Origin: Octopus vulgaris
Taxonomy: Eukaryota
Reading direction: 5' to 3'
NCBI GenBank assembly: GCA_951406725.2
Contig: OX597822.1
Location: 100,440,001-100,504,000 of the forward strand
Length of the DNA stretch: 64,000 nt
Part shown: piece after piece, positions 1-64,000 of the stretch
Position numbering within the stretch: the first letter of the stretch is position 1
Layout of the letters: each line of letters starts with the position of its first letter
Program-made: the position numbers and the translations under genes
The notes under the pieces: generated by a model
What the model was told of the DNA's origin: nothing
Seen by the model: only the letters and a program-made list of their open reading frames with translations
The model's database searches: none

Positions 1-220
1 CATACATACATACATACATACATACATACATACACACATACATACATACATACATACACACATACATACACACATACCATTTCTGCTTAATGCCCAAGGC
101 ATCAGCCCTTCCACCAATACACAAAAATGGAAGATAAGATTCCTGGAGGACTGGGTCGAGGCCCATCCAAACCACATCCCTTTCTTCGTCCTCACTGAAA
201 CCCATCTTAGTGACCTCCAC

Positions 221-2629
221 TTGGAAGCCGAGGTGAAAGTTAAAAATTTCAAAACCATTCGTGCTGATCGTGTTGGCAGAAGAAAGGGTGGGACTGCCAT
301 TTATGTCCATGATTCATTCTCAACAGAAGCCATGAACATATTTTCGAATGGATACTGCGAAGCAGTCGCTGTATTCAGTCAAACCAACAACTTAACAGTA
401 GTTGGGCTCTACAGACCACCCCAAACGCCCCTACCATGCTTCAAGGAATGCCTCAACAGCATAAAGTGTTTCATTCAGCAGTGTCAACCTGACAACATTT
501 TAATGATGGGAGATTTCAACCTTCCCGGGGTTGACTGGTCTACAAACAGTCTGCCGCCAGGTTCTTCTCTCTCAACCCCTGACAGGGAGGCAGTGGAATC
601 GCTTCTTGACTTCATGGATGACTTCTTCTTGTCCCAACTGGTACTCGAACCAACGAGATGTCACAAAAACGTCTTAGACTTAATTTTCAGCAATCACACT
701 GATACTATCCACAATATTGCAGTGGAGAAAACCCTACTCTCCGACCATGACATGGTTCTCTGTGATCTGAGATTTCACTGGCCAAAATGCAAAACAAATG
801 TCATCCCTCCTGTTCATCCATTTGACACTATGGATTTCCACAATGCAAACTGGGAAGCGATCAATAATGATCTTGCACAAGTCGATTGGTCCTTCACGCA
901 CACATACACACCCACTAACATCAAAAAGTCCTGGCAGTCACTTGTAGACACCATCACGAACATATGTGCAAGACACACCCCATTAAGATCTGCAAACAAA
1001 TCTAAGTGTCGAATCCCTAGAAATAGAAAATCTCTCATAAGGAAAATTAAAAGAATCAACAAAAAGATCAACATGCTGAAATACTGTCAACAGCAACACA
1101 CCAACCTGACTGCCATCTCGTCGCTAGAGATTAAAAAACATAAACTCCAAAACAACATGATGTCTATCATCAATAGTCAGCGAAGAGCTGAAGAGGCCTG
1201 GGCCATTGAGAAGATCAAACTCAATCCCAAAGTGTTCTTTTCATTTGCAAAAAAACACAGAGTCACTGGTTCTACTGTTGGCCCTCTGATTGATGAAAAT
1301 GGTATTCTTCAAGACAATGCCAAAACCATGGGAGAAATATTGCAGAAACAATATTGCTCTGTTTTCAGCAATCCTGATATGACTGATCTGGGCTGTATCA
1401 GTGATGTTACTCCCCAATACACTTTATCGGACATAACATTTGGCGCTCCTGATGTCTTAGCAGCAATAAAGGAAATGAAGCATAATTCAGCAGTAGGTCC
1501 CGATAGGTTCCCTGCTTGTGTCTTGAAGATGTGTCAAAACCAACTTGCACCCCCTCTAGCCAATCTGTGGCGGAACTCATTGGATGCTGGATATATACCA
1601 GAAGACCTTCTATCCCAGTCTGTTGTCCCAGTTTTCAAAAAAGGAAACAAATCGCTTGCCGTGAATTACCGTCCAATCTCACTCACCTCTCATATCATCA
1701 AGGTATTTGAGAGGGTGCTGAGATCGCGTATGACTCACTTCCTTGAGAGTCATAATATGCTGAACCCCAACCAGCATGGATTCCGTAATGTGAGAGATTG
1801 CCTGACGCAGCTACTGCATCATTTTGATGACATTTTGAGAGCCTTGGGAGAGGGTTCCAACACTGATGTCATCTACCTTGATTTCAGCAAGGCCTTTGAC
1901 AGGGTTGATCATAAGATCCTTCTGAGAAAGCTGTCCAATATTGGTGTCACTGGAAAGCTGCTGCAATGGATCAAGTGCTTCCTCTCTAACAGAACCCAAC
2001 ATGTTGTAGTCGAAGGAGTCAAATCCAGCCCAGCCAAAGTCAGCAGTGGTGTCCCACAAGGCACTGTGTTGGGCCCACTTCTCTTCATCATCTACATAAA
2101 TGATATTAGTGACACCATCAAACACAGCAACATCAGAACCTTCGCTGATGATTCCAAGCTCCAGAAGGTCATCAATGGCGTGGATGACCGAATAAACCTT
2201 CAGTCAGACCTACTGGCTGTTGTCCAATGGGCGGAAAAGAATAACATGTTGCTAAATGAAGACAAATTCGAACTGATCCACTTTGGAAGGGAGGACGCTC
2301 TGAAACTCCCATACTCTCTTCCTTCTGGAGAAATTCTCATGGCATCCAACAACATCAGAGACCTGGGAGTAACAGTGGACAACAACATAAGCTGGGCTAC
2401 ACATATAAGCAGCAAAGTTGACATGGCCCGCAGAATGTGTTCCTGGATTCTCAGAACCTTCCAGTCGAGAGATTCCCACGCTATTATCCTTCTCTTCTCC
2501 ACTTTTGCCCGACCCCACCTTGAATACTGCTGTCCACTGTGGTCTCCCTACACAAAACAAAATATTATGAGAATTGAAGCTCCCCAAAGGTCAATCACAA
2601 AAAAGACCTTGACTACTGGGGTAGACTAG
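221..2629 (+). CDS. LINE ORF2 (APE-RT), main uninterrupted part
   Basis: 802-aa ORF with full APE and RT motif sets; ends at a frameshift near 2605. Confidence 0.9.
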   Translation: MEAEVKVKNFKTIRADRVGRRKGGTAIYVHDSFSTEAMNIFSNGYCEAVAVFSQTNNLTVVGLYRPPQTPLPCFKECLNSIKCFIQQCQPDNILMMGDFNLPGVDWSTNSLPPGSSLSTPDREAVESLLDFMDDFFLSQLVLEPTRCHKNVLDLIFSNHTDTIHNIAVEKTLLSDHDMVLCDLRFHWPKCKTNVIPPVHPFDTMDFHNANWEAINNDLAQVDWSFTHTYTPTNIKKSWQSLVDTITNICARHTPLRSANKSKCRIPRNRKSLIRKIKRINKKINMLKYCQQQHTNLTAISSLEIKKHKLQNNMMSIINSQRRAEEAWAIEKIKLNPKVFFSFAKKHRVTGSTVGPLIDENGILQDNAKTMGEILQKQYCSVFSNPDMTDLGCISDVTPQYTLSDITFGAPDVLAAIKEMKHNSAVGPDRFPACVLKMCQNQLAPPLANLWRNSLDAGYIPEDLLSQSVVPVFKKGNKSLAVNYRPISLTSHIIKVFERVLRSRMTHFLESHNMLNPNQHGFRNVRDCLTQLLHHFDDILRALGEGSNTDVIYLDFSKAFDRVDHKILLRKLSNIGVTGKLLQWIKCFLSNRTQHVVVEGVKSSPAKVSSGVPQGTVLGPLLFIIYINDISDTIKHSNIRTFADDSKLQKVINGVDDRINLQSDLLAVVQWAEKNNMLLNEDKFELIHFGREDALKLPYSLPSGEILMASNNIRDLGVTVDNNISWATHISSKVDMARRMCSWILRTFQSRDSHAIILLFSTFARPHLEYCCPLWSPYTKQNIMRIEAPQRSITKKTLTTGVD

Positions 2630-3012
2630 AGAAGCTGAAATTGTATTCACTCCAACGACGCCGTGAACGCTACATTATCTGTATGATGTGGAAAATATTC
2701 CATCAGCACTGTCCGAATGATGTTGGCATCACCTTCAAAATGCATCCAAGGCTTGGACCACGTGCCATCCGTCCACAACAAAAATCTAAATCGCATCACA
2801 TAACGACAATACGGCACAACTATTTCACCTCAATTGGACCCGCTCTCTTCAACATTACACCAGGACACGTCAAAAAAGAAACTGACCACACAAAATTCAA
2901 GAAGTCTTTGGACAAATTCCTTCAAACAGTACCGGACAAACCATCCACACCCGGATATGTCTCCGCAAACAATAACTCTCTGCTCGAATGGGCCTTGGTG
3001 CCCAAATCCTGA
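2605..3012 (+). pseudogene. Frameshifted C-terminus of the same ORF2
   Basis: DLDYWGRLEKLKLYSLQRRRERY continues in another frame. Confidence 0.85.
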
Positions 3013-3363
3013 ACTGAAAGACTTCGCCAGGTGGTGCTATTAAGTTAGACATGGCCTGGGCCAATACTGGCCAAAAACCTTTCTAAGTTATTCTATTCAT
3101 ACATACATACATACATACATACGCACATACATACGTACATACATACATGCATACATACATACATTCATACATACATACATACATATGCCTACATAGGGTG
3201 GCTGGACAAAATAATGGAAATATCTTGTCGAAAAGAAGTTTTATCATTTGATTAGGGTCCAGCCTTGGCATCAATCAGAAATTTAATGTCAAGGAATTGA
3301 GACGTACAAGTTCTGAACAGTTTCTAAGGGAATTTTGAGCTATTCTTCAATTAAAACCTACAT

Positions 3364-3760
3364 AGGCGCAGGAGTGGCTGTGTGGTAAGTAGCTTGCTAA
3401 ACAACCACATGGTTCCGGGTTCAGTCCCACTGCGTGGCATCTTGGGCAAGTGTCTTCTGCTATAGCCTCGGGCCGACCAATGCCTTGTGAGTGGATTTGG
3501 CAGACGGAAACTGAAAGAAGCCTGTCGTATATATGTATGTATATATATATATGTATGTGTGTGTTTGTGTGTCTGTGTCTGTCCCCCTAGCATTGCTTGA
3601 CAACCGATGCTGGTGTGTTTACGTCCCCGTAACGTAGCGGTTCGGCAAAAGAGCCCGATAGAATAAGTACTGGGCTTACAAAGAATAAGTGCCGGATTAA
3701 ATGCGGTGCTCCAGCATGGCCGCAGTCAAATGACTGAAACAAGTAAAAGAGTAAAGAGTA
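3364..3760 (+). mobile_element. tRNA-derived SINE, family 1 (internal microsatellite)
   Basis: A/B-box head TGGCTGTGTGG...GGTTCAGTCCC, internal (TA/TG)n, tail GAAACAAGTAAAAGAG; many copies in the window. Confidence 0.9.
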
Positions 3761-3999
3761 TTAGTTCTTTCAGCGAAAATGACGGAGAGAAGCGGCTCCC
3801 CACGAGCTGCTCAAAAATGCACCGTAAATTTCGATTATGTTGAGACACGGTGATTGTGGAGGGCCAACTCAAGTGGTCTATTTCACATTTGTGATCTTCG
3901 TACCAATTTTGAACAATATTTAATATTAGCCGTGTGAATCGGTGCATTATCGTTCTGAAAGATTGCGCTACCAACAAAGAACAATGTTTGTACCACTGG

Positions 4000-4357
4000 C
4001 TTGCTAACCAACCACATGGTTCCGGGTTCAGTCCCACTGCGTGGCATCTTGGGCAAGTGTCTTCTGCTATAGCCCCGGGCCGACCAATGCCTTGTGAGTG
4101 GATTTGGTAGACGGAAACTGAAAGAAGCCTGTCGTATATATGTATATATATATAAGTGTGTGTGAATATGTTTGTGTGTCTGTGTTTGTTCCCCTAGCAT
4201 TGCTTGACAACCGATGCTGGTGTGTTTACGTCCCCGTAACGTAGCGGTTCGGCAAAAGAGCCCGATAGAATAAGTACTGGGCTTACAAAGAATAAGTGCC
4301 GGATTAAAGGCGGTGCTCCAGCATAGCCGCAGTCAAATGACTGAAACAAGTAAAAGA
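4000..4357 (+). mobile_element. SINE family 1, 5'-truncated, flanked by a 68-bp direct repeat
   Basis: Near-identical to 3390-3750. Flanks 3932-3999 and 4358-4425 are duplicated. Confidence 0.9.
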
Positions 4358-4467
4358 GTGTGAATCTGTGCATTATCGTCCTGAAAGATTGCGCTACCAA
4401 CAAAGAACAAAGTTTGTACCGCTGGATAGATATAATCAGTCAAAATACTCAGATAATCCTTGATGTT

Positions 4468-4852
4468 GGAAGCACTCCGTCGGTTACGACGACGAGGGTT
4501 CCGGTTGATCCGAATCAACGGAACAGCCTGCTCGTGAAATTAACGTGTAAGTGGCTGAGCACTCCACAGACACGTGTACCCTTAACGTAGTTCTCGGGGA
4601 TATTCAGCGTGACACAGAGAGTGACAAGGCCGGCCCTTTGAAATACAGGTACAACAGAAGCAGGAAGTAAGAGTGAGAGAAAGTTGTGATGAAAGAGTAC
4701 AGCAGGGATCACCACCATCCCCTGCCGGAGCGTCGTGGAACTTTTAGGTGTTTTCGCTCAATAAAGACTCACAACGCCCGGTCTGGGAATCGAAACCGCT
4801 ATCCTATGACCGCGAGTCCGCTGCCCTAACCACTGAGCCATTGCTCCTCCAC
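4468..4852 (-). mobile_element. tRNA-Arg-like SINE, family 2 (octopus OR-type)
   Basis: Head with TCG anticodon-like GACTCGCGGTC; 13-bp TSD AATCCTTGATGTT at 4455 and 4853. Confidence 0.9.
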
Positions 4853-5240
4853 AATCCTTGATGTTAACCCTGCGATGTAGTGCAACTAAAGGGCTAAGAG
4901 AATTCTGTGATTTGGTTGGCCAAAACATCATACAATCACTCCATGCTTCACTGTCGGGGACAACTAGTCAGGGTTGAAGGCTTGTTTGTTCTGTCTCCAG
5001 AGACAAACTTATCCCGAAGTGAGAAAAAGGATAAATAATGATTGATCAGAGAAGTTAACTTTGTTCTTTTGAGCCATTGCCCACTTCTGAAAATCGAAGC
5101 ATCATTCCCTCCACCCACTACTTATGAATGTTGATAGGGGACAGAAGAGGTTTAGCACTTGCTGCCTTTCTATGTTAATCAGCTTTATGGGGTTCGTGAC
5201 AACCAGTTATGGTTGACGCAAGATTGGCATGGTGGTGGTT

Positions 5241-5547
5241 TTTTTGTTTGTTCCTTCTCGAGCCATGCCTAGCTCATAAGGGCCGGTTTCCCGGTTTCTT
5301 AGCGTATAGGTTCCCCACCTGGACGGGACGCCGGTCCATCGCAGGTGAGCTGCAAGATGCAGGAGGAAAGAGTGAGAGAAAGTTGTGGCGAAAGAGTCAG
5401 CAGAAGTTTCGCCATTACCTTCTGCCGGAGTCACGTGGAGCTTAGGTGTTTCGCTCATAAACACACACATCATCCGGTCTGAGATTCGAACCAGCGATCC
5501 CTCGACCGCGAGTCCGCTGCTTTAACCACTAGGCCATGTGCCTCCAC
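5241..5547 (-). mobile_element. tRNA-Arg-like SINE with a different 3' body
   Basis: Same head type as family 2; TSD ATGGTGGTGGTT at 5229 and 5549. Confidence 0.85.
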
Positions 5548-6162
5548 GATGGTGGTGGTTGAGCTCTGCTGTCACTTTTGCTGCTGTACCTTGATGGTTT
5601 TTGGACAATATGTTTCACAATTCTGCCGTCTCGCTCAGTGAATTTTTCCTTTATCCAAAATTATTCTTGCCAGAACTGGTTTTGGTTTTACTTTGGTTTT
5701 GGAATACCAACAGGATTTTAGTAGCTCTCGAAACATTAAACAATTCAGCAGGTTTTAGTGACTGAAACTCCACCCATCTACGCTCCAACAATTTGTCCTC
5801 CGAGGAAATCAGATAGACCGTGCTATTCTAACTTATTTGAATATAATATCTGCCCAAAAATAAAGATAAAAAAGAAAGAAAAACAGAGATCTGTATCATT
5901 AAGTATACGTTTTGCACATGGACACATATACACAGACTAGAACAGTTTTGAATTAGTGATATTGCCAAGAGAAAAAGCAGTTAAATTAAAGTGGAGTTTC
6001 CATTATTTTGTTCAACTCTTGTATATATATATATATATATATATATTAATGTATTTTTTTAGAATATAAAGCCATAATAAAAACAATTTAACATTAAAGT
6101 GAAGAATTACACCAAACTTTTTAGCGGAGTACATGTTTATTAAACTTTTACAAAGTAAAGGT

Positions 6163-6295
6163 TGATAGCGACTTCGAAGTGATAGTGACTTCGAAGTGAT
6201 AGTGACTTCGAAGTGATAGTGACTTCGAAGTGATAGTGACTTCGAAGTGACAGTGACTTCGAAGTGATAGTGACTTCGAAGTGATAGTGACTTCG
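6163..6295. repeat. 17-bp minisatellite (GTGACTTCGAAGTGATA) x ~7.8
   Basis: Palindrome ACTTCGAAGT at 6171, 6188, 6205, 6222, 6239, 6256 and 6273. Confidence 0.95.
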
Positions 6296-6327
6296 GCTTA
6301 CTCACGACTGTATATGTATATGTATAG

Positions 6328-6377
<50 letters not shown>

Positions 6378-7419
6378 ATGTGTGTGCATGTGTATATATG
6401 TGTGTGTGTGCGTGAGTGTATATGTCATTGCATCTCTATGTATGCGTTTATGTTGTGTCCCTTTATGCCCCATAACTTAGCGGTTCAACATATAGATATT
6501 GATAAAAATAAATTCTAGGTTGAAATAAGTACTGTAGTCGATACGATCGACTATATTTCTTTGCAGACGATGTCCCGGCACGGCCACAGTATAAGTTAAA
6601 TAAACCCAGTAAGCATGTGAAATAGTAAAAAGAATAACAGGAGAGTCAAATCAACTAACCTTTTCCTTCGTGCGACAACCAAAAAATTAGAACGGGAACT
6701 TGAAATATAAAGAATGATACAGCTTATTATTGTCGTTTAAAGAGATCTCTGTCTCTCGTCTGTTATAGTGAGAATGTTAAATCAAACTCAGAATGCAGAA
6801 GTGAAACGAACTAAAACACTAATCGTAATCATGATTATAATTAAATAAACGGATATATGCAAATACATAATATATATAGAAATAAATTAAGAGAAAAAAA
6901 AAGAACAAAAAAAAAAAACAAAGAGTTTGTTTTCTACTTCCGGTGACACGTGATTCTGCTTTTGGTGTTTGATATGCTGGGGAATAAAATCACGTAAATG
7001 TTGCTAAAATGATTTTACGGTTCACTGCATTTAATATCATCATCAAGCATAACATGTTTGTTGTTGTTTGTTTTTAATTTGTTGTTAGACGTTTTGTTGT
7101 TTGTGCTGTTGTTGTTTTAATGCTCATAATCTTTTTTCTTCACCTCCGACTAATCTCATACCAAAGAAGTTTATTTATATATTTATTTGTTTGTTTGTTA
7201 ATTAATTAATTGATTTATTCATTTATCTATTTTGCATGTCTGAGTAGATATGTGTGGGAGATGGGATGCGATGGTGGAGGTTTCACGGATTTTAAATTAT
7301 TTTCCTTCGTTATCTTAATCTGTTGTCAATTCTTCCTAACACCGTCCCCACTATCACCATCAACTCTCCCTAATCTCAGCCCTTCTGTCTCCCTTCTTCT
7401 CTCCTCTCCTCTCTCATAT

Positions 7420-7597
7420 GACTCATCATCATCATCATCATCATCACCATCATCATCATTATCATTACGGTCGTGGTCGTGGTCGTCATCGTCGTTGTCA
7501 ATGTCGTCGTCATCATCATTTTCATCATTGACGTGGCCATCATCGCTGCCGTCGTTGTCGTCATCGTCATCATCACCACCACCACCACCACCATCAC

Positions 7598-7648
<51 letters not shown>

Positions 7649-7720
7649 TTTCATCATCAATGTTCCTGTCGTCATCATCGTAGTCATCAGTGTCTCCGTC
7701 GCCGTCGTCGTTACCACCAC
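7420..7720. repeat. Compound (CAT/CGT/CAC)n trinucleotide tract
   Basis: Direct reading. Confidence 0.95.
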
Positions 7721-7786
7721 TTTAGTGATGTTCCAATGACCCATTGACTCCAGATCTCGCTGTTCTTTTATAAACAACAGAATTTC

Positions 7787-7977
7787 TTATTTCGTTTTTG
7801 GATTTGGTTTGCAAGATTCTTTATGTGAGTTCGTGTGTTGAAGACTATTGAAAAGGTTGCAAGACGCAACGAAAATTTTAGGAAAATGAAAATAAGAAAT
7901 AAGTGGAAATTTTACCGGCGAGTGTGTTAAATTATTAGGCACAAAAAGAAAATGACTCTCACCAGGCACAACAGAAT
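7787..7977 (-). mobile_element. Short interspersed repeat with an internal inversion (same family as 36635-36938)
   Basis: Both blocks recur at 36759-36938 in a different relative orientation; 18-bp flanking direct repeat. Confidence 0.75.
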
Positions 7978-8934
7978 TCCTTATTCTTTTACTGTTTTCA
8001 GCCATTCTGGATCACCTATCTAGTGTATTATCGATTACATCATTTTCCATTTCTACTGTTATTTATCTCAGCAGAAAATTGGCAAAGTCGTTAGAATATC
8101 AGATATAATACTTCACAGTATTTGTTTCGGCTTTTTACACGCTATATTCAAATCTCACCGAGGTCAAATTTATCTTTCATCATTTCGGGGGCGACAAAAG
8201 AAAGTTGAAAATATTCCTATTTAAGGTGGTGCATTGCCAGAACTGTAAGAATATCAGGCCGGATGCTTTAAAGTATTTGTTCCAGCTCTTTACATTCTGA
8301 ATTCAGACCCCACCGAGGTTAACTTTGCTTTTGCTCTTCATCGTTTCGGATCGATAAAAAAAGTACGAATCTGAGGCGGTGAATTAGCAGTATTGTAAGA
8401 ACGTCCTACCGGATGTCTTGCCGAATATGTTTTAAACATGATCTTTAAGTTGTGTTCAAATTTCGCTATAGCGTACATGGGTGGTAGACTTAAGTCGTCG
8501 TCTGTTTTAACCACCCTGTATATTAAAAGCTTTTAGCATGATCCATTCCGCTCCAAGCATTCTTACCAGGTATCCGGTTTGAAGGTACTTTACACTGCCA
8601 CCCTCAACCAGACTTGGAAGCCCTCTAAAAGGTTATTAGCATTACTTTTCCTCCTGACTAAAAGATGAAGGAAAAAAAAAGAGAATCCGAATTCAGTGCA
8701 ATCTGACAACCTTCGAAGGCCTACTGCACGAAACGTCGAGCATACTCTCTCTGTTTCTTCCTTAGAATGTAAAACAAATAACTATATACTGTGTAAGCTT
8801 ATTTGTTGTTAGAGGGTTGTTTTCGTTTCTTTTGTTTTTTTGTGCTTTTTTACTGGATTGGTTTTCTTTTTTTTTTTAAATGACAGATATTTATTTCACC
8901 GACTTCAAAAGAATAGAAAGCAAAGTAAACTTAG

Positions 8935-9445
8935 GGAGGATTAGGATATCCGGCTTACAATCATAAGGTCGGGAGTTCGATTCCTGGTGGCACGTTGTGT
9001 CCTTGAGCAAGACACTTTATTTCACATTGTTCCCGTCCAATCAGCTAGCGAAAATGAGTTGTACCTGTATCTCAAAGAACCAGCCTTGTCACATTCTGTC
9101 TCACGCTGAATTTTCGCAGTCGTAAGATCGCGATTTCGATTCCCAGACCGGGCGTTGTGAGTGTTTATTGAGCGAAAACACCTAAAGCTCCACGATATTC
9201 CGGCAGGGGTTGGGGGCGAATCCTGCTGTACTCCTTCACCACAACTTTCTCTCACTCTTTCTTCCTGTTTCTGTTGTACCTTTATTTCAAAGGGTCAGCC
9301 TTGTCACACTGAATCTCCTCGAGAACTACATTAAGGGTACATGTGTCCGTGGAGTGCTCAGCCACTTGCACGTTAATTTCATGAGCAGGCTGTTCCGTTC
9401 ATCGAACCAACGGAAATCGCCGTCGTCGTAACCGACGGAGTGCCA
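8935..9445 (+). mobile_element. Two joined tRNA-derived SINEs (older TGTGTCCTTGAGCAAGACACT type + truncated family 2)
   Basis: B-box GTTCGATTCC; homology to 44340-44670, 61800-62108 and 20151-20540. Confidence 0.8.
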
Positions 9446-10164
9446 ATTTATTCTATCATCGACCCACCATTAGCTCGTATTGTTATTTCGCCGAGGTCGA
9501 CTTTGCCTTTCATAAGTACCAGTTGAGCATTGGAGTCGACGTAATCGGCTTACCCTCTCCTCCATAATTGCTGGCCTTGTGCCAAAATTTAAAATCGTTA
9601 TCTTAGAAATTTCGAAAGATGTTTTCTTGTAATGGTAGAAATTATTGACTTCAGCTTCAGTATCTTGACATTATTGAATCTCAGAAATAATTTTCCGTTT
9701 GTTGAACACCTCTATTGCTTTCACTTCGATTATCTTTAAATATCATATAATTTTGTTTTCATTTTAACCTTTGCTTTTTTTTTTAACGGCTCATTGTTTT
9801 CTTTTGAAGTAAAACGAAATATCAGGTATGTGATGGTGACTCGATCTCATAGCTGACCTCAGCTCTCTCTCTCTCTCTCTCTCTCTTATACATACATACA
9901 TACATACATACATACATACATACATACATACATACATACATACATACATAAATTCGAGGACTACATATCCAATCCATCACTGGAACTGTTAAAATCTGTA
10001 AAACTTTCCAGAAGTTTATCATTTAAATATATATGAGCGTGTCTAGATATGCAACTATATGCATGGGGATACATACATAAAACATGCAAATCTGCACATA
10101 CATACATACATACATACATACATACATACATACATACATACATACATACATACATACATACCTT

Positions 10165-10312
10165 GCGTTCTGAGTTCAAATTCCGCCGAGGTCGACTTTG
10201 CCTTTCAACCTTTCGGAGTCGATAAATTAAGTACCAGTTGCGTACTGGGGTCGATCTAATCGACTGGCCTCCTTCCCCAAAATTTCGGGCCTTGTGCCTA
10301 GAGTAGAAAAGG
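10165..10312 (+). mobile_element. SINE family 3 fragment (Meta/MESC-like central domain)
   Basis: GAGGTCGACTTTGCCTTTCA.CCTTTCGG.GTCGATAAATTAAGTACCAG core, many copies in the window. The domain name is from recall. Confidence 0.8.
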
Positions 10313-10328
10313 ATATTTTTTAAAACCT

Positions 10329-10395
<67 letters not shown>

Positions 10396-10400
10396 GTCTA

Positions 10401-10439
<39 letters not shown>

Positions 10440-10735
10440 GTCTGTCTATCTGTCTGTCTGTCTATCTATCTACCTATCTATCTATCTATCTAGCTAACTA
10501 GCTATTTCCCCACTTATACTTATGCATTTTTATATATGTATTTACATTAATTTATATAACGGTGTCTGCGCTTCATTGCGTACTGGTGTGTGAGTGTGTG
10601 TATGTATGTGTGCATCTCTGTTTGTTCGAAGGAGTTGTTTGCCCATTTCTTTTTTCTTTTTTTTTTCCTGTTTAAGAGTCAAATTAAAAAAAAAATTAAA
10701 TTATCTTCTGTGCTGCCGTTATAACTTTCTCCATT

Positions 10736-10811
<76 letters not shown>

Positions 10812-11562
10812 TCAGTTTCCCCCTCGCATCTTTCTCCCATTGACTCCCCTCTCTTCTTCATAGGAACAGTTTGGCCCATTTACTCTTTACGTTTGTTCTT
10901 TTCTCTTGCAGCTTTCATCAGGTCCCACAGTTTATTGGTGCAACATGTCACTTGCACAAAAACCTGTTACATTAGCTCAGGCGATTTCATTCTTCAACGA
11001 ACACACCACCATTAACACCAATGCCCTCATTATAACAACCTAATATGCTTGTACACAGCTCTCCTCACCTATGTTATCGCTGTCATCACGCAGACTGGTA
11101 TATAACAGGAAATGTAATCAGTAAAAATAGATCAGACGTCAGTTGTGTAAGCTGACAAAAGTGCCACCTGATTAATAAACTTGTGCTAATACGATCCTAA
11201 GCTTTTATCAACCATATCCATTTTAAAATCAACCTTATCGCTTTTTAAGTCTCCCTGTGATATTGTGCATTTGGTTGCTGTTACGCATATGAAATAGCGT
11301 TGTGGTAGAAGGCTGTCGAACGACAAACAGAGAGTGAACGTGTGCGTGAATAACAGTTGGAGACATGTTACATAAATTTTATTTCTAATGCAGTTAAATA
11401 CGTGGTGAAGATACTATTTTCAAAAGTGAGAGAAGAATTTAACATTCAATTTTGCCTGCGCGCGCGTGTGTATTTATGCATGTACGTGAGAATTTGTTAT
11501 CAATAAATTTACAGTTCTATATTTAAGAGATGTGGAATTATGTTCATTATTTCCATTATTTC

Positions 11563-11624
<62 letters not shown>

Positions 11625-11629
11625 TATTA

Positions 11630-11709
11630 TTCAGGTCACTGCTTGGAATGAAACTCGGAATGGGGTTAGTAACCCGCGCTCTTAACCACTATGCTATATG
11701 CCCGTCGGC

Positions 11710-11710
<1 letters not shown>
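11630..11710 (-). mobile_element. tRNA-like Pol III head of a SINE-like element
   Basis: Minus strand reads GCATAGTGGTTAAGAGCGCGGG...GAGTTTCATTCC (A box and degenerate B box). Confidence 0.7.
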
Positions 11711-11791
<81 letters not shown>

Positions 11792-11805
11792 TGATGATGA
11801 TGATG

Positions 11806-11870
<65 letters not shown>

Positions 11871-13618
11871 TTATATGGATGATTTAAAACTCTTTGCAAA
11901 AAATGACCAACAACTCAAGGGCTTACTAGCGATTCTTAAACAATTCAGTGATGACATCAGAATGCAATTTGGCCTCGATAAATGTGCGAAAGCTACCTTT
12001 ATCAAAGGAAAAATGACAGAAACATCTAACGTTAACCTTGACCAGCAGAATGTCATAAAAGAATTAGACCCAGCGGAGAGCTACAAGTACCTAGGGGTAA
12101 TTGAAGGGGACGGAATAAGGCATTCAGTGATGAAGGAAAGGATCAGGAGAGAATGTTATCGCAGAGTAAGAGCAATACTCAAGACAGAGCTGAATGCGAG
12201 AAACAGGATCGAAGCAATCGATGCTTTAGCCATACCAGTCGTGACTTACAGTTTCAATATCGTTAACTGGTCAATTACTGAAATATGTAATCTTGACAGA
12301 AAAATACGAAAACTGTCGACAATGCATAGAATGCCCCACCCTAAGGCAGATATAGAACGATTTTTCTGCCAAGAAAAGAGGTAGGCCGTAGACTTTTACA
12401 ACTGGCAATAACAATGAAGATTGCTACAATTGGCCTAGACACCTACCTGAAAAACTCTGAGGACTGAATGTTAAAACTTGTCTCAAAACATGAAACAAGA
12501 AAGCATCATACTCAGTAACAAAACAGGCAAAGGACTATCTAAGTGAATTCCGAATACAACAAATTTCGGAATTAGACATACAAGAAACAAGCACAGAAAA
12601 AGCTAAACGCATGAAAACCCGTGCTAAAACTGCTGCCTTAGATATTCTGAATGATAAATGGCAAGAAAAACCTCTCTATGGCAAATACCCAAAGAGAGCG
12701 AATAATGCAGATGTTGACAAAGTCCTGACCCATCAATGGCTAATGGCCTCTGGCTTAAAATCTGAAACAAGGGTTTATCATAGCAGCTCAAAATCAATGC
12801 CTACCAACAAGGAACTACCAGGCCAACATATTAAAGAACGGCAGTAGCCCAACATGTCGTGTATGTCAACAGCAAAATGAAACCATTGATCATGTTGTCT
12901 CCAAGTGCAGTCTTCTAGCGCCTACAGAGTATCTCAACAGGCATAATAGAGCTGCACAATATATTCACTGGGTAATTTTCAAAAACCTGGATTAGCCCCA
13001 TGAAAAAAACTGGTGGGAACACAAACCACCTCCAGTACTTGAAAATGACCACATCTTACTCCTCTGTAACTTCCCCATTCAAACTGATAGAAAGATAGAT
13101 GCAAATAGGCCAGACATCATATTGGAAGACTTCAAACAAAGAGCATGCCTCCTCATTGATATGACTGTCCCAATCGATATAAATGTATCTGTCAAGACGT
13201 ACCAAAAACTGGGCAAATATAAAAATCTGGAAATAGAAATCAGCAAAATGTGGAACCTGAAGACTAAAACAATACCTGTTGTCATAGGTGCCCTGGGAAT
13301 GATAGCAAAAGGGGCTGATCGCTACCTAACTCAGATACCAGGAAACCCCAAAATGGCAGAAATTCAAAAGATAGTGCTCATGGGAACTGCTCATATCCTA
13401 CGCAAAATACTTTCTATGTAATCTCAAGTTTTAAAACAAACATAATTTAAAAAAAAATTTTTTTTTAGACATTCACTAGTACAACACTAAATACAAAACC
13501 AAATATATGGCACACTAGGCATAACAACAACACGAACTTCCAACCTGTTGTCTCTTGAGGTCTCTGGGTGAGACTTGGAGCCAACTTGTACAAATATAAA
13601 GCAAAAGTTAAACATAGA
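11871..13618 (+). mobile_element. 5'-truncated Dong/R4-clade non-LTR retrotransposon (RT, CCHC, restriction-like endonuclease), disrupted
   Basis: YMDDLKLF, YKYLG, CRVC...ETIDHVVSKC, RHN, NRPDI...LIDMTVP. (TAA)n on both sides. Confidence 0.9.
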
Positions 13619-13688
13619 ATAATAATAATAATAATAACAACATCGAAAATACCTTAGGAATGAGAACCTAGGTTCGAAATTTCCCCAA

Positions 13689-13734
13689 GACACCTGATGA
13701 AGGCTGGAAGGTATATCAGCCGAAACGTTGTGTT
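13689..13734 (+). ncRNA. Type I minimal hammerhead ribozyme motif (Penelope-pLTR style)
   Basis: Stem I GACAC/GTGTT; core CTGATGA; stem II GGCTGG/TCAGCC; GAAA; palindromic AACGTT with a GUU cleavage triplet. Confidence 0.8.
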
Positions 13735-14428
13735 AACAACAAACAAGATGAGGATATTTACCCTTCAAATGTAAATAATTTAAATAAATTTACACGTGTA
13801 TATTTATATAATAGTAAAAATCTTGGTTGAAAATTAATAGAATGAACACTAAACAACAGACGCGAATAAAACCATTTTATCAATCGTGTTATTAAACAGA
13901 ACCACAATGATCTCGATGCTGGAAAAATTGGTATCATTCATCCAGAAAGTCTCACTATAGAAGACAGAGCAAAACTAAGACTTACAACTTTAAGCATGAA
14001 GGACAGAGACATAGAACTAAACAAAAAACAAAAAAATTAAGGAACAAAAAACAAAACGTGGATAAACACACACACATATACACATACATATATATAAATT
14101 TGCACATCCAAATTAATATGAATATGTTACTTTAAAAGCCGTAAGCTGCATCAGTCGTCCTGGCCATTCATCTCGTATAGACGTTAAGTGCTAAATAGCG
14201 CAGATTATATCGGCAGACGCAGCTTTGTCAGCACACCGGTGAATGTGACTGTTGCATCATGTGATTTCGGCGTACTTTTTGTCTCGTCAGCAGCAGTCTC
14301 CCAATCACCGAATGCCAGACCGAAATCTTGTCAAACCGATATAGTTTAACACTGACTAAATAGTCAGTAACGTCGCAAAAAAATCGTGGTATGCAAAAAA
14401 CAATAAATAAATAAATATAAATAAATAG

Positions 14429-14483
<55 letters not shown>

Positions 14484-14778
14484 TGGGTATGATAGCAAAA
14501 GATACCAGGAAACCCTAAAATGACAGAAACTCAAAAGATAGTGCTCATGGGAACTGCTCATATCCTACGCAAAATACTTTCTATGTAATCTCAAGTTTTA
14601 AAACAAACATAAGTTTCTTATGGTTTCTTAATCATTCACTAGTACAACACGAAGTACAAAACCAAATGCATGGCACCCTGGGCATAACACCAACATGAAC
14701 TTCCAACTTGTTGTCTCTTGAGGTCTCTTGGGTGAGACTTGGGAGCCAACTCGTACAAATGTAAAGCAAAAGTCAAAC

Positions 14779-14780
<2 letters not shown>
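14484..14780 (+). mobile_element. Second, heavily truncated Dong/R4 copy
   Basis: Homologous to 13293-13618; (TAA)n on both sides. Confidence 0.9.
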
Positions 14781-14832
<52 letters not shown>

Positions 14833-15838
14833 TATATAAATATATATATATTATATATAACGCTGTATAGAAGTTACGTACCCTGATATTAATGCAAGAT
14901 CCCTGTGACTGTACACTGAAACGAGCTCCAGTTACCTTCTATAAGCACGTTTGATGTTTCATAGTAATAGTAGTGGAGTGGCAATGTTGGTGGAGTCAAT
15001 GGAGATTGTGGTGGTGTAATTGATGGTAGTAGTAGTAGTGATGGTTATAATGGTAATTGTTTTGTTGTTGGTGGTGGTAGTGGTGGTGGTGGTGGTGGGG
15101 GGGATAGTTCTGGTAGTGTAGTAATTGCTGTGATGGTAATAGTAGTAACAGCAGCAGCAGCAGTAGTATGAATACAGCAAAACCAAGAAGACATGAACTT
15201 CAAAAAAAAAAAAAAAGGACAACTTTCTATTGGCTTGTTTCTATGTATGTTTTTCCGTACAACTGTGCATGAGTGTGAGTATACATGTGTTTGCTTGTGT
15301 GTGTGTGTGTGTATGTGTGTGTATGTGTGTGTGTGTGTGTGTGCGCGCGCGCTATCGTACACCCTAAGAAATCTTACTCGGTAATGAACTTGAGATGATT
15401 TATAATACATAAGTACCGCCATTTTTCATCATTATCACCATTGGCAATATCCTTCCTCTTTATTTCCTTTCGTTAATCTTTCCCCCTTTCTCTCGATCCC
15501 TCAATCATCCATCAATTTTCTCTCTACTCTCTTTTAGCCTCTAAATTCCTCTCTCCTTCCTCACTGTTGTTCCCTCCCCATATCTCTATCAGCTTAACGG
15601 AATCCTCTCCCCCTCGTTACCTTCGTCTGTTTCCTCTCATTTCCCCGCCATATCCAACCAAATAGGTTAACATTTATCAAATAAACATCTCCATTTCTTT
15701 CATTCTTTCTTTCTTTCTTCCCTCCTTCCTTTCTTTCTTTCTTTCTTTCATTCCTTTTCTGTTACATATGCCCATATACATGCACACGCAGACACACATT
15801 CATACACATCTGCATAACCTTGTCTTCATTCTGCAATA

Positions 15839-16050
15839 TCTGGCCATGACAGTGAAAGTTCTACACGTGTTGCCAAAACAGATGTTTTTACAAGAGATTA
15901 AAATGAAGATATTTCAAGCCTCGATGAACATAGCTGGATAATCTTATGTAAAGGGTTCGTTAAAGCAGACTAAATTTGCCGTTATAATTAAGCCAGCAAG
16001 TTTACAGAGATTATCTAACTGTTACAACAACACCAATGTTACTATGTTGT
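15839..16050 (+). other. Conserved non-coding module C, copy 1
   Basis: Homologous to 29333, 34330 and 47901(-); invariant TGAACATAGCTGGATAATC. Confidence 0.85.
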
Positions 16051-16169
16051 TTTTTTTTTTACTGTCATCGTTGTCGTTGTTATTGTAGTTATCATTGTGA
16101 TGGTGGTGGTGGTGGTTAATAGTGGGTACAAACATGTACGTCATTGATTTGAATAAATACAAACTATCA

Positions 16170-17125
16170 ACAGTTGCCAAAAATATTTGAATGACTTCAG
16201 AGTATTTTCGGGTGCTGAATCTGAAAATGGCATTAGTTTTGCCAAATTGAGTTTACTTTTTGAGATACTATCTGCCCCCACCCAAAAAAACTTAAAGTTA
16301 CTCAAAGATAAAGAAAGGTCATGTTTATCTTAACGCTGCTTTTATCCAATCTAGTAATTTTTCTTAAACATATATATGATCTAATCTTAACATAATCTTA
16401 TCTTTGTTGCAGATTAAGATTAATATGAGTTCATCACGAAGAAGTTGCTTAAACAATTCTAAAGCATTCTGTTCACTTTGTGATGAATGCTCTTGGCTAA
16501 GTAAAAAAAAAATGTAAGATCTCAATAATTACTGGATGCATTGAATGAAGTAATGAAATGTTATCTGTTAATAACTTTGCAGATTTCATTCAATTGTTAC
16601 TTAAGCAAACACAACTGCAAAGAGTTAAAAAATAATACAAATGTTAGTATTGTGAATAACAGTCTGTTAAGTGCAATATCCTTACTGCAGTCTATCAATA
16701 AATGTGTGAAAAATAAAATAAAGAAATGAAAGAGTTCAAAGGTTGTAAGGAAAGTATTTGTTTGAGTGTTTGTGAGAACTGGTCTCGGTGACATACTGTC
16801 TGGATCTCTAAGAAAGAAACTACATATTTTTTCTCACAAATCGCCAATATGCATCCAACTCAAAAGCTGAATTAGGTCACCGAGATTGAAAGTGAATGAA
16901 GTTTATCTAGGTTCACCCTCAGATAGGTTTTACCTCAGATAATGGCAAATTTCTGATAATTTGGACAAATGGCTTTTCAGTGTACAATTTTCAGAGAATA
17001 AAGGAAACGAAAGGAATGACCTAGCTTTCGATTCCTGGTCATGAATCTGTTATATACATCTTACAAGAAAAATGTTACCGTCTGTGAAAGAAGCATATGA
17101 TGCTTATTTTGGTGTAAAGTTTCAA
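16170..17125 (+). mobile_element. Sola2-like DNA transposon 5' remnant, interrupted
   Basis: MSSSRRSCLNNSKAFCSLCDE (16426) and VKEAYDAYFGVK (~17086) resemble the Sola2 N-terminus. Confidence 0.5.
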
Positions 17126-17821
17126 GGTGTAAATTTAACGAAAATTCGAAAAATAAAGTGTTGCCAGATGATGTTTGCTGAGACTGCGTGTGAATGATTT
17201 AACAACACCTTGCGAATATTTAAATATGATTTTATTTACACTGCACAAGATGTAAGAAACATAATGCAACATGCAAGGTAGCCGGATACAAAAGCTTAGC
17301 ACAAGGGGTGGATTAAGCACGTCGCTTCATGTCTGTCATCATATAACGCTTATCCAGATGAGCAAGCAGTCGTTAGAGCGATCGTGCAAGAAGGAGTGTG
17401 TAAGGGATCGCCTCTTCACATACACTGAAGTTTGGCGCCTAAAACCAACTTCCTTTGTAGGTTTATTAGGAGAACAATCTAGAAGGCTCTGGAGAAACTA
17501 TCGCGTGAAAACAAGCCCCTCAATTTTAGATTTGCAAATATTTTCATAGCATTTTCTATAACTATCTTTACAGTATCAGATTGGTAATACAAACAGGAAT
17601 AATAAACATCAAGACATGGGTATATAAATATTTTTCTTTTATTCTTTTACTTGTTTCAGTCATTTGACTGCAGCCATGCTGGACCACCACCTTTAGTCGA
17701 ACAAATCGATCCCAGGACTTATTCTATCGGTCTCTTTTGTCGAACCGCTAAGTTACGGAGACGTGAACACACCAGCATCGGTGGTGGAGGGACAAACACG
17801 GACACACACACAAATATATAC

Positions 17822-17852
<31 letters not shown>

Positions 17853-18043
17853 CATACATACACACACACACATACATACATACATACATACATACATACA
17901 TACATACATACATACATACATACATACATACATACATACATACATACATGTATATATATATGTATATTCGCAAGGTGTTGTTAAATCATTTACACGTAGT
18001 CTCAGCAAACATCATCTGGCAACACTTTATATACATACATACA

Positions 18044-18082
<39 letters not shown>

Positions 18083-18779
18083 ATGAAATGAAAAAAGGGG
18101 GTCGAATTAATTAATTATTAATAAATTCGCCCAAGCAGTATTCGGTATGTAAAGACCATTTACGGTATATTTGAAGTATTAATTTATAAAAATATGGTAA
18201 AGTAAAAGAATTCACTTTACCACACACCGAACTTTTCAGAAATAGCAGCCAAAAATTTGGCTATTTCTTCAACTGCAAATAAAAGTCTCCAGACAATGCA
18301 TACTCAGAAAAATAACTCACATAGGAATAAGGGAAAAACAATGAAAGATCACATCCATATACGATACCCGAGGACAGTCTGTTTCTGGATTTGTGGGTAA
18401 AACCGTAAATGGTCTTATGCCATGGTTCATTTTATTAAATTGCGCTTTGTTTGAGTACAATTCAACAAACTAACCCTAACCCTAACCCTAATTCGAACAA
18501 AATGCCTTCGTTGAGGTAGCTCCTGATTTGTTTTTCTCAGAACACTGACCCCATTCCTTCTCCGATACAATTAATCTCCACCATGGTGTGCACACACATT
18601 GTGACATCACCTGGCCTCAAAATAGCCACTGCCAATAACAGTAAACATCCGGCACTGAGGTTTTCCATTGCAATAAATGAAAGCGATTTCTATGAGTAGT
18701 ATGAGATAGTTAAAGCAATAACAGCCTCTGCACTGCACAAGCTACTGGTAAGTACTTACTACTTTCTTCATCCATTTGA

Positions 18780-19935
18780 CTAGCAGTAGTAACCGGAGTT
18801 GCACGGGTCTTAATAAATTACCATGAAACTGCGGAAACATGAGGCCTTACACTTGAGAAAAGACGGTTTGGGGCGTGAGATTGTTAAAGCAATAACCTTG
18901 GTAACCTCTTGAATAAAATCAATACCCAAGCTGTCCTTCAAGAAGTTATATTCTTGCGCTGTTTACGGTTCCTGTGTACAAGTGCTTTCAGGTGAAGCCG
19001 GGCCAAATCGCTGAACCACCAGAACGATTCGATTGAAATTTCAGATATGCATTAGGTATGCTCTAAGGCATATTTTAGTCATAACAACTGCTTCAATCAA
19101 TGTTCGGCTTTCGCAAAAACTTGATCGATAATTATCGATTTTTTCAAAAAAGTCGTCCGATTTCAACCAAACTCGGTACACAGTTGCAGTTTGACCCAAA
19201 GAGTTTCATGGCATCGCGGTACTCAGCGGATGACCGGAAGACTGAAACTGAACTACAGAAGAACAATGAATTGTTTCCAGGCCAGCATGCGAACGACCGT
19301 CATGACCTCCTAGCGCGAGTCATCCGGTTGAAGCTTATCAAACTTAAGGAAGGGTAAATATTTGGCCCCGTTAGATGTGATACGTATACTGTTGAATGGC
19401 AAAAGAGAGGCCTACCACACGCTCACATTCTAATCTGGCTCTCCGTAAAAATACCCTCCAACGATATTGACAAGATTATCTCTGCCGAGATTCCAAACCC
19501 ATCTACTGACAGACATCTCTTTGAGATAGTCAAGGCCACCATGATCCAGGGACCATGTGGGCGCGGATTCAATTTAGGCTCCCCTTGCTTGAGCAACAAT
19601 TTTTGCTGTAAGAAGTTTCCAAAAAAATTTCTGAAGGAAACACAAACTGGCGTAGATGGATACCCTCAGTACAGTCGGCGCCAACCTGCAGGCGGTAGAT
19701 TTGCCCTGAAAACTTGACAACATGACGTTGACAACAGATGCGTTGTACCGTATTCACCGCTTCTTTCGAAGACGTTCGGTGCCCACATCAACGTGGAGTT
19801 TTGCCGTTCCATCAAGTCCATTAACCACGGCCAGCTGTACATTGCATGCTCCAGAGTCGGCAGTAGAGACAGACTGTTCCCATTAACACGTCGGGGGAAG
19901 ACAAGAAGCATTGTCTACAACAAAGTGCTACGTAT
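18780..19935. mobile_element. Internally deleted Helitron (Rep and helicase C-terminal remnants)
   Basis: EWQKRGLPHAHILIW (19394), ISAEIP, VVPYSPLL, HINVE, then HGQLYIACSRV. Hairpin+CTAG terminus on the minus strand at 18780. Confidence 0.9.
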
Positions 19936-20150
19936 TTGCCAAGGCTGAAGTGGGTACGTTATTGCCATGCATGCATATACTTTTATTACTTTTTCCCATC
20001 AGAAAAGGGCGCCTGCTTCTTGACATTCTGTGGGTTTATGGAAGGTGTTCGTGTGGTGCTCCTACGATGGCAAAGAGGTGGCGATTGATTCGTTGAAGCC
20101 GCACGATAATAATGCGAAGAAACAATGCCAAACAGCTGCTACAAACGGAC

Positions 20151-20540
20151 TGTGGAGGCGCAATGGCCCAGTGGTTAGGGCAGCGGACTCGCGGTCATAG
20201 GATCGCGGCTTCGATTCCCCGACCGGGCGTTGTGAGTGTTTATTGAGCGAAAACACCTAAAAAGCTCCACGAGTCTCCGGCAGGGGATGGTGGTGATCCT
20301 TGCTGTACTCTTTCACCACAACTTTCTCTCACTCTTACTTCCTGTTTCTGTTGTACCTGTATTTCAAAGGGCCGGCCTTGTCACTCTCTGTGTCACGCTG
20401 AATATCCCCGAGAACTACGTTAAGGGTACACGTGTCTGTGGAGTGCTTAGCTACTTACACGTTAATTTCACGAGCAGGCTGTTCCGTTGATTCGGATCAA
20501 CCGGAACCCTCGTCGTCGTAACCGACGGAGTGCTTCCACC
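20151..20540 (+). mobile_element. Full-length SINE family 2
   Basis: Complete head and tail; TSD ACAAACGRAC. Confidence 0.9.
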
Positions 20541-20879
20541 ACAAACGAACCAGCGGAAAGGCAAGTTAGATACCTGAGCTAGTGAAGTTTATAAAGGCGT
20601 TAATTCTAAGTCCTTTTTAACCCAACTTAGTTGGTTTGCAGCAAGCATACAAGCCCTGTCTTCAGCTCTGCTCCAACAGCTCCCAATAATCAACGAATTT
20701 TCTGGTATTTCACAGCTTTTCCTATATGTTGTTCCCAAGGCCCAGCCCATCGCCACTTCATTACTTCCTTGATGGAAGTTGAAAAGATCACTACGTCTGC
20801 ATGGAGTGTCGGTTACATGACGTAGTGAGAGGACTTTAGTTGTTTTACAACAGTCACTTTCAGCTGCCATCTAAGATTT

Positions 20880-21600
20880 ATAAGTGCTTAATTGGTTAAT
20901 CACTCGAAATGATTAAGCAGTTAGAATTGAAGTTAAAAATTAATTTGGAGTTGTTTAGAATAATTACAATAAATTGCTAAATAGAAAATCGTTTTTTTCC
21001 TTTCTCTCCTGAGCGATTTATCATTTTCACTTCATTAACTAGATTAAAATGTTGATAAGTCTCTAAGTTTATATTTTTTAAAACAAAAATACCTTTAAGA
21101 TTCTTTAAGAGTAAAAACGTTTTTCAAATCTTGAATCTGAAGTCCAATAACTTCATGTTATTGTTTTCTTAATGTTTATTCATAAATATTCTTAATAACT
21201 TTAAATCCTTTGGTTCATTCTAGCTTCTTACAAAGCGCATTTTTACAAATTTTGTCTAACTTCTAAAATGATATTCTTTTGATATTTTTTCTCACTTTCT
21301 CTCATTTTTCATAATCTGTGATGAAACTGTTGAACCTGAATGCTATAACATGATCTTTTGTTATTAAAAAATCCCACGTGTTAAAACTGCTCAAATCTTT
21401 TTTGACGAAAACTTAAAAGCTGTATCAAATGTTATATTGAACATATGATTAAAAACAAAATCCTCTTCGTGGGTTACCTGCATTCGAAACCTTATCAATG
21501 CATTCATATTCAAACCGGTTCTTGTTTTATTTACGCCAAATTTTATAGTTAATTCTCTCACTGATACTTGTGCTCTTTAATATCTAATTACTTGATAATG
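20880..21600 (-). mobile_element. Very degenerate hAT (Tip100/ZMYM1-like) C-terminal remnant
   Basis: Fragmentary minus-strand KNRFEYE, DTA..KKRFEQF and SGE..RFS. Confidence 0.4.
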
Positions 21601-21885
21601 AATTAAGTAATTAGTGCAGTAATGAGACTGCAGTGAGAGAGACTACAGTAGACAGTTCCACAGAAACATTTCTGCGTGGTTTTACTGACAATATTTTACT
21701 TTGTCTGTTCGTCCAACTTCACGTTCAGAGTTCAAATTTCGCCAAGGTCGACTTTACTTTTCATCCTTTCGGGGTCGATAAAGCAAGTGCCAGTTGATTA
21801 CTGGAGTAGATGTAATCGACTTAATCCCTGCTCCTGAAATTGCTGGCCTTGTGCCAAAATTAGAAAACTATTTTACCTTGCCTAA

Positions 21886-22298
21886 AGGCGACGAGCTGGC
21901 AGAAACGTTACCACGCCGGGCGAAATGCGTAGCCGTATTTCGTCTGCCGTTACGTTCTGAGTTCAAATTCCGTCGAAGTCGACTTTGCCTTTCATCTTTT
22001 CGGGATCGATAAATTAAGTACCAGTTACGCATTGGGGTCGATGTAATCGACTTAATCGGTTTGTCTGTCCTTGTCTGAACTCTCTGTGTTTAGCCCCTTG
22101 TCGGTAGTAAAGAAATAGGTAGTAAAGAAATAGGTATTTCGTTCGTCTTTACGTTCTGAGTTCAAAATTTGCCGCGGTCGACTTTGCCTGTCATCCTTTC
22201 GGAGTGGATAAAATAAGTACCAGTTGAGCCCTGGGGTTGATGTAATCGATTTACTCTTCTCTCGAAATTGCCGACATTTTGCCAAAATTTGAAATCCA
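21886..22298 (+). mobile_element. SINE family 3 dimer
   Basis: Two monomers inside a 17-bp TSD TATTTTACCYTGCCTAA (21869 and 22299). Confidence 0.85.
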
Positions 22299-22949
22299 TA
22301 TTTTACCCTGCCTAAGACATCATACCAGACATTCATCATTACTAGAAAACTGTTATTTATTTGTGATTCAAATGTCTCCACTTAATATTTGACTGTAGAA
22401 GCCGAGGCAGGCATTTCTGAAAGTTTTACAAAAGGCTTCCTGGATTCTTATAAGTCCTTGAGACACATTCTAATTTGCACTCTCGTCTAATCTCGCTAAA
22501 AGATGTTGAAACGAGGCATGCGTGAAAAAATCCTTCTAGTACATATCATCGTCCACAAAATGCAGAAAATAAAACGTATAAGCGTTGGTCAGTAAAATAA
22601 ATTTTTAAAAAATAAATGAACAAATAAAGGAAAAAAAAAACAAGAAATGGATACTCGGCAGTTTGTTGCACTATCACCAACTACAAGGTTCAAACCCAGC
22701 TTATGACATACACATTTTTAACGCCCGTGAATTTGTCTTCATGAATCGCGCCTGATCTACTTCTTTGTTAGGTTTCATATTCGAACCATTATCGTTGCCT
22801 GATCTTTGCAGTTAAGTAATTATGACTCTCTCTCTCTCTCTCTCTCTTTCTCATGCTCTCTCTCTTTCTCACGCGCGCTCTCTCTCTCTCTCGGTCTATC
22901 TCTCTCCCTCTCAGAAAATCAAAATTCGTAAAAACCCTCTGTCAGTAAA

Positions 22950-24060
22950 GATATCTATAACCGATTCATAGCTCACGAAAAGTTGCTTCATTGAAATACC
23001 TTCTACGTCTAAAAATCCAAGTGTAACTAAAAACTTCTCTTCATGACAAATCTAGCAATACAGTCTAAGATAAAAACTGAAATGTATGGTTTCTTTAATC
23101 CGTTTAATATATTTTCCTAAACAGCAACAAATTGATTGTTTCATTCTAAACATTTTTCTCCCGCCACAGTGAAAATAAGTTTCTTTAGACATACAGCGAC
23201 ATCAATGTTTGTTCATCGCCATTACAAATCTTCCAAGTAGCTTAGTAAGATCTCAAAAGAGAAAAAAAAAAACCTTCCCTGTGCGCAAAGTAAGTAATTT
23301 GCCTGAAGTTTCAGTAGTTAAATACGGACTAATGCCCATTAAACGCTCCAGTGCTATCGTTCTTTTTTTTTTGCCACACGTGATTGCTTCTACTATTTTT
23401 ATTAGTCTGCTTTCGCAGTGAAGTCTCGGGCCATTTCTTCAAACATTCCAATAGATGTATTGAATTTTCAAGTGACTGCAAATATTCACGAGCGTTCTTC
23501 CAGTCATTAATTCCAGATTTTCTTAAAAAATGACTTAATTGAGAAGTCAAAAACTTTGCAACAAAAGCAATAAATTGTATTGATTTGGTGCTCTCGGCAC
23601 ACAGAAGCCATCTTCTAAGCAAAATATCCGCCATTGTTAATTTTCATATCACATCATTGTTTAAAAGAAACTACGTACATTTATTTGCATCTTTCAGAAA
23701 ATTGTACTATTTATCAATAAGAAAAAACTGGTTCATAATAATGATTTCCCCACTTTAATAATAATGGTTTCTTTTATCAAATTATCTGTAACAATAATTA
23801 TGATTTTCCACTCATGATAATTCATACGGTCAGTATGCTGGGTCATAGTTTTTGACATTTTTGGGGGGAGACTTTTCAAATTGTCTTTTAAAAAATTCTC
23901 AGAATCTTTGTTATGACATTATTATTTCCCAAGTCTTCAACAACGTTGCAAATGTAATCGTGATGTTTGATTAAAGCGTAGTCATACTCTTCTTGAGAAA
24001 GTACAGTATCTTAAATTTGTTTGTCAAATCTGGACCGGCCAGATGTCATATTGAATCTGA
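22950..24060 (-). mobile_element. Degenerate hAT (Tip100/ZMYM1-like) N-terminal remnant
   Basis: SGINDWKNAREYLQSLENSIHLLECLKKW resembles the TTF-zinc-finger region. Confidence 0.55.
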
Positions 24061-24913
24061 ATTGTTAAGACTTGATTACTGGAGTAGATGTAATCGACTT
24101 AATCCCTACTCCTGAAATTGCTGGCCTTGTGCCCAAATTACAAAACTATTTTACTTTGCCTAAAGGCGACGAGCTGGCAGAAACTTTACCACGCCGGGCG
24201 AAATGCGTAGCCGTATTTCGTCTGCCGTTACGTTCTGAGTTCAAATTCTGAGTTCAAGCGAAAGAAACTTGAAAACTTTGGGTGTTTTCTTGGCTGCTAT
24301 TTCTTGTGAAAGGCGTATTTTTGGTTTGTTGTATTTTCCTGGCCACTAATTTTTAAAAGCTTTTGAAATCTAGTAAAGGAGTCTAAAACGGAGTCAAGGA
24401 TGTGAAAGACCAAGCCACAGGTTCTTTTCTGTTTGTTAGTAAACTTTTTTTATCTGCCGTATTGGAATGTGGAAAGGATATGCTAAGAGAGTTGGAAGAA
24501 AGGAAGAACGTATTATAAAGATTGGTGGATTAGATAAATATGTGAGAGGTTAACAGAGAGAGAGAGGGGGGGAGAGGGGGAGAGAAATAGCGAGACAGAC
24601 AACCAGATGTGCAGACGGGGATATATAGTGAGGAATGGAAGAAATGAGAGAGAAATAGACAGCATGAATGGAAGGGAGAAGTGGAAAGGAGAAAGATATC
24701 TAAAACAGATATATGGAATTAGAGAGGGGACGTGATTAAATAACAAAGGTACAGACAATGAGAAAGGGAGAGGGAGGGAGAGAGAGACAGATAGACAGAG
24801 GCAGAGATAGAAATTCATGTATGATATATGCGTGGTGGGAGGACAATTTGGGAAATGGAGTGAATTGGTGGAGGTGGATATCGATTGGGAGAAAGAAACA
24901 GAGGTAAATAATG

Positions 24914-24944
<31 letters not shown>

Positions 24945-24949
24945 TAAGG

Positions 24950-25440
24950 TATGTAGAAAAATACAACATGGACAAGAACGTATAACTCTTAGAAGACGAT
25001 ACAATAAACACGGACAGGACATTCGAAACCCTCAGTCTTCAGTCAAGAACCGGATCATCGTAGTAATTTCGGCTGATTAATCTTGAGATTACTAGATCAC
25101 GGCCAGCCCTCCAAGAAAAACTAAGCAACGAGCATTAGAAAAACTAAGCTGGGAGCGTAGATTTCCTGGAAGAAGGATCGAATGCATACGAACACCGGGA
25201 CAGCAAAAGGGACGAATATAAAAGGCAAAAAACAATAATGGAATACAGAAACATGAAATACAGAAGCATTAACGGTGAAAACAACAAGTGTCTTACGACT
25301 GATAACAAGCAAACAAATTTTCTCTGGCGCAATTTGGAAAGGAGCCTTATCGGCGATGCCTTGGCGGCGGACGAAAAACAACGATGTTAACACGTCGCTG
25401 GTGGGAAGCTGAGAGGCAGATTTCGGCCAGCGGTCACGTG
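24950..25440 (-). mobile_element. Interspersed repeat next to (TA)n, probably Penelope-pLTR-derived
   Basis: Homologous to 31680-31960, 31985-32140, 50190-50480 and 56485-56640; carries a CTGAAGA...CGAA motif. Confidence 0.55.
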
Positions 25441-25529
25441 ACAGAGAAGAGAGAAAAGAAAAGAAAGAGAAGCAAAAGAAGGAAGAGAGAGAGAGAAGAG
25501 AGAGAGAGAGGAGGGACAAACGCAATATA

Positions 25530-26065
25530 TATATATATATATAAAGCAGAGTTTGTGTGTGTGCGAGCGCGCGTATGTTCCTTACACATTCGAAAACTTT
25601 TGTCACTTTCACCTGCAATCCTAAATGGGAGGAAATAAAATCTAACTTTCTTCCAGCGTCACATCTTCTGGTATTGCAGCTATCCTCCTCAATGGGGGAA
25701 GAGCTGCCCATTCCGTGTTCAAGCTTCCTCTAAACCTTGTAACGAGAGAATCTCAAATGTGTAACATTTCCCAAAACTCTGCAATGGCAACAGTTCTCCA
25801 ACAAACTTGCCTCGTTGTTTGGGATGAGTGCACTTTGTCACTTCAAGGAGCTCCAGAGGTACTTGACCGAACCCTCCAGGACAAAAAACTATCGCACGCT
25901 CATGAGAAGAGTAACAGTTCTTCTTGCAGGAAATTTTCGTCAAACGTTGCCAGTTATCCCCAAAGAATCAAAAGCTGACGAGGTCAATGCAATGCATGCT
26001 TACAAAAATCGTACCTTTGGAGACATGAAAAAACTTCATCGTACAAGCAACATGAGAGTACTTCT
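25530..26065 (+). mobile_element. Helitron fragment (Rep motif joined to PIF1-like helicase motifs)
   Basis: TFTCNPKWEEIK, SSGIAA, AHSVFKLPL, VVWDEC, GNFRQTLPV. Confidence 0.9.
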
Positions 26066-26338
26066 AAGACACACGCAAACACATACATATACATACGGAT
26101 GATTTCTTTCAGTTTATGTTTACCAAACTCACCCACAAGGCTTTGGTCGGTCCGAGGCTATAGGAGAAGACACTTGGCCACGGTGTCACGCAGTTGGATT
26201 GCTCTCGGAATCATGTGCATGGGAAGCAAGCTCCTTTTCCCGACCACATAGTTTCGGGTTCAATCCCGCTACATGGCACCTTGGCCAAGTGTCTTCTGTA
26301 TATTTTATCACAGATGATGATTGCAAAATATCTTAAAG

Positions 26339-26412
26339 ATTATTTTATAATCTTTATGAAGAGTTAACGTTTATTTATAAACGTTAACTCTTCATAAAGA
26401 TTATAAAATAAT
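26339..26412. repeat. Perfect 36-bp inverted repeat with a 2-nt loop
   Basis: 26339-26374 is the exact reverse complement of 26377-26412. Confidence 0.95.
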
Positions 26413-26838
26413 TTACTTACATTTCTTCAAGCTATGATGTTTAGCCTCTGCAGTTCCTGGTCCTGAGTCTTGATAAGTGGCCATCTTAAACCAGTATTTC
26501 GCTGGTTTCAGTCGAGGAATTTTTTGTTATTTGTCCCACGAGTATAACAATCTGGTACACATTTTACCAACTTATCCTTACCAAATAGCTGATCAATCTA
26601 GAGTTTCGGGGAAAGAGATGTAATTCGATGACTCGATTCACCATTTTATACTAATGTACACAGACTCAGCCTCAGTTAACCTGTCGCCACAGAAAACGAA
26701 AATGACACGCGTAGTGGGGTCGAACCCGGAACCCTCTTGGGGTAAAGCCATATTTCTTAATCACACGGCTATCACTGTACTAGTGTATTAACTATATGAA
26801 AACCAAAATAAAACAAAACAACGGTATATGTTCGTATA

Positions 26839-27273
26839 AGGCGGCGAGCTGGCAGAAACGTTAGGACGCTGGGCGAAATGCTTAGCGGTATTTCGTCTGC
26901 CGTTACATTCTGAGTTCAAATTCCGCTGAGGTCGACTTTGCCTTTCATCCTTTCGGGGTCGATTAAATAAGTACCAGTTACGCACTGGGGCCGATGTAAT
27001 CGAATTAATCCGCCTGTCTGTCCTTGTTTGTCCTCTCTGTGTTTAGCCCCTTGTGGGTAGTAAAGAAATATATTTAAGTAAAGAAATAGGTATTTCGTCT
27101 GCCGTTACGTTCTGAGTTCAAATTCCGCCGGGACGACTTTACCTTTCATCCTTTCGGGGTCGATTAAATAAGTACCAGTTACGCACTGGGGTCGATATAA
27201 TCGACTTAATCCCTTTGTCTGTCCTTGTTTGTCCTCTCTATGTTTAGCCCCTTGTGGGTAGTAAAGAAATATG
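26839..27273 (+). mobile_element. SINE family 3 dimer with a 44-bp TSD
   Basis: Flanks 26795-26838 and 27274-27317 are duplicated. Confidence 0.9.
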
Positions 27274-27551
27274 TATGAAAACCAAAATAAAACAAAACAA
27301 CGGTATGTGTTTGTATATTCGGATGATACTTGCCACGATAGTGTCAAAGAATATAAAAAAGAGATGATTGGTTTCCCGTAGTTTTCACTAGTTTTGAAAC
27401 TCTCTCTAGTTATAGTTATGAAGAAGCCTAATAGAAAAAAATGTAACATTTGAGACGTTCTTGTTTCCCACGTTGGCATAATTAAAATTTTAAAATAACT
27501 ATCATCGGTAGTCAAAACCAGAATCGTAACGGAATTTCATCGGGAACATAT

Positions 27552-27783
27552 CTATTTCTTTACTACCCACAAGGGCTAAACACAAAGGGGACAAACAAGG
27601 ACAGACAAACGGATTAAGTCGATTATATCGACCCCAGTGCGTAACTGGTACTTAATTTATCGACCCCGAAAGGATGAAAGGCTAAGTCGACCTCGACGGA
27701 ATTTGAACTCAGAACGTAACGGCAGACGAAATACGGCTACGCATTTCGCCCGGCGTGCAAACGTTTCTGCCTGCTCGCCGCCT
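27552..27783 (-). mobile_element. SINE family 3 monomer
   Basis: Full head to tail; TSD TTTCATCGGGAACAT. Confidence 0.9.
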
Positions 27784-27914
27784 TTTCATCGGGAACATCT
27801 AGTCTAACGTATTTGTTTGCGTGCATGAGAGAGAGAGAGAGAGAGAGAAGAAAGAGAGAGAGAAGGAAAGAGAGAAAGAGAGAAAGAGAGAAAGAGTGAA
27901 AGAGGGAGGCACAG

Positions 27915-27969
<55 letters not shown>

Positions 27970-28153
27970 TAGTGAGAGACTGTCTATAATCTAGAAGTTG
28001 TGTAAAGATGATGGTAGTAGTATTGGTGTATAATACAAAACCAGTATATAAGAAATTCATTTTAGCATCGATGATGTTGAAACACGTTTCAAATTGTAAT
28101 CCATGAAACAGCTATAAAAAATGTCGTGGTCCTCTAATCGATATTATCCTTTA

Positions 28154-28434
28154 GGACTTTTACTTTTCGACCGACAGATTTAAAAAATAATTTTTTGTAA
28201 CTAAACACTTTCAAACTCGTATAGTGGTAGAATGTGTCACATAAAACATCTTTTACTTTTGGCGTTGAGAAAATTCTGTAGTTTTGGAAGAGTTATTTTT
28301 TGTTAAAGTTGTTGTATTTCGGTAATTTCAACCAATCAATGACGTGTATTCAGCTGAATAAAACAACTGCTGTTTGAAAGTGTTTAGTTACAAAAAATTA
28401 TTTTAAAAATCTGTCGGTCAAAAGGTAAAGATCC
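28154..28434. mobile_element. MITE with ~60-bp terminal inverted repeats
   Basis: GACCGACAGATTT...ACTAAACACTTTCAAAC / GTTTGAAAGTGTTTAGT...AAATCTGTCGGTC. Confidence 0.8.
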
Positions 28435-28439
28435 ATCTT

Positions 28440-28840
28440 TTGTCTTTCATCTTTAACTTGATTCAGTCATCGCACCGTCTTGAAGGGTTTTAGTCGTTAC
28501 AAATCAATCCTAGTACTTATTTGTTTTTAAAACCTGGTATTTACTCTGCTGGTGTCTTTTGCCGAATCGCTGAGTTATGTGCGTAAACAAACAAACACCG
28601 GTTGTCAAACGTTTGAGAAAGGGGACAAACACAAACACGAAGACACACGCATATACATACATACATACATACATACGACGGGCTTCAACACAGTTTCTGC
28701 CGATTAAGTTCATTCACAAGACCAATGGTGGGCTCGAGCTATAGTAGAAGTCACTTGCCCAGGGTATCACACACAGGGACTGAACCTGAGAGCACATGGT
28801 TACTAAGTGAGCTTCTTAACCACATAACCATACTTGCGCC
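28440..28840 (-). mobile_element. Older SINE family 1 copy
   Basis: Diverged homology to 3364-3760. Confidence 0.8.
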
Positions 28841-29229
28841 CGTTTAGTTACTTCCCCTCCCCCTTTTTGCTTCCGTATTTATCTTCGCATTCTTTACAGT
28901 TCAATGAATTTAATTACAAATCACATCAGATGAAATACTTAATTCATTGGCCTGGAAAAGATAAAACAACAGCAGCAACGATCACAAACTGGCTCCAAAA
29001 ACAAGTTATTAAGAGTCATCACATTGCTTACAAATTATGGCACAAGGCCAGGAATTTTGGAGGTTGGGATTAGTGGATTACATCGACCCCAGTGTTCAAA
29101 TTGCATTTAATATATCGATCGCCGAAAAGTAAAACCGACCTCAGCGGAATTTGAACCCAGAATATGAAGACAGACGAATGATATGGGTGTATATATATAT
29201 ATATATACATTTATGCATACATATGTATG

Positions 29230-29311
<82 letters not shown>

Positions 29312-29332
29312 ATAATCTCGTATTCTGCGAAG

Positions 29333-29520
29333 TTTGACCATGAAAATTCTCCACGTGTTACTAAAACAGACGTTTTTTACGAGAGGTTAAAATGAAGAGA
29401 TTTTAAGCTCCAGTGAACATAGCTGGATAATCCTTTGTAAAGGGTTCGTTAAAGTCGACTAATTTGCCGTTATAATTAAGCCAGCAAGTTTACAGAGATT
29501 ATCTAACTGTTACTATGTTG
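29333..29520 (+). other. Conserved non-coding module C, copy 2
   Basis: Homologous to 15839-16050. Confidence 0.85.
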
Positions 29521-30125
29521 CATTATTAATGAGCTAGCAGATTCGTTGCCATGTTGCGAAATAAATTATTTGCAGTATGTGTTGCGGATCGTGACGTTTT
29601 GATTTCAAAACCTGCTAAAGTCAAGTGGAGTTTTGCTTTCCATTATGATTGTCATTGTTGTTGTAATCATTGTTAGAATGACGAACTGAAAGAATCGTCT
29701 GTGCGTCGAACAAAATACTTCGCAGCATTTTCCCTGGCTCGTTACGTTCTGATTTCAGATTCTGCCAAGTTGACTTCGCTTTTCATTCTTTCGAAATCGA
29801 TAAAATAAGTCCCACTCAAGTACTGAGAGTGGGAGAGGGTGTGAAAAGTCAATGTAATCAGCTTAGTGCCTCCCCACAAAATTGCTGGCCTCGTGCCAAA
29901 ATTTGAAGTAAAGCGGTGAGCTGGCAGAATCATTAGTGCGTCAGACGATATTGTTTTGCGGTCTTTCTTCCGACCATTTACGGTCTGAGTTCAAATAACG
30001 CCGAAATCAACTTTGGCTTTCATCCTTTCAGGGTCAATAAAATAAAGTACGAGACAAGTACTAGAGTCGATGTAATCGACTTACCATCTTCTCTCAAAAT
30101 TTCCGGCTTTGTGCCAAAATTAGAA

Positions 30126-30176
<51 letters not shown>

Positions 30177-30255
30177 GTTGTTGTTGTTATTATTATTATT
30201 GTTGTTGTTGTTGTCATCGTCGTCGTCGTCGGCGTTGTTGTTGTTGTTGTTGTTA

Positions 30256-30310
<55 letters not shown>

Positions 30311-30620
30311 GCTAGTCAGCTGGCAGATTCGTTAGTACATCGGATTACGGCATTTCTACCGGCTCTTTTAGACCCTGAGTTCAAATACCACCGAGGCCAA
30401 CTTTGCACATCCTCCCTTTGAGGACTGATAAAATAAAGAACCAGTCAAGTACTGGGGTTGATGGTTTCGACTAACCCCTAGGGAACCTAGAGAGCCGGTA
30501 TTTCTTCCAGCTCTTTACATTCTAAGTTCAAATGTGTATATAAGCACTTGTGTGCACGAGGGAATGTATATAAGTATGTATGTATGTATGTATGTATGTA
30601 TGTATGTATGTATGTATGTA

Positions 30621-30683
<63 letters not shown>

Positions 30684-31069
30684 ATGTGCGTGCGTATTAA
30701 TTTTGAGAGTTCGGCGTTTTGTGAAGCATGGAATTCTATTCCATTCCTTTAAAACTTCACTGAATGTTAAGAAAACAGCACCTTAAATTCGGTAAAAATA
30801 GATTCTAGGAGTTGTTTAGGTGTTCATCGAAAAAGAAAAAAAAACGCGTCAAAAGTAAGCGATCTGATTGGTCGATAACAGAAAAGTGAAAAAGAAAATC
30901 AAGCAATTTTGCCAATTTTCTGCTATCTTCCGGTAACCAGGTTCCATGATAGTACGTTTCCATCGTCGCTGAAATCAAAAGGAGTAATGACAGAAATTGA
31001 AAGGAAGTAAAATGGCTGCTTGCATAAAAAACGACAATCAAGTATCTGTATGATGCATGCATGCATGCA

Positions 31070-31139
<70 letters not shown>

Positions 31140-31144
<5 letters not shown>

Positions 31145-31595
31145 CAGAAGTCAACTCGTGACCGAGTAAGGCTACTTCCTAAATTCGGTAAGTCTGCGTT
31201 AACGTTCCGAGAGTCCAAGAAGTTCTTGTGCGTGAATTTGTTTTCAGTAGATAAAGTGTTGCACAACGTCGAACTCACTTCTCAGCGCAATCAGCTAAAA
31301 AAACTAGAGGTACAACAGGAGTTGAAACCTGCAGAAACCAACTGCACATCAGGTTTTCTATTTATACGAAGTTAACTTCCTCGAGACAGAAATTCTAGGG
31401 TTCCTTCACGATAACTAGGGTTCCTTCACTGCTAGTGGTTCACATGCTAATTAACACGTAGCTGGAACCCTAACAAGTGCTATTGCCCAAGTCAGAGTAG
31501 ACCTGCGAACAACAGTGGCTAAGTGGTTCCACACTCCTCAAAACCTTTGAACTCCCGTACAAGGCTCCCGCTACCGGTTACAGTTTAAAGTCACA
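31140..31595 (-). mobile_element. Possible solo LTR
   Basis: TGTGAC...GTCACA ends, minus-strand TATAAATA, short internal direct repeats; no TSD seen. Confidence 0.35.
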
Positions 31596-31603
31596 CCAAG
31601 GAG

Positions 31604-31653
<50 letters not shown>

Positions 31654-32136
31654 AATGAATGTTTTTATATATAATGAACGTGAAATACAGGAAGGGACGA
31701 ACACGGAACACAGACAAATCATTCGAAGCCTTCAATCTTCAGTCAGACACCGAATCATCATAGCAAATTTCGGCTGTTCAATTCTGATATTTGCTCCAAC
31801 TCGGCCAGCCCCAAGAAAAAAAACTAAGCTGTAAGCATTAGATTTCTTGGTAGAAGACAGGAATGTGAACGCACAAGACGGATGTGAATACAAGAGACGA
31901 AAACGAAATTGAAAACAGTAATGAATAAACAAAATATATAGAACGGTGGTTGTCATACGACTTTAGACCAAATGAGACATATATATTGGGGCTGGCCAGA
32001 TTGGAGCAATCTCAAGATTAATCAGCCGAAATTGTGAGGATGATCCGGTTCTTGACTGAAGATTAAAGGCTTCGAATGACCCGTCCGTGTTTTTTGTATC
32101 GTCTTCTGGATGTTTTGCGTTCTTGTCCCATTTTGC

Positions 32137-32193
<57 letters not shown>

Positions 32194-32559
32194 TATGTTT
32201 TTATGTATGTATGTATATATATATACACACGCATATATATGTGTGTGTGTGTATGTAAAACAATAACACCTACTGCAAAAATCGCCCATCAATGTCACAT
32301 CTGTGCAAGATAGTGTAAGTCCCTGGCAGTACTGAAAAGCTGCATCAGTGCTGCTCTTGTGCAATAGAACAATCAAACGTTGGCATTATTTGAAATCAAG
32401 TTGCAACCCTCATATATATACGTCTGCATTTCTACACGTTTTCTAAGAATATCTATAAGTGTGCATGTATGTATTTATGTATTTATGTATGTATGTATAT
32501 ATGGATATGTCTATTTATGAATGAATATAGGGGTGTGCTTGTACGTCTATGGTGATTGT

Positions 32560-32806
32560 ATTTTCTCTTAAATACCGAAATACGTCACAGAGCACCTCCT
32601 AATTCCATCAATAACCCACTTGCACACTATCACTTGCATCTTCGGCAATGATCTTGACAATGAAATCATTGGGACACGTGATGTCACGGCCAGTGTAGAT
32701 GTGAACAAACCCAAACGTATTTCAAGGTATATTTATCCATTGATAATATTTCATTAATCTTTCGAAAAGAACAAATCAGTTGGGTCTCCCTAAATATAGA
32801 ATTAGT
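32560..32806 (+). other. Conserved non-coding module A, copy 1
   Basis: Inverted homologue at 48985-49215; paralogous to module B. Confidence 0.8.
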
Positions 32807-32880
32807 TGTAAAGGTGCAGTTGTTTCCTACCTACATACATACATACATATATATACGTATGTATGTATGTTCTTTTAATA

Positions 32881-33139
32881 CTTAAATACGTCATAGACTA
32901 CCTCTCCCCTCCTCCTTTTCATTTCATTAACATCTCACCTACACATTGTTCTATTAGAGTCTGGCGTGGTCTTGGCAATGAAATTTAAGATACACGTGAT
33001 GTCATCACCAGCGTGCGGATGAATGCAAAGATGATTGCCTATCTCAGTGGCCGTCGATAATCTGTTAATTTCCCGGCAAGAGTACTCCACTGAGGTCTCC
33101 CTCAATATTGCGATTGGAATTAGTGATAAACCAGCTTAT
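32881..33139 (+). other. Conserved non-coding module B, copy 1
   Basis: Inverted homologue at 48315-48558. Confidence 0.85.
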
Positions 33140-33164
33140 GCCGGGGATGTTCATTCTCTAAAAA

Positions 33165-33237
33165 TAATACATACATACATACATACATACATACATTAAT
33201 ACATACATACATATAATATATACATACATACATAACA

Positions 33238-33269
<32 letters not shown>

Positions 33270-33295
33270 ATATATACATACATACATAACATACA

Positions 33296-33329
<34 letters not shown>

Positions 33330-33348
33330 ATATATACATACATACATA

Positions 33349-33379
<31 letters not shown>

Positions 33380-33679
33380 CATATAATATATACATACATA
33401 CATAACATACATACATATACATATAATATATACATACATAGATAACATACATGCATATATGCATGCATACATACATGCATGCATACATACATACATACAT
33501 ACATACATACATACATACATGCATGTATGCATGCATGCATGCATGCATGCATGCATGCATGCATACATACAAGCATACATACATACACACACATACATAC
33601 ATATATACATACAAACATACATACATGCATGCATGCATACATACATGCATACATACATACATACACACACATACATACA

Positions 33680-33712
<33 letters not shown>
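33165..33712. repeat. (CATA/CATG)n compound microsatellite with recurring variant units
   Basis: ATATAATATATACATACATACATA recurs five times. Confidence 0.9.
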
Positions 33713-33762
33713 GTACACAGCTCCCTCTTTATTTCTCTCTCTCTCTCTCTGAATATATAATG

Positions 33763-33823
<61 letters not shown>

Positions 33824-33870
33824 ATATATATACACTTACGTATACACCCCCCCACACACATACATACATG

Positions 33871-34017
33871 TAGGAGTGTGGTAAAAAGCTTGCTTCCCAA
33901 TCACATGGTTCCGGGTTCAGTCCCACTGCGTTGTACCTTGGACAAGTGTCTTCTACTATAGCCTCGGGCCGAGGCTATTGACATGTGTGTGTGTATGTGT
34001 ATGTGTGTGTGTGTGTA

Positions 34018-34057
<40 letters not shown>

Positions 34058-34273
34058 TGTTTGTGTCCCATCACCGCTTGACAACCGGTTGTGGTGTGTT
34101 TACGTCTCCGTAACTTAGCGGTTCGGCAAAAGACACGGATAGAATTAAGTTCTAGGCTTTAAAAAAATAAGTCCTTGGGTCGATTTGTTCAACTAAGACC
34201 CTCCCCCCACGCCAAGGCGGTGCTCCAGCATGGCCGCAGTCAAATGACTGAATCAAATAAAAAAATAAAAGAA
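33871..34273 (+). mobile_element. SINE family 1
   Basis: Homology to 3364-3760. Confidence 0.85.
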
Positions 34274-34329
34274 TACACACACACATACATATAAAAAATT
34301 TCTCGTACATTTTACTACTTTCTACAAAG

Positions 34330-34540
34330 TCCGACCATGACAGTGAAAATCCTACACGTGTTTCGAAAACAGACGTTATTACAAGAGACTGAAGCGAAGA
34401 GATTTTAAGCTCCAGTGAACATAGCTGGATAATCTTATGTATAGGGTTCGTTAAAGCCGACTAATTTGCCGTCATAATTAAGTTAGCAAGTTCACAGAGA
34501 TTATCTAACTGTTCCAACGATGTTGATGTTTCTGTGTTGC
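34330..34540 (+). other. Conserved non-coding module C, copy 3
   Basis: Homologous to 15839-16050. Confidence 0.85.
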
Positions 34541-35636
34541 TTTAATATGTTTGTTGTTGTTGTTGTTATTGTTGGTGGTGGTCGTCGTCGTAGTAGTCGG
34601 GGTTGTGTTCATAGTGGTAACGAAGGGCCGGAGAAAAGGTCATTGACTTAAATAATTTACTTGATATGTACGCGTCTATGTGTGTATGTATGTACGTATG
34701 TATGCAAATCAGGTCACTGTTTGTGACATTGGTAACACGTAACCCAGTACAAACTGTTACATGGTCGGGCTGATGGCGACGACTAAACTGGCAACCGTAC
34801 CAAACCGACTTGATAAGGAGGGTGGGTTTTGCTGGATACTTTGCAAGACGAAAAAATAATTAAAAAATCTGTCAAAGGGCATGTAATCTTGATAGAAACA
34901 ATTCCTTTATTCACCGTGAGGTTGAGAAAAAGAGGGGACGATACGAGGACAGACAAAACAAACATTGGGATCAGGGGATCGAATGAGACGAAACGTATGA
35001 ATAAACAAACAATTTTATTGTATATATTTTTATATACAATTAAATGAGAATGAGTGATTTACAAAAAATGAAGCGGAGGACGCGGTCGACCCCACAAACC
35101 ACATACTCACACAGAAGACTTTGCTTTGTGCTTTTTTTGTTCTCGTTTAGACAGGTTTTTTTCACTCGCAATATACTTGTTACAGACTTCCATCTTTTAA
35201 GAAACATACTTTGCGACAGGCATTTCTTCTCCAGTCTTATTTTCCATTTCAAGTGGAAAACGAAAATGTCGATTAGCTTGAGACTAAGAATGGAGGCTTC
35301 TATCAAGTTTGACTCTATCAAGTTTACATGAGGCGCCGGTCACGTAAACTTGATAGAGTCAACGGCCATCCAACAGCAGGAAGCGAGAAACCTCTATTCT
35401 TTGTTTAGATATCTCTTCAGGAGAAGGTAATTCCGAAATTGTACCCTCTTCTCCACGAAGCCGGATACTCGCTCTTGTTTGTTTCTGGTCTACTTGGATT
35501 TTAACGGTGCTGTGTAAGCTGTTACTGACTTGAACTTTCAGCACAGGTTTTGCTGACACTCATTGTCATTCACATCTACGATAAGTTAAGATAACTTATA
35601 AGTGATGGTCACACTCGTCTACTAGTTGGCAGCCAC

Positions 35637-35699
<63 letters not shown>

Positions 35700-35755
35700 G
35701 CTGTGATGATTATAAAATACAATACTTAAAAACCTAAGGGTATATCTTTTTTCTA

Positions 35756-35840
35756 TCCCTCTGAAGAGATTTTGCCTAATATAATGATTTTATTAATTAC
35801 TATTTAATCTATTAGGCCTAATAGAAACAGTTGTAAGGGA
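35756..35840 (+). ncRNA. Type I hammerhead ribozyme motif with extended stem II
   Basis: TCCCT/AGGGA stem I; CTGAAGA; GCCTAATA/TATTAGGC; GAAACAGTTGTA. The stem II closing pair is mismatched. Confidence 0.65.
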
Positions 35841-36065
35841 CCTTGTTTGATTTTTGCAGATAATAAATTTTTATTAAATGTTATATCTCCATTTTCTTAC
35901 TTTCGTTTGAATGATTATATATATATATATATATATATATAGTAGTTTCTAAGCTGAAGTGAAGGCAGCATGTTCTTTGTCTATCTCCTTAACTTCTTGG
36001 AGATTTTAAGTAAAATTATATTAATGTGTCCATCTGTTTTAATTTAATTAAATTCTATGTATTTC

Positions 36066-36151
36066 TGCAGCTGAGGATTGGTATGCATTTAAATTGATGT
36101 AATGGTAGCATTGTTCAATTAAATGGAGTTGCGTGAAACGATAGTACTGCA
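36066..36151 (+). ncRNA. Type I hammerhead ribozyme motif with extended stem II
   Basis: TGCAG/CTGCA stem I; CTGAGGA; CATTTAAATTGA/TCAATTAAATG; GAAACGATAGTA. Confidence 0.6.
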
Positions 36152-36211
36152 TTACCTCTGGATATCCTTGTTGCTTATTTTGACATATATATATATAAAC
36201 ACACACACACA

Positions 36212-36259
<48 letters not shown>

Positions 36260-36634
36260 CATATCTGTATGTATGTACGTATTTCCACCCGTCACATGCC
36301 CAGACGAGAATTCATCACCATTGATGTAGGGGGCAGTTGATAAAACATTCATCGATATAGCAAATAGCCGCCCATCTGAACGAAATCTGAGTCAGTAATA
36401 AATTAAAATAGCGATCACTGTATCATACTTAATGTATATACACTGTTGATAGACCAGTCACTGCAGTATTTGTCCTCAGATAACATCTCTTGTGGACGTA
36501 CTATGTTAAAAAACAAAACAGACAATATATATCAGAGAGAGACGAAAATCCATTTTTGCGATGAACGCCAGATTTCGGCCATTTTGGCCTTTAGATACTT
36601 AATGCTTGTTTTTATATAAAACAATATATGGAAA

Positions 36635-36938
36635 TACTGTTGTGTCTGGGGAGAGTCATTTACTTTTTGTGCCTTATAATATAACACACTCACCGGTAAA
36701 ATTTCCACTTATTTCTTATTTTTATTTTTCTAAAATTTTCTTGTTGTTTGACTCAAAGCTATTGAAAAGGTTGCAAGACGCAACGAAAATTTTAGGAAAA
36801 TAAGAATAAGAAAAAAGTGGAAATTTTACCGGTGAGTGTGTTTGTTATAGTATAAGGCACAAAAAGAAAATGACTCTCCCCAGACACAAGACACGAACTC
36901 AGATAAAGAATCTTGCAAACCAAATCCAAAAACGAAAT
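36635..36938 (+). mobile_element. Interspersed repeat with an inverted 5' duplicate (~105-bp foldback arms)
   Basis: 36640-36745 is the inverse of 36780-36889; same family as 7787-7977. Confidence 0.8.
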
Positions 36939-37628
36939 ATATGAAAAAAAGAAACAATTTTACAGTAGACTAAAGTATTATTCAATGAAGTTTTAGAAGA
37001 CTACATGTTTATTAATTTTTTTATAAGGGAAAAGTTGACAGTGACCTTGAAGCTTCGGCTCGCTCACACACACATACACATACACAACACTGACACATTT
37101 ACGCTTATACATACTTAGTTTTATGTATGTATACATACATGCACGCAAACATATATATATGTTTATACATACATGCTTACGTATGTATACATATACTCAA
37201 ACACATACACATATACGTATATGAAATATTTAGTCACGTCAGAGACTGTTCTTTCCTTTTTTTTTTTTTTTTGGTATTACAAATTACTTATTAAATTACA
37301 TAATTCGGTGAACACAACATATTAATCCGGGATGAAACAATGCTAAATGTGTGTGTGTGTGTGAAGGGGGGGCGGCGGTTATTATGTTGGTTTTTTTTTT
37401 TTTTTTGCTTTTTTTAATTTTTACTCGAACCGACTCATAGTCACACACACAGATACATACATATAAGCATAACAGATATAGATATATACACGAACATACA
37501 CACGCCCAGATAACACACAAATATATACGCATATATTCACACAATTAACAGAAAGAGGCATTCAGACACATACAGATAACCACAGAGCCACACAGCCGCA
37601 TATACATACATATACTCACAGATAGCAT

Positions 37629-37669
<41 letters not shown>

Positions 37670-37820
37670 CACACACACAGACGTACACACCAGTAACAGA
37701 CATAGAAACACAAACGCACACATAGATAACAGAATAGATACGCACACACAAACACGACAGATAACACACACACACACACAGATATGCGCGCGCACATTGA
37801 TAACACATATAGACATACAT

Positions 37821-37885
<65 letters not shown>

Positions 37886-38755
37886 CATAAACATACAAAC
37901 ATGCTAACAGATATAGTTATACACACGTAAATATGCACAAATAACACAGACACACAGACAGACAGCCTATCTCATCCGCTTTTGTTTCTGTCTGTTTCGC
38001 TGTTTCTCTTCTCTCCCCGGCTTTTCTTCGAATTCCTCCTAAATCTCTCTTTCCCTCTCTTTTGCCTTTTACAACATGGATGAAGGTCAATCGGTTATGA
38101 AGACTAACAGATCGATTTATCTATTTATCTATTTATTAATCTGCAGGATAGTTAAGAAGGTCAAGTTTTACCAAAATATTTAGGAAGTTCAAGATTCGAT
38201 AACAAGAAGGCATTATGTGACCAAAATAGAAAAGTCACAGTTCTATAAAAGAGTCACTATGTTACTGAAATAGTTTAAAAGAAAAAAAAAACGGAAAAAA
38301 TACAGAAAAAATGGTCAAGATTCATTAAGAGAGTAAATTAAGTTTCGCGACGCAGTTTTATTGCATGATGGTTGGAAAGAAGCGAGTAAATAGGGTCTGA
38401 GAGAGTAAAAGAGATATGAGTGAGTAAATGAGTGATGAGAAGAGTAGAGAGTGAGAGAGAGAGAGAGAGGTGGAAGGGGAGAGAGAGAGAGAGGAAAGGA
38501 GAGAAAGAGAGAGTCATAGAGAGAATAAGAGCGATATATACGTGTGTGTGTGTATGTGTGAAGAAAAGACACGTATATATGCATGCATGTATGTATGTAT
38601 GTATTTATGTATCTATGTATGCATGTATGTATGTATGTAGCTATGTATGCATGTATGTATGCATGTATGTATGTATGTATGTATGTATGTATGCGTATTT
38701 GTATCTGTGAGGTTTTAATGTTCAGTTTGACTATATATATACACACACAGACACA

Positions 38756-38815
<60 letters not shown>

Positions 38816-38893
38816 CATATATTTCCAGCAAACATTGGTGCCTTGTACCACTACTCTATATTTATATATATACATACACACACACACACACAC

Positions 38894-38925
<32 letters not shown>

Positions 38926-38928
38926 ATG

Positions 38929-38986
<58 letters not shown>

Positions 38987-39423
38987 CATATATATATATG
39001 CACAGGCTCACACACCTGTGTATGTGTGTGAGAAAAGGAAAGAACGCGGGAGAGAGAGAGAGAGAAATTATTCCATAGTTTGTTGATTTAAGCAGAAGAG
39101 GCGGGATTAACGGGGGAAAGCGTCGAAGAGTCGAGATTGTAATAAACTTGATAACAGAAACCAATGAACAGGCTAATGATCGTCTTTCTGTTAATAATTA
39201 ATCTTAGTTAAAATTTCTTGTGTTGGTGTTGAGATAATCTATAACTAGATGTGCTAAAGAGAGACATCACTGATTACCAGACGTCTCCGAGTAATTAACC
39301 TCATTAATTAAATTGTTTGAATATTTTTGAATAGATTATTACCAATCTGGAGACCTGCTAAGCAGACGTTTAGTCTCCACTATCCTTGCTGAAACTGGAT
39401 AGGCATTCGATATATATATATAT

Positions 39424-39501
<78 letters not shown>

Positions 39502-39773
39502 TAATAGATATAGTTTTGAATTTGAAATAGAACTGTTGTCGCGAATTATTGTGGTTTTCTTGGAAAATTAAATGGAATTGTCAGAAAGGGATTATGAATT
39601 CGCAACCAGGAATCGAAACCTCGGTCTGCATGTTAGTTTTCATTGTTGCTGCCATCTTAGGTGATACAGCGTCAATTTCTTTTCTTTCTATCTTTCCTTT
39701 TTTTTTTTTGAAATACCTCATCCGATTCCATTGTTTCTGATCGAGTTCTAATTTTAACACAGTTATTAATATT

Positions 39774-40171
39774 TTCTATTCAAGGCACAAGGCCCGAAAT
39801 TTTGGGGGAGAGGGCCAGTCAATTAGATCGACCCCAGTACGCAACTGCGTGGTACTTAATTTATCGACTCCGAAAGGATGAAAGGCAAAGTTGACCTCGG
39901 CGGAATTTGAACTCAGAACATAAAGGCAGACGAAATACATGTTTCTTTATTACCCACAAGGAGCTAAACACAGAGAGGCCAAACAAGGACAGACAAACGG
40001 ATTAAGTCGATTATATCGACCCCAGTGCATAACTGGTACTTATTTAATCGACCCCGAAAGGATGGAAGGCAAAGTCGACCTTGGCGGAATTTGATCTCAA
40101 AACGTAACGGCAGACGAAATACCACTAAGTATTTCGCCCGGCGTGCTAGCAATTCTGCCAGCTCGCCGCCT
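39774..40171 (-). mobile_element. SINE family 3 dimer
   Basis: 19-bp TSD TTAACACAGTTATTAATAT. Confidence 0.9.
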
Positions 40172-41212
40172 TAACACAGTTATTAATATAAGACACCTGT
40201 AGCAAAACATTTTCTTTGCTCGGCAACTTTCACAGGGGTAAAATCTTTCTTATTCCTTGCCCTTGGTAGACAACTAACTTGGCTTCAATAGCAAACCAGG
40301 TATGAGCTTTCATATCACTGTCTCCTTCACAGCAACTTAATAGTCAGCCTATTACATCTATAACAAGAAACTCTCGAACAGAACTTAAATATGCATTATT
40401 TCCAACTCGTCGCAGTCGTGATAAACCTCATAACGATTAAATATAAGCTATCATAACTCTAAGTATAAACTATCTAGTGTTAATCCTTTCAGTTACCAGT
40501 TATGAAACTCTCAGCCTTTCGCGATCTTTTTCAAATCCAATCTTTTCTCTACTAGCCTTCTGAACAGCCTTATCCAAACAATCTTGCTAATTACAATTAG
40601 TCTGGTACATCTGGTCACATCTTCAAATTACTACACATACAACCGTTACAGAATTTTGCGCAAGGCGTTGTCTTCAATAACAAATCGTATCATAAAATTG
40701 CCATTTCATTGCAAAGGCTTGTAACTCTCTCATAGAGCTGTGGGAGCGGTGTTGTAATATACGGGCATGCTTTAAGCATTTTGAAATGTGTCGGAGCCCA
40801 TTCCTCTCTATGTCTAACCACAGTCGATTTCTTCCAGAACGAAAGAGACAGACAGAAAGAAAGTACTAGAGAAAGAAAATAGTCGACTCTGGTACATAAC
40901 TGGCGCTTTATTTATCGAGCCTGAAAGATAAAGTTGACTTATGTAGGATCTGAATTTAGAGCGTAGAGAGCAGGAATGATTGCTGCAAGTTGTTTTTCCG
41001 ACACACAAACGACTCTGCCAGTTGGCTATCCATTGTGAAATTGTGAAATAAAATTGTGAACAGTTTAAAAATGGTAAAATTAGTTTGTTGCAAGGAAGAG
41101 GGAAAATGCTTTTCGTCAGAGAGTAATGTTCGTATCGAATCAATAGAATGTCGGTCGGCAGAGGGAGACAAAAATATGAAAAGAGCGAAAATTAAGGGAG
41201 AAGAGGAATGAG

Positions 41213-41255
<43 letters not shown>

Positions 41256-41453
41256 GCACGGACTTTGTCAGTGAACAGGTCGCGGATTTTAGCGACGAAA
41301 ATATTTTGACAAATTAAACTTAAATGTTGAAGTGAATCGAACGGCTTTTGTGTGTTTCTTAAATGGCTTATAAACACCTTCCACGCTGCAATTGTTTTCG
41401 TTTCAGCACACGATCTCAGATCAAATTACTTGCTATGCGAGTACATCTCCGTA

Positions 41454-41521
<68 letters not shown>

Positions 41522-41790
41522 TCTATACATTCTCCTTCGAAACGCGGAGTAGATGAAACCATGGTGACTGAAGAAGGGGAATTTTCCTTGTGTTAATTGT
41601 CCTGTACTCTATTTTTTCGTTGTTTAAGAAAAATGTCCTGTTCCTTGGTTTTATGTTTGTGTTTTCGTTTCTCATTGTGTTCGACGATTTTTTTGGTGTC
41701 CTGTACCCATAGATGCATGTATATATACATGTAGATGTAGGTACGTACATGTATGTATGTATATATGCTTATGTTTTGTTTATTAATTTG

Positions 41791-41835
<45 letters not shown>

Positions 41836-42336
41836 ACAGTGGAGGGAGGAGACCACTTGGCGAAACGTGGTGAAAGTAGGGGAGATAATCAGCAAAGACG
41901 TTGGCAAATTAGAACGATGCAGACAATCTCTAGCTTTCCCGGTTTCTACTCTTGACTTTATTAAAGGTAAGATATTGAGTTATCATTTCAAAGATTATTG
42001 ACGATTATCGAAGATTATTAAATATTATTATAGAACGATAGACGTGGGTAGAAGACATGGGTAGAATTTAGGGTAGAAGCAAGCAACTGCTGAAGCTATT
42101 TACTCAGACGATTAGTTTCTTTTTATATCAAAATAAACAGCTAATGTTCTTATACGTTGGGTGTAGTTGTGGTTGTCGTCATACATTGTTGATGCTGCTA
42201 TTACTGGTGCTGTTATCGTTGTCGTTGTTATCGTTGATGATGTTACTGCTGATGCTTCTGTTGTTCTTGCTATTGTCGTTTATTATCAGTTCTGGTGGAA
42301 TAAATAGATATATGATTAAAGGGGTCTCAGCTATGG

Positions 42337-42768
42337 AAGGTGGCGAGCTGGCAGAAACGTTAGCAGTATTTCGTCTGCCGCTACGTTCTGAGTTCAAATT
42401 CTGCCGAGGTCGACTTTGCCTTTCATCCTTTCGGGGTCGATTAAATAAGTACCAGTTACGCACTGGGGTCGACGTAATCGACTTAATCAGTTTGTCTGTC
42501 CTTGTTTGTCCCCTCTGTGTTTAGTCCCTTGTGGGCAATAAAGAAATAAGAAACGTTAGCACACCGGGCGAAATGCTTAGCGGTATTTCGTCTGCCGTTA
42601 CGTTCTGAGTTCAAATTCTGCCGTGGTCGACTTTGCCTTTTATCCTTTCGGGGTCGATAAATTAAGTACCAGTTGCGCACTGGAGTCGATGTAATCGACT
42701 TAATCCGTTTGCCTGTCCTTGTTTATCCTCCCTGTGTTTAGCTCGATGTGGGTAGTAAAGAAATAGGT
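42337..42768 (+). mobile_element. SINE family 3 dimer
   Basis: TSD TCTCAGCTATGGA. Confidence 0.9.
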
Positions 42769-42945
42769 ATCTCAGCTATGGATATTGCATCTGCCTCCCC
42801 ACCCCCGTTATTGTATACCCTGGCTATACTATCCAATATATACTTTATGTAAATCTATTTGGTCGCTCGAACTGCTGCTGCTTCTAGCAAATCGAGCAGC
42901 CACATAAAAATCCTCTCGTTGGCCTGAATATATGTTAGTCTATAT

Positions 42946-44330
42946 CAGTGTTTCCCAAACTTTTCGCACCGAATTGCAATATCGCCCACCTATCGGCCAA
43001 AAAATGCTCCATCGCTCACCTGTGTAAAAAAAAAAAGACCTTGACACAACCCCCCCACCAACACAAAATCCCCTAAGAGCCCCCCTGTATCATTTGACAC
43101 ACACACTACATTGTTGCCCTGTTGGTGCCGTTTGGACCAACGGGTGTTTACAAATCCTTTATTATGGGTTTAGTTTTGCCATTAGTGTCAATAAAATTCT
43201 AGCGTTAACTCTATATTATGCAGACAGATTAACTTCTGGAAACTTGCGCTTTCTTTTACACTGATTTTCATTTTCCCCAAATGAACCATTGATCAGAACT
43301 ACCGATGCAAAAATAATTAATGATTGTATTACAAAGGAAAAGAATACAACCTTTTAATGAGAACCATGTGTCTGGTGCGATGCAGCTAGTTGCCGATACA
43401 TACGGTTTCAAACTTGTCAACTTTAGCCGCATGTCTCCTCGTTGTATCACATCCAGTCCAATTTTTTTATGGGAAAGTTCCAACATGGTTAAAACCAGAT
43501 TCAACTAGGTATGAAGTAGGGAAGGCAAGCAAAAGTAATTTCAGATTGAGGTAGGAATTCAATAAACTCTGATGGTATCACAAACCTTCTTCACCATTAC
43601 GGTGTAATCGCATTGTGGCGTCATTGCCAATTTGTAATTCTATCAATTCCTCCTGAACATCATACTCGCAATGACTGCATCGACCTCAAACGGATTGCTA
43701 TACCAATTTGGAATATTCAGCGCAACAACATCTTCAAATCACTCCATGTTATCGTGCAGTGGTTGTATATAGTTGCGATATGCAGTTAAATCCTCATCAA
43801 TCAATTCATCTTTCAAAGAATCAAGTTCTGGAAGTTAATAGAATTGACGTTTTGAAATGTTAGTCTTAAACAACACCAATTTCGAAATGAAGGTAGTGAT
43901 TAATGATTTACAATCAACGAGAGTTTTACTGTTCCCTTGCAATAATCTATTCAAATAATTTAATTTTATGAATACATCACAAATAAAAAAGATATCACTT
44001 CTTGCAGCCATCAATGAGGCGGATAGTGGAATATTTTCAAAGAAAAAGATATTATATAAAACAGTTGAACAAAATGTAAAACACAGTTTCCATTTGACAG
44101 CCACCGCACTTGGTATGGTATAAGAGTTTAGTATGACCCTCATCATTTCTCAGACAGAGTTGACAGAAAATTCGATCAGACAAGGGACTGGACTTCAATT
44201 TGTTCACAGTCTTGATAACTAATTGTAGCGCATCATTCAATCTACTGTTTATATTTTTTGTCAATAAATGCTGCCGGTGTGTCAAGCAATGAACAGTTAG
44301 TATCTGGTGGGAAATTTCACGCAAAATAGG
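42946..44330 (-). mobile_element. hAT (Charlie/Buster, ZBED5/8-like) transposon 3' remnant
   Basis: TIR CAGTGTTTCCCAAAC; minus-strand VHCLTHRQHL, LLYHT, LNRLLQG, PTSYLVESGF and RGDMRLKLT. Confidence 0.85.
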
Positions 44331-44334
44331 AGGA

Positions 44335-44672
44335 GGAGACCTCCTTCGGTCATGAATTACCATGGGGCTGCACCTAGAAAGTTACCCTCCGAGGCACAAA
44401 TCAGGGCAAGATTGTTTGTGGAAGGCTAGCAGTCACCCATGCATACCAGCCTCCTCTCTCCATGCCACCGATGTTATCCAAGGGAAAGGCAAATGCCAAT
44501 ACAGCTTGGCACCAGTGATGTCGCAACTCATTTCTACAGCTGAGTGAACTGGAGCAACGTGAAATAAAGTGTCTTGCTCAAGAACACAACACGTAGTCCG
44601 GTCCGGGAATCGAATTCACAATCTCACGATCGTAAACTCTGCGCTCTAACCTCTGAGCCATGCGCTTTCACA
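44335..44672 (-). mobile_element. tRNA-derived SINE (TTGAGCAAGACACT type)
   Basis: Head with GTTAGAGCG and TTCGATTCC; homology to 8935-9060. Confidence 0.8.
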
Positions 44673-45422
44673 GTCCGCAATGCCAGAAAAATCCGCGATG
44701 TACTGAGAGCGCGATAGGTGAATCGTGATATGGCGAGTGGTTACTGTATGTCAGCCTCTCGTTCCGTTTTCGACAGGATTTCTGGACACCTTTTAAGTTT
44801 CTGTAAATAGAAACTTGTTAGCATTACCATGTCAGTATTATGTCATCTTGACACCATTAGGCTTTCTAAAGTCAGCCGTCGCAATATGATAATGCTTTTA
44901 TCAAATCTTGATATTATTTAATATTTTGATAACAAGATGATTATTTTACAGAACCTTGATCTGCGTAACAAAATGCTGATTAAAAACAAGAAGAACAAAA
45001 ACAAAAACATTTTGCTAGTTTATTTCTTATAACTGATTAATCTGCAGCCGTTCGGATGAGAAAGCGACAGCGCGCCCGCATGCGTGAGAAGCAGAAGTAT
45101 AGAAAAAAGAGAAGAGAGGAAGAGATAGAGAAGAGAGACAAGAAGAGAGAGAGAGGAGGAGAGAGATGGAGGAAGAGAGGGTTGGAAGAAAAGTGAGAGC
45201 AAGACTAGGAGTGCTTGTGTGTTAGTCTATGAGTGTATGTGTGTGTGTTTGCGTGTGTTTAACGCATCAGGTGAGCTGGCTAAAATGAAAGAACAACAAC
45301 AACAAAAAAACACAAACAAACACACATTTGGTTTTACTTTATCTGAGATTAATATTTTGTGTTCACTGAGGTATGTAATCCATTGGACGGATTTACTACT
45401 CACCGATACACGTCGGGTAATA

Positions 45423-45862
45423 CTACTATGGCAATTCCTCAAGGTCGAGGATGATGGTCTTCGCGCAAATTTATTGGTGAGTCCGCAGGTGACTGATAAG
45501 ACAAATTCTTGCTCGAAAAGATCGGTCGCAGTGCGGACATCAAGTGCCGGAAGGGAGAGTCGCACGTGGTTGTTGTTGTTGGCGCTCCTTCCGTCGTCTT
45601 CGTCTTTTCTCCTCCAGCTCTGCAGACCTTTTCGACTCGAAATTCGCCGTTCCCTCATGGATGGTGGTGGTTTTCCAGAGTGGTCTGTTTTTTGCCGTTT
45701 CCTCCCAGTTGGTGAAGTCAATGTCACACTTTTTGAGGTTCGATTTCAGGGAGTCCTTGTAGCGTTTCTTCTGGCCTCCTTTTGTACGCTTGCCGTCTTT
45801 GAGTTGGGAGTAGAAGATCTGTTTGAGAAGTCGTTCGTCAGTCATAGAATGACACACACATA

Positions 45863-45909
<47 letters not shown>

Positions 45910-46342
45910 TATCTATGGCAATCCCTCAAGGTCGAGGATGATGGTCTTCGCGCAAATTTATTGGTGAGTCCGCAGGTGACTGATAAGACCAATTCTTGCT
46001 CGATAAGATCGGTCACAGTGCGGACATCTAGTGCCGGAAGGGAGAGTCGCACGTGGTTGTTGTTGTTGGCGCTCCTTCCGTCGTCGTCGTCTTTTCTCCT
46101 CCAGCTCTGCAGACCTTTTCGACTCGAAATTCGCCGTTCCCTCATGGATGGATGGTGGTGGTTTTCCAGAGTGGTCTGTTTTTTTGCCGTTTCCTGGAGC
46201 GGCCACGTGGTTAGAATGACTGACGAACGACTTCCCAAACAGATCTTCTACTCCCAACTCAAAGACGGCAAGCGTACAAAAGGAGGCCAGAAGAAACGCT
46301 ACAAGGACTCCCTGAAATCGAACCTCAAAAAAAAAAAAAAAA
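45423..46342 (-). mobile_element. Chimeric RTE-clade insertion: two 3' ends plus an inverted piece inside one TSD
   Basis: [38 protein letters not shown]...GLISHLRTH; 13-bp TSD ACGTCGGGTAATA at 45410 and 46343. Confidence 0.9.
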
Positions 46343-47246
46343 ACGTCGGGTAATATGTTTTATCAAAAGACATGTAAAAGGCATTCATTATCATGTAGGT
46401 ACTCTATGTCTGTCTGTCTGTCTCTCTTTCTCTCACACATGCACACACACACTCATATTAAACAGAAATGGACCAAGAGAAATAACGCATGTGCACGAAC
46501 GGCATAAACATATACAGGTATAGCAAATACGGTACAACATAATTTTTTTATTTTACAATCATCGGAGTCCGAAGCGTTCCTCACGAACGCACGTTGGTGA
46601 GACGGTTGTGATATATAAACAGTTTCGAATAAGAACCGGAAAGCGAAGTATGAACATGCAATGTGCATGTGCACGCCGAACATAAAAATAAAAATGCAAT
46701 GCGCATGTCAAAGTAAAACGGAAGAGGAGAATAAAACAAATTATATGACAACACTATTAGTGAAGCTTTGCTGTAATTGTCTTGGTTATTTTTTTCATTT
46801 TTCGTTTATTAAAACCATCTTCGCATTTAGATGAGTCACAATTACCAAATGGCAATTAAGACCAGCTACATATGAGAAGGGGAGATAATCGCAAGAACCA
46901 AGCATTCTCTAGAGTTGGCAACGTGCCATTAAAGAGAAGAACAGTATTAAATGAAGTACCGAGAAGAGTATTTTATTTACTAAAAGAAACTTTGAAAGCT
47001 GTGCCCCAAGAATGACTGCAGTACTGAAACTGCTAAAAAATTTAAAAGAAAAACTGACCGATGCATAGCCGTCTTTGAAGCATTATAGGCCCCTGGACAA
47101 CTTAATACATTAGGTTCTATAGTAGTTATTTACTTGTAAGCAAGCCACAGCATACACAGACCAGAATTGAACCACTAGACCAGACTTGTGAGGCCCTTGG
47201 ACAACTGCTCAGCGTGCCCACGCTTTAAGACAGTATTAGACCCATG

Positions 47247-47666
47247 GAAGGCGGCGAGCTGGCAGAACCGTTAGCACGCCGGGCGAAATGCGTAGCCGTA
47301 TTTCGTCTGCCGTTATGTTCTGAGTTCAAATTCCGCCGAGGTCAGCTTTGCCTTTCATCCTTTCGGGGTCGATAAATTAAGTACCAGCTACGCACTGGGG
47401 TTGATGTAATCGACTTAATCCGTGTGTCTGTCCTTGTTTGTCCTCTCTGTATTTAGCCCCTTGGGGGTAGTAAAGAAATAGGTATTTCGTTCGTCTTTAC
47501 GTTCTGAGTTCATATTCCGCCGAGGTCAGCTTTGCCTTTCATCCTTTCGGGGTCGATAAATTAAGTACCAGTTACGCACTGGGGTCGATGTAATCGACTT
47601 AATCCGTGTGTCTGTCCTTGTTTGTCCTCTCTGTGTTTATCCCCTTGTGGGTAGTAAAGAAATAGG
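47247..47666 (+). mobile_element. SINE family 3 dimer
   Basis: TSD GTATTAGACCCATGG. Confidence 0.9.
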
Positions 47667-47900
47667 TATTAGACCCATGGTTGTTTTCACCCAAGTTTAT
47701 TTGAAAAACAGTAGTTTAAACATTTAAGTTTCATCTTCTAATCTTTATCGCATTACTGTTACAAATATAGAAACAATGTCATTGATGTTCCGACAATTAT
47801 ATAAGTCATTCATTCACCTGCTCCCTTATCCCCTCATCACTAACAAACATAATCTATGCCACCCTCACCATCCACAACAACGAACATAATAAGGTATGAT

Positions 47901-48102
47901 AACATTGGTGCTGTTGTATACAGTTAGATAATTCCAGTGTAGTTGCTGGCTTAATTTCAATGGCAAATTAGTTGGCTTGGCCGAACCCTTTACAGAGGAT
48001 TATCCAGCTATGTTCACTGGAGCTTAAAATCTCCTCATTTTAACCTCTCGTAAAAACATCTGTTTTAGTAACACATGTAGAATTTTCACTGTCATGGTCA
48101 GA
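47901..48102 (-). other. Conserved non-coding module C, copy 4 (inverted)
   Basis: Reverse-complement homologue of 15839-16050. Confidence 0.85.
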
Positions 48103-48314
48103 TGTATCGGAATGAACTTGAATATATAAGTCTCCCTGTCTCTCTCTGTCTCTGTCTCTCTCCTCTTCCTTCTTCCCATTTTTCATTCTTTTTTCTCTTT
48201 CTCTCTTTGCATGTATGTATGTATGCATGTATGTATGTATGTATGTATGTATGTATGTATGTATGTATGTATGTATGTATGTATGTATGTATGTATTACT
48301 TTTACCTCTCCAAT

Positions 48315-48558
48315 ATAAGCTCATTTATTACTGATTCCAATCTTAATATCGAGGAAAACCTCAGTGAAGGGTTCTTGCCAAGAAATTAACAGATTATCAA
48401 CGGTCATTGAGATATACATCCATTTTTGTACACACTGGTAATGACATCAGATGTATCTTAAATTTCATTGCCAAGACCACGCCAGACTGTAATACAACAA
48501 TGTGTAGGTGAGATGTTAATGAAATGAAAAGGAAGAGGGGGTAGTCTGTGACGTATTT
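48315..48558 (-). other. Conserved non-coding module B, copy 2 (inverted)
   Basis: Reverse-complement homologue of 32881-33139. Confidence 0.85.
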
Positions 48559-48645
48559 CACTATTTAAAAGAATATACATACATACACACATACATACAT
48601 ATATATGTATGTATGTATATAACAATTTAACAAATAAAACATATG

Positions 48646-48676
<31 letters not shown>

Positions 48677-48707
48677 GTACATACCTACATCTATATGTAT
48701 ATATACA

Positions 48708-48771
<64 letters not shown>

Positions 48772-48889
48772 TACAGGACACCACAAATAAACGTAGAACA
48801 CAACGAGAAATGAAAACATAAAAACTAACAAGGAAACGGACTTTTTTTAACAACGAAAAAACAGAGTACAAGACAAACAATACAAGGAA

Positions 48890-48933
<44 letters not shown>

Positions 48934-48984
48934 CTTTATATATGTATGTATGTATATATATATATGGAACATTTGCAGGTTTAT

Positions 48985-49215
48985 AATTTATTTCATATTT
49001 AGGGGGACCCCCAATGAGGTAGTATCCATTGATGAGATTAACTGGATATTATCAATGGGTAATATGCCTTGAACCACATTAGGCTTTGTCCATATCTACA
49101 CTGGTGGTGACATCACGTGTTCTGATGGGTTCATTGTCAAGATCATTGCTGAGTGTATGGGGGGGCGGGAATTAATGGATGTGGGAGATGGTCTGTGACG
49201 TATTTAAGAGAAAAT
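48985..49215 (-). other. Conserved non-coding module A, copy 2 (inverted)
   Basis: Reverse-complement homologue of 32560-32806. Confidence 0.8.
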
Positions 49216-51257
49216 GCGTTCAGTTGAACAGAGAAAATTACCAGACGTGTTGAAATGCATCAATATATTTACATATATTCTCTTTAACTCTTTTTCGTTG
49301 TTTCACTCAAATGACAACGGTCAAGTATATATATATATATATATATGTATGTATATATATATATATATACGTTGAAATATTTGTAAAGAATGTTGAATCT
49401 GAAATTTTTTGTCGCTCTCTCTACAATTGTAAGAATTGAATGGCGGTGGAGACTATTTTTATGGTGCAGCTGAAGTCGTATTTCAAAAAAATTTAGGGTA
49501 TTGGAATGTTAAAATGGCGGCCACTTCTGATTTAGATTATGAAATATAAGGATTTTATGCTTCAGTGAATAAATAACGTTAATCCTAAAAGGGCAACAAT
49601 ATATGTTTATGTAGCTTAAATCTCCATTGTTTGTTAAGAGCGCTGATAACTTTGCAGCGAATAAGGATTATTAACCGCTTAACACGGAATGTTATACTAC
49701 AAACACATACGTGTTTTCAAACAAATACATTCACATGTACATACAAATACACAGATGTTTTTCTTCTTACTTTTGGTACCAGGCTGACGATTTTGAGGAG
49801 AAGAAATACGTACATTACATCAACCCCAGTACTTGACTATCGCTTTATTTTTATGGACACCGAAAAGATGAAAAGCAAATTTGACATCGACAGAATTTGA
49901 ACTCAGAATGTAAAGAGTCTGATGAAATACCGCTTAACTTTTTGTCCGACACGCTAACGATTCTGCCAGTCTATTAAATATGAAAAGTGACCATCTCCTT
50001 TGTAATAATTGACCACTTTGGGACAATACGAGTATATATATGTGTGTGTATGTGTGTGTGTGCGCACGTGTACAACTGCACATTGTGAACGCAGCAATAG
50101 CCAAATAGCTGAAGTCGCTTAGCAGCCATGAGGTCTCGGGTTCGAGGAGATAGCTGAATAACTGTAAACTTACTTTTGGGCCACCATATATATATAAGAC
50201 AGAAAAATGGGACAAGAATGTAAAACATCCAGACAATCGATACAAAAAAAAGGACGAGTCATTCGGAGTTTTCTTTCTAAAGTCGAGTTCCAGATTATCT
50301 TTGCAATTTTGGCTGGTTATACTCGAGATTTCTCCAATCTAGCCTGCTCCAAGGAAAAACTAAGCTAAGAGCATTAGATTCCTTGGAAGAAAGCAGCGAA
50401 TGTATATGAAAACAAGGACAGAAAAAAAACGGAGAAATTGTACACAAATACAAAAAACAGGACATTAACAACGGGTGTCTTTCGACTAAGGACGAATTAA
50501 ATTAAGCTGGCGTGTGTGGAAGTAAAGCCTTGTGGCAGGGACATACGATTTGACAGACACAGGGAAGAATATAGATGCTGCACGGAAGGTAGTCGAACCA
50601 AAAAAGAAAGCTCAGGCTTGGCCGAACACCGGTAATCTGGGGAGAGAAGTGAGGGAGGTAGAGGTAGAGGGATAGAAGAATTAGGAGGAGCAAGAAAAAC
50701 ATGAAAGGCACAGAGTGAAGTGAAAGAGGAGAGAAGGTGAGCATGAAGAAAAGGCCAGGAAATGTGAGAAGGGGGAACGAAAGAGCGAAGTCGGAATGAA
50801 TGAAGTAGGTGTGAAGAGGCTGATAGAAAGAAGGAAAGAATGAAAGAAAAGAAAGAATGGAAAGAATAACAGAGTCGTACAAAATTTAGATATATATATA
50901 CTTACATATAAGAGACCAAAGTGTACGTACGCCGCTATATTTTTTTATCTATAAAAATACAAAAATGGGCCAAGAACGCAAAACATCCAGACAGGTGATA
51001 CAAAAAGGGGACAACAAAACATCCAGACAGACGATACAAAGAAAACAAGGACGGGTCATTCGAAGTTTTCTTTCCATCCACACACACACACACACAAACA
51101 CACGGGTATAAATGTATTTCAATACATACACTTTGATATATATATATATATATATATATATTTAATCATATCAAAGGGAAATGGAAATTAATCAAAATTT
51201 ACATTTTCAGTGGTCTAACGTGTAAAAATTTAGTCCAAAAGACTATGTATTAGTCAT

Positions 51258-51503
51258 AAGATACAGTGTACGTTTAAATATATGAGGAATCCACTCATAG
51301 GATTCAACACGCTAGAAAGAACAGCTAGGTTCTATAACCACAAAATTGGTCCAGGAAACTAGATGGTAAAATGTTTTTATTTTTTCATTTCGTTCCTGTC
51401 GAATTTTATCCCTAATTTTGTGGTTATAGAACCTAGCTGTTCTTTCTAGCGTGTTGGATCCCATGAGTGGATACCTCATGTGTTTAAATGTACACTGTAT
51501 CTT
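51258..51503. mobile_element. Foldback/MITE with ~90-bp inverted arms
   Basis: 51258-51347 is the inverse of 51414-51503. Confidence 0.8.
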
Positions 51504-51566
51504 TTATATATATATATGTATATTGCTGCATATTTGCGCGCGCGTGTATATATATATATATTTATA

Positions 51567-51642
<76 letters not shown>

Positions 51643-51992
51643 CAGTAATCTACTGTATAATCAACGCTGTCAAAGTAAATGATTTCAAAACCAAGGTTAT
51701 AGTATGAAATTAAAAGATGAGCAAAAAAAAAATATCGAATTTACAGAGATTATAGTAAAATAATAAGCAATTAAATACGAAAGCAATTAAATTGGTCATA
51801 ATTCATTTTTAAGTTTGTCACAAGGGCGTATATTTTGGGCATTTATACAGGGAAGTAATGAGTTACACGGTTAATTAACGATGCAATAACAAGGACAATT
51901 GTTAACTCTAAGGTGCAATACGTATATGTATGGGTGTGTTTGTGTCTGTGTGTGGGTATATATATACACCCACACACACAAACCTATATCTG

Positions 51993-52040
<48 letters not shown>

Positions 52041-52052
52041 CCTATCTGTCTG

Positions 52053-52113
<61 letters not shown>

Positions 52114-52135
52114 GTCTTTCTCTCTCTCACCTTCA

Positions 52136-52193
<58 letters not shown>

Positions 52194-52195
52194 TT

Positions 52196-55100
52196 ATGTG
52201 CTCTCTTAACGAGATACCAAGCATTGACCTTTCCATGGCTCTTTGAGCCGTTATCAGTCTTTGCTCTTCTCTCTTTGTGGTAGCCCATGTTTCACTACCA
52301 TATAACATTGCAGGCAGAACTGCACTGTTAATGAGGTTGGCGCGGGTGGTCCTGTCCAACCTTCCCTTGAGCACATCCCTTATGCCATTGGACGCCTTCC
52401 ATCCGGCCCTTACTCTCCGTGAGATCTCCTTTTTGATATCCCGGCACATATTTACTTCCTGTCCCAGGTAGACATATTCTCTCACCTCCTCTATTTCATC
52501 ACTGCCGATCACCATTCGACCTGTTGGTACGTTGTCTGACCGCATGAACTTTGTTTTCATGCGGTTCATCTTGAGACCTACTGCAGAACTTTTGATGTCG
52601 AGCTCCGTCAGCATGGTCTGAAGCTGATCCAAGTTTTCAGCGATGAGTACGATGTCGTCAGCGAAACGGAGGTGAGTGAGGAGCTCGCCATTGATGTTGA
52701 CATCACCTTGCCATTCGATGCCTCTGATGATCTGTTCGAGACATGCAGTGAAAAGTTTTGGGGAGATTGTATCTCCTTGCTTCACTCCCTTCTCGACCGG
52801 CACTCGATGGGTGATGACAGTAGGGCTATGTCGGTGGTGCATCCGGAATTTACCTCTCTGAGCAGCTGCACATATTGCGCTTCGATACCTTGCCTCTGCA
52901 GCGAGTTCAGCACTGCGTTGGTTTCGACGCTATCGAAGGCCTTCTCATAATCTATAAACGCAACGCAAAGAGGCAGCTTGTACTCATTTGCTCGCTCAAG
53001 CAGTTGCGTTAGAGCAAATATATGGTCCATTGTGCTGTAGTTCTTCTGGAAGCCTGCTTGCTCCCTCGGTTGTTGTTCGTCGAGACGACGTGACAACCTG
53101 TTCAGAATTATCTTCGTGAACAGCTTGTACACGTGAGACAGCAGGCATATGGGTCGGTAGTTCTTTAGATCTTCTCTGTCGCCCTTCTTATACAGCAGGA
53201 TGGTATTTGACTCTTTCCACTGCGAGGGAATTCTTCCCTCGTCTAGATAGTGCGTAAATCGATCAGCGAGGATTTTCCAGAGCTGCTCACTGCCTGACTT
53301 TAGCACCTCCGATGTTATACCGTCTTTCCCTGGAGCCTTTCCATTTTTCATCGAGCCGATGGCTCTTTCAACCTCACTGACAAGGATAGGTGGCACGTTT
53401 TCTTCCTGTTGGAGTGGTGGTAACGGCTGGACATTTCTGGTAGACTTAAAGAGCTTGGTGTAGAAGTCTTCACAAACTTTTTCCATCTGGCTCTTCTCGT
53501 TGACCGGTATTCCATCTGTATTTTTCAGGGCCGTCACCTCCGATCTATATAGTACCATGTCCCTCTTGCATTTCTTGAGGCTCTTCTTTTCCTCTGCGGC
53601 CTTCAAGAGCTCCTCCATCCGGTATGCCTCAAAGTCTTTCTTTAGTTGCTGACGAATCACTCTGCTGAGAATGGAATATTCAAGGTGATCTTCAATAGTC
53701 CTCTTCATATTTTTCCTCTTCTCGAGTAACTTCGTAGTTTCTTCCGAGATTCTTCCCTTCTTTTCTTTTGGGCATACACCTTTAGCCTTCCTTAAACACT
53801 CCTTCAGTTTCCCTATCAGTGAGTTGTAGTCATCGTCTATGTCGTCTCCTTGGCACCAGTCTTCCTGCATGATGGCTTCCTGCAGCTTTGTCTCATTGTA
53901 GACTCGGACACGTTTTCCCTTCGACGCCAAATATAACGCCATCTTCTCCCTCTTCTCGTCGATGACGACCCTCGCCCTTACCAGACGATGATCACTGCCG
54001 GTGTTGAATGGCGTCACGACGGAGACGTCATGCAATATGCGTCGCTTATCAACCAGGATGTAGTCGATCTCGCTTCTGTGCCTAGAGTTTGGCGATATCC
54101 AAGTCCATCTCTTCCTCTCCCTCTTCCTGAATAGGCTGTTTCCGATGTAGAGCTGCCTCGCCTCTGCCATGGTAGCCAAACGTTCTCCTCTCTCGTTTCT
54201 CTCTCCCATGCCAAATCTCCCGACGTACTCCTCTCCTTGTCGTCCATGTCCAACCTTTGCGTTGAAGTCTCCCATTACGACAGTGTAAGTGGACTTCATA
54301 GCCAACTCTTTGTCTAGTTGTCGATAGAATTCTTCCACCTCGTCGTCGTCGCTGGCACTTGTGGGAGCATAGGTCTGGACAATCTTGAGGGTGGCCTTCC
54401 CTGAGAGGTTCACATTTAGTACACCAATCCGTGATGATATGAAGTGGCAAGAAGCGACCCTCGAAGCCCATTCCTTACTTACGATGAATCCGATACCTCC
54501 GACCGATCTAACACCTTCTGCTCTTCCTAATCTCACAATGTATCCATCTTGCCATCGTATACTCGCTTCCTTCTTCCAACGTGTCTCGCACAGCCCTAAC
54601 ACGTCGCACCTGATCTTCTTCCTCTCCTCCATTAGGTGCTTCAGTTCTTGCCACCCTGCCATAGACCTGCAGTTGTAGGGGCATATGGCAAGTTTAGTCC
54701 TGTTCCATGACGGCTTTCGGGAACCTGTGATCCTTAGCAGCCTCTCGCCGCTCGAGTTGCACTACGCCGTCATGGAGTGGCCCGATTGACGTGCAGGGTA
54801 CTGAGGCCCTTTTCCTTTTCTCTTCGTTCTTCGTGCTGTTTTAGCCATAAGATGACGCCATCTCACTGGCTGGGCGGGCAGGCCGGTATTTTGTTAGATG
54901 GCTGTTGACTCTTCAGGAGTTCATCCGCCCTTTGTTGGGTCTTATTTTTCCATCCCACAGGGAGTCCAACAGCACCCTCCTCACCAAGCGAACCTGGTGG
55001 GGTTGTCAGTTTAGTCGCCGACGTCCCGATAGTAACATCATCAGAAAGAAGTCCGGCGTGAGAAATGTCATCGCAGAGTATACACGCAGCAAGTATAGAT

Positions 55101-55338
55101 GGGCTGGACACGTCGCCCGGCTCACCGATAATCGGTGGACGCACGCAGTTGCCGAGTGGTACCCGCGTGAGCGGAAAAGACCACCCGGAAGACCTCCACG
55201 ACGGTAGAGTGACGATTTCAAGAGGACGATTGGGATCACGTGGATGAGAAAGGCGCGATCCAGAGAGAAGTGGACAGCGTGCTGTGACCAGCGGTGTCAA
55301 ATGGACGCCTGACGGACTGGTCGGTCAAAGTGATCAAA

Positions 55339-55342
<4 letters not shown>
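52196..55342. mobile_element. Near full-length RTE-clade LINE with its 5' 2.8 kb inverted, inserted in (TA)n
   Basis: Minus strand: 5'UTR, APE (LGLCETRW, YAPTS, GDFNAK, IDYIL, SDHR) and RT (FIDYEKAFD, GVKQGD, FADD) up to SLREHI. Plus strand 55031-55342 continues SNIIRKKSG...WAGHVAR to tail (TCAAAGTGA)2. Confidence 0.95.
52782..54662 (-). CDS. RTE ORF (APE + RT N-terminal part), frameshifted near 52810
   Basis: 626-aa ORF with the motifs above. Confidence 0.85.
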   Translation of the reverse strand: MAGWQELKHLMEERKKIRCDVLGLCETRWKKEASIRWQDGYIVRLGRAEGVRSVGGIGFIVSKEWASRVASCHFISSRIGVLNVNLSGKATLKIVQTYAPTSASDDDEVEEFYRQLDKELAMKSTYTVVMGDFNAKVGHGRQGEEYVGRFGMGERNERGERLATMAEARQLYIGNSLFRKRERKRWTWISPNSRHRSEIDYILVDKRRILHDVSVVTPFNTGSDHRLVRARVVIDEKREKMALYLASKGKRVRVYNETKLQEAIMQEDWCQGDDIDDDYNSLIGKLKECLRKAKGVCPKEKKGRISEETTKLLEKRKNMKRTIEDHLEYSILSRVIRQQLKKDFEAYRMEELLKAAEEKKSLKKCKRDMVLYRSEVTALKNTDGIPVNEKSQMEKVCEDFYTKLFKSTRNVQPLPPLQQEENVPPILVSEVERAIGSMKNGKAPGKDGITSEVLKSGSEQLWKILADRFTHYLDEGRIPSQWKESNTILLYKKGDREDLKNYRPICLLSHVYKLFTKIILNRLSRRLDEQQPREQAGFQKNYSTMDHIFALTQLLERANEYKLPLCVAFIDYEKAFDSVETNAVLNSLQRQGIEAQYVQLLREVNSGCTTDIALLSSPIECRSRRE

Positions 55343-55408
<66 letters not shown>

Positions 55409-55411
<3 letters not shown>

Positions 55412-55650
55412 GAGTTGGACAAAATGGAAACACCTAGCATCATAGCATCGTAATTTTGAAATATCTATAAAACCGTCAAAAGCTTGTTTATTTTTATGTT
55501 TCTTGATTTATTTTAGTGTTGCTGAATATGTTTTGCTAAAATTGATGTTTCTGTTCAGATATCATTGGAAAGAGGTAACTAAAATTCATTCAAATGACAG
55601 ATCTATCGGACTTCTAAAGAGGTTAAATTGTTGGTGCACGTATGGCAGTG
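55409..55650 (+). mobile_element. Tc1-like 5' fragment
   Basis: TA-CAGGAGTTGGACAAAATGGAAAC end; MTDLSDF*RG*IVGARMA. Confidence 0.75.
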
Positions 55651-55669
55651 AGGCAAAATAATTAGCTAA

Positions 55670-55722
<53 letters not shown>

Positions 55723-56012
55723 ATACATGCATACATACACATATATATATATATATATATGTGTATGTGTATGTATATATTTTATAAGTGTGTGTGCATG
55801 TGTTTGTTTCCCCGCCATCATTTCATAACCGATGCTGGTGTGTTTATGTCCCCGTAACTTCATTGTTCGGCAATAGAGACCGATAGAATAAGTACTAAGG
55901 TTTACAAAGAATATGTCCTGGAGTCGATTTCTTTGACTAAAACCCTTGAAGGCGGTGCTCTTCATGGCCACAGTCAAATGACTGAATAAAAAAAAAGAAA
56001 AATATATATATA

Positions 56013-56043
<31 letters not shown>

Positions 56044-56396
56044 TGTATGTATGTATGTATGTATGTATGTATGTATGTATGCATGTATGTATGTTTGTAT
56101 GTATGTATGTATGTATTTATAGTAGAATAAGATATAGAAGTCCTTGGTACAGTATTATATATTTGAGAAAAATGAACAGAAATGGCTTTCTGATAATTTT
56201 TCCAATTTAAACATCAAATTATTGAAGTGGAAAATTTATCAGAAAAGCCATTTCTATTCACTTTTTCAAATATATATGTGCGTGTGCGTACGAGAGAGTG
56301 TGTGTGTGTGTGTGTGCCTATTCATATATATAGATATATTTATAATATATACACACATATATACGTGCATGTATATATAAATATATACATACGTAT

Positions 56397-56432
<36 letters not shown>

Positions 56433-56640
56433 GTATGTATATATATGTATATATATATATATGTATATATATATGTATATATATAACTGAAACAAAAACG
56501 CAATGCAGGGCATTAAAACGTTCGGACAGATAGACGATACAAAAGTGGGCAAGAGAAGTAACAATTAGAAGGATAGGAAAAAAAGACGGGTCGTTCTTGG
56601 CTTTCTTTCATCAGTCAAGTTCCAGAAGTCACGACCATTT

Positions 56641-56715
<75 letters not shown>

Positions 56716-58175
56716 GAGAGTTTACAAAAAAACAAACAAACAAAAGACGAAGACAGGTGGTGTACAAAACAAACAGATGTATTAGTATAACTCTCAGGAA
56801 TAGAAAAAGTCTTTTACGTTTCGAGCCTACGCTCTTATACTGAAAGGGACACAGAAAAAACAAGGAGAGAAACAAGGAGAGAAAAAAAGGAGAGAAAAAA
56901 AGGAGAGAAAAAAAGGAGTGAAAAAAAGGAGAGAAAAAATATATATAAAAGTAATCATTTAAGTATTGGGTATGCATCTAGTTGTTAACCGGTGAAGTAC
57001 GTTCGCGGCCAAAGTATTTTTACAATTATCGCTGGATCTACCCCAGGAATTCCTGAATCTGCCCAGGAATTCCTTACAAACAAGAGAGTTAGAATAGAGC
57101 AAACACATTTTATTTATCATACTTCAATTTAAGTCCCCTTTCCCAGCAGACACTTACAGAAGAATTATTATATAATATATTAAATATATTAAATATATTA
57201 AATATATTAAATATATTACATGGCATCAGTATTATTTCAGCAACATTGGTAAGTGAAAACGTCTCAAATATGAGCGCAATGTGCTTGCTAAATCAAGCCA
57301 TACTCCACAGAATACATACTACTTTCCTTTATTGCATTTCTGATGTTCGAAATATTAAATATGTCATGTGGATGGCATTTCAGATTCATTTTTAATATCA
57401 TTATATCCGAATGTTCAGTTCACTAATCAAGATTTCAATTATAGCTCTATTAATTAATGCAGCTGTTTGGATTCTACTCTAATTCATTACATTTTCAATT
57501 CTTAAGGCAAATTACTAAATTGCTATCCAAACTGGTTTTCATTTCGTTTTCATAAATTTGCGTAGTCAATTGTTCAATTGGTTGGTCTGTTTCTGTTATA
57601 TTAAATGAAAATATTTGAATCATCATAAACAGTAACAAGCTTCATCGTAATTGTCAGAAAACAAACCACGCCGATACTTATTAATTTTAGTTGCACCATG
57701 TGTTCATGTCGCCAGTTACCATTGTTATTGTTATTTATCCCCGGGTCTGTTCTCACCCAGCACACCAGACAAAATGTTTAGCAGCTTTTCGTTCAAATTC
57801 CCTTTCATCCTTTCGGGGTTGATGTACTGGGATCGGTGTAATAGACTTCCCTTCCCCTCAAACACAACTCACCAAAATTTGAAGCCATTATTCGACATCT
57901 GGAGTTATTGTTACATAACCCCAGGTCACACCTGATTGAGCAATCCTGTAATCCAAACCACCCCAGGTTTAGCATTTTTGAAGATAGAACTCTATTACAT
58001 CGGCGCTGCAACTCTTAGAACAACATTATGTAAAGCGTTCGTTCTTGTTTACGACAGTGGTGTTTGAATTGAGGCAGATTTTGCTGCTGTTTCCAGCAGG
58101 TCGATCGACCATATAATGTCTCTCCGTTGCTGCTGCTGCTGCTGCTATTATCTTTGCTGTAGCTGTTGATATTCT

Positions 58176-58561
58176 GTGGAGGCGCAATGGCCCAATGGTT
58201 AGGGCAGCGGACCCGCGGTCATAGGATCGCGGTTTCGATTCTCAGACCGGGCGTTGTGAGTGTTTATTGAGCGAAAACACCTAAAGCTCCACGAGGCTCC
58301 GGCAGGGGATGGTGGTGATCCCTGCTGTACTCTTTCACCACAACTTTCTCTCACTCTTACTTCCTGTTTCTGTTGTACCTGTATTTCAAAGGGCCGGCTT
58401 TGTCACTCTCTGTGTCACGCTGAATATCCCCGAGAACTACGTTAAGGGTACACGTGTCTGTGGAGTGCTCAGCCACTTACACGTTAATTTCACGAGCAGG
58501 CAGTTCCGTTGATTCGGATCAACCGGAACCCTCGTTGTCGTAACCGACGGAGTGCTTCCAA
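58176..58561 (+). mobile_element. Full-length SINE family 2
   Basis: 16-bp TSD TAGCTGTTGATATTCT. Confidence 0.92.
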
Positions 58562-59190
58562 TAGCTGTTGATATTCTAATTACAATTGTTACGAACGAAG
58601 GCGATGAACTGGAAGAATCGTTCATGCATCAGAAAACCCGCATTACGGTATTTATTCCGGTTCTTTACGCCCGGAATTCAAATCTCACCGAGATCAACAT
58701 CCTTTCTGGGTTGATAAAGATTTAGTCAAATTCTGGGGTCAATGTTATTGACTATGCTCCTCCTCCTCCTCTAAAACTGTTGGTCTTGTGCCAAAATTTG
58801 AAACCGTCAAGGCGGGGAACGGGTTAAAATTGTTATCGCATTTCGTTCGTCTTTACCTTCTGAGTTCAAATTTCCCCGAAGTCGACTTTACCTTTCGTTA
58901 TTTCGAAGTCGATAAAATAAGTAGCAGTTGAGTACTGGGATCGATGTAATCTGCTTATCTCCTCCCCTAAAATTACGGGCCTTGTGCCAAAATTCGAAAT
59001 CATTATTATTGTTACATACGAAGGAGATGAGCTGGTGAAGTCGGTAGAGCGCCGGAAATCGTAATTTACTCTATTCTGCCCGGTTCTTTTATGTTCTGGG
59101 TTCAAAATCTTACCGAGGTCAACTTTGTCTTTTATCCTTTCGGGATTGATAAAATAAAGTATCAATCAAATACTGACATCGATGGTATTA

Positions 59191-60461
59191 TTAGGTTATC
59201 ACGAATGAAATTTGTAGTAAGGTATATGGTAAAATTTGACAGCTGCTTATTTTGCGCCATTATTACATTTTGACAATCTTCGTTTTTTGTTAGAAAGCTG
59301 ACACATCTATTTCTTTATTCTAACTCATTTTGGACTTTACAAAGTATTTATAAATCATTTTTGGCTATTTTTGTTTCGAGATGGATAAATCGGAAATTCA
59401 TACAGTTTTGAAATATGAGTTCTTTCTTGGAAATACAGCAACACAGACAGCTCGGAATATTAATGGAGTATTTCATTCTAATATTATTACACAGCAGACA
59501 ATATCAAATCGGTTTGCAAAATTTTTTCTGCTAACTTTGACTTCACAAATGAGCAACGCGATCGACCAGAAACAAAAGTGGATAATGACGAACTGAAAGC
59601 CACCGTCGAGTCAGATCCATCTCAAAGTGTCCGTGAATTATCGTTGTTGTTTGGTGTTAGCAAGTAAACAATATTGACTCACCTAGTTCAAATTGGTAAA
59701 GTGAAAAAGTCGGATAAGTGGGTTCCACAGGAACTCAATGAAAATCAGAAACAGCAACGTTTGGAAGCCTGCATTATGCTACTTTCTCATCGCAAAAATG
59801 AATCATTTTTGGATCGAATTGTAACATGTGATGAGAAATGGATCCAATACAACAACAGTAAACGTTCAGCACAATGGTTGGATAAAGACGAGCCTCCAAA
59901 ACAGAGTCCAAAAAACAAAATTCATCAATAGAAGCTGATGGTGTGTATTAGGTGGTGTGGTGCAGGTGTGATCCATAATGATTTCATTAAACCTGGCTCA
60001 TCAATCATGGCCGAAGTATACTGCAGCCAATATGACTAAATGATGCAGAAACTTACAAAAAAAAAGCAGCCTAGTTTAATCAACAGAGCCAATCCTATTT
60101 TATTGCAAGGCAACGCCAGACCGCACATTGCAAAAATGACATTGGCGAAACTACAGGAGTTGGAGTTGGAAGTTCTCCATCATCCACCATACTCACCTGA
60201 TCTTGCCCTCACTGACTACGACTTCTTCCAGAATTTGGATAACTTTTTGATAGGAAAAAAAATTAATTCCAACGATGTTGTAAAACAGGCCTTCCAAGAT
60301 TTTATTGACTCTAGATTGCCAGGCTTTTACAGTTCCGGGCAGGACAAGCTACCGCTGAAATGGCAAAAGTGTATTGACAATATGGGTGCATACTTTGATG
60401 AATAAAACTATTCCTTGTATTGAAATTTTTTTCTCTACAAATTTCATAGTTGACGACCTAA
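59191..60461 (+). mobile_element. Full-length mariner (DD34D) transposon, inactivated, inserted in a SINE
   Basis: TIRs TTAGGTT.TCA..ATGAAATTTGTAG; TA on both sides; WVPQEL, IVTCDEKW, NARPH, HPPYSPDL; stops and frameshifts. Confidence 0.95.
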
Positions 60462-60673
60462 TATTTCATTCGCTCTTCTTAAAAATTGCTGGCCTTGTAC
60501 CTACATTTAAAAAGAAACATTATTGCAACATGCACTGCTATTTCTTTCTACTATACGTGGTGCATCCGGTGTTTTGGTTGCTAGTCTGTTAATCATTTTA
60601 TTCATGATGCAGTAAAGTTTCCGATCAAGCTAAAAAGGAAAAAAAAATCTCCTAGTTATTTACAGCGCGTACA

Positions 60674-60775
<102 letters not shown>

Positions 60776-61389
60776 TAGAATATAATTAAATTAAACTTAG
60801 ACAATCAAGGCGATGTGTGATTATTTTTGTTGTCATCTTCTTCGACCAGAAATATTTCCATGAAATCTCATTGCTTTTGGCGATCATGTATTTATTATGC
60901 AGCGAGGAGGAAGAATTTCTATAATTAGCCATTTTATTTATTCCATTGCGATTTTCTTCTAGGTATCCATTATTGGCACCGATTTACAATTCAACTCGGA
61001 AATGTTTATTTGCACGTACACTCATACAACGTTACACATATACACGCGTAAGCATACACACATTTACATACATGAGAAGGCGCGCGCATACATACATACA
61101 CACGCGCTCACTCACGCAGGTGTAAGTATTTCTGAAACAGCCTTCTCTCAAACATAATTAATATTATCAACACATGACTTGTTATAGACGCCGTTAAAGA
61201 GCTTAAAGCAGAGATTTCCTGATGAGTCAACATAGGAAATACAAATACACTCACTTGTTCATAACAACATTTTCACCAAGTTTGGTCGCCATTTTACAAT
61301 CCATTCGCCAATTTTTTCCCCGCATGAGTTCACATGCATCATACAAGTTGTGTATCTTCTATTTAATTCTTGTGTAAGACATGTTGATA

Positions 61390-61783
61390 TCTTTATATAT
61401 AAAAGTCAAGTTGTGTGTCTGTCTCCTACGATTTAGATTCCTAACTACTCCCACATTTTGCGGTGCAGTTTAACCAAAACCGGGTATCTTATAGTCGTGA
61501 TTCATATCGAGCCCTTCTGGGTATTAGCGCGCGTCTACGATGAGTCTACGATTTTAAAAAAAATTTACCTTTTTTTCCATTTTAATGCATTTTTTCGCTA
61601 TTATATAAGGGAAGTAACTCTCTAAAAATGTCTACGATGAGTCAACGATTTAAAAAAAAATTTACTATAATTTTTTTTCCATTTTTGATGCATTTTTTTG
61701 CTATTTTTTTGCTATAACTCTCTAAAAATGCTTATATAGTTATTTCCCTTACAAACCCGAGCAACGCCGGGCGATACTGCTAG
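61390..61783 (+). mobile_element. Complete non-autonomous Helitron
   Basis: A|TC start, CCCGAGCAACGCCGGG hairpin, CTAG|T end. Confidence 0.85.
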
Positions 61784-61799
61784 TTAGATATAAAATAGG

Positions 61800-62108
61800 T
61801 ACTCCGTCGGTTACGATGACAGGTGTTTCAGATAATCCAATCAACGGAACAGCCTGCTCGTGAAATTAACTTCTATGTGGTTGAGTGCTCCAGAGACACG
61901 CGTTCCTTAACGTAGTTTTGAAGGAGATTCAGCAAGACATAGAATGTGACAGGCTGGTCGTTTGAAATACAGGTACTACCCACGTTTGTCAGCCGAGTGG
62001 ACTGGGGCAACATGTAATAAAGTGTCTTGCTCAAGGACACCACGCGCCCCCAGGAATCACGCCCTTACGATCGTCAGCCGAATACCCTAACTACTAAGCC
62101 ACGCGCCT
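61800..62108 (-). mobile_element. Diverged tRNA-derived SINE
   Basis: Shares the family 2 tail and the TTGAGCAAGACACT domain. Confidence 0.75.
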
Positions 62109-62117
62109 TTAGATATA

Positions 62118-62267
62118 TAGGCATGACTGTGTCGGTAAGAAGTTCGCTTCGCAACCATGTAGTTTCGCGTTCAGTTCCACTTCGCAGTAGCTTAGAAAAG
62201 TGTGTTCTTCTATAGTCTCTACTCGATCAATTGCGAGTGAATTTGGTTGACAGAAACTCTATGAATG

Positions 62268-62301
<34 letters not shown>

Positions 62302-62734
62302 TGTATGTATGTATGTATGTATGTATGTATGTATGTATGTATGTATGTATGTATGTATATGTATGATGTGTATGAGTGTGTGTGTATGTATGTATGTATG
62401 TATGTATGTATGTATGTATGTATGTATGTATGTATGTATGTTTGTATGTATGTGTATGAGTGTGTGTGTATGTATATGTATGTATGTTTGTATGTATGTA
62501 TGTATGTATGTATGTGTATGTACGTACGTACGTATGTATGCATGCATGTATGTATGTATGTATGTATGTATATGTATGTTTGTATGTGTATGAGTGTGTG
62601 TGTATGTATATGTATGTATGTATGTATGTATGTATGAATGTATGTATGTATGTATGTATGTATGTATGTATGCGTGTGTGTGTGTGTGTATGTATGTATA
62701 TGTTTGTATGTATGTGTATGAGTGTGTGTGTATG

Positions 62735-62766
<32 letters not shown>

Positions 62767-62858
62767 TGTATGTATGTATGTATGTATGTATGTATGTATG
62801 TATGTATGTATGTATGTATGTATATGTATGTTTGTATGTGTATGAGTGTGTGTGTATG

Positions 62859-62890
<32 letters not shown>

Positions 62891-62912
62891 TGTATGTATG
62901 TATGTATGTATG

Positions 62913-62944
<32 letters not shown>

Positions 62945-63290
62945 TGTATGTATGTATGTATGTATGTATGTATGTATGTATGTATGTATGTATGTATGTA
63001 TGTATGTATGTATGTATGTATGTATGTATGTATGTATGTATGTTTGTATGTATGTATGTATGTATGTATGTATGTATGTATGTATGTATGTATGTATGTA
63101 TGTATGTATGTATGTATGCATGTATGTATGTATGTATGTATGTATGTATGTATGTATGTATGTATGTATGTATGTATGTGCGTATGTATGTATGTGTGTA
63201 TGTATGTATGTATGTATGTGTGTGTGTATGTATGTATGTATGTATGTATATGTTTGTATGTATGTGTATGAGTGTGTGTGTATGTATATG

Positions 63291-63322
<32 letters not shown>

Positions 63323-63526
63323 TGTATGTATGTATGTACGTATGTATGTATGTACGTATATATGTACGTATGTATGTACGTATGTATGTATGTATGTATG
63401 TATGTGCGTATGTATGTATGTATGTATGTATGTATGCATGTGCGTATGTGTGTATGTATGTATGTATGTATATATGTATGTATGTATATGTATGTATGTA
63501 TGTGTATGTATGTGTGTGTGTGTATG

Positions 63527-63558
<32 letters not shown>

Positions 63559-63598
63559 TGTGTGTGTATGTATGTATGTATGTATGTATGTATGTATG

Positions 63599-63632
<34 letters not shown>

Positions 63633-64000
63633 TGTATGTATGTATGTATGTATGTATGTATGTATGTATGTATGTATGTATGTATGTATGTATGTATGTA
63701 TGTATGTATGTATGTATGTATGTATGTATGTATGTATGTATGTATGTATGTGCGTATGTATGTATGTATGTATGTATGTATGTATGTATGTATGTATGTA
63801 TGCATGTGCGTATGTGTGTATGTATGTATGTATGTATGTATGTATGTATGTATGTATGTATGTATGTATGTGTGTGTGTATGTGTGTGTGTATCTATATA
63901 TGCATATGTATCATTGTATGTATATGCGTGACTGTGTGTCTTTGTATTCGTCTTCCGATCGCTTGACAATCGGTATTAGTTTGTTTACGCCCCCCGCTAC
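62118..64000 (+). mobile_element. SINE family 1 with its internal (TATG)n expanded to ~1.6 kb
   Basis: Head 62118-62260, microsatellite 62265-63890, SINE body resumes ~63930 (CGCTTGACAATCGG). Confidence 0.8.

What the first reader, a model, noticed from the sequence alone, without database searches (positions are those of the whole stretch)
15839..48102. Four copies of a ~200-bp non-coding module (C) with a conserved long stem
Copies are at 15839, 29333, 34330 and 47901(-), among otherwise unrelated repeats. TGAACATAGCTGGATAATC, AGGGTTCG, AATTTGCC and ATTATCTAACTGT are invariant. There is no shared ORF, TSD, tail or Pol III head. A ~22-bp stem can form (copy 2: 29419-29441 with 29489-29510) around an inner TAATT/AATTA hairpin. 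Inference: a clustered structured-RNA family or a duplicated enhancer.
Basis: partly seen in the sequence, partly recalled or inferred. Interest (0 to 1): 0.8.

Follow-up and report, generated by a model that had tools for sequence, protein, structure and literature searches.

The report
Locally duplicated octopus enhancer-like cassette
Four real copies of a 185-base non-coding stretch, with about four seen genome-wide in each of two sequenced animals, belong to a larger locally duplicated block that is likely a gene-control switch rather than a new folded RNA.

Summary
The four copies are real (83-90% alike) and non-coding. Whole-genome contigs of two coded organisms each show about four copies at 80% likeness or more, which excludes a dispersed MITE. 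B1 and B2 are about 60% alike and probably remote paralogues of C.

The structured-RNA reading is weak. The stem forms in three copies, but copy 4 folds otherwise. Consensus-fold z is only -1.7 to -2.0, covariation is at chance level, and there is no Rfam or MirGeneDB match. Three of the four 'invariant' motifs change in the second organism.

In B, short blocks resembling transcription-factor sites stayed intact beyond neutral simulation (1 of 204). C's stem core is an inverted pair of GATA/homeodomain-like words.

Best reading (0.45): a duplicated cis-regulatory cassette whose target gene lies outside the window. Rivals: neutral relic of local duplication (0.28) and hairpin or long non-coding RNA (0.20). 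Expression and chromatin could not be tested.

The parts
15839..16025 (+). Module C, copy 1 (weak homology runs on about 25 bp upstream and 15-130 bp downstream through a GTT/GGT-rich tract); no B module nearby
29333..29512 (+). Module C, copy 2; 6-bp deletion in the 5' motif; only 2 private substitutions; no B module upstream
29419..29441 (+). 5' arm of the predicted stem in copy 2; holds GATAATC(C/T), a GATA/K50-homeodomain-like word
29489..29510 (+). 3' arm of the predicted stem in copy 2; inverted GATA/homeodomain-like word; aligns to a gap in the B modules
32563..32818 (+). Module B1 of the copy-3 unit
32871..33139 (+). Module B2 of the copy-3 unit (about 60% like B1)
33873..34273 (+). 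SINE-like repeat copy between B2 and C in the copy-3 unit, absent from the copy-4 unit; used as a rough clock
34330..34513 (+). Module C, copy 3; orthologue with its flanks seen in organism D
47920..48102 (-). Module C, copy 4 (inverted); 14 private substitutions, clustered; alternative fold
48315..48572 (-). Module B2 of the copy-4 unit (34 mismatches in 257 to B2 of copy 3)
48974..49214 (-). Module B1 of the copy-4 unit (50 mismatches in 235, 10 gaps, to B1 of copy 3)

Best explanation
Module C is the third part of a locally duplicated non-coding cassette (B1-B2-C) that likely acts at the DNA level as an enhancer for a gene outside this window. SHOWN: the B1-B2-C order in two inverted units; C alone at two more sites; about four copies genome-wide in two organisms; no coding signal. 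INFERRED: (1) one ~250-bp ancestral module was tandemly multiplied long ago into B1, B2 and C; (2) C gained its 3' arm as an inverted second copy of its GATAATC word, so the 'stem' is a by-product of two inverted binding sites; (3) the cassette, or C alone, was then copied three times within 33 kb, before the split from organism D, probably by repair-type local copying, while microsatellites and SINEs filled the spacers; (4) selection acts on short factor-binding words (E-box CACGTG, CRE-like TGACGTA, TGACA, GATA, TAAT cores; labels recalled except TAATCC), not on base pairs; (5) the copies would add dose or redundancy to one target gene, some perhaps now decaying.
For: Low copy number: six listed contigs of run X5 on the module each match one or two of the four window copies; four contigs of run X10 sum exactly to the body depth of 165; a microsatellite in the same call drew depth above 170,000. 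Colinear B1-B2-C in the copy-3 and copy-4 units. B-to-C homology: mean score of 16 pairs 46.4 against 34.9+-2.3, 0 of 400 column shuffles as high. The word TG[AG]CA[AG]TGAA occurs 7 times in the window, all in B or C, same orientation; CACGTG sits in 6 of 8 modules (motifs chosen after seeing the alignment). Block-wise conservation in B exceeds neutral simulation: top three runs >=25 in 1 of 204 matched simulations, longest run >=10 in 8 of 204. The variable column beside the 5' arm toggles TAATCC/TAATCT; TAATCC is the K50 homeodomain consensus (PMC6169884, passages). No codon signal in C; no Pfam match better than E 0.047 for 42 read-through frames of B and C.
Against: No chromatin, binding or reporter data. 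No host or target exon found: 146 open frames scanned, only transposon domains; small exons would be missed. C is not better kept than its neighbours (32 of 183 mismatches between copies 3 and 4, against 34 of 257 for B2 and 50 of 235 for B1). The D orthologue of copy 3 differs at 14 of about 250 positions, 12 of them listed inside the module, so no constraint over the short flanks is visible. The block test was positive for B, only borderline for C. The reverse strand of C also scores 40.9 against B (5 of 400 shuffles as high), so the shuffle null is too lenient. TAAT-core excess in C is weak (P 0.05-0.20).
Confidence: 0.45

Rival explanations
1. Neutral relic: ordinary unique DNA was copied locally several times during break repair; C looks like a sharp 'module' only because fast-changing microsatellites and SINEs bound it.
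For: Module not more conserved than flanks between organisms. Of two-state columns, 29 are transitions and 11 transversions. Nine D differences fall on the 131 columns invariant in the window, 2 of them in the stem arms (about 2.5 expected; table incomplete for part of the 3' arm). The window holds other local copy pairs of 44-276 bp. Sizes fit repair-mediated duplications (mean 162 bp proximal, 302 bp distant; PMC2671141, passages).
Against: C is kept at 4 of 4 sites with like ends, in both organisms, while B is at 2. Only 3 small indels among the four cores. B blocks beat neutral simulation. The SINE between B2 and C3 is 35 of 289 from the majority of four other copies; if it came after the duplication, neutral distance could reach about 24%, above the 13% and 17.5% seen for B2 and C. 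Spacings of 5-13.6 kb exceed the usual <5 kb.
Confidence: 0.28
2. C is transcribed and works as RNA: a non-canonical long-loop hairpin (proto-microRNA or editing duplex), or B and C are exons of a duplicated long non-coding RNA.
For: Stem probability 0.99-1.00 in copies 1-3; consensus fold of the 3' half beaten by only 10 of 200 (given strand) and 5 of 200 (other strand) shuffles. 15 of 18 stem pairs never vary; stem columns 37 of 45 invariant against 94 of 135 outside, P=0.07. The A>G change in two D contigs keeps a U-G pair on the given strand. All four B modules open with a pyrimidine tract and YAG, like a splice acceptor.
Against: Single-copy fold z of the hairpin -1.3 to -2.3, and the best value is copy 4's other fold. 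Whole-module consensus z -0.9 and -1.2. Covariation at chance: 248 of 500 shuffles as high. One D copy breaks a stem pair. Stem of about 22-25 bp with no basal extension, against 30-35 bp canonical (PMC12553114, passages). No match in Rfam or in the stored MirGeneDB table, whose first octopus row has a 29-nt loop against about 48 here. Seven O. vulgaris/O. bimaculoides hairpin pairs shown there differ at 10 of 902 nt (counted by eye), against about 5.6% for copy 3 versus D (distance of D unknown). One copy is inverted, so no single host transcript.
Confidence: 0.2
3. Old MITE or other dispersed transposon, or a fossil coding exon.
For: An imperfect inverted repeat is present; the window is full of transposon fragments.
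Against: About four copies genome-wide at >=80% likeness; the inverted repeat is internal, not terminal; no target-site duplication; stops in all frames and flat codon-position pattern. Copies under 80% alike are not excluded.
Confidence: 0.07

Closest known systems
Regulatory-element families made by segmental duplication (Weaver and Lowe, bioRxiv 10.64898/2025.12.03.692127; abstract and section list seen)
   Same: Small family of similar non-coding elements made by duplication, not by transposition; proposed enhancer role.
   Different: Those were defined by open chromatin and tested by reporter and CRISPRi in human cells; here the unit is only about 0.3-1.7 kb, strictly local, and untested.
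Repair-mediated duplications (Pace et al. 2009, PMC2671141; passages seen)
   Same: Short, closely linked intra-chromosomal copies of unique DNA, either orientation, sometimes carrying factor-binding sites.
   Different: Four copies with like ends, 5-13.6 kb apart (usually single pairs under 5 kb); junction marks are not readable at this age.
Long-loop invertebrate microRNA hairpins such as Drosophila mir-989 (PMC12553114; passages and one cut supplement table searched)
   Same: Two complementary arms around a long, partly structured inner region.
   Different: Stem too short, no basal stem, fold lost in one copy, arms change between organisms, not in the table.

Membership tests
canonical or long-loop pre-microRNA | stem of 30-35 bp with about 10 bp below the Drosha cut | tested here: not met
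   22-25 bp predicted, no basal extension; standard from PMC12553114
canonical or long-loop pre-microRNA | fold kept in all paralogues, with compensatory change | tested here: not met
   copy 4 stem probability 0.00; covariation 248 of 500 shuffles
canonical or long-loop pre-microRNA | mature and star reads with 2-nt overhangs | not testable with these tools
   no RNA holder listed; contigs cannot show RNA ends
canonical or long-loop pre-microRNA | listed among annotated octopus microRNAs | tested here: not met
   no octopus row matched the arm words; file cut when stored, about 202 octopus rows held, apparently sorted long loops first
MITE | high dispersed copy number | tested here: not met
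   about four copies in two whole-genome runs at >=80% likeness
MITE | terminal inverted repeats and target-site duplication | tested here: not met
   shared inverted repeat is internal; longest direct repeat across the ends 5 bp, different in each copy
SINE or other Pol III transcript | A and B boxes, tRNA-like head, tail | tested here: not met
   (box patterns recalled)
known structured RNA (Rfam 15) | match to a covariance model | tested here: not met
   0 at gathering over the window; 0 for copy 3 and one E=4.1 chance hit for copy 2 at E<=10
protein-coding or pseudogene exon | shared open frame or third-position excess | tested here: not met
enhancer family made by duplication | clustered factor-like words kept beyond neutral expectation | tested here: inconclusive
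   met for B (1 of 204), borderline for C (P 0.046-0.066)
enhancer family made by duplication | open chromatin, reporter activity, target gene | not testable with these tools
   no such data; no gene found in the window
repair-mediated duplication | short, linked, intra-chromosomal copy | tested here: met
repair-mediated duplication | empty site, microhomology or filler at the junction | tested here: inconclusive
   ends fade into microsatellites; all four copies appear present in D, so no empty site seen

The most novel reading that the evidence does not exclude
A hairpin was born by inverted copying inside one member of an older module family (C has the 3' arm, its B paralogues lack it), and that member alone was then multiplied and kept fourfold in two octopus-like genomes: a young family of long-loop, non-canonical hairpin RNAs caught after birth from regulatory DNA.
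Probability: 0.12. Interest if true: 0.7.

Novelty: new member of a known kind. Interest (0 to 1): 0.3.

Why it matters
Few cephalopod enhancers have been tested (own knowledge). If active, eight related modules of graded age in 33 kb would be a ready series for asking which motifs matter and how duplicated switches diverge. If neutral, it is one more case of local copying. Only the hairpin-birth case would surprise a specialist.

Tried and rejected
No whole genome is held, so copy number rests on two laid runs.

No RNA holder listed among 24 runs: no evidence either way. Run X15 gave no contig on the module and X14 one low-depth identical contig; neither was used.

An alternative multi-branch fold seen by eye has probability 0.00 in copies 1-3 and wins only in copy 4: rejected as a shared structure. 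A recalled likeness to pistol or twister ribozymes was dropped: no Rfam hit. A frame with synonymous-looking changes was rejected by the codon count. A direct profile search of B against C printed no hit, so their homology rests.

Collection searches: gapped motif in metagenome contigs 0; 19-mer in viral contigs 0; 19-mer in metagenome contigs 3, with likeness limited to 24-27 bases round the word, hence chance. Rfam hits near B are microsatellite artefacts.

Print: six arm words found in 0 papers; none in the text-held supplements of PMC9699675, which hold only about 65,000 characters and in which I saw no precursor list (its large data archive was not readable as text). Topic searches listed no description of this locus. 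Earlier scan notes held no look-alike.

Full report
Setting. The window is repeat-rich animal DNA. I read it as octopus-like from its SINEs and microsatellites (recalled) and from other notes of this scan on the same genome (unchecked). No whole genome is held. Of 146 open frames of 62 aa or more outside simple repeats, the only Pfam matches are LINE, Helitron and mariner domains, so no host gene was found.

Observation. Four copies exist at 15839-16025, 29333-29512, 34330-34513 and 48102-47920(-), and no fifth. Core identity is 82.8-89.7%. The named motifs are in all four. Every frame has stops and variable columns show no codon pattern. There is no target-site duplication over 5 bp and no Pol III box in C.

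Copy number and age. I laid four public runs on copy 3 at 80% likeness. In run X5 (organism A) the six listed contigs on the module each match one or two of the window's copies, and body depth (67-90) is about four times single-contig depth (18-23). In run X10 (organism D) four contigs sum to the body depth of 165, one of them running into copy 3's own flank. A microsatellite in the same stretch drew depths above 170,000. The family is therefore a local cluster of about four, older than the split from D. Limits: the tool warns that summed depth is no copy number, a filter drops some records, most short contigs were not shown, copies under 80% alike are unseen, and the difference table leaves some positions unlisted.

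The larger unit. After masking, copies 3 and 4 share two further modules upstream, in the same order and orientation, separated by microsatellites and, in copy 3, a SINE. B1 and B2 are about 60% alike. B and C are probably remote paralogues: mean score 46.4 against 34.9+-2.3, 0 of 400 shuffles as high; the reverse strand scores 40.9, so the null is lenient, and a direct profile search gave no hit. One shared word occurs 7 times in the window, all in B or C. C's 3' stem arm aligns to a gap in B. Copies 1 and 2 have no B.

The stem. It dominates the fold of copies 1-3 and is absent from copy 4's. Single-copy z is -1.3 to -2.3. Consensus z is -1.7 and -2.0 for the 3' half on the two strands and -0.9 and -1.2 for the whole. 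Covariation equals chance. The two invariant runs are borderline, stem enrichment P=0.07. In D, one copy breaks a stem pair, two carry a wobble-compatible change, and AATTTGCC also changes. No Rfam family matches. It lacks the 30-35 bp stem of microRNA hairpins (PMC12553114, passages) and is not in that paper's stored MirGeneDB table (file cut). Real octopus hairpins shown there differ by about 1% between two species, copy 3 by about 5.6% from D, whose distance is unknown.

Is there selection? The evidence is mixed. For: B keeps blocks of 10, 8 and 7 columns, beaten by 1 of 204 neutral simulations with 95-111 invariant columns (616 run in all); C is retained four times with few indels; a SINE clock allows up to about 24% neutral distance against 13-21% seen. 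Against: C is no better kept than B2 or than about 70 bp of flank in D.

Mechanism. The kept blocks look like factor sites: E-box, CRE-like, C/EBP-like, TGACA, GATA (labels recalled). The stem core is GATAATC facing its inverse; the column beside it toggles TAATCC/TAATCT, and TAATCC is the K50 homeodomain consensus (PMC6169884, passages). I therefore read the cassette as an enhancer multiplied first in tandem, then by local copying, with the hairpin a by-product of inverted sites (0.45). That it binds factors, is active, or has a target is inferred, not shown. A neutral relic (0.28) and an RNA role (0.20) remain open; a transposon or fossil exon is unlikely (0.07).

Comparison and verdict. It would work like duplication-made regulatory families (10.64898/2025.12.03.692127, abstract) and may have arisen like repair-mediated duplications (PMC2671141, passages); membership in either is not proven. 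I found no description of the locus. New member of a known kind; interest 0.3. The boldest reading left, a hairpin RNA family born inside one paralogue, has probability about 0.12; hairpin birth by template switching is described (10.1101/2023.04.19.537475, search listing only).

Noticed in passing
window 32563-33139(+) and 49214-48315(-): Four B modules all begin with a pyrimidine tract and TACGTCAYAG, readable as a CRE-like site on one strand or a splice acceptor on the other; genome-wide copy number untested.
   Followed up: partly
window 47933-47939 and 48015-48021: Copy 4's clustered changes make a 7-bp perfect inverse of a word 76 bp away, as a template switch would; this creates its alternative fold.
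   Followed up: partly
window 29333-29512: Copy 2 has 2 private substitutions against 9, 10 and 14 in the others, and shares a 53-bp identical stretch with copy 1: stronger constraint or gene conversion.
   Followed up: partly
window 13333-13606/14500-14771, 7788-7978/36633-36939, 45433-45845/45920-46326, 17159-17212/17971-18024, 28159-28216/28372-28429: Other local direct or inverted copy pairs of 50-280 bp, mostly 90-99% alike.
   Followed up: no
window 19358-19714 and 25545-26099: Broken Helitron Rep and PIF1 helicase fragments.
   Followed up: no
window 2-3009(+), 11686-13421(+), 52105-54761(-), 54851-55204(+): LINE endonuclease/reverse-transcriptase frames; the last looks like an inverted piece beside the minus-strand element.
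   Followed up: no
window 59354-60402: Decayed mariner transposase.
   Followed up: no

Follow-up and report, generated by a model that had tools for sequence, protein, structure and literature searches.

Short segmental duplications and inverted low-copy repeats decay in intergenic DNA, and duplicated or shadow enhancers carrying E-box and GATA sites are also of a known kind. The E-box and GATA sites of the classical TAL1/GATA1 composite are spaced 8–10 nt apart, and the central CG of an E-box sets the bHLH class preference. Regarding inverted repeats that form double-stranded substrates for ADAR, a preprint reports that octopus has the highest editing rate among the taxa studied, with repeats as the main targets (bioRxiv 10.1101/2020.01.19.911685). 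The window analysed here, a stretch of 64,000 nt from the Octopus vulgaris genome, contains eight diverged copies of a non-coding unit of ~230 bases at 15.8–49.2 kb, and a ninth copy lies elsewhere (Table 1). The most likely reading is that small local duplications left these copies behind and that they are now decaying; a new regulatory or RNA system is less likely. As in local segmental duplications, the copies are few, tightly clustered and of mixed orientation, with homology running through the spacers; their substitutions resemble those of dead repeats, and a dead exon copy of similar size and age lies nearby. The locus differs from such duplications in that the unit comprises only about 230 bases and went through eight or more rounds of copying spread over a long period (40%–89% identity), once to another chromosome.

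Table 1. Module copies, spacer repeats and sequence differences (window positions unless another contig is named).
Feature	Position	Strand	Remarks
C copy C3	15825-16045	+	CACGTG at 15864, GATAAT at 15937
C copy C4	29325-29520	+	6-nt deletion in RCARTGAA block; CACGTG at 29352, GATAAT at 29426
A copy A1	32560-32807	+	CACGTG at 32675, GATAAT at 32742
B copy B1	32870-33130	+	CACGTG at 32993, GATAAT at 33056
(ATAC)n microsatellite, expanded, B-C spacer	33167-33709		shorter (ATAC)n array at 48211-48296
Dispersed repeat, left B-C spacer only	33876-34269		probable insertion
C copy C1	34315-34528	+	CACGTG at 34355, GATAAT at 34428
C copy C2, inverted	47901-48118	-	CATGTG at 48077-48072, GATAAT at 48004-47999
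Four A>G differences	48055, 48058, 48067, 48075	+	one contig, presumed RNA run X3
B copy B2, inverted	48316-48575	-	CATCTG at 48453-48448, GATAAT at 48398-48393
Dispersed repeat, right A-B spacer only	48647-48892		matches 41581-41828; probable insertion
A copy A2, inverted	48986-49215	-	CACGTG at 49119-49114, GATAAT at 49053-49048
Ninth copy (A kind)	G000:C18:56167009-56167235		HBS1L intron, other contig

The initial annotation had described modules in the order A-B-C that recur inverted as C-B-A, and the positions and strands of the copies confirmed this arrangement; it was also right in treating the unit as duplicated, non-coding and low-copy. Core identity was 77.6% between A1 and A2, 87.0% between B1 and B2 and 82%–89% among the C pairs, and the resemblance of C1 to C3 extended to ~34655. 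Between families, identity fell to 58%–62% for A/B pairs and 40%–51% for A or B versus C. The three families can nevertheless be regarded as related because a profile built only from A and B copies recovered C3, at 15.8 kb (E = 1.2e-4, 267 kb searched; best E in a reversed-sequence control, 0.31). DNA searches of the 2.8 Gb genome with five DNA queries and three patterns, which miss copies below roughly 70% identity, yielded three A, two B and four C copies, with eight of the nine located within 34 kb. The patterns matched 4, 4 and 3 times genome-wide, and the controls gave 0 matches. No further copies were found in 600 kb of flanks searched in all, including a profile search of 100 kb on each side of the window, and a further 200 kb leftward contained nothing but a match to a UBE2O exon. 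Within 200 kb around the ninth copy, no other copy was detected (best other match, E = 0.025).

The modules are not a dispersed transposable element such as a SINE or MITE, as only nine copies were found in these searches. We consider it very unlikely that they descend from an ancient non-autonomous mobile element of low copy number or from pieces that a Helitron had carried along. The ninth copy shares nearly the same ends with A1 and A2, and Helitron-type fragments (PF14214, PF05970) sit between C3 and C4, which would be consistent with mobility; however, these fragments touch no copy, and nine copies in 2.8 Gb, eight of them within 34 kb, argue against it. Moreover, no terminal inverted repeats, target-site duplication or tRNA-like head were apparent by eye in these copies, which are old and have ends blurred by microsatellites.

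The structure of the inverted block is that of a local segmental duplication, with collinear contiguous homology, sharp ends and low copy number; homology stops at the ends of the A-B-C block and is continuous inside it. The spacers had been described as turned over to different repeats, but they consist of homologous microsatellites that differ in length, together with two repeat insertions (Table 1), and have not been replaced wholesale. One alignment starts in the last part of A, crosses the A-B spacer and module B, and enters the B-C spacer (32728-33257 versus 48719-48208; 76.5% identity over 537 nt). Two observations count against neutral decay. Repeat insertions hit both spacers and none lies within any copy, and divergence across the block was uneven (A, 22%; B, 13%; C, 18%; p = 0.037), for which gene conversion or uneven constraint could be the cause. 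With moderate confidence, the modules can be interpreted as old local micro-duplications that are mostly neutral. Their history might have begun with an early split of C from A/B, followed by a tandem split giving A and B, and inverted copying of a roughly 1-kb A-B-C block; C would then have been copied twice more on its own, and A once to another chromosome. Most copies are bordered by simple repeats, where template switching or unequal repair may have been the mechanism, and later microsatellite growth and repeat insertion would make the unique parts look like islands. If neutral, the locus would illustrate cleanly that, in a genome rich in microsatellites, small duplications can mimic a constrained module array, with the neighbouring dead exon copy serving as a yardstick, and would be of minor interest.

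No frame stays open across the copies, and stops or frameshifts occur in all frames, in agreement with the initial view that no coding frame is conserved. A Pfam search of 30 frames from five of the nine copies returned no family in any of the 30. A coding exon was considered and rejected: frames such as NDLDNE..TRDV and its antisense seem open in single copies and are broken in others. A suspected resemblance to Cys-loop receptors and cadherins likewise found no support. The start of A and B carries a YAG acceptor-like site, and the comparison of sequencing runs listed no joints. The proposal of a non-coding RNA array gained no support from folding or Rfam. Fold z values ranged from -1.4 to +1.9 in all 18 strands (40 shuffles each), with no shared structure. 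None of the best 150 of 242 Rfam matches listed fell on the module core, and in a second search (all 43 matches), only MtlS touched it, scoring 17 bits where the cut-off is 80. A microRNA or snoRNA was rejected given the lack of a stable fold and of an Rfam match. Six module motifs were absent from 24,410 characters of the PMC9699675 supplement on octopus-specific microRNAs, and literature searches listed no paper on this locus.

Four of the 24 listed sequencing runs were compared over 2081 bases covering three of the eight copies. Contigs of X3, presumed to be an RNA run, lay on A2, B2 and C2, which would speak for function; that all three touch modules is close to random expectation (about 0.2, by hand). 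Over the compared bases, X6 gave no coverage and neither did X3 in its flank bins, which proves nothing, and no RNA run was listed for A1 and B1 among the sequencing runs. The X3 contig on C2 showed 4 differences in 117 nt, all four A>G (Table 1), whereas the other two X3 contigs showed 0 differences in 233 nt; the contig does not come from a paralogue, as that would differ at 23–25 places. This cluster could represent RNA editing or an allele. The inverted paralogues might matter as RNA, with a long plus-strand transcript forming C1/C2, B1/B2 and A1/A2 duplexes that are edited by ADAR and whose pairing is kept. The predicted duplex energies (-228 to -322 kcal/mol) fit such pairing. Inverted pairs (here 78%–87% alike) and an A>G cluster in a presumed RNA contig are features shared with known ADAR substrates. 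Nevertheless, we regard this explanation as highly improbable. The modules are low-copy and not young repeats, a transcript through both arms is presumed, and the cluster comes from one contig of depth 5.9 in a run guessed to be RNA and lacking DNA from the same individual, while no contig of X6 lay on a module. Paralogues carry three of the four G letters, so that an older allele would explain them equally well, and this overlap is not significant (p = 0.11); the A>G sites likewise showed no significant overall preference for A:C mismatches. Furthermore, two dispersed repeats that lie inverted to each other in the same interval would form a stronger duplex (-573 kcal/mol); therefore, any editing here would be a by-product and not the reason for the array.

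The cluster is intergenic, with UBE2O on one side and an STK24/25/26 kinase gene on the other. It lies upstream of the latter, the first coding exon of which begins 26.5 kb from A2. As an internal control, one exon of UBE2O has a dead copy, interrupted by stops and gaps, 60 kb left of the window; this copy is an isolated 168-nt island (78% identical) of the same sort as the modules. Compatible with the preferred explanation of decaying duplications, the unit core might derive from part of the neighbouring UBE2O gene, namely its seventh mapped coding exon, an origin that we consider possible although doubtful; the "E-box" would then be a relic of the codons ACA-CCT-GAT. The A+B profile matched this exon in the sense orientation (15.2 bits, E = 8e-4 in 200 kb), a score reached by none of 3000 codon shuffles under two shuffle schemes, and the dead copy in the same interval is of another UBE2O exon. 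On the other hand, the search took in five profiles and about 670 kb, an A-only profile scored 6.4 bits and an all-nine profile 6.1, and B-only and C-only profiles gave no match. Searching with the exon itself recovered none of the modules at E <= 0.5, the initial 90 nt of A/B are unmatched in the exon, and the mismatches counted by hand (9/12/9) showed no third-position excess. If the modules also proved to be enhancers, such an origin would allow the birth of a regulatory element to be traced.

CANNTG is present in all eight window copies exactly as first reported (six CACGTG, one CATGTG and one CATCTG), and the ninth copy has CATGTG together with a broken RCARTGAA block. A shortened RCARTGAA block does exist, but it belongs to C4, at 29.3 kb and thus beyond the interval that the initial annotation covered; the inverted C at 47.9 kb, to which it had been assigned, is intact. 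Each window copy has one GATAAT 55–74 nt downstream of the E-box, far from the TAL1/GATA1 spacing. The word is thus common to all eight, but it does not occupy a common site: the GATAAT of C lies in other columns, aligned with ATTAAT/GTTAAT of A and B, a shift that could be site turnover. All nine copies keep the C, A, T and G of the E-box unchanged (p = 1.8e-4 if named in advance; look-elsewhere p = 0.006 over palindromic XXnnXX patterns and 0.046 over XXnnXX patterns in general), and a 4-base run, TAAT, is likewise invariant (p = 0.04), although these values are uncorrected for alignment or detection bias and are inflated by alignment. The shared CANNTG would largely reflect survival by descent, and recognition bias may add to it, given that these letters let A/B and C be found and aligned.

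These invariant motifs favour the alternative that the modules are duplicated cis-regulatory elements forming a redundant enhancer cluster, most plausibly acting on the STK24/25/26 gene, with what we take to be a bHLH E-box, GATA- and homeodomain-like sites and, in A/B, a CRE-like half site. The unit size, non-coding character, position upstream of a gene and retained CANNTG and GATAA-like words are shared with shadow enhancers, and copies only 40%–60% alike persist at full length. In contrast to shadow enhancers, conservation at the level of motifs does not clearly exceed that of controls. The central CG of the E-box is changed in three of the nine copies, CANNTG occurs 239 times in the window, and the ninth copy adjoins genes unrelated to those neighbouring the cluster. 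Such an enhancer cluster is judged unlikely; of the initially proposed cis-regulatory array, the residual CA..TG/TAAT signal keeps a regulatory role at a similarly low probability, while the constraint claimed for it is unsupported. If the copies are enhancers, they would offer nine natural variants (40%–89% identity), a ready series for testing cephalopod regulatory grammar. A combined scenario, in which an octopus-specific eight-copy E-box/GATA/TAAT enhancer array upstream of STK24/25/26 was born from the UBE2O exon and its inverted halves are transcribed as an ADAR-edited long-range duplex, is quite improbable.

Constraint on the modules was not supported by rate, profile-overlap or indel tests. 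For the trimmed C copies, rate heterogeneity (LRT 0.2, alpha 3.2) was below the median of 60 four-copy sets of dispersed, dead repeats used as controls (LRT 1.1, alpha 1.1), which indicated that C copies resemble dead repeats; an earlier signal in C (alpha 0.76) disappeared after ragged ends were trimmed. The LRT was 2.7 for all nine copies and 7.2 for the A and B copies, the latter a value without a matched control that would favour enhancers, and the A and B copies also showed some clustering (window variance p = 0.02–0.04). The invariant columns of the A, B and C families do not coincide (p = 0.10, 0.90 and 0.08), giving no conservation profile common to the families and arguing against the enhancer cluster. 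In total, 26 of 133 ungapped columns were invariant, and simulations with a uniform rate gave 19 ± 4 (p = 0.06); indel depletion was borderline (p = 0.055), and unusually long identical runs, which count against neutral decay, occurred in two of ten pairs. Among the DNA runs X1 and X2, 3 substitutions were found in 125 covered module bases, clustered and perhaps one event, two of them striking letters common to all C copies, and some 600 bases of flank showed a single substitution and a deletion of 3 nt.

The module cluster, in a 2.8-Gb genome, sits between two genes with 100% matches to named octopus proteins: UBE2O (protein P0016, Octopus vulgaris) and an STK24/25/26-type kinase (P0001 and isoforms). 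To the right of the last module, 26.5 kb away, begins the first coding exon of the kinase. No further gene was found between them among long unique frames (44 scanned), a scan that small exons would escape. The first exon of the kinase encodes 306 residues that match no Pfam family, a longer-protein search with the kinase start retrieved the octopus cluster only, and an alternative first exon (P0014) lies ca. 58 kb downstream. Microsatellites (97 tandem-repeat rows) and dispersed repeats abound in the window itself, as do long LINE-type reverse-transcriptase-like frames recognised by eye and Helitron-type fragments, the latter between the solo copies C3 and C4.

Eight copies of the three related kinds of module (A, B and C) stand in the window. 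The initial annotation counted their E-boxes exactly (six CACGTG, one CATGTG and one CATCTG), and each copy holds one GATAAT (8/8). Its view that A, B and C are related also held: a profile built solely from A and B matched C3 (E = 1.2e-4), indicating common descent. The GATAAT described as common to the three kinds is present as a word, but that of C aligns with ATTAAT/GTTAAT of A and B, approximately 11 columns downstream of their own GATAAT. The shortened RCARTGAA block, assigned to the inverted C, is actually in C4. Nor have the spacers turned over to different repeats, since a single 537-nt alignment (76.5%) spans the end of A, the A–B spacer, B and part of the B–C spacer. This homology through the spacers, with no unique homology continuing beyond the block ends, shows that the duplicated piece is one block of ca. 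1 kb, with A, B and C as its unique parts.

Positions of the modules and neighbouring features (window: G000:C9:100440001-100504000)
Feature	Position	Strand
C3	window 15.8 kb	+
C4	window 29.3 kb	+
A1-B1-C1	window 32.6-34.5 kb	+
C2-B2-A2	window 47.9-49.2 kb	-
Middle part of C2 (91 nt)	window 47998-48088	
Ninth copy (A3)	G000:C18:56167009-56167235	
Extra repeat, right cassette, A-B spacer	window 48647-48892	
Extra repeat, left cassette, B-C spacer	window 33876-34269	
Longer (ATAC)n array	left cassette, B-C spacer	
Longest simple repeat, (TATG)n, 1.66 kb	window 62260-63923	
Reverse-transcriptase-like frames	window 2-2626, 11686-13421, 52102-54761	
Helitron-type fragments (PF14214, PF05970)	window 19358-19717, 25646-26102	
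UBE2O, end of last coding exon	113 kb left of window	+
UBE2O, seventh mapped coding exon	L078:8565-8657	
Decayed UBE2O exon copy	L013:9770-9936 (G000:C9), ~60 kb left of window	
Kinase, first coding exon	window-relative 75,719; L021:1719-2642	
HBS1L, 600-codon stretch	L039:2090-3889 (G000:C18)	
HBS1L, GTPase exon	L045:7998-8384 (G000:C18)	
DPP8/9 exon	L030:1821-2435 (G000:C18)	

On another contig stands a ninth copy, in sense orientation and with 73% likeness to A1, flanked by an exon matching HBS1L isoform 2 and an exon matching the HBS1L GTPase domain. The octopus HBS1L there has a 600-codon open stretch that ends in the human isoform 2 motif, well upstream of the GTPase exon, and a DPP8/9 exon lies further left. 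Five DNA queries (one being the ninth copy) and three patterns revealed no copies beyond these nine, and none was added by profiles run over 400 kb surrounding the window and over 200 kb at the locus of the ninth copy. With only nine copies from the DNA queries and patterns, a dispersed element fails as an explanation, and descent from an old mobile element is improbable.

On balance, the modules are probably a repeatedly copied and since decayed unit of ca. 230 bases that does nothing specific. Its copying would have involved tandem duplication, inversion of a whole block, isolated C copies and a single move to another chromosome, followed by decay. We infer that repeat-guided template switching is the likely means, given the simple repeats just upstream of most copies (clear at B1, B2 and C1–C4, weak at A1 and A3, absent at A2), which are not independent between copies because the flanks are common by descent. 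C2 and C4 are ca. 88% alike over the core, and the middle part of C2 differs from C4 by only 4 letters and one gap; this near-identity may reflect gene conversion. Its collinear, contiguous homology and low copy number place the array among local low-copy duplications. Our literature search found nothing on this UBE2O–kinase module locus, and the array is a new instance of a known phenomenon.

The copies share no reading frame, and none of 30 frames from five copies matched Pfam (stops read as X), so the modules fail as coding exons. They fail equally as structured RNA: fold z-scores were unremarkable (-1.4 to +1.9, both strands, all nine copies), and the Rfam matches listed sat on microsatellites, all under curated cut-offs.

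The interval supplies its own control, a decayed duplicate of a single UBE2O exon and a short stretch of intron (E = 4e-20). This duplicate carries stops and gaps, is presumably functionless, and its identity (78% over 168 nt) is the same as that of A1/A2 (77.6%); its surroundings yielded no other UBE2O exon copy. Isolated short islands of such age thus survive in the UBE2O–kinase interval without a reading frame. The A and B profile also matched the seventh mapped UBE2O coding exon (codons SHENESTVTPDANDQCVPE...SIDE) with 15.2 bits (E = 8e-4 in 200 kb), a score reached by 0 of 3000 codon shuffles, and CACCTG stands there at the box position. This exon is a possible source of the unit; however, the A-only and all-nine profiles score only ca. 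6 bits on it, the B-only and C-only profiles give no match, and the exon as query retrieves no module, making this origin rather doubtful.

The array had also been described as a cis-regulatory or ncRNA array under constraint. All nine copies keep the E-box letters C, A, T and G; the probability of this is 1.8e-4 for a motif specified in advance, 0.046 for XXnnXX of whatever kind and 0.006 when XXnnXX must be palindromic, and for four consecutive invariant columns, seen here as TAAT, it is 0.04; these values ignore the aligner's gap beside the box and the fact that these letters link C to A/B. Against this, the E-box CG is altered in 3/9 copies, and rate heterogeneity among the trimmed C copies (LRT 0.2, alpha 3.2) was below the median of 60 control sets, each made of four copies of a dispersed repeat (median LRT 1.1; median alpha 1.1). 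Invariant columns within families were not significantly common across them (Fisher p = 0.10 A/B, 0.90 A/C, 0.08 B/C). The LRT was 2.7 for all nine copies. Invariant columns numbered 26/133 (19 ± 4 expected under uniform rates; p = 0.06), and the ratio of gap openings to mismatches was 0.080 for 10 non-independent module pairs, where 400 control pairs gave 0.109 (p = 0.055). Also against constraint, in two DNA sequencing runs (X1 and X2) C2 showed three clustered substitutions in 125 covered bases, and the flanks one substitution and one 3-nt deletion in ca. 600 bases. In favour of it, the A and B copies show rate heterogeneity (LRT 7.2, no matched control set), the modules of the inverted block diverged unequally (p = 0.037), and 2/10 module pairs hold long identical runs. 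The evidence for constraint is a weak signal, pointing neither way firmly, and we consider an enhancer family unlikely.

Four of 24 listed sequencing runs were compared with window positions 47680-49760. X3, guessed to be RNA, gave three read-length contigs clear of inserted repeats, one on C2, one at the end of B2 and one on A2. Among the 32 records listed, the bin depths agree with these three contigs, and the last bin, which adjoins a repeat, has coverage too. On C2 the contig departs from the window at four places, each time as A>G on the + strand and all inside 21 nt, and the other two have 0 differences in 233 nt. A paralogue read would show 23–25 differences and is rejected. The cluster, seen in one low-depth contig of this presumed RNA run without matched DNA, looks like ADAR editing of + strand RNA; an older allele is also possible, because three of the four G letters occur in paralogues. 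Long duplexes are predicted for the inverted module pairs, but a function through duplex RNA is very improbable. Inverted-repeat editing is widespread, octopus is reported to have the highest rate among the taxa compared (bioRxiv 10.1101/2020.01.19.911685), and editing alone would therefore not confer function on the array.

What the first reader, a model, noticed from the sequence alone, without database searches (positions are those of the whole stretch)
45410..46355. One RTE insertion recording both a template jump and twin priming
A single 13-bp TSD encloses 3' end #1 (45423-45850), a (CA)n tract, a non-identical 3' end #2 (45910-46195), and an inverted upstream piece (46198-46342). The inverted piece ends ~27 nt before the start of #2, at an A5 expanded to A17 beside the TSD. 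This matches the twin-priming model established for L1, plus a jump to a second RNA carrying a transduced (TG)n flank.
Basis: partly seen in the sequence, partly recalled or inferred. Interest (0 to 1): 0.7.

Follow-up and report, generated by a model that had tools for sequence, protein, structure and literature searches.

The report
Doubled, front-flipped RTE retrotransposon insertion
A dead jumping-gene fragment sits between one duplicated target sequence with its front piece flipped and its tail end present twice, likely because both cut DNA ends primed copying (twin priming) and possibly because the copying enzyme also hopped onto a second RNA; a second related element in the same window is flipped too, so this kind of accident may be common in this genome.

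Summary
The anatomy is real. One exact 13-bp TSD encloses two 3' ends of an RTE-type LINE (6 substitutions and 2 indels apart), an interrupted (TG)n tract and an inverted upstream piece. The inverted piece stops 26 nt before 3' end #2 begins, which is twin-priming geometry (about 85%). The target site carries the published RTE signature. The template jump is unproven (about 45%): read-through of an already doubled source locus fits as well. 'Non-identical' does not show two RNAs, because some differences are private to #1 and all three pieces share minority letters. New here: a 9-nt micro-inversion or snap-back hairpin at the 5' end of #1, and a second RTE-like LINE of another family in this window (52195-55342) that is also 5'-inverted. 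No genome was held. The one read-laying run showed the family but no locus junction and no empty allele. Each ingredient is known for L1 or R2; my searches found no paper on twin priming in RTE. The scan noted twin-primed RTE copies before in two other genomes (unchecked notes).

The parts
45410..45422 (.). TSD copy at the element's 3' side; its first two bases in element sense (TA) continue the (TAG)n tail
   Evidence: other family copies match up to 45421 with TAC repeats (table 7)
45423..45845 (-). 3' end #1: last 423 nt of an RTE-type LINE (ORF C-terminus with one premature stop, 3' UTR hairpin, TAG TAG tail)
   Evidence: 85% to P0001 residues 844-964
45841..45853 (.). Junction J1: 5-bp hairpin GTCAT-AGA-ATGAC; 45845-45853 also equals the element-sense 9-mer that spans #1's breakpoint (micro-inversion or snap-back)
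45852..45908 (-). Interrupted microsatellite (TG)18 TA (TG)3 TA (TG)4, origin unknown
45909..46195 (-). 3' end #2 (283 nt colinear, 45913-46195) with a stuttered tail ATAG-AT-ATAG
46195..46331 (+). Inverted upstream piece (137 nt), joined to #2 through one shared T; ends at the element's A5
   Evidence: (loose ends at 45845)
46327..46343 (+). A17 run (T run on the priming strand): element A5 expanded, last A shared with the TSD
46343..46355 (.). TSD copy at the element's 5' side, first base T in element sense
46365..46368 (-). T4 at positions -10 to -13 upstream of the TSD (RTE target signature)
   Evidence: signature from PMC6007223 passages

Best explanation
This is a 5'-truncated RTE-type LINE insertion with two 3' ends and an inverted front piece inside one 13-bp TSD, likely made in one event by twin priming plus a probable template jump. 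Inferred steps: (1) The endonuclease nicked about 10 bp downstream of a T4. The plus-strand end (...TAATA) paired by 2 nt with the (UAG)n tail and primed cDNA #1. (2) After 423 nt the cDNA end gained a few bases and folded back on itself, then moved by 2 nt of AC/GU pairing to the (UG)n 3' end of a sister RNA from the same or a close source, and copied (TG)n and 3' end #2. (3) After the second nick, the other end (...CGT) primed inside that RNA at an A5, slipped to a T run and copied 137 nt upstream. (4) The two cDNA ends were joined through one shared base, with 26 nt lost. Shown by the sequence: the parts, orientations, breakpoints and microhomologies. Inferred: order of events, number of RNAs, origin of (TG)n. 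The twin-priming part alone I put at about 0.85.
For: One exact TSD with the RTE target signature: T at P1, T4 at P-10 to -13, and TA shared with the tail (PMC6007223 passages). The 26-nt gap compares with a median 14.5-bp internal deletion in 66% of twin-primed L1 (bioRxiv 2024.08.27.596794 section 4); such closeness by chance is 2-12% depending on the assumed length range. All three pieces share minority letters: at 45474 #1 and #2 have T where 69-82% of family depth has C; both keep 3 nt at 45662 that 71-81% lack; at 45743 #1 and the inverted piece have A where 65-83% have T. This fits RNAs from one active sub-lineage. J1 is a perfect 5-bp hairpin; snap-back and head-to-tail template-jump products are described for R2 (PMC11371274 passages). 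Template switching is reported for RTE-like LINEs with U6 (PMC4476161 passages). A second RTE-like element in the window has the same inversion geometry.
Against: No read or contig spanned any junction of this locus, no strand-changing joint was listed, and no empty allele was seen. Flank 45367-45408 had zero depth in all 3 contig runs and the raw run laid 0 reads. Microhomology is only 1 nt at the 5' and inversion junctions, whereas 71% of L1 5'-inverted insertions have 2 nt or more at the 5' junction (PMC11702581 passages). The J1 insert also matches element-sense sequence over 9 nt (2 of 4096 random hexamers would), which is what a tiny twin-primed piece at an earlier genomic insertion behind (TG)n would leave. 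Snap-back leaves the loop AGA as a 1-in-64 coincidence. The #1/#2 differences need not mean two RNAs. The inverted piece and #1 start only 21 nt apart; this is unexplained, and no significant RNA structure lies there (z = +1.0).
Confidence: 0.45

Rival explanations
1. Read-through of an already doubled source: #1 had earlier inserted just behind the (TG)n tract after a source copy. One RNA running through element, (TG)n and #1 was then inserted here with ordinary twin priming. No jump occurred in this event.
For: J1 looks like a genomic 5' junction with a 7-9-nt twin-primed piece, 2-nt AC microhomology to the (TG)n end and a 5-nt duplication; 17% of twin-primed L1 have internal duplications. 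The tract is interrupted like a genomic microsatellite. Triple chimeras are explained both ways in PMC4476161 (passages).
Against: It needs a same-lineage copy within about 60 nt of an active source, which is rare a priori (my estimate, not measured). #1 and #2 share minority letters, which is expected less often for independent insertions.
Confidence: 0.25
2. DNA-level template switching during second-strand synthesis or repair: one RNA or cDNA was copied twice, and the (TG)n was copied from nearby genomic DNA rather than from a second RNA.
For: A (TG)n tract 96 nt from the TSD (minus strand, 46451) is preceded by ATATGAG, one gap from the insert's ATATAG; it ties for best among the 45 other tracts in the window. 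The inverted piece and #1 start 21 nt apart, as if bounded by one molecule. Locally templated pieces occur in L1 insertions (PMC11702581 section 7).
Against: The match is weak: rank 1-2 of 45, and two nearby tracts were candidates, so p is roughly 0.09. The local tract has 5 units, not 18, and CA rather than TA at the interruption.
Confidence: 0.12
3. Dual priming: the inverted piece came from a separate, prematurely polyadenylated RNA whose poly(A) was primed at the second nick, so the A17 is a real tail.
For: A17 directly at the TSD. One AAGAAA lies 30 nt before the run (that it is a weak poly(A) signal is recalled). Dual priming was proposed for L1 5' poly(T) loci (PMC2837659 passages).
Against: No AATAAA or ATTAAA in the piece. 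The 26-nt adjacency to #2 would be chance (2-12%). Family tails are (TAG)n and (CAT)n, not poly(A).
Confidence: 0.08
4. Two successive insertions at this very site: #2 with the inverted piece first, then #1 exactly between (TG)n and the TSD without a new duplication.
For: J1 resembles a genomic 5' junction.
Against: No second TSD. The T4 signature lies only beside the other TSD copy. It needs a blunt insertion at one exact base.
Confidence: 0.05
5. Assembly artefact (chimeric or fold-back read, or merged haplotypes).
For: No independent read support was obtained.
Against: Exact TSD with the RTE signature. #1 and #2 differ mostly by substitutions. Breakpoints make mechanistic sense.
Confidence: 0.05

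Closest known systems
Twin-primed (5'-inverted) human L1 insertions (model of Ostertag and Kazazian 2001, seen only as described in PMC2912911, PMC4245944 and bioRxiv 2024.08.27.596794)
   Same: One TSD of 10-20 bp; inverted segment's downstream end at the 5' TSD; short internal deletion; forward part longer than inverted part.
   Different: Element is RTE-type with a (TAG)n tail, not L1 with poly(A); only 1-nt microhomologies; an extra 3' end and a (TG)n tract lie inside the same TSD.
Two-RNA L1 insertions and 'twin priming and switching' (PMC11702581 section 7; bioRxiv 2024.08.27.596794 section 4)
   Same: Same-orientation pieces from two transcripts in one TSD, and inverted insertions with further cDNA pieces at the internal junction.
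   Different: Those are somatic or cultured-cell L1 events with a known empty site. Here both pieces are 3' ends of one family, in an assembled non-mammalian-type genome, and the empty site is not known. Their supplementary figures were not seen.
R2 template jumping and snap-back junctions (PMC11371274)
   Same: Head-to-tail copies of the 3' end; antisense self-copied bases at the cDNA 3' end.
   Different: R2 is site-specific with another endonuclease; here the donor is 5'-truncated and the acceptor end is a microsatellite.
L1 insertions with 5' poly(T) (PMC2837659)
   Same: A T run between the 5' TSD and element sequence, read as a twin- or dual-priming product.
   Different: There the T run copies the poly(A) tail; here it likely comes from an internal A5 by slippage.
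U6-RTE template-switch chimeras of Anolis (PMC4476161)
   Same: Template switching by an RTE-like enzyme.
   Different: Acceptor is U6 snRNA, with no inversion.

Membership tests
Twin-primed 5'-inverted LINE insertion | One TSD encloses forward and inverted parts | tested here: met
Twin-primed 5'-inverted LINE insertion | Inverted part's downstream end at the 5' TSD, its upstream end joined to the forward part | tested here: met
Twin-primed 5'-inverted LINE insertion | Breakpoints adjacent in element coordinates (short deletion or duplication) | tested here: met
   26-nt deletion; L1 median 14.5 bp
Twin-primed 5'-inverted LINE insertion | Microhomology at the 5' and inversion junctions | tested here: inconclusive
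   1 nt each, close to chance
Twin-primed 5'-inverted LINE insertion | Both parts from the same RNA molecule | tested here: inconclusive
   #2 and the inverted piece do not overlap; each shares minority letters with #1
Twin-primed 5'-inverted LINE insertion | Empty site with one copy of the TSD | tested here: inconclusive
   not seen, where the adjacent flank had zero depth
L1 clade | Poly(A) 3' tail and TTTT/A nick site | tested here: not met
   tail is (TAG)n; the TSD starts TATT after AAAACA
RTE clade LINE | One ORF of about 1000-1100 aa with AP endonuclease and RT | tested here: met
   closest relative P0001, 88% identical, has RVT_1 and Exo_endo_phos_2; most of the 120 listed relatives are about 1000-1100 aa on 3.3-5 kb contigs. 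Tested on relatives; this copy is truncated.
RTE clade LINE | Microsatellite-like 3' tail matching the first TSD base | tested here: met
   rule from PMC6007223
RTE clade LINE | TSD 7-15 bp, T run near P-10 | tested here: met
   13 bp, T4 at -10 to -13
RTE clade LINE | RT phylogeny groups with named RTE elements | not tested
   no listed relative carried an RTE name; no reference set was at hand
Template-jump chimera | Two RNA-derived pieces in the same orientation inside one TSD, acceptor joined at its 3' end | tested here: met
Template-jump chimera | Pieces come from two RNAs; no pre-existing composite source | not testable with these tools
   no genome held; uninformative
3' transduction | Flank traced to a source locus | tested here: inconclusive
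   no matching loose end among the 18 of 118 shown

The most novel reading that the evidence does not exclude
In this genome twin priming is a main outcome for RTE-type LINEs, not a rarity (2 of 2 RTE-type insertions in this window, from two families). This locus records three reverse-transcription runs on two sister RNAs in one event, including slippage of an internal A5 to a T run by an enzyme that does not use poly(A). That would end the view that 5' inversion is nearly an L1-in-human trait and give a host in which to test what controls it.
Probability: 0.3. Interest if true: 0.6.

Novelty: new variant of a known kind. Interest (0 to 1): 0.4.

Why it matters
Cell assays found 5' inversions almost only for human L1 in human cells and tied them to long TSDs and host factors (PMC4245944 passages). 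Two inverted RTE-type insertions of different families within 10 kb of each other suggest that the second nick precedes the end of first-strand synthesis for RTE too. A genome-wide count would test whether inversion rate follows TSD length or host. The doubled 3' end would add same-event template jumping, which is one route to chimeric SINEs and LINEs. As a single dead insertion it has no evident function.

Tried and rejected
No whole genome is held, so no family survey or source search was possible. Sequencing runs: 7 of 24 listed runs hold half or more of the words of 44300-47400. The shares cannot separate empty from filled alleles, because family copies supply the element's words. Reads were laid on 45262-45871 only (left flank, TSD, #1, J1), in 4 of the 24 runs. 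Three contig runs showed the family (271, 482 and 384 records). There were no joints, no listed record linking flank and element, zero depth at 45367-45408, and only 18 of 118 loose ends shown. The raw run laid 0 reads. This is no test of the locus either way. Metagenome search gave 66 loci at 37-73% protein identity, none of this family; 0 of 66 had RTE hits on both strands, but these are short contigs and no frequency estimate. Pfam found nothing in the C-terminal fragments. No significant RNA structure at the truncation points (z 0.2 to 1.0), so a structural stop is unsupported. A local origin of (TG)n is only weakly supported. A homologue search with the second element's forward piece found nothing; the profile-free HMMER search with its inverted part did. 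Literature: nine searches listed no paper that describes twin priming in an RTE or invertebrate LINE. The library lacks most subscription papers, including Ichiyanagi and Okada 2008 on RTE junctions, which I did not see. PMC5389967 had the terms only in its reference list; PMC12016303 and PMC7617806 passages added nothing specific.

Full report
Observation. The window is microsatellite-rich animal-type DNA. It looks like octopus to me from recalled repeat sequences; no call names the organism, and no whole genome is held. The 13-mer at 45410-45422 recurs exactly at 46343-46355 and nowhere else in the window; the chance of that at both ends of the insert is about 2-4e-6. Read on the minus strand (element sense) the order is: flank, TSD, T run, inverted piece (46195-46331), 3' end #2 (46195-45913), ATAT, (TG)18 TA (TG)3 TA (TG)4, a 6-nt insert, 3' end #1 (45845-45423), TAG TAG, TSD. 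#1 and #2 differ by 6 substitutions in 278 bases and two insertions in #2. The inverted piece differs from #1 at 1 of 116 shared bases. In element coordinates the inverted piece covers 1-137, #1 starts at 22 and #2 starts at 164, so 26 nt are missing between the inverted piece and #2.

What the element is. The frame of #1 is 88% identical to the C-terminus of P0001, a 964-aa protein with endonuclease and RT domains. Its relatives are mostly single ORFs of about 1000-1100 aa on contigs of 3.3-5 kb. In three contig runs the family is abundant and other copies end in (TAG)n or (CAT)n (table 7). The TSD is 13 bp, starts with T, shares TA with the tail, and has T4 at -10 to -13. This is the RTE signature described in PMC6007223 (passages). 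I therefore call it RTE-type by architecture; no tree against named RTE elements was built. An RTE is reported as transcribed in octopus brain (PMC9115989 passages); I could not compare sequences.

Twin priming. The inverted piece's downstream end touches the 5' TSD, and its upstream end joins #2. Loose ends at 45845 in runs X3 (4 contigs) and X4 (1 contig) give the family's upstream sequence and imply one shared T at the inversion junction and no extra bases. The 5' junction shares one A. In human tumours 66% of 5'-inverted L1 have an internal deletion, median 14.5 bp (bioRxiv 2024.08.27.596794, section 4 part 1). A gap of 26 nt or less arises by chance in 2-12% of cases depending on the length range assumed. 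Against it, the microhomologies are shorter than in most L1 cases (71% have 2 nt or more at the 5' junction; PMC11702581 passages). The A17 is best read as slippage on the A5, since the piece has no AATAAA or ATTAAA. Dual priming on a polyadenylated fragment (PMC2837659 passages) is not excluded.

A second case in the window. A different RTE-like LINE (28% to P0001 over the RT end) has its 5' 2.8 kb on the minus strand and its last 310 nt on the plus strand. With P0128 (56% identical), residues 3-791 map to 54557-52195 minus and residues 796-875 to 55040-55279 plus. All 12 relatives tried hit both strands, and in 7 of them the plus-strand alignment starts 2-7 residues after the minus-strand one ends; in the other 5 the alignments overlap by weak extension. 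Both ends abut (TA)n, so a TSD cannot be resolved. Of three LINE regions found with 145 long relatives, two are RTE-type and both are inverted; the third (350-2677) lies on one strand. Two cases give no rate, but they show the geometry is no one-off. PMC4245944 (passages) found inversions only for L1 in human cells and in one Nimb-2 insert, and did not assay RTE.

The doubled 3' end. This is the weak part of the claim. At 45503 and 45542, 98.9-100% of family depth has #2's letter, so these are private to #1; 45528 is a CpG-type site that varies in the family (24-48%). All three pieces share minority letters at 45474, 45662 and 45743, so they come from one sub-lineage and may have been near-identical at insertion. 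An identical TSD is expected with probability 0.79 at this divergence. These depth shares are sums over short contigs and are approximate.

The joint between #1 and (TG)n holds 6 extra bases. They make a perfect 5-bp hairpin, as in R2 snap-back (PMC11371274 passages), which would fit a cDNA end that then jumped to a (UG)n RNA end through 2 nt of pairing. The same bases also match the element's own sense strand over 9 nt at the breakpoint (2 of 4096 hexamers would). That fits a tiny twin-primed piece made when #1 inserted behind a genomic (TG)n, that is, a composite source later copied whole. I cannot separate the two. A third reading copies (TG)n from a tract 96 nt away; it ties for best of 45 tracts, which is weak. 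I give the jump 0.45, the composite source 0.25, local templating 0.12, dual priming 0.08, sequential insertion 0.05 and artefact 0.05. These odds are judgement, not computation.

Read evidence. One search listed 24 runs; I laid 4 of them on the left part of the locus only. No joint, no listed flank-to-element record and no empty allele appeared. The flank next to the TSD had zero depth in all three contig runs, the tool warns that filters leave holes, 100 of 118 loose ends were not shown, and the raw run laid nothing.

Comparison with what is known. It works like a twin-primed L1 insertion and, probably, like the two-RNA L1 insertions of PMC11702581 (section 7: nine such, and one inverted insertion with further RT pieces at its internal junction). 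It is not an L1. Template switching by RTE-like LINEs is reported with U6, and triple chimeras are explained by either double switching or two events (PMC4476161 passages). PMC2912911 was read as passages. Nine library searches showed no paper on twin priming in RTE. Subscription papers are missing, and I read no supplements; those of the two L1 long-read preprints may hold an L1 case of this same geometry. The scan's own notes describe twin-primed RTE copies in two other genomes and one in a dinoflagellate LINE. They are unchecked and are not used as support; look-ups by sequence, place and tandem wording found nothing.

Verdict. Real structure, twin priming likely, jump plausible but unproven. 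Every step has a precedent in L1 or R2; the host and clade are what is new. New variant of a known kind, interest 0.4.

Noticed in passing
window 52195-55342: Near-full-length RTE-like LINE of a second family with twin-priming geometry: 5' 2.8 kb on minus, last 310 nt on plus, about 4 codons or fewer missing at the break, tail (TCAAAGTGA)2, both ends in (TA)n so no TSD can be resolved.
   Followed up: yes
   Followed up: yes
P0003, P0004 against window 45540-45848: Mantis shrimp (Oratosquilla oratoria) proteins are about 90% identical to this element over the part compared or share P0001's cluster. This hints at horizontal transfer if the host is a mollusc; not tested.
   Followed up: no
loose ends at 45421 and 45428: The family has two tail types, (TAG)n and (CAT)n, in all three contig runs.
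   Followed up: partly
window 46435-46457: A (TG)n tract on the minus strand 96 nt from the TSD resembles the insert's ATATAG(TG)n start.
   Followed up: partly
window 350-2677 (+) and 11686-13421 (+): Two further decayed LINE-like regions; clades not determined. The first lies on one strand only.
   Followed up: no
window 19358-19717, 25646-26102, 60040-60405: ORF fragments resembling Helitron Rep/helicase (first two) and a mariner transposase (third); resemblance recalled, not tested.
   Followed up: no
window 26887-27272: 201-nt unit repeated 1.9 times at 93% identity, probably a tandem SINE (the SINE label is recalled).
   Followed up: no
run X22: A raw-read run with the same species label as X1 laid 0 reads even on this high-copy element, so its label or the filter may be off.
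   Followed up: no

Follow-up and report, generated by a model that had tools for sequence, protein, structure and literature searches.

The twin-priming model for 5' inversions of LINEs reportedly goes back to Ostertag and Kazazian in 2001. In a study based on cell assays, 5' inversion is treated as a nearly exclusive trait of L1 in mammals, linked to host factors and to how long the 3' overhang is; apart from one Nimb-2_DR insert, all such inversions came from human L1 in human cells, and RTE elements were outside the assay (PMC4245944). The same paper gives target site duplications (TSDs) of 10-12 bp for RTE elements, citing Ichiyanagi and Okada 2008, and another source has L2 and RTE forming U6 chimeras by template switching only (PMC4476161). 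Our literature search, which covered main texts, found no paper on twin priming in RTE elements or in octopus. Two papers on RTE insertion sites gave no inversion result by term search of the text available (PMC6007223, PMC13295347), the accessible parts of four others reported no inversion for RTE or octopus (PMC13174262, PMC12988792, PMC9115989, PMC13282606), and in the excerpts of two more the term occurred in reference lists only (PMC5389967, PMC2718515). Accounts of RTE inversions may already exist in Ichiyanagi and Okada 2008 and in Kojima and Okada 2009.

Two types of RTE element are close to the one analyzed here. Elements of the RTE-1 / SR3 type are described as having one AP endonuclease-reverse transcriptase (RT) ORF, a length of about 3.2 kb, short UTRs, a short tandem repeat at the 3' end and an AT-rich target (PMC1291365). 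RTE-2_OV of Octopus vulgaris is an RTE-clade LINE with endonuclease and RT; its ORF encodes 1109 aa, including a C2H2 finger, and its UTRs measure about 600 nt (PMC9115989).

The locus studied here lies in a 64-kb stretch of Octopus vulgaris DNA (the window), which is animal DNA rich in microsatellites. It is a dead, nearly full-length copy of an RTE-type LINE of 3.15 kb, inserted in a (TA)n tract. With RTE-1 / SR3 the copy shares the one-ORF layout, a similar length, short UTRs, a tandem-repeat tail and the AT-rich target (PMC1291365); unlike these elements, it is dead and its 5' part is inverted. Like RTE-2_OV (PMC9115989), it is an octopus LINE with endonuclease and RT, but its product would be about 975 aa, its 3'UTR is 30 nt long and its C-terminal translation contains no C2H2 motif. 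Identity with RTE-2_OV was rejected on architecture, by comparison with its published description, and the two are different families.

The likeness to mammalian twin-primed L1 lies in the geometry: the internal end of the inverted 5' part faces outward, the forward part follows with the tail, the breakpoints are a few bases apart and there may be a short microhomology at the junctions, here 3 nt or none (PMC2912911, PMC12016303, PMC4245944). Unlike mammalian L1, the octopus copy is an RTE-type element with a single ORF, no ORF1 and no poly(A), and its host is an invertebrate. Its TA-repeat target hides the TSD, and the inverted part, 2.84 kb long, amounts to 90% of the element, whereas in human germline L1 the median is 751 bp (PMC12016303). 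Nimb-2_DR in DT40 cells is likewise described as a 5' inversion of a non-L1 LINE; unlike the octopus copy it was a single cell-assay event and belongs to another clade (PMC4245944).

The element and its place in the RTE clade

On the minus strand of the inverted part, Pfam detected an endonuclease domain (PF03372, E 8e-11) and RT (PF00078, E 4.7e-14 and 7.6e-16). The ORF of this part is interrupted by a one-base frameshift, and that of the forward part by a premature stop ahead of the ORF stop at 55310-55312 (Table 1). The AP endonuclease precedes the RT in a single ORF, colinear with relatives of 886-996 aa. There is no ORF1, the 5'UTR is short (about 180 nt, with about 21 nt more missing), the total length is 3150 bp, and the 30-nt 3'UTR carries two 9-nt units and no poly(A). 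The nearest protein matches were pieces from Octopus sinensis (80-97% identity), in keeping with an octopus host; further matches were proteins at 53-65% and nematode and insect EN-RT proteins. This architecture and these matches fit the RTE clade, in which the element is provisionally placed on these grounds. No second copy of the element body was found in the 64-kb window by blastn or tblastx, the element matching itself only.

Table 1. Features of the inserted element and of the tracts on either side (positions in the window).
Feature	Position	Strand	Evidence or remark
Left (TA)n target tract	52141..52193		In phase up to 52193 except base 52190
TAT, shared by element and TA tract; candidate microhomology for priming (outer junction)	52191..52193		Two X17 contigs match down to 52191; uncertain, as the joint 52194 to 55030 has both=0
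Inverted 5' part, 2.84 kb: 5'UTR, endonuclease, RT, ends ...SLREHI	52191..55029	-	Pfam, relatives, contigs
ORF of inverted part, starting with the ATG 54848 and covering P0001 residues 1-880, frameshift near 52806	52195..54848	-	Pfam, relative P0001
5'UTR, about 180 nt, short of the family 5' end by about 21 nt	54849..55029	-	Contig loose ends behind 55029
Inner junction, head to head; base 55029 is common to the two parts (1-nt microhomology)	55029..55031		ATA, reverse complement of 52191-52193
Forward part: C-terminal ~95 codons, SNIIRKKSG...RWAGH..., premature stop 55205-55207	55029..55312	+	Relative P0001
3'UTR, 30 nt, two copies of a 9-nt unit at its end, no poly(A)	55313..55342	+	Sequence
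Right (TA)n tract, pure	55343..55408		Sequence

The inverted arrangement and its breakpoints

Comparison with an uninverted relative of 974 aa (P0001) gave two alignments on opposite strands. Residues 1-880 aligned from 54848 down to 52195 on the minus strand, and residues 885-962 with 55040-55273 on the plus strand; the DNA encoding this protein (L001) mapped in the same two-strand way at 68-69% identity. The stretch leading from MLG to WAGH is 38 residues long in 50 of the 57 relatives caught by a motif pattern (out of 120). Since the two halves in the window give 10 and 27 residues, exactly one codon lies between them.

The family was present along the whole stretch in contigs of three runs (X4, X17 and X6, coded as three organisms). 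The unrearranged joint, which connects 52194 with 55030 on opposite strands of the window, was found in X4 and X17 contigs. The register of the break is fixed by a sister subfamily, in which ten letters (H-I-S-S-E-I-I) separate 52196 from 55037. Relatives and contigs thus indicate that the breakpoints are adjacent in family coordinates, with either a 3-nt overlap or a 1-nt gap. The inverted part is certain to 52194, and extends to 52191 if the three bases common with the TA tract are counted. At the other end, the 5' end of the family runs about 21 nt past 55029, as attested by loose ends in all three contig runs and by a second head at 34740-34824. The latter, a diverged RTE 5' head, contains the 21 or so nucleotides that the 52-kb copy lacks. 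The contig depth of the family climbs toward the 3' end and is not to be read as a copy number.

We conclude that the inverted arrangement is real in the assembly. The first-pass annotation had proposed a nearly complete element with a 2.8-kb inversion, the inverted part ending at ...SLREHI on the outer flank, the forward part restarting at SNIIRKKSG, almost nothing lost at the break and the 5'UTR at the internal junction. All of this was borne out: the inverted part is 2.84 kb long, with SLREHI ending at 52195 on the minus strand, SNIIRKKSG starts at 55031 on the plus strand, at most one base is lost between the halves according to relatives and contigs, the 5'UTR abuts the inner junction (55029), and the 5' end lacks only about 21 nt. 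Mapping of the breakpoints by alignment to uninverted relatives and same-family contigs, as the annotation had advised, placed them no more than 3 nt apart.

Both halves carry letters of the NSN type at the break (H-I-N-S-N-I-I) and not of the HI-SSE-II type, although the diagnostic letters are few; an origin of the halves from different subfamilies was rejected on this basis. An inversion extending into flanking DNA was also rejected, the inner junction being wholly explained by letters of the element, with no TA remnant there beyond the three bases accounted for by the forward part. Among the best 40 of 389 differences from the family contigs, 34 fell in the 2839 bp of the inverted part (1.2%) and 6 in the 313 bp of the forward part (1.9%), and 32 of the same 40 were transitions. 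The copy has drifted 1-2% from its family since insertion.

A metagenome scan returned 13 loci, none closer than 70%, and the three that were compared were all uninverted. Two metagenome contigs, L001 and L002, are uninverted relatives with about 69% DNA identity over the whole element, and both end in the same flank sequence. They were the closest matches found without an octopus label.

Probable twin priming and alternative origins of the inversion

Twin priming at insertion is the best reading of the 2.84-kb 5' inversion, and we consider it quite probable. The 5' part is antisense on the outer flank and the 3' part with its tail is in sense. The outer end of the inverted part adjoins the start of the forward part; in human L1, these two ends lie within 20 bp of each other in 132 of 287 5' inversions (46%) (PMC12016303). 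Both parts belong to one subfamily, as judged from few diagnostic letters, and show similar decay, and flanking DNA is absent from the inversion. The twin-priming reading had already been put forward in the first-pass annotation. Its geometry, the single subfamily and the flank-free inversion stand; the mechanism itself we infer, the TSD being hidden in (TA)n and the microhomology amounting to 3 nt or none.

The letters at the junctions can be read in two ways. The last three bases of the left tract, TAT, are the reverse complement of the ATA with which the forward part starts, and AAT was present at the break codon in three X17 contigs. If the source RNA read AAT, the halves overlap by 3 nt, which would represent target-RNA microhomology, and base 55029 would be a 1-nt microhomology at the inner junction. 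If the source had another letter at the break codon, there would be no microhomology and one base would have been lost. The joint from 52194 to 55030 is given with both=0, so that some copies probably have another letter there. The 3-nt match is weak by itself, as ATA or TAT is present at 77 of the 2839 positions of the inverted part. In human L1, about 70% of 5' inversions have 2-5 bp of outer microhomology (PMC2912911). Since (TA)n stands on both sides of the insert and is compatible with a TSD of any length, the TSD is unreadable. Rfam gave sub-threshold matches only, in the junction region and at 11480-11760.

By twin priming, the element endonuclease would have nicked the (TA)n tract and the 3' tail would have primed the first cDNA. 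The near-complete flip implies that the second strand would have been cut when only about 310 nt had been copied. The freed end ...TAT may then have paired with AUA, in codons H-I-N-S of that RNA, and started a second cDNA, which would have run for 2.84 kb and stopped about 21 nt short of the RNA 5' end. The cDNA ends would have been joined head to head over one shared base, with host repair filling in. As promoter and ORF point away from the tail, such a copy would have been dead on arrival.

Some observations count against twin priming of this copy. The TSD is unreadable, the cell assays gave 5' inversions almost exclusively with human L1 (PMC4245944), and the best run contains only 0.58 of the words of the copy. 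At 2.84 kb, the inverted part is much longer than the median of 751 bp in the human germline (PMC12016303). The window letter was also at zero depth at 19, 25 and 20 of 40 places in X4, X17 and X6, respectively (the best 40 of 389), which suggests that these samples lack this very copy.

The letters at both junctions would be explained equally by a balanced inversion over a 3-bp inverted microhomology, which they fit exactly. In this case a normal near-full-length copy would have been broken later at the edge of the TA tract and inside the element, then rejoined over TAT/ATA. Tracts of (TA)n are self-complementary and prone to breakage, and the copy is old enough to have accumulated 1-2% change. 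However, because no TA remnant is found at the inner junction, the left break would have to fall in the last three of the 53 TA bases, an event to be expected in about 6% of cases by our estimate if breaks are uniform. Among the 25 longest of 516 pairs, no inverted repeat except TA links the two breakpoints, so that recombination over long homology is not supported. Moreover, the other head-to-head joints of the family and the TSD-flanked insert at 45410, described below, point to a recurring process linked to insertion. A later inversion therefore appears unlikely.

An assembly error, in which a 2.84-kb piece was flipped by a chimeric read or by a false path linking the self-complementary TA tracts, is improbable to a greater degree. 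Microsatellites do lie at both flanks, and neither a read nor a contig of this copy was seen in the runs. But one breakpoint falls in non-repetitive element sequence, there is no fold-back duplication (the element matches itself only in the window), the differences are rich in transitions as in true decay, and similar joints occur in short-read contigs of other samples. Least probable of all is the presence of two separate copies head to head in one TA tract, or the conversion of one by another: compound insertions do exist in the window (45410 and 11502), but the antisense piece would have to lack a 3' tail and to end within 3 nt of the start of the other, and the two pieces agree in their subfamily letters and have decayed to a similar extent.

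Probable recurrence in the window and in the family

Together with the copy analyzed above, the inserts at 7773, 11502 and 45410 had been counted in the first-pass annotation as up to four inversion-type insertions from non-L1 elements. Of the four loci, two hold 5' inversions of RTE-type elements, those at 52196 and 45410; the remaining two have other structures. The insert at 45410-46355 is compound and is flanked by an exact 13-bp TSD. On the minus strand it consists of a T-run, an inverted segment of 136 bp (46196-46331), a forward piece that begins after a gap of 25-26 nt, a (TG)n tract, and another copy, truncated at its 5' end and 96-99% alike. The insert may possibly derive from a read-through RNA spanning two tandem copies. 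Its pieces matched the fetched EN-RT proteins weakly (33-45%) and gave no blastn match with the 52-kb element; from its motifs we take the family to be RTE/BovB-like. The 45410 insert makes a good case for a second, TSD-backed example of twin-priming geometry in another family.

The locus at 11502-13794 is bounded by an exact 12-bp repeat and consists of a SINE-like piece in antisense, (AAT)n and, in sense orientation, an RT element truncated at its 5' end, presumably Dong/R4-like by its motifs. A 5' inversion of one element was rejected here, as two different elements stand head to head; the arrangement may have arisen as a head-to-head chimera of two RNAs or by two insertions into the same site. 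The short non-coding repeat at 7774-7985 has an inverted arm within an 18-bp TSD (1 mismatch), the start of which matches about 10 nt of the element. A second copy at 36623-36949 forms a hairpin with a 14-bp repeat (2 mismatches), and its inverted arm (copy at 36633-36939) begins at the same place. This fixed boundary suggests a trait of the family and not a 5' inversion event, and the family looks like one with putative Penelope-like inverted ends, by analogy with elements described in PMC8557442. A frequent repeat family with a tandem unit of about 185 nt was also seen at 21700-22300, 26840-27280, 39780-40170, 42330-42770 and 47240-47680, among other places.

Joints in the contigs of the RTE family were then considered. 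Among the 15 joints shown of the 57 found, 4 were unrearranged, 5 were deletions and 6 were orientation flips, the flips thus making up 6 of the 11 rearranged joints among those shown; eight further joints of no stated kind were left out of these counts. Four of the six flips run antisense then sense, like the inner junction (family positions 2726/2895, 2720/2873, 2511/2861 and 192/3025), with depths of 67-129 in X4 and X6, near the depth of the long contigs. The other two are opposite-strand joints within the inverted part (2641/2474 and 206/2488). The 192/3025 joint, found in X4 and X17 (runs of two organisms), would be another 2.8-kb flip, provided that its outer end is adjacent. Flipped joints were collected with likeness set to 88, only three of the six have at least 30 letters on the short side, and they concern inner joints alone; nested antisense insertions would give the same joints. 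The six flips among the 15 of 57 joints indicate that flips probably recur in this octopus family.

A head-to-head joint from 54838 to 55217 was also present in runs of different organisms, X4 and X17, and X6 had a joint of no stated kind from 54838 to 55224. The joint 54838 to 55217 could possibly mark an orthologous site with an older inverted copy of 2.8 kb. Contig depth was high over 54973-55029, with many loose ends, which suggests that a non-autonomous family shares the RTE 5' head. Loose ends were likewise observed before 55317, where 13 contigs of X4 and 20 of X6 contain only the last 25 nt of the element with a common other sequence ahead; another family may thus use the 3' end of the element.

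The mechanism discussed here is a known one, and what is new lies in the clade and host concerned and in a flip that spans almost the whole element. The copy is a single one without function, and its value lies in the family-wide count of flips to which it leads. It is conceivable, though we hold this extension to be tentative and somewhat doubtful, that twin priming is routine for octopus RTE-clade LINEs of at least two families, about as frequent as in mammalian L1 (10-20% of copies) and often with a nearly whole flip. RTE elements combine 10-12-bp TSDs with a single ORF and lack poly(A), so that frequent twin priming in this clade would test the idea that overhang length governs 5' inversion, and would show that ORF1p and poly(A) are dispensable. 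If so, 5' inversion would be a general property of LINEs with staggered cuts of 10-15 nt, for which neither ORF1p, nor poly(A), nor mammalian host factors are needed.
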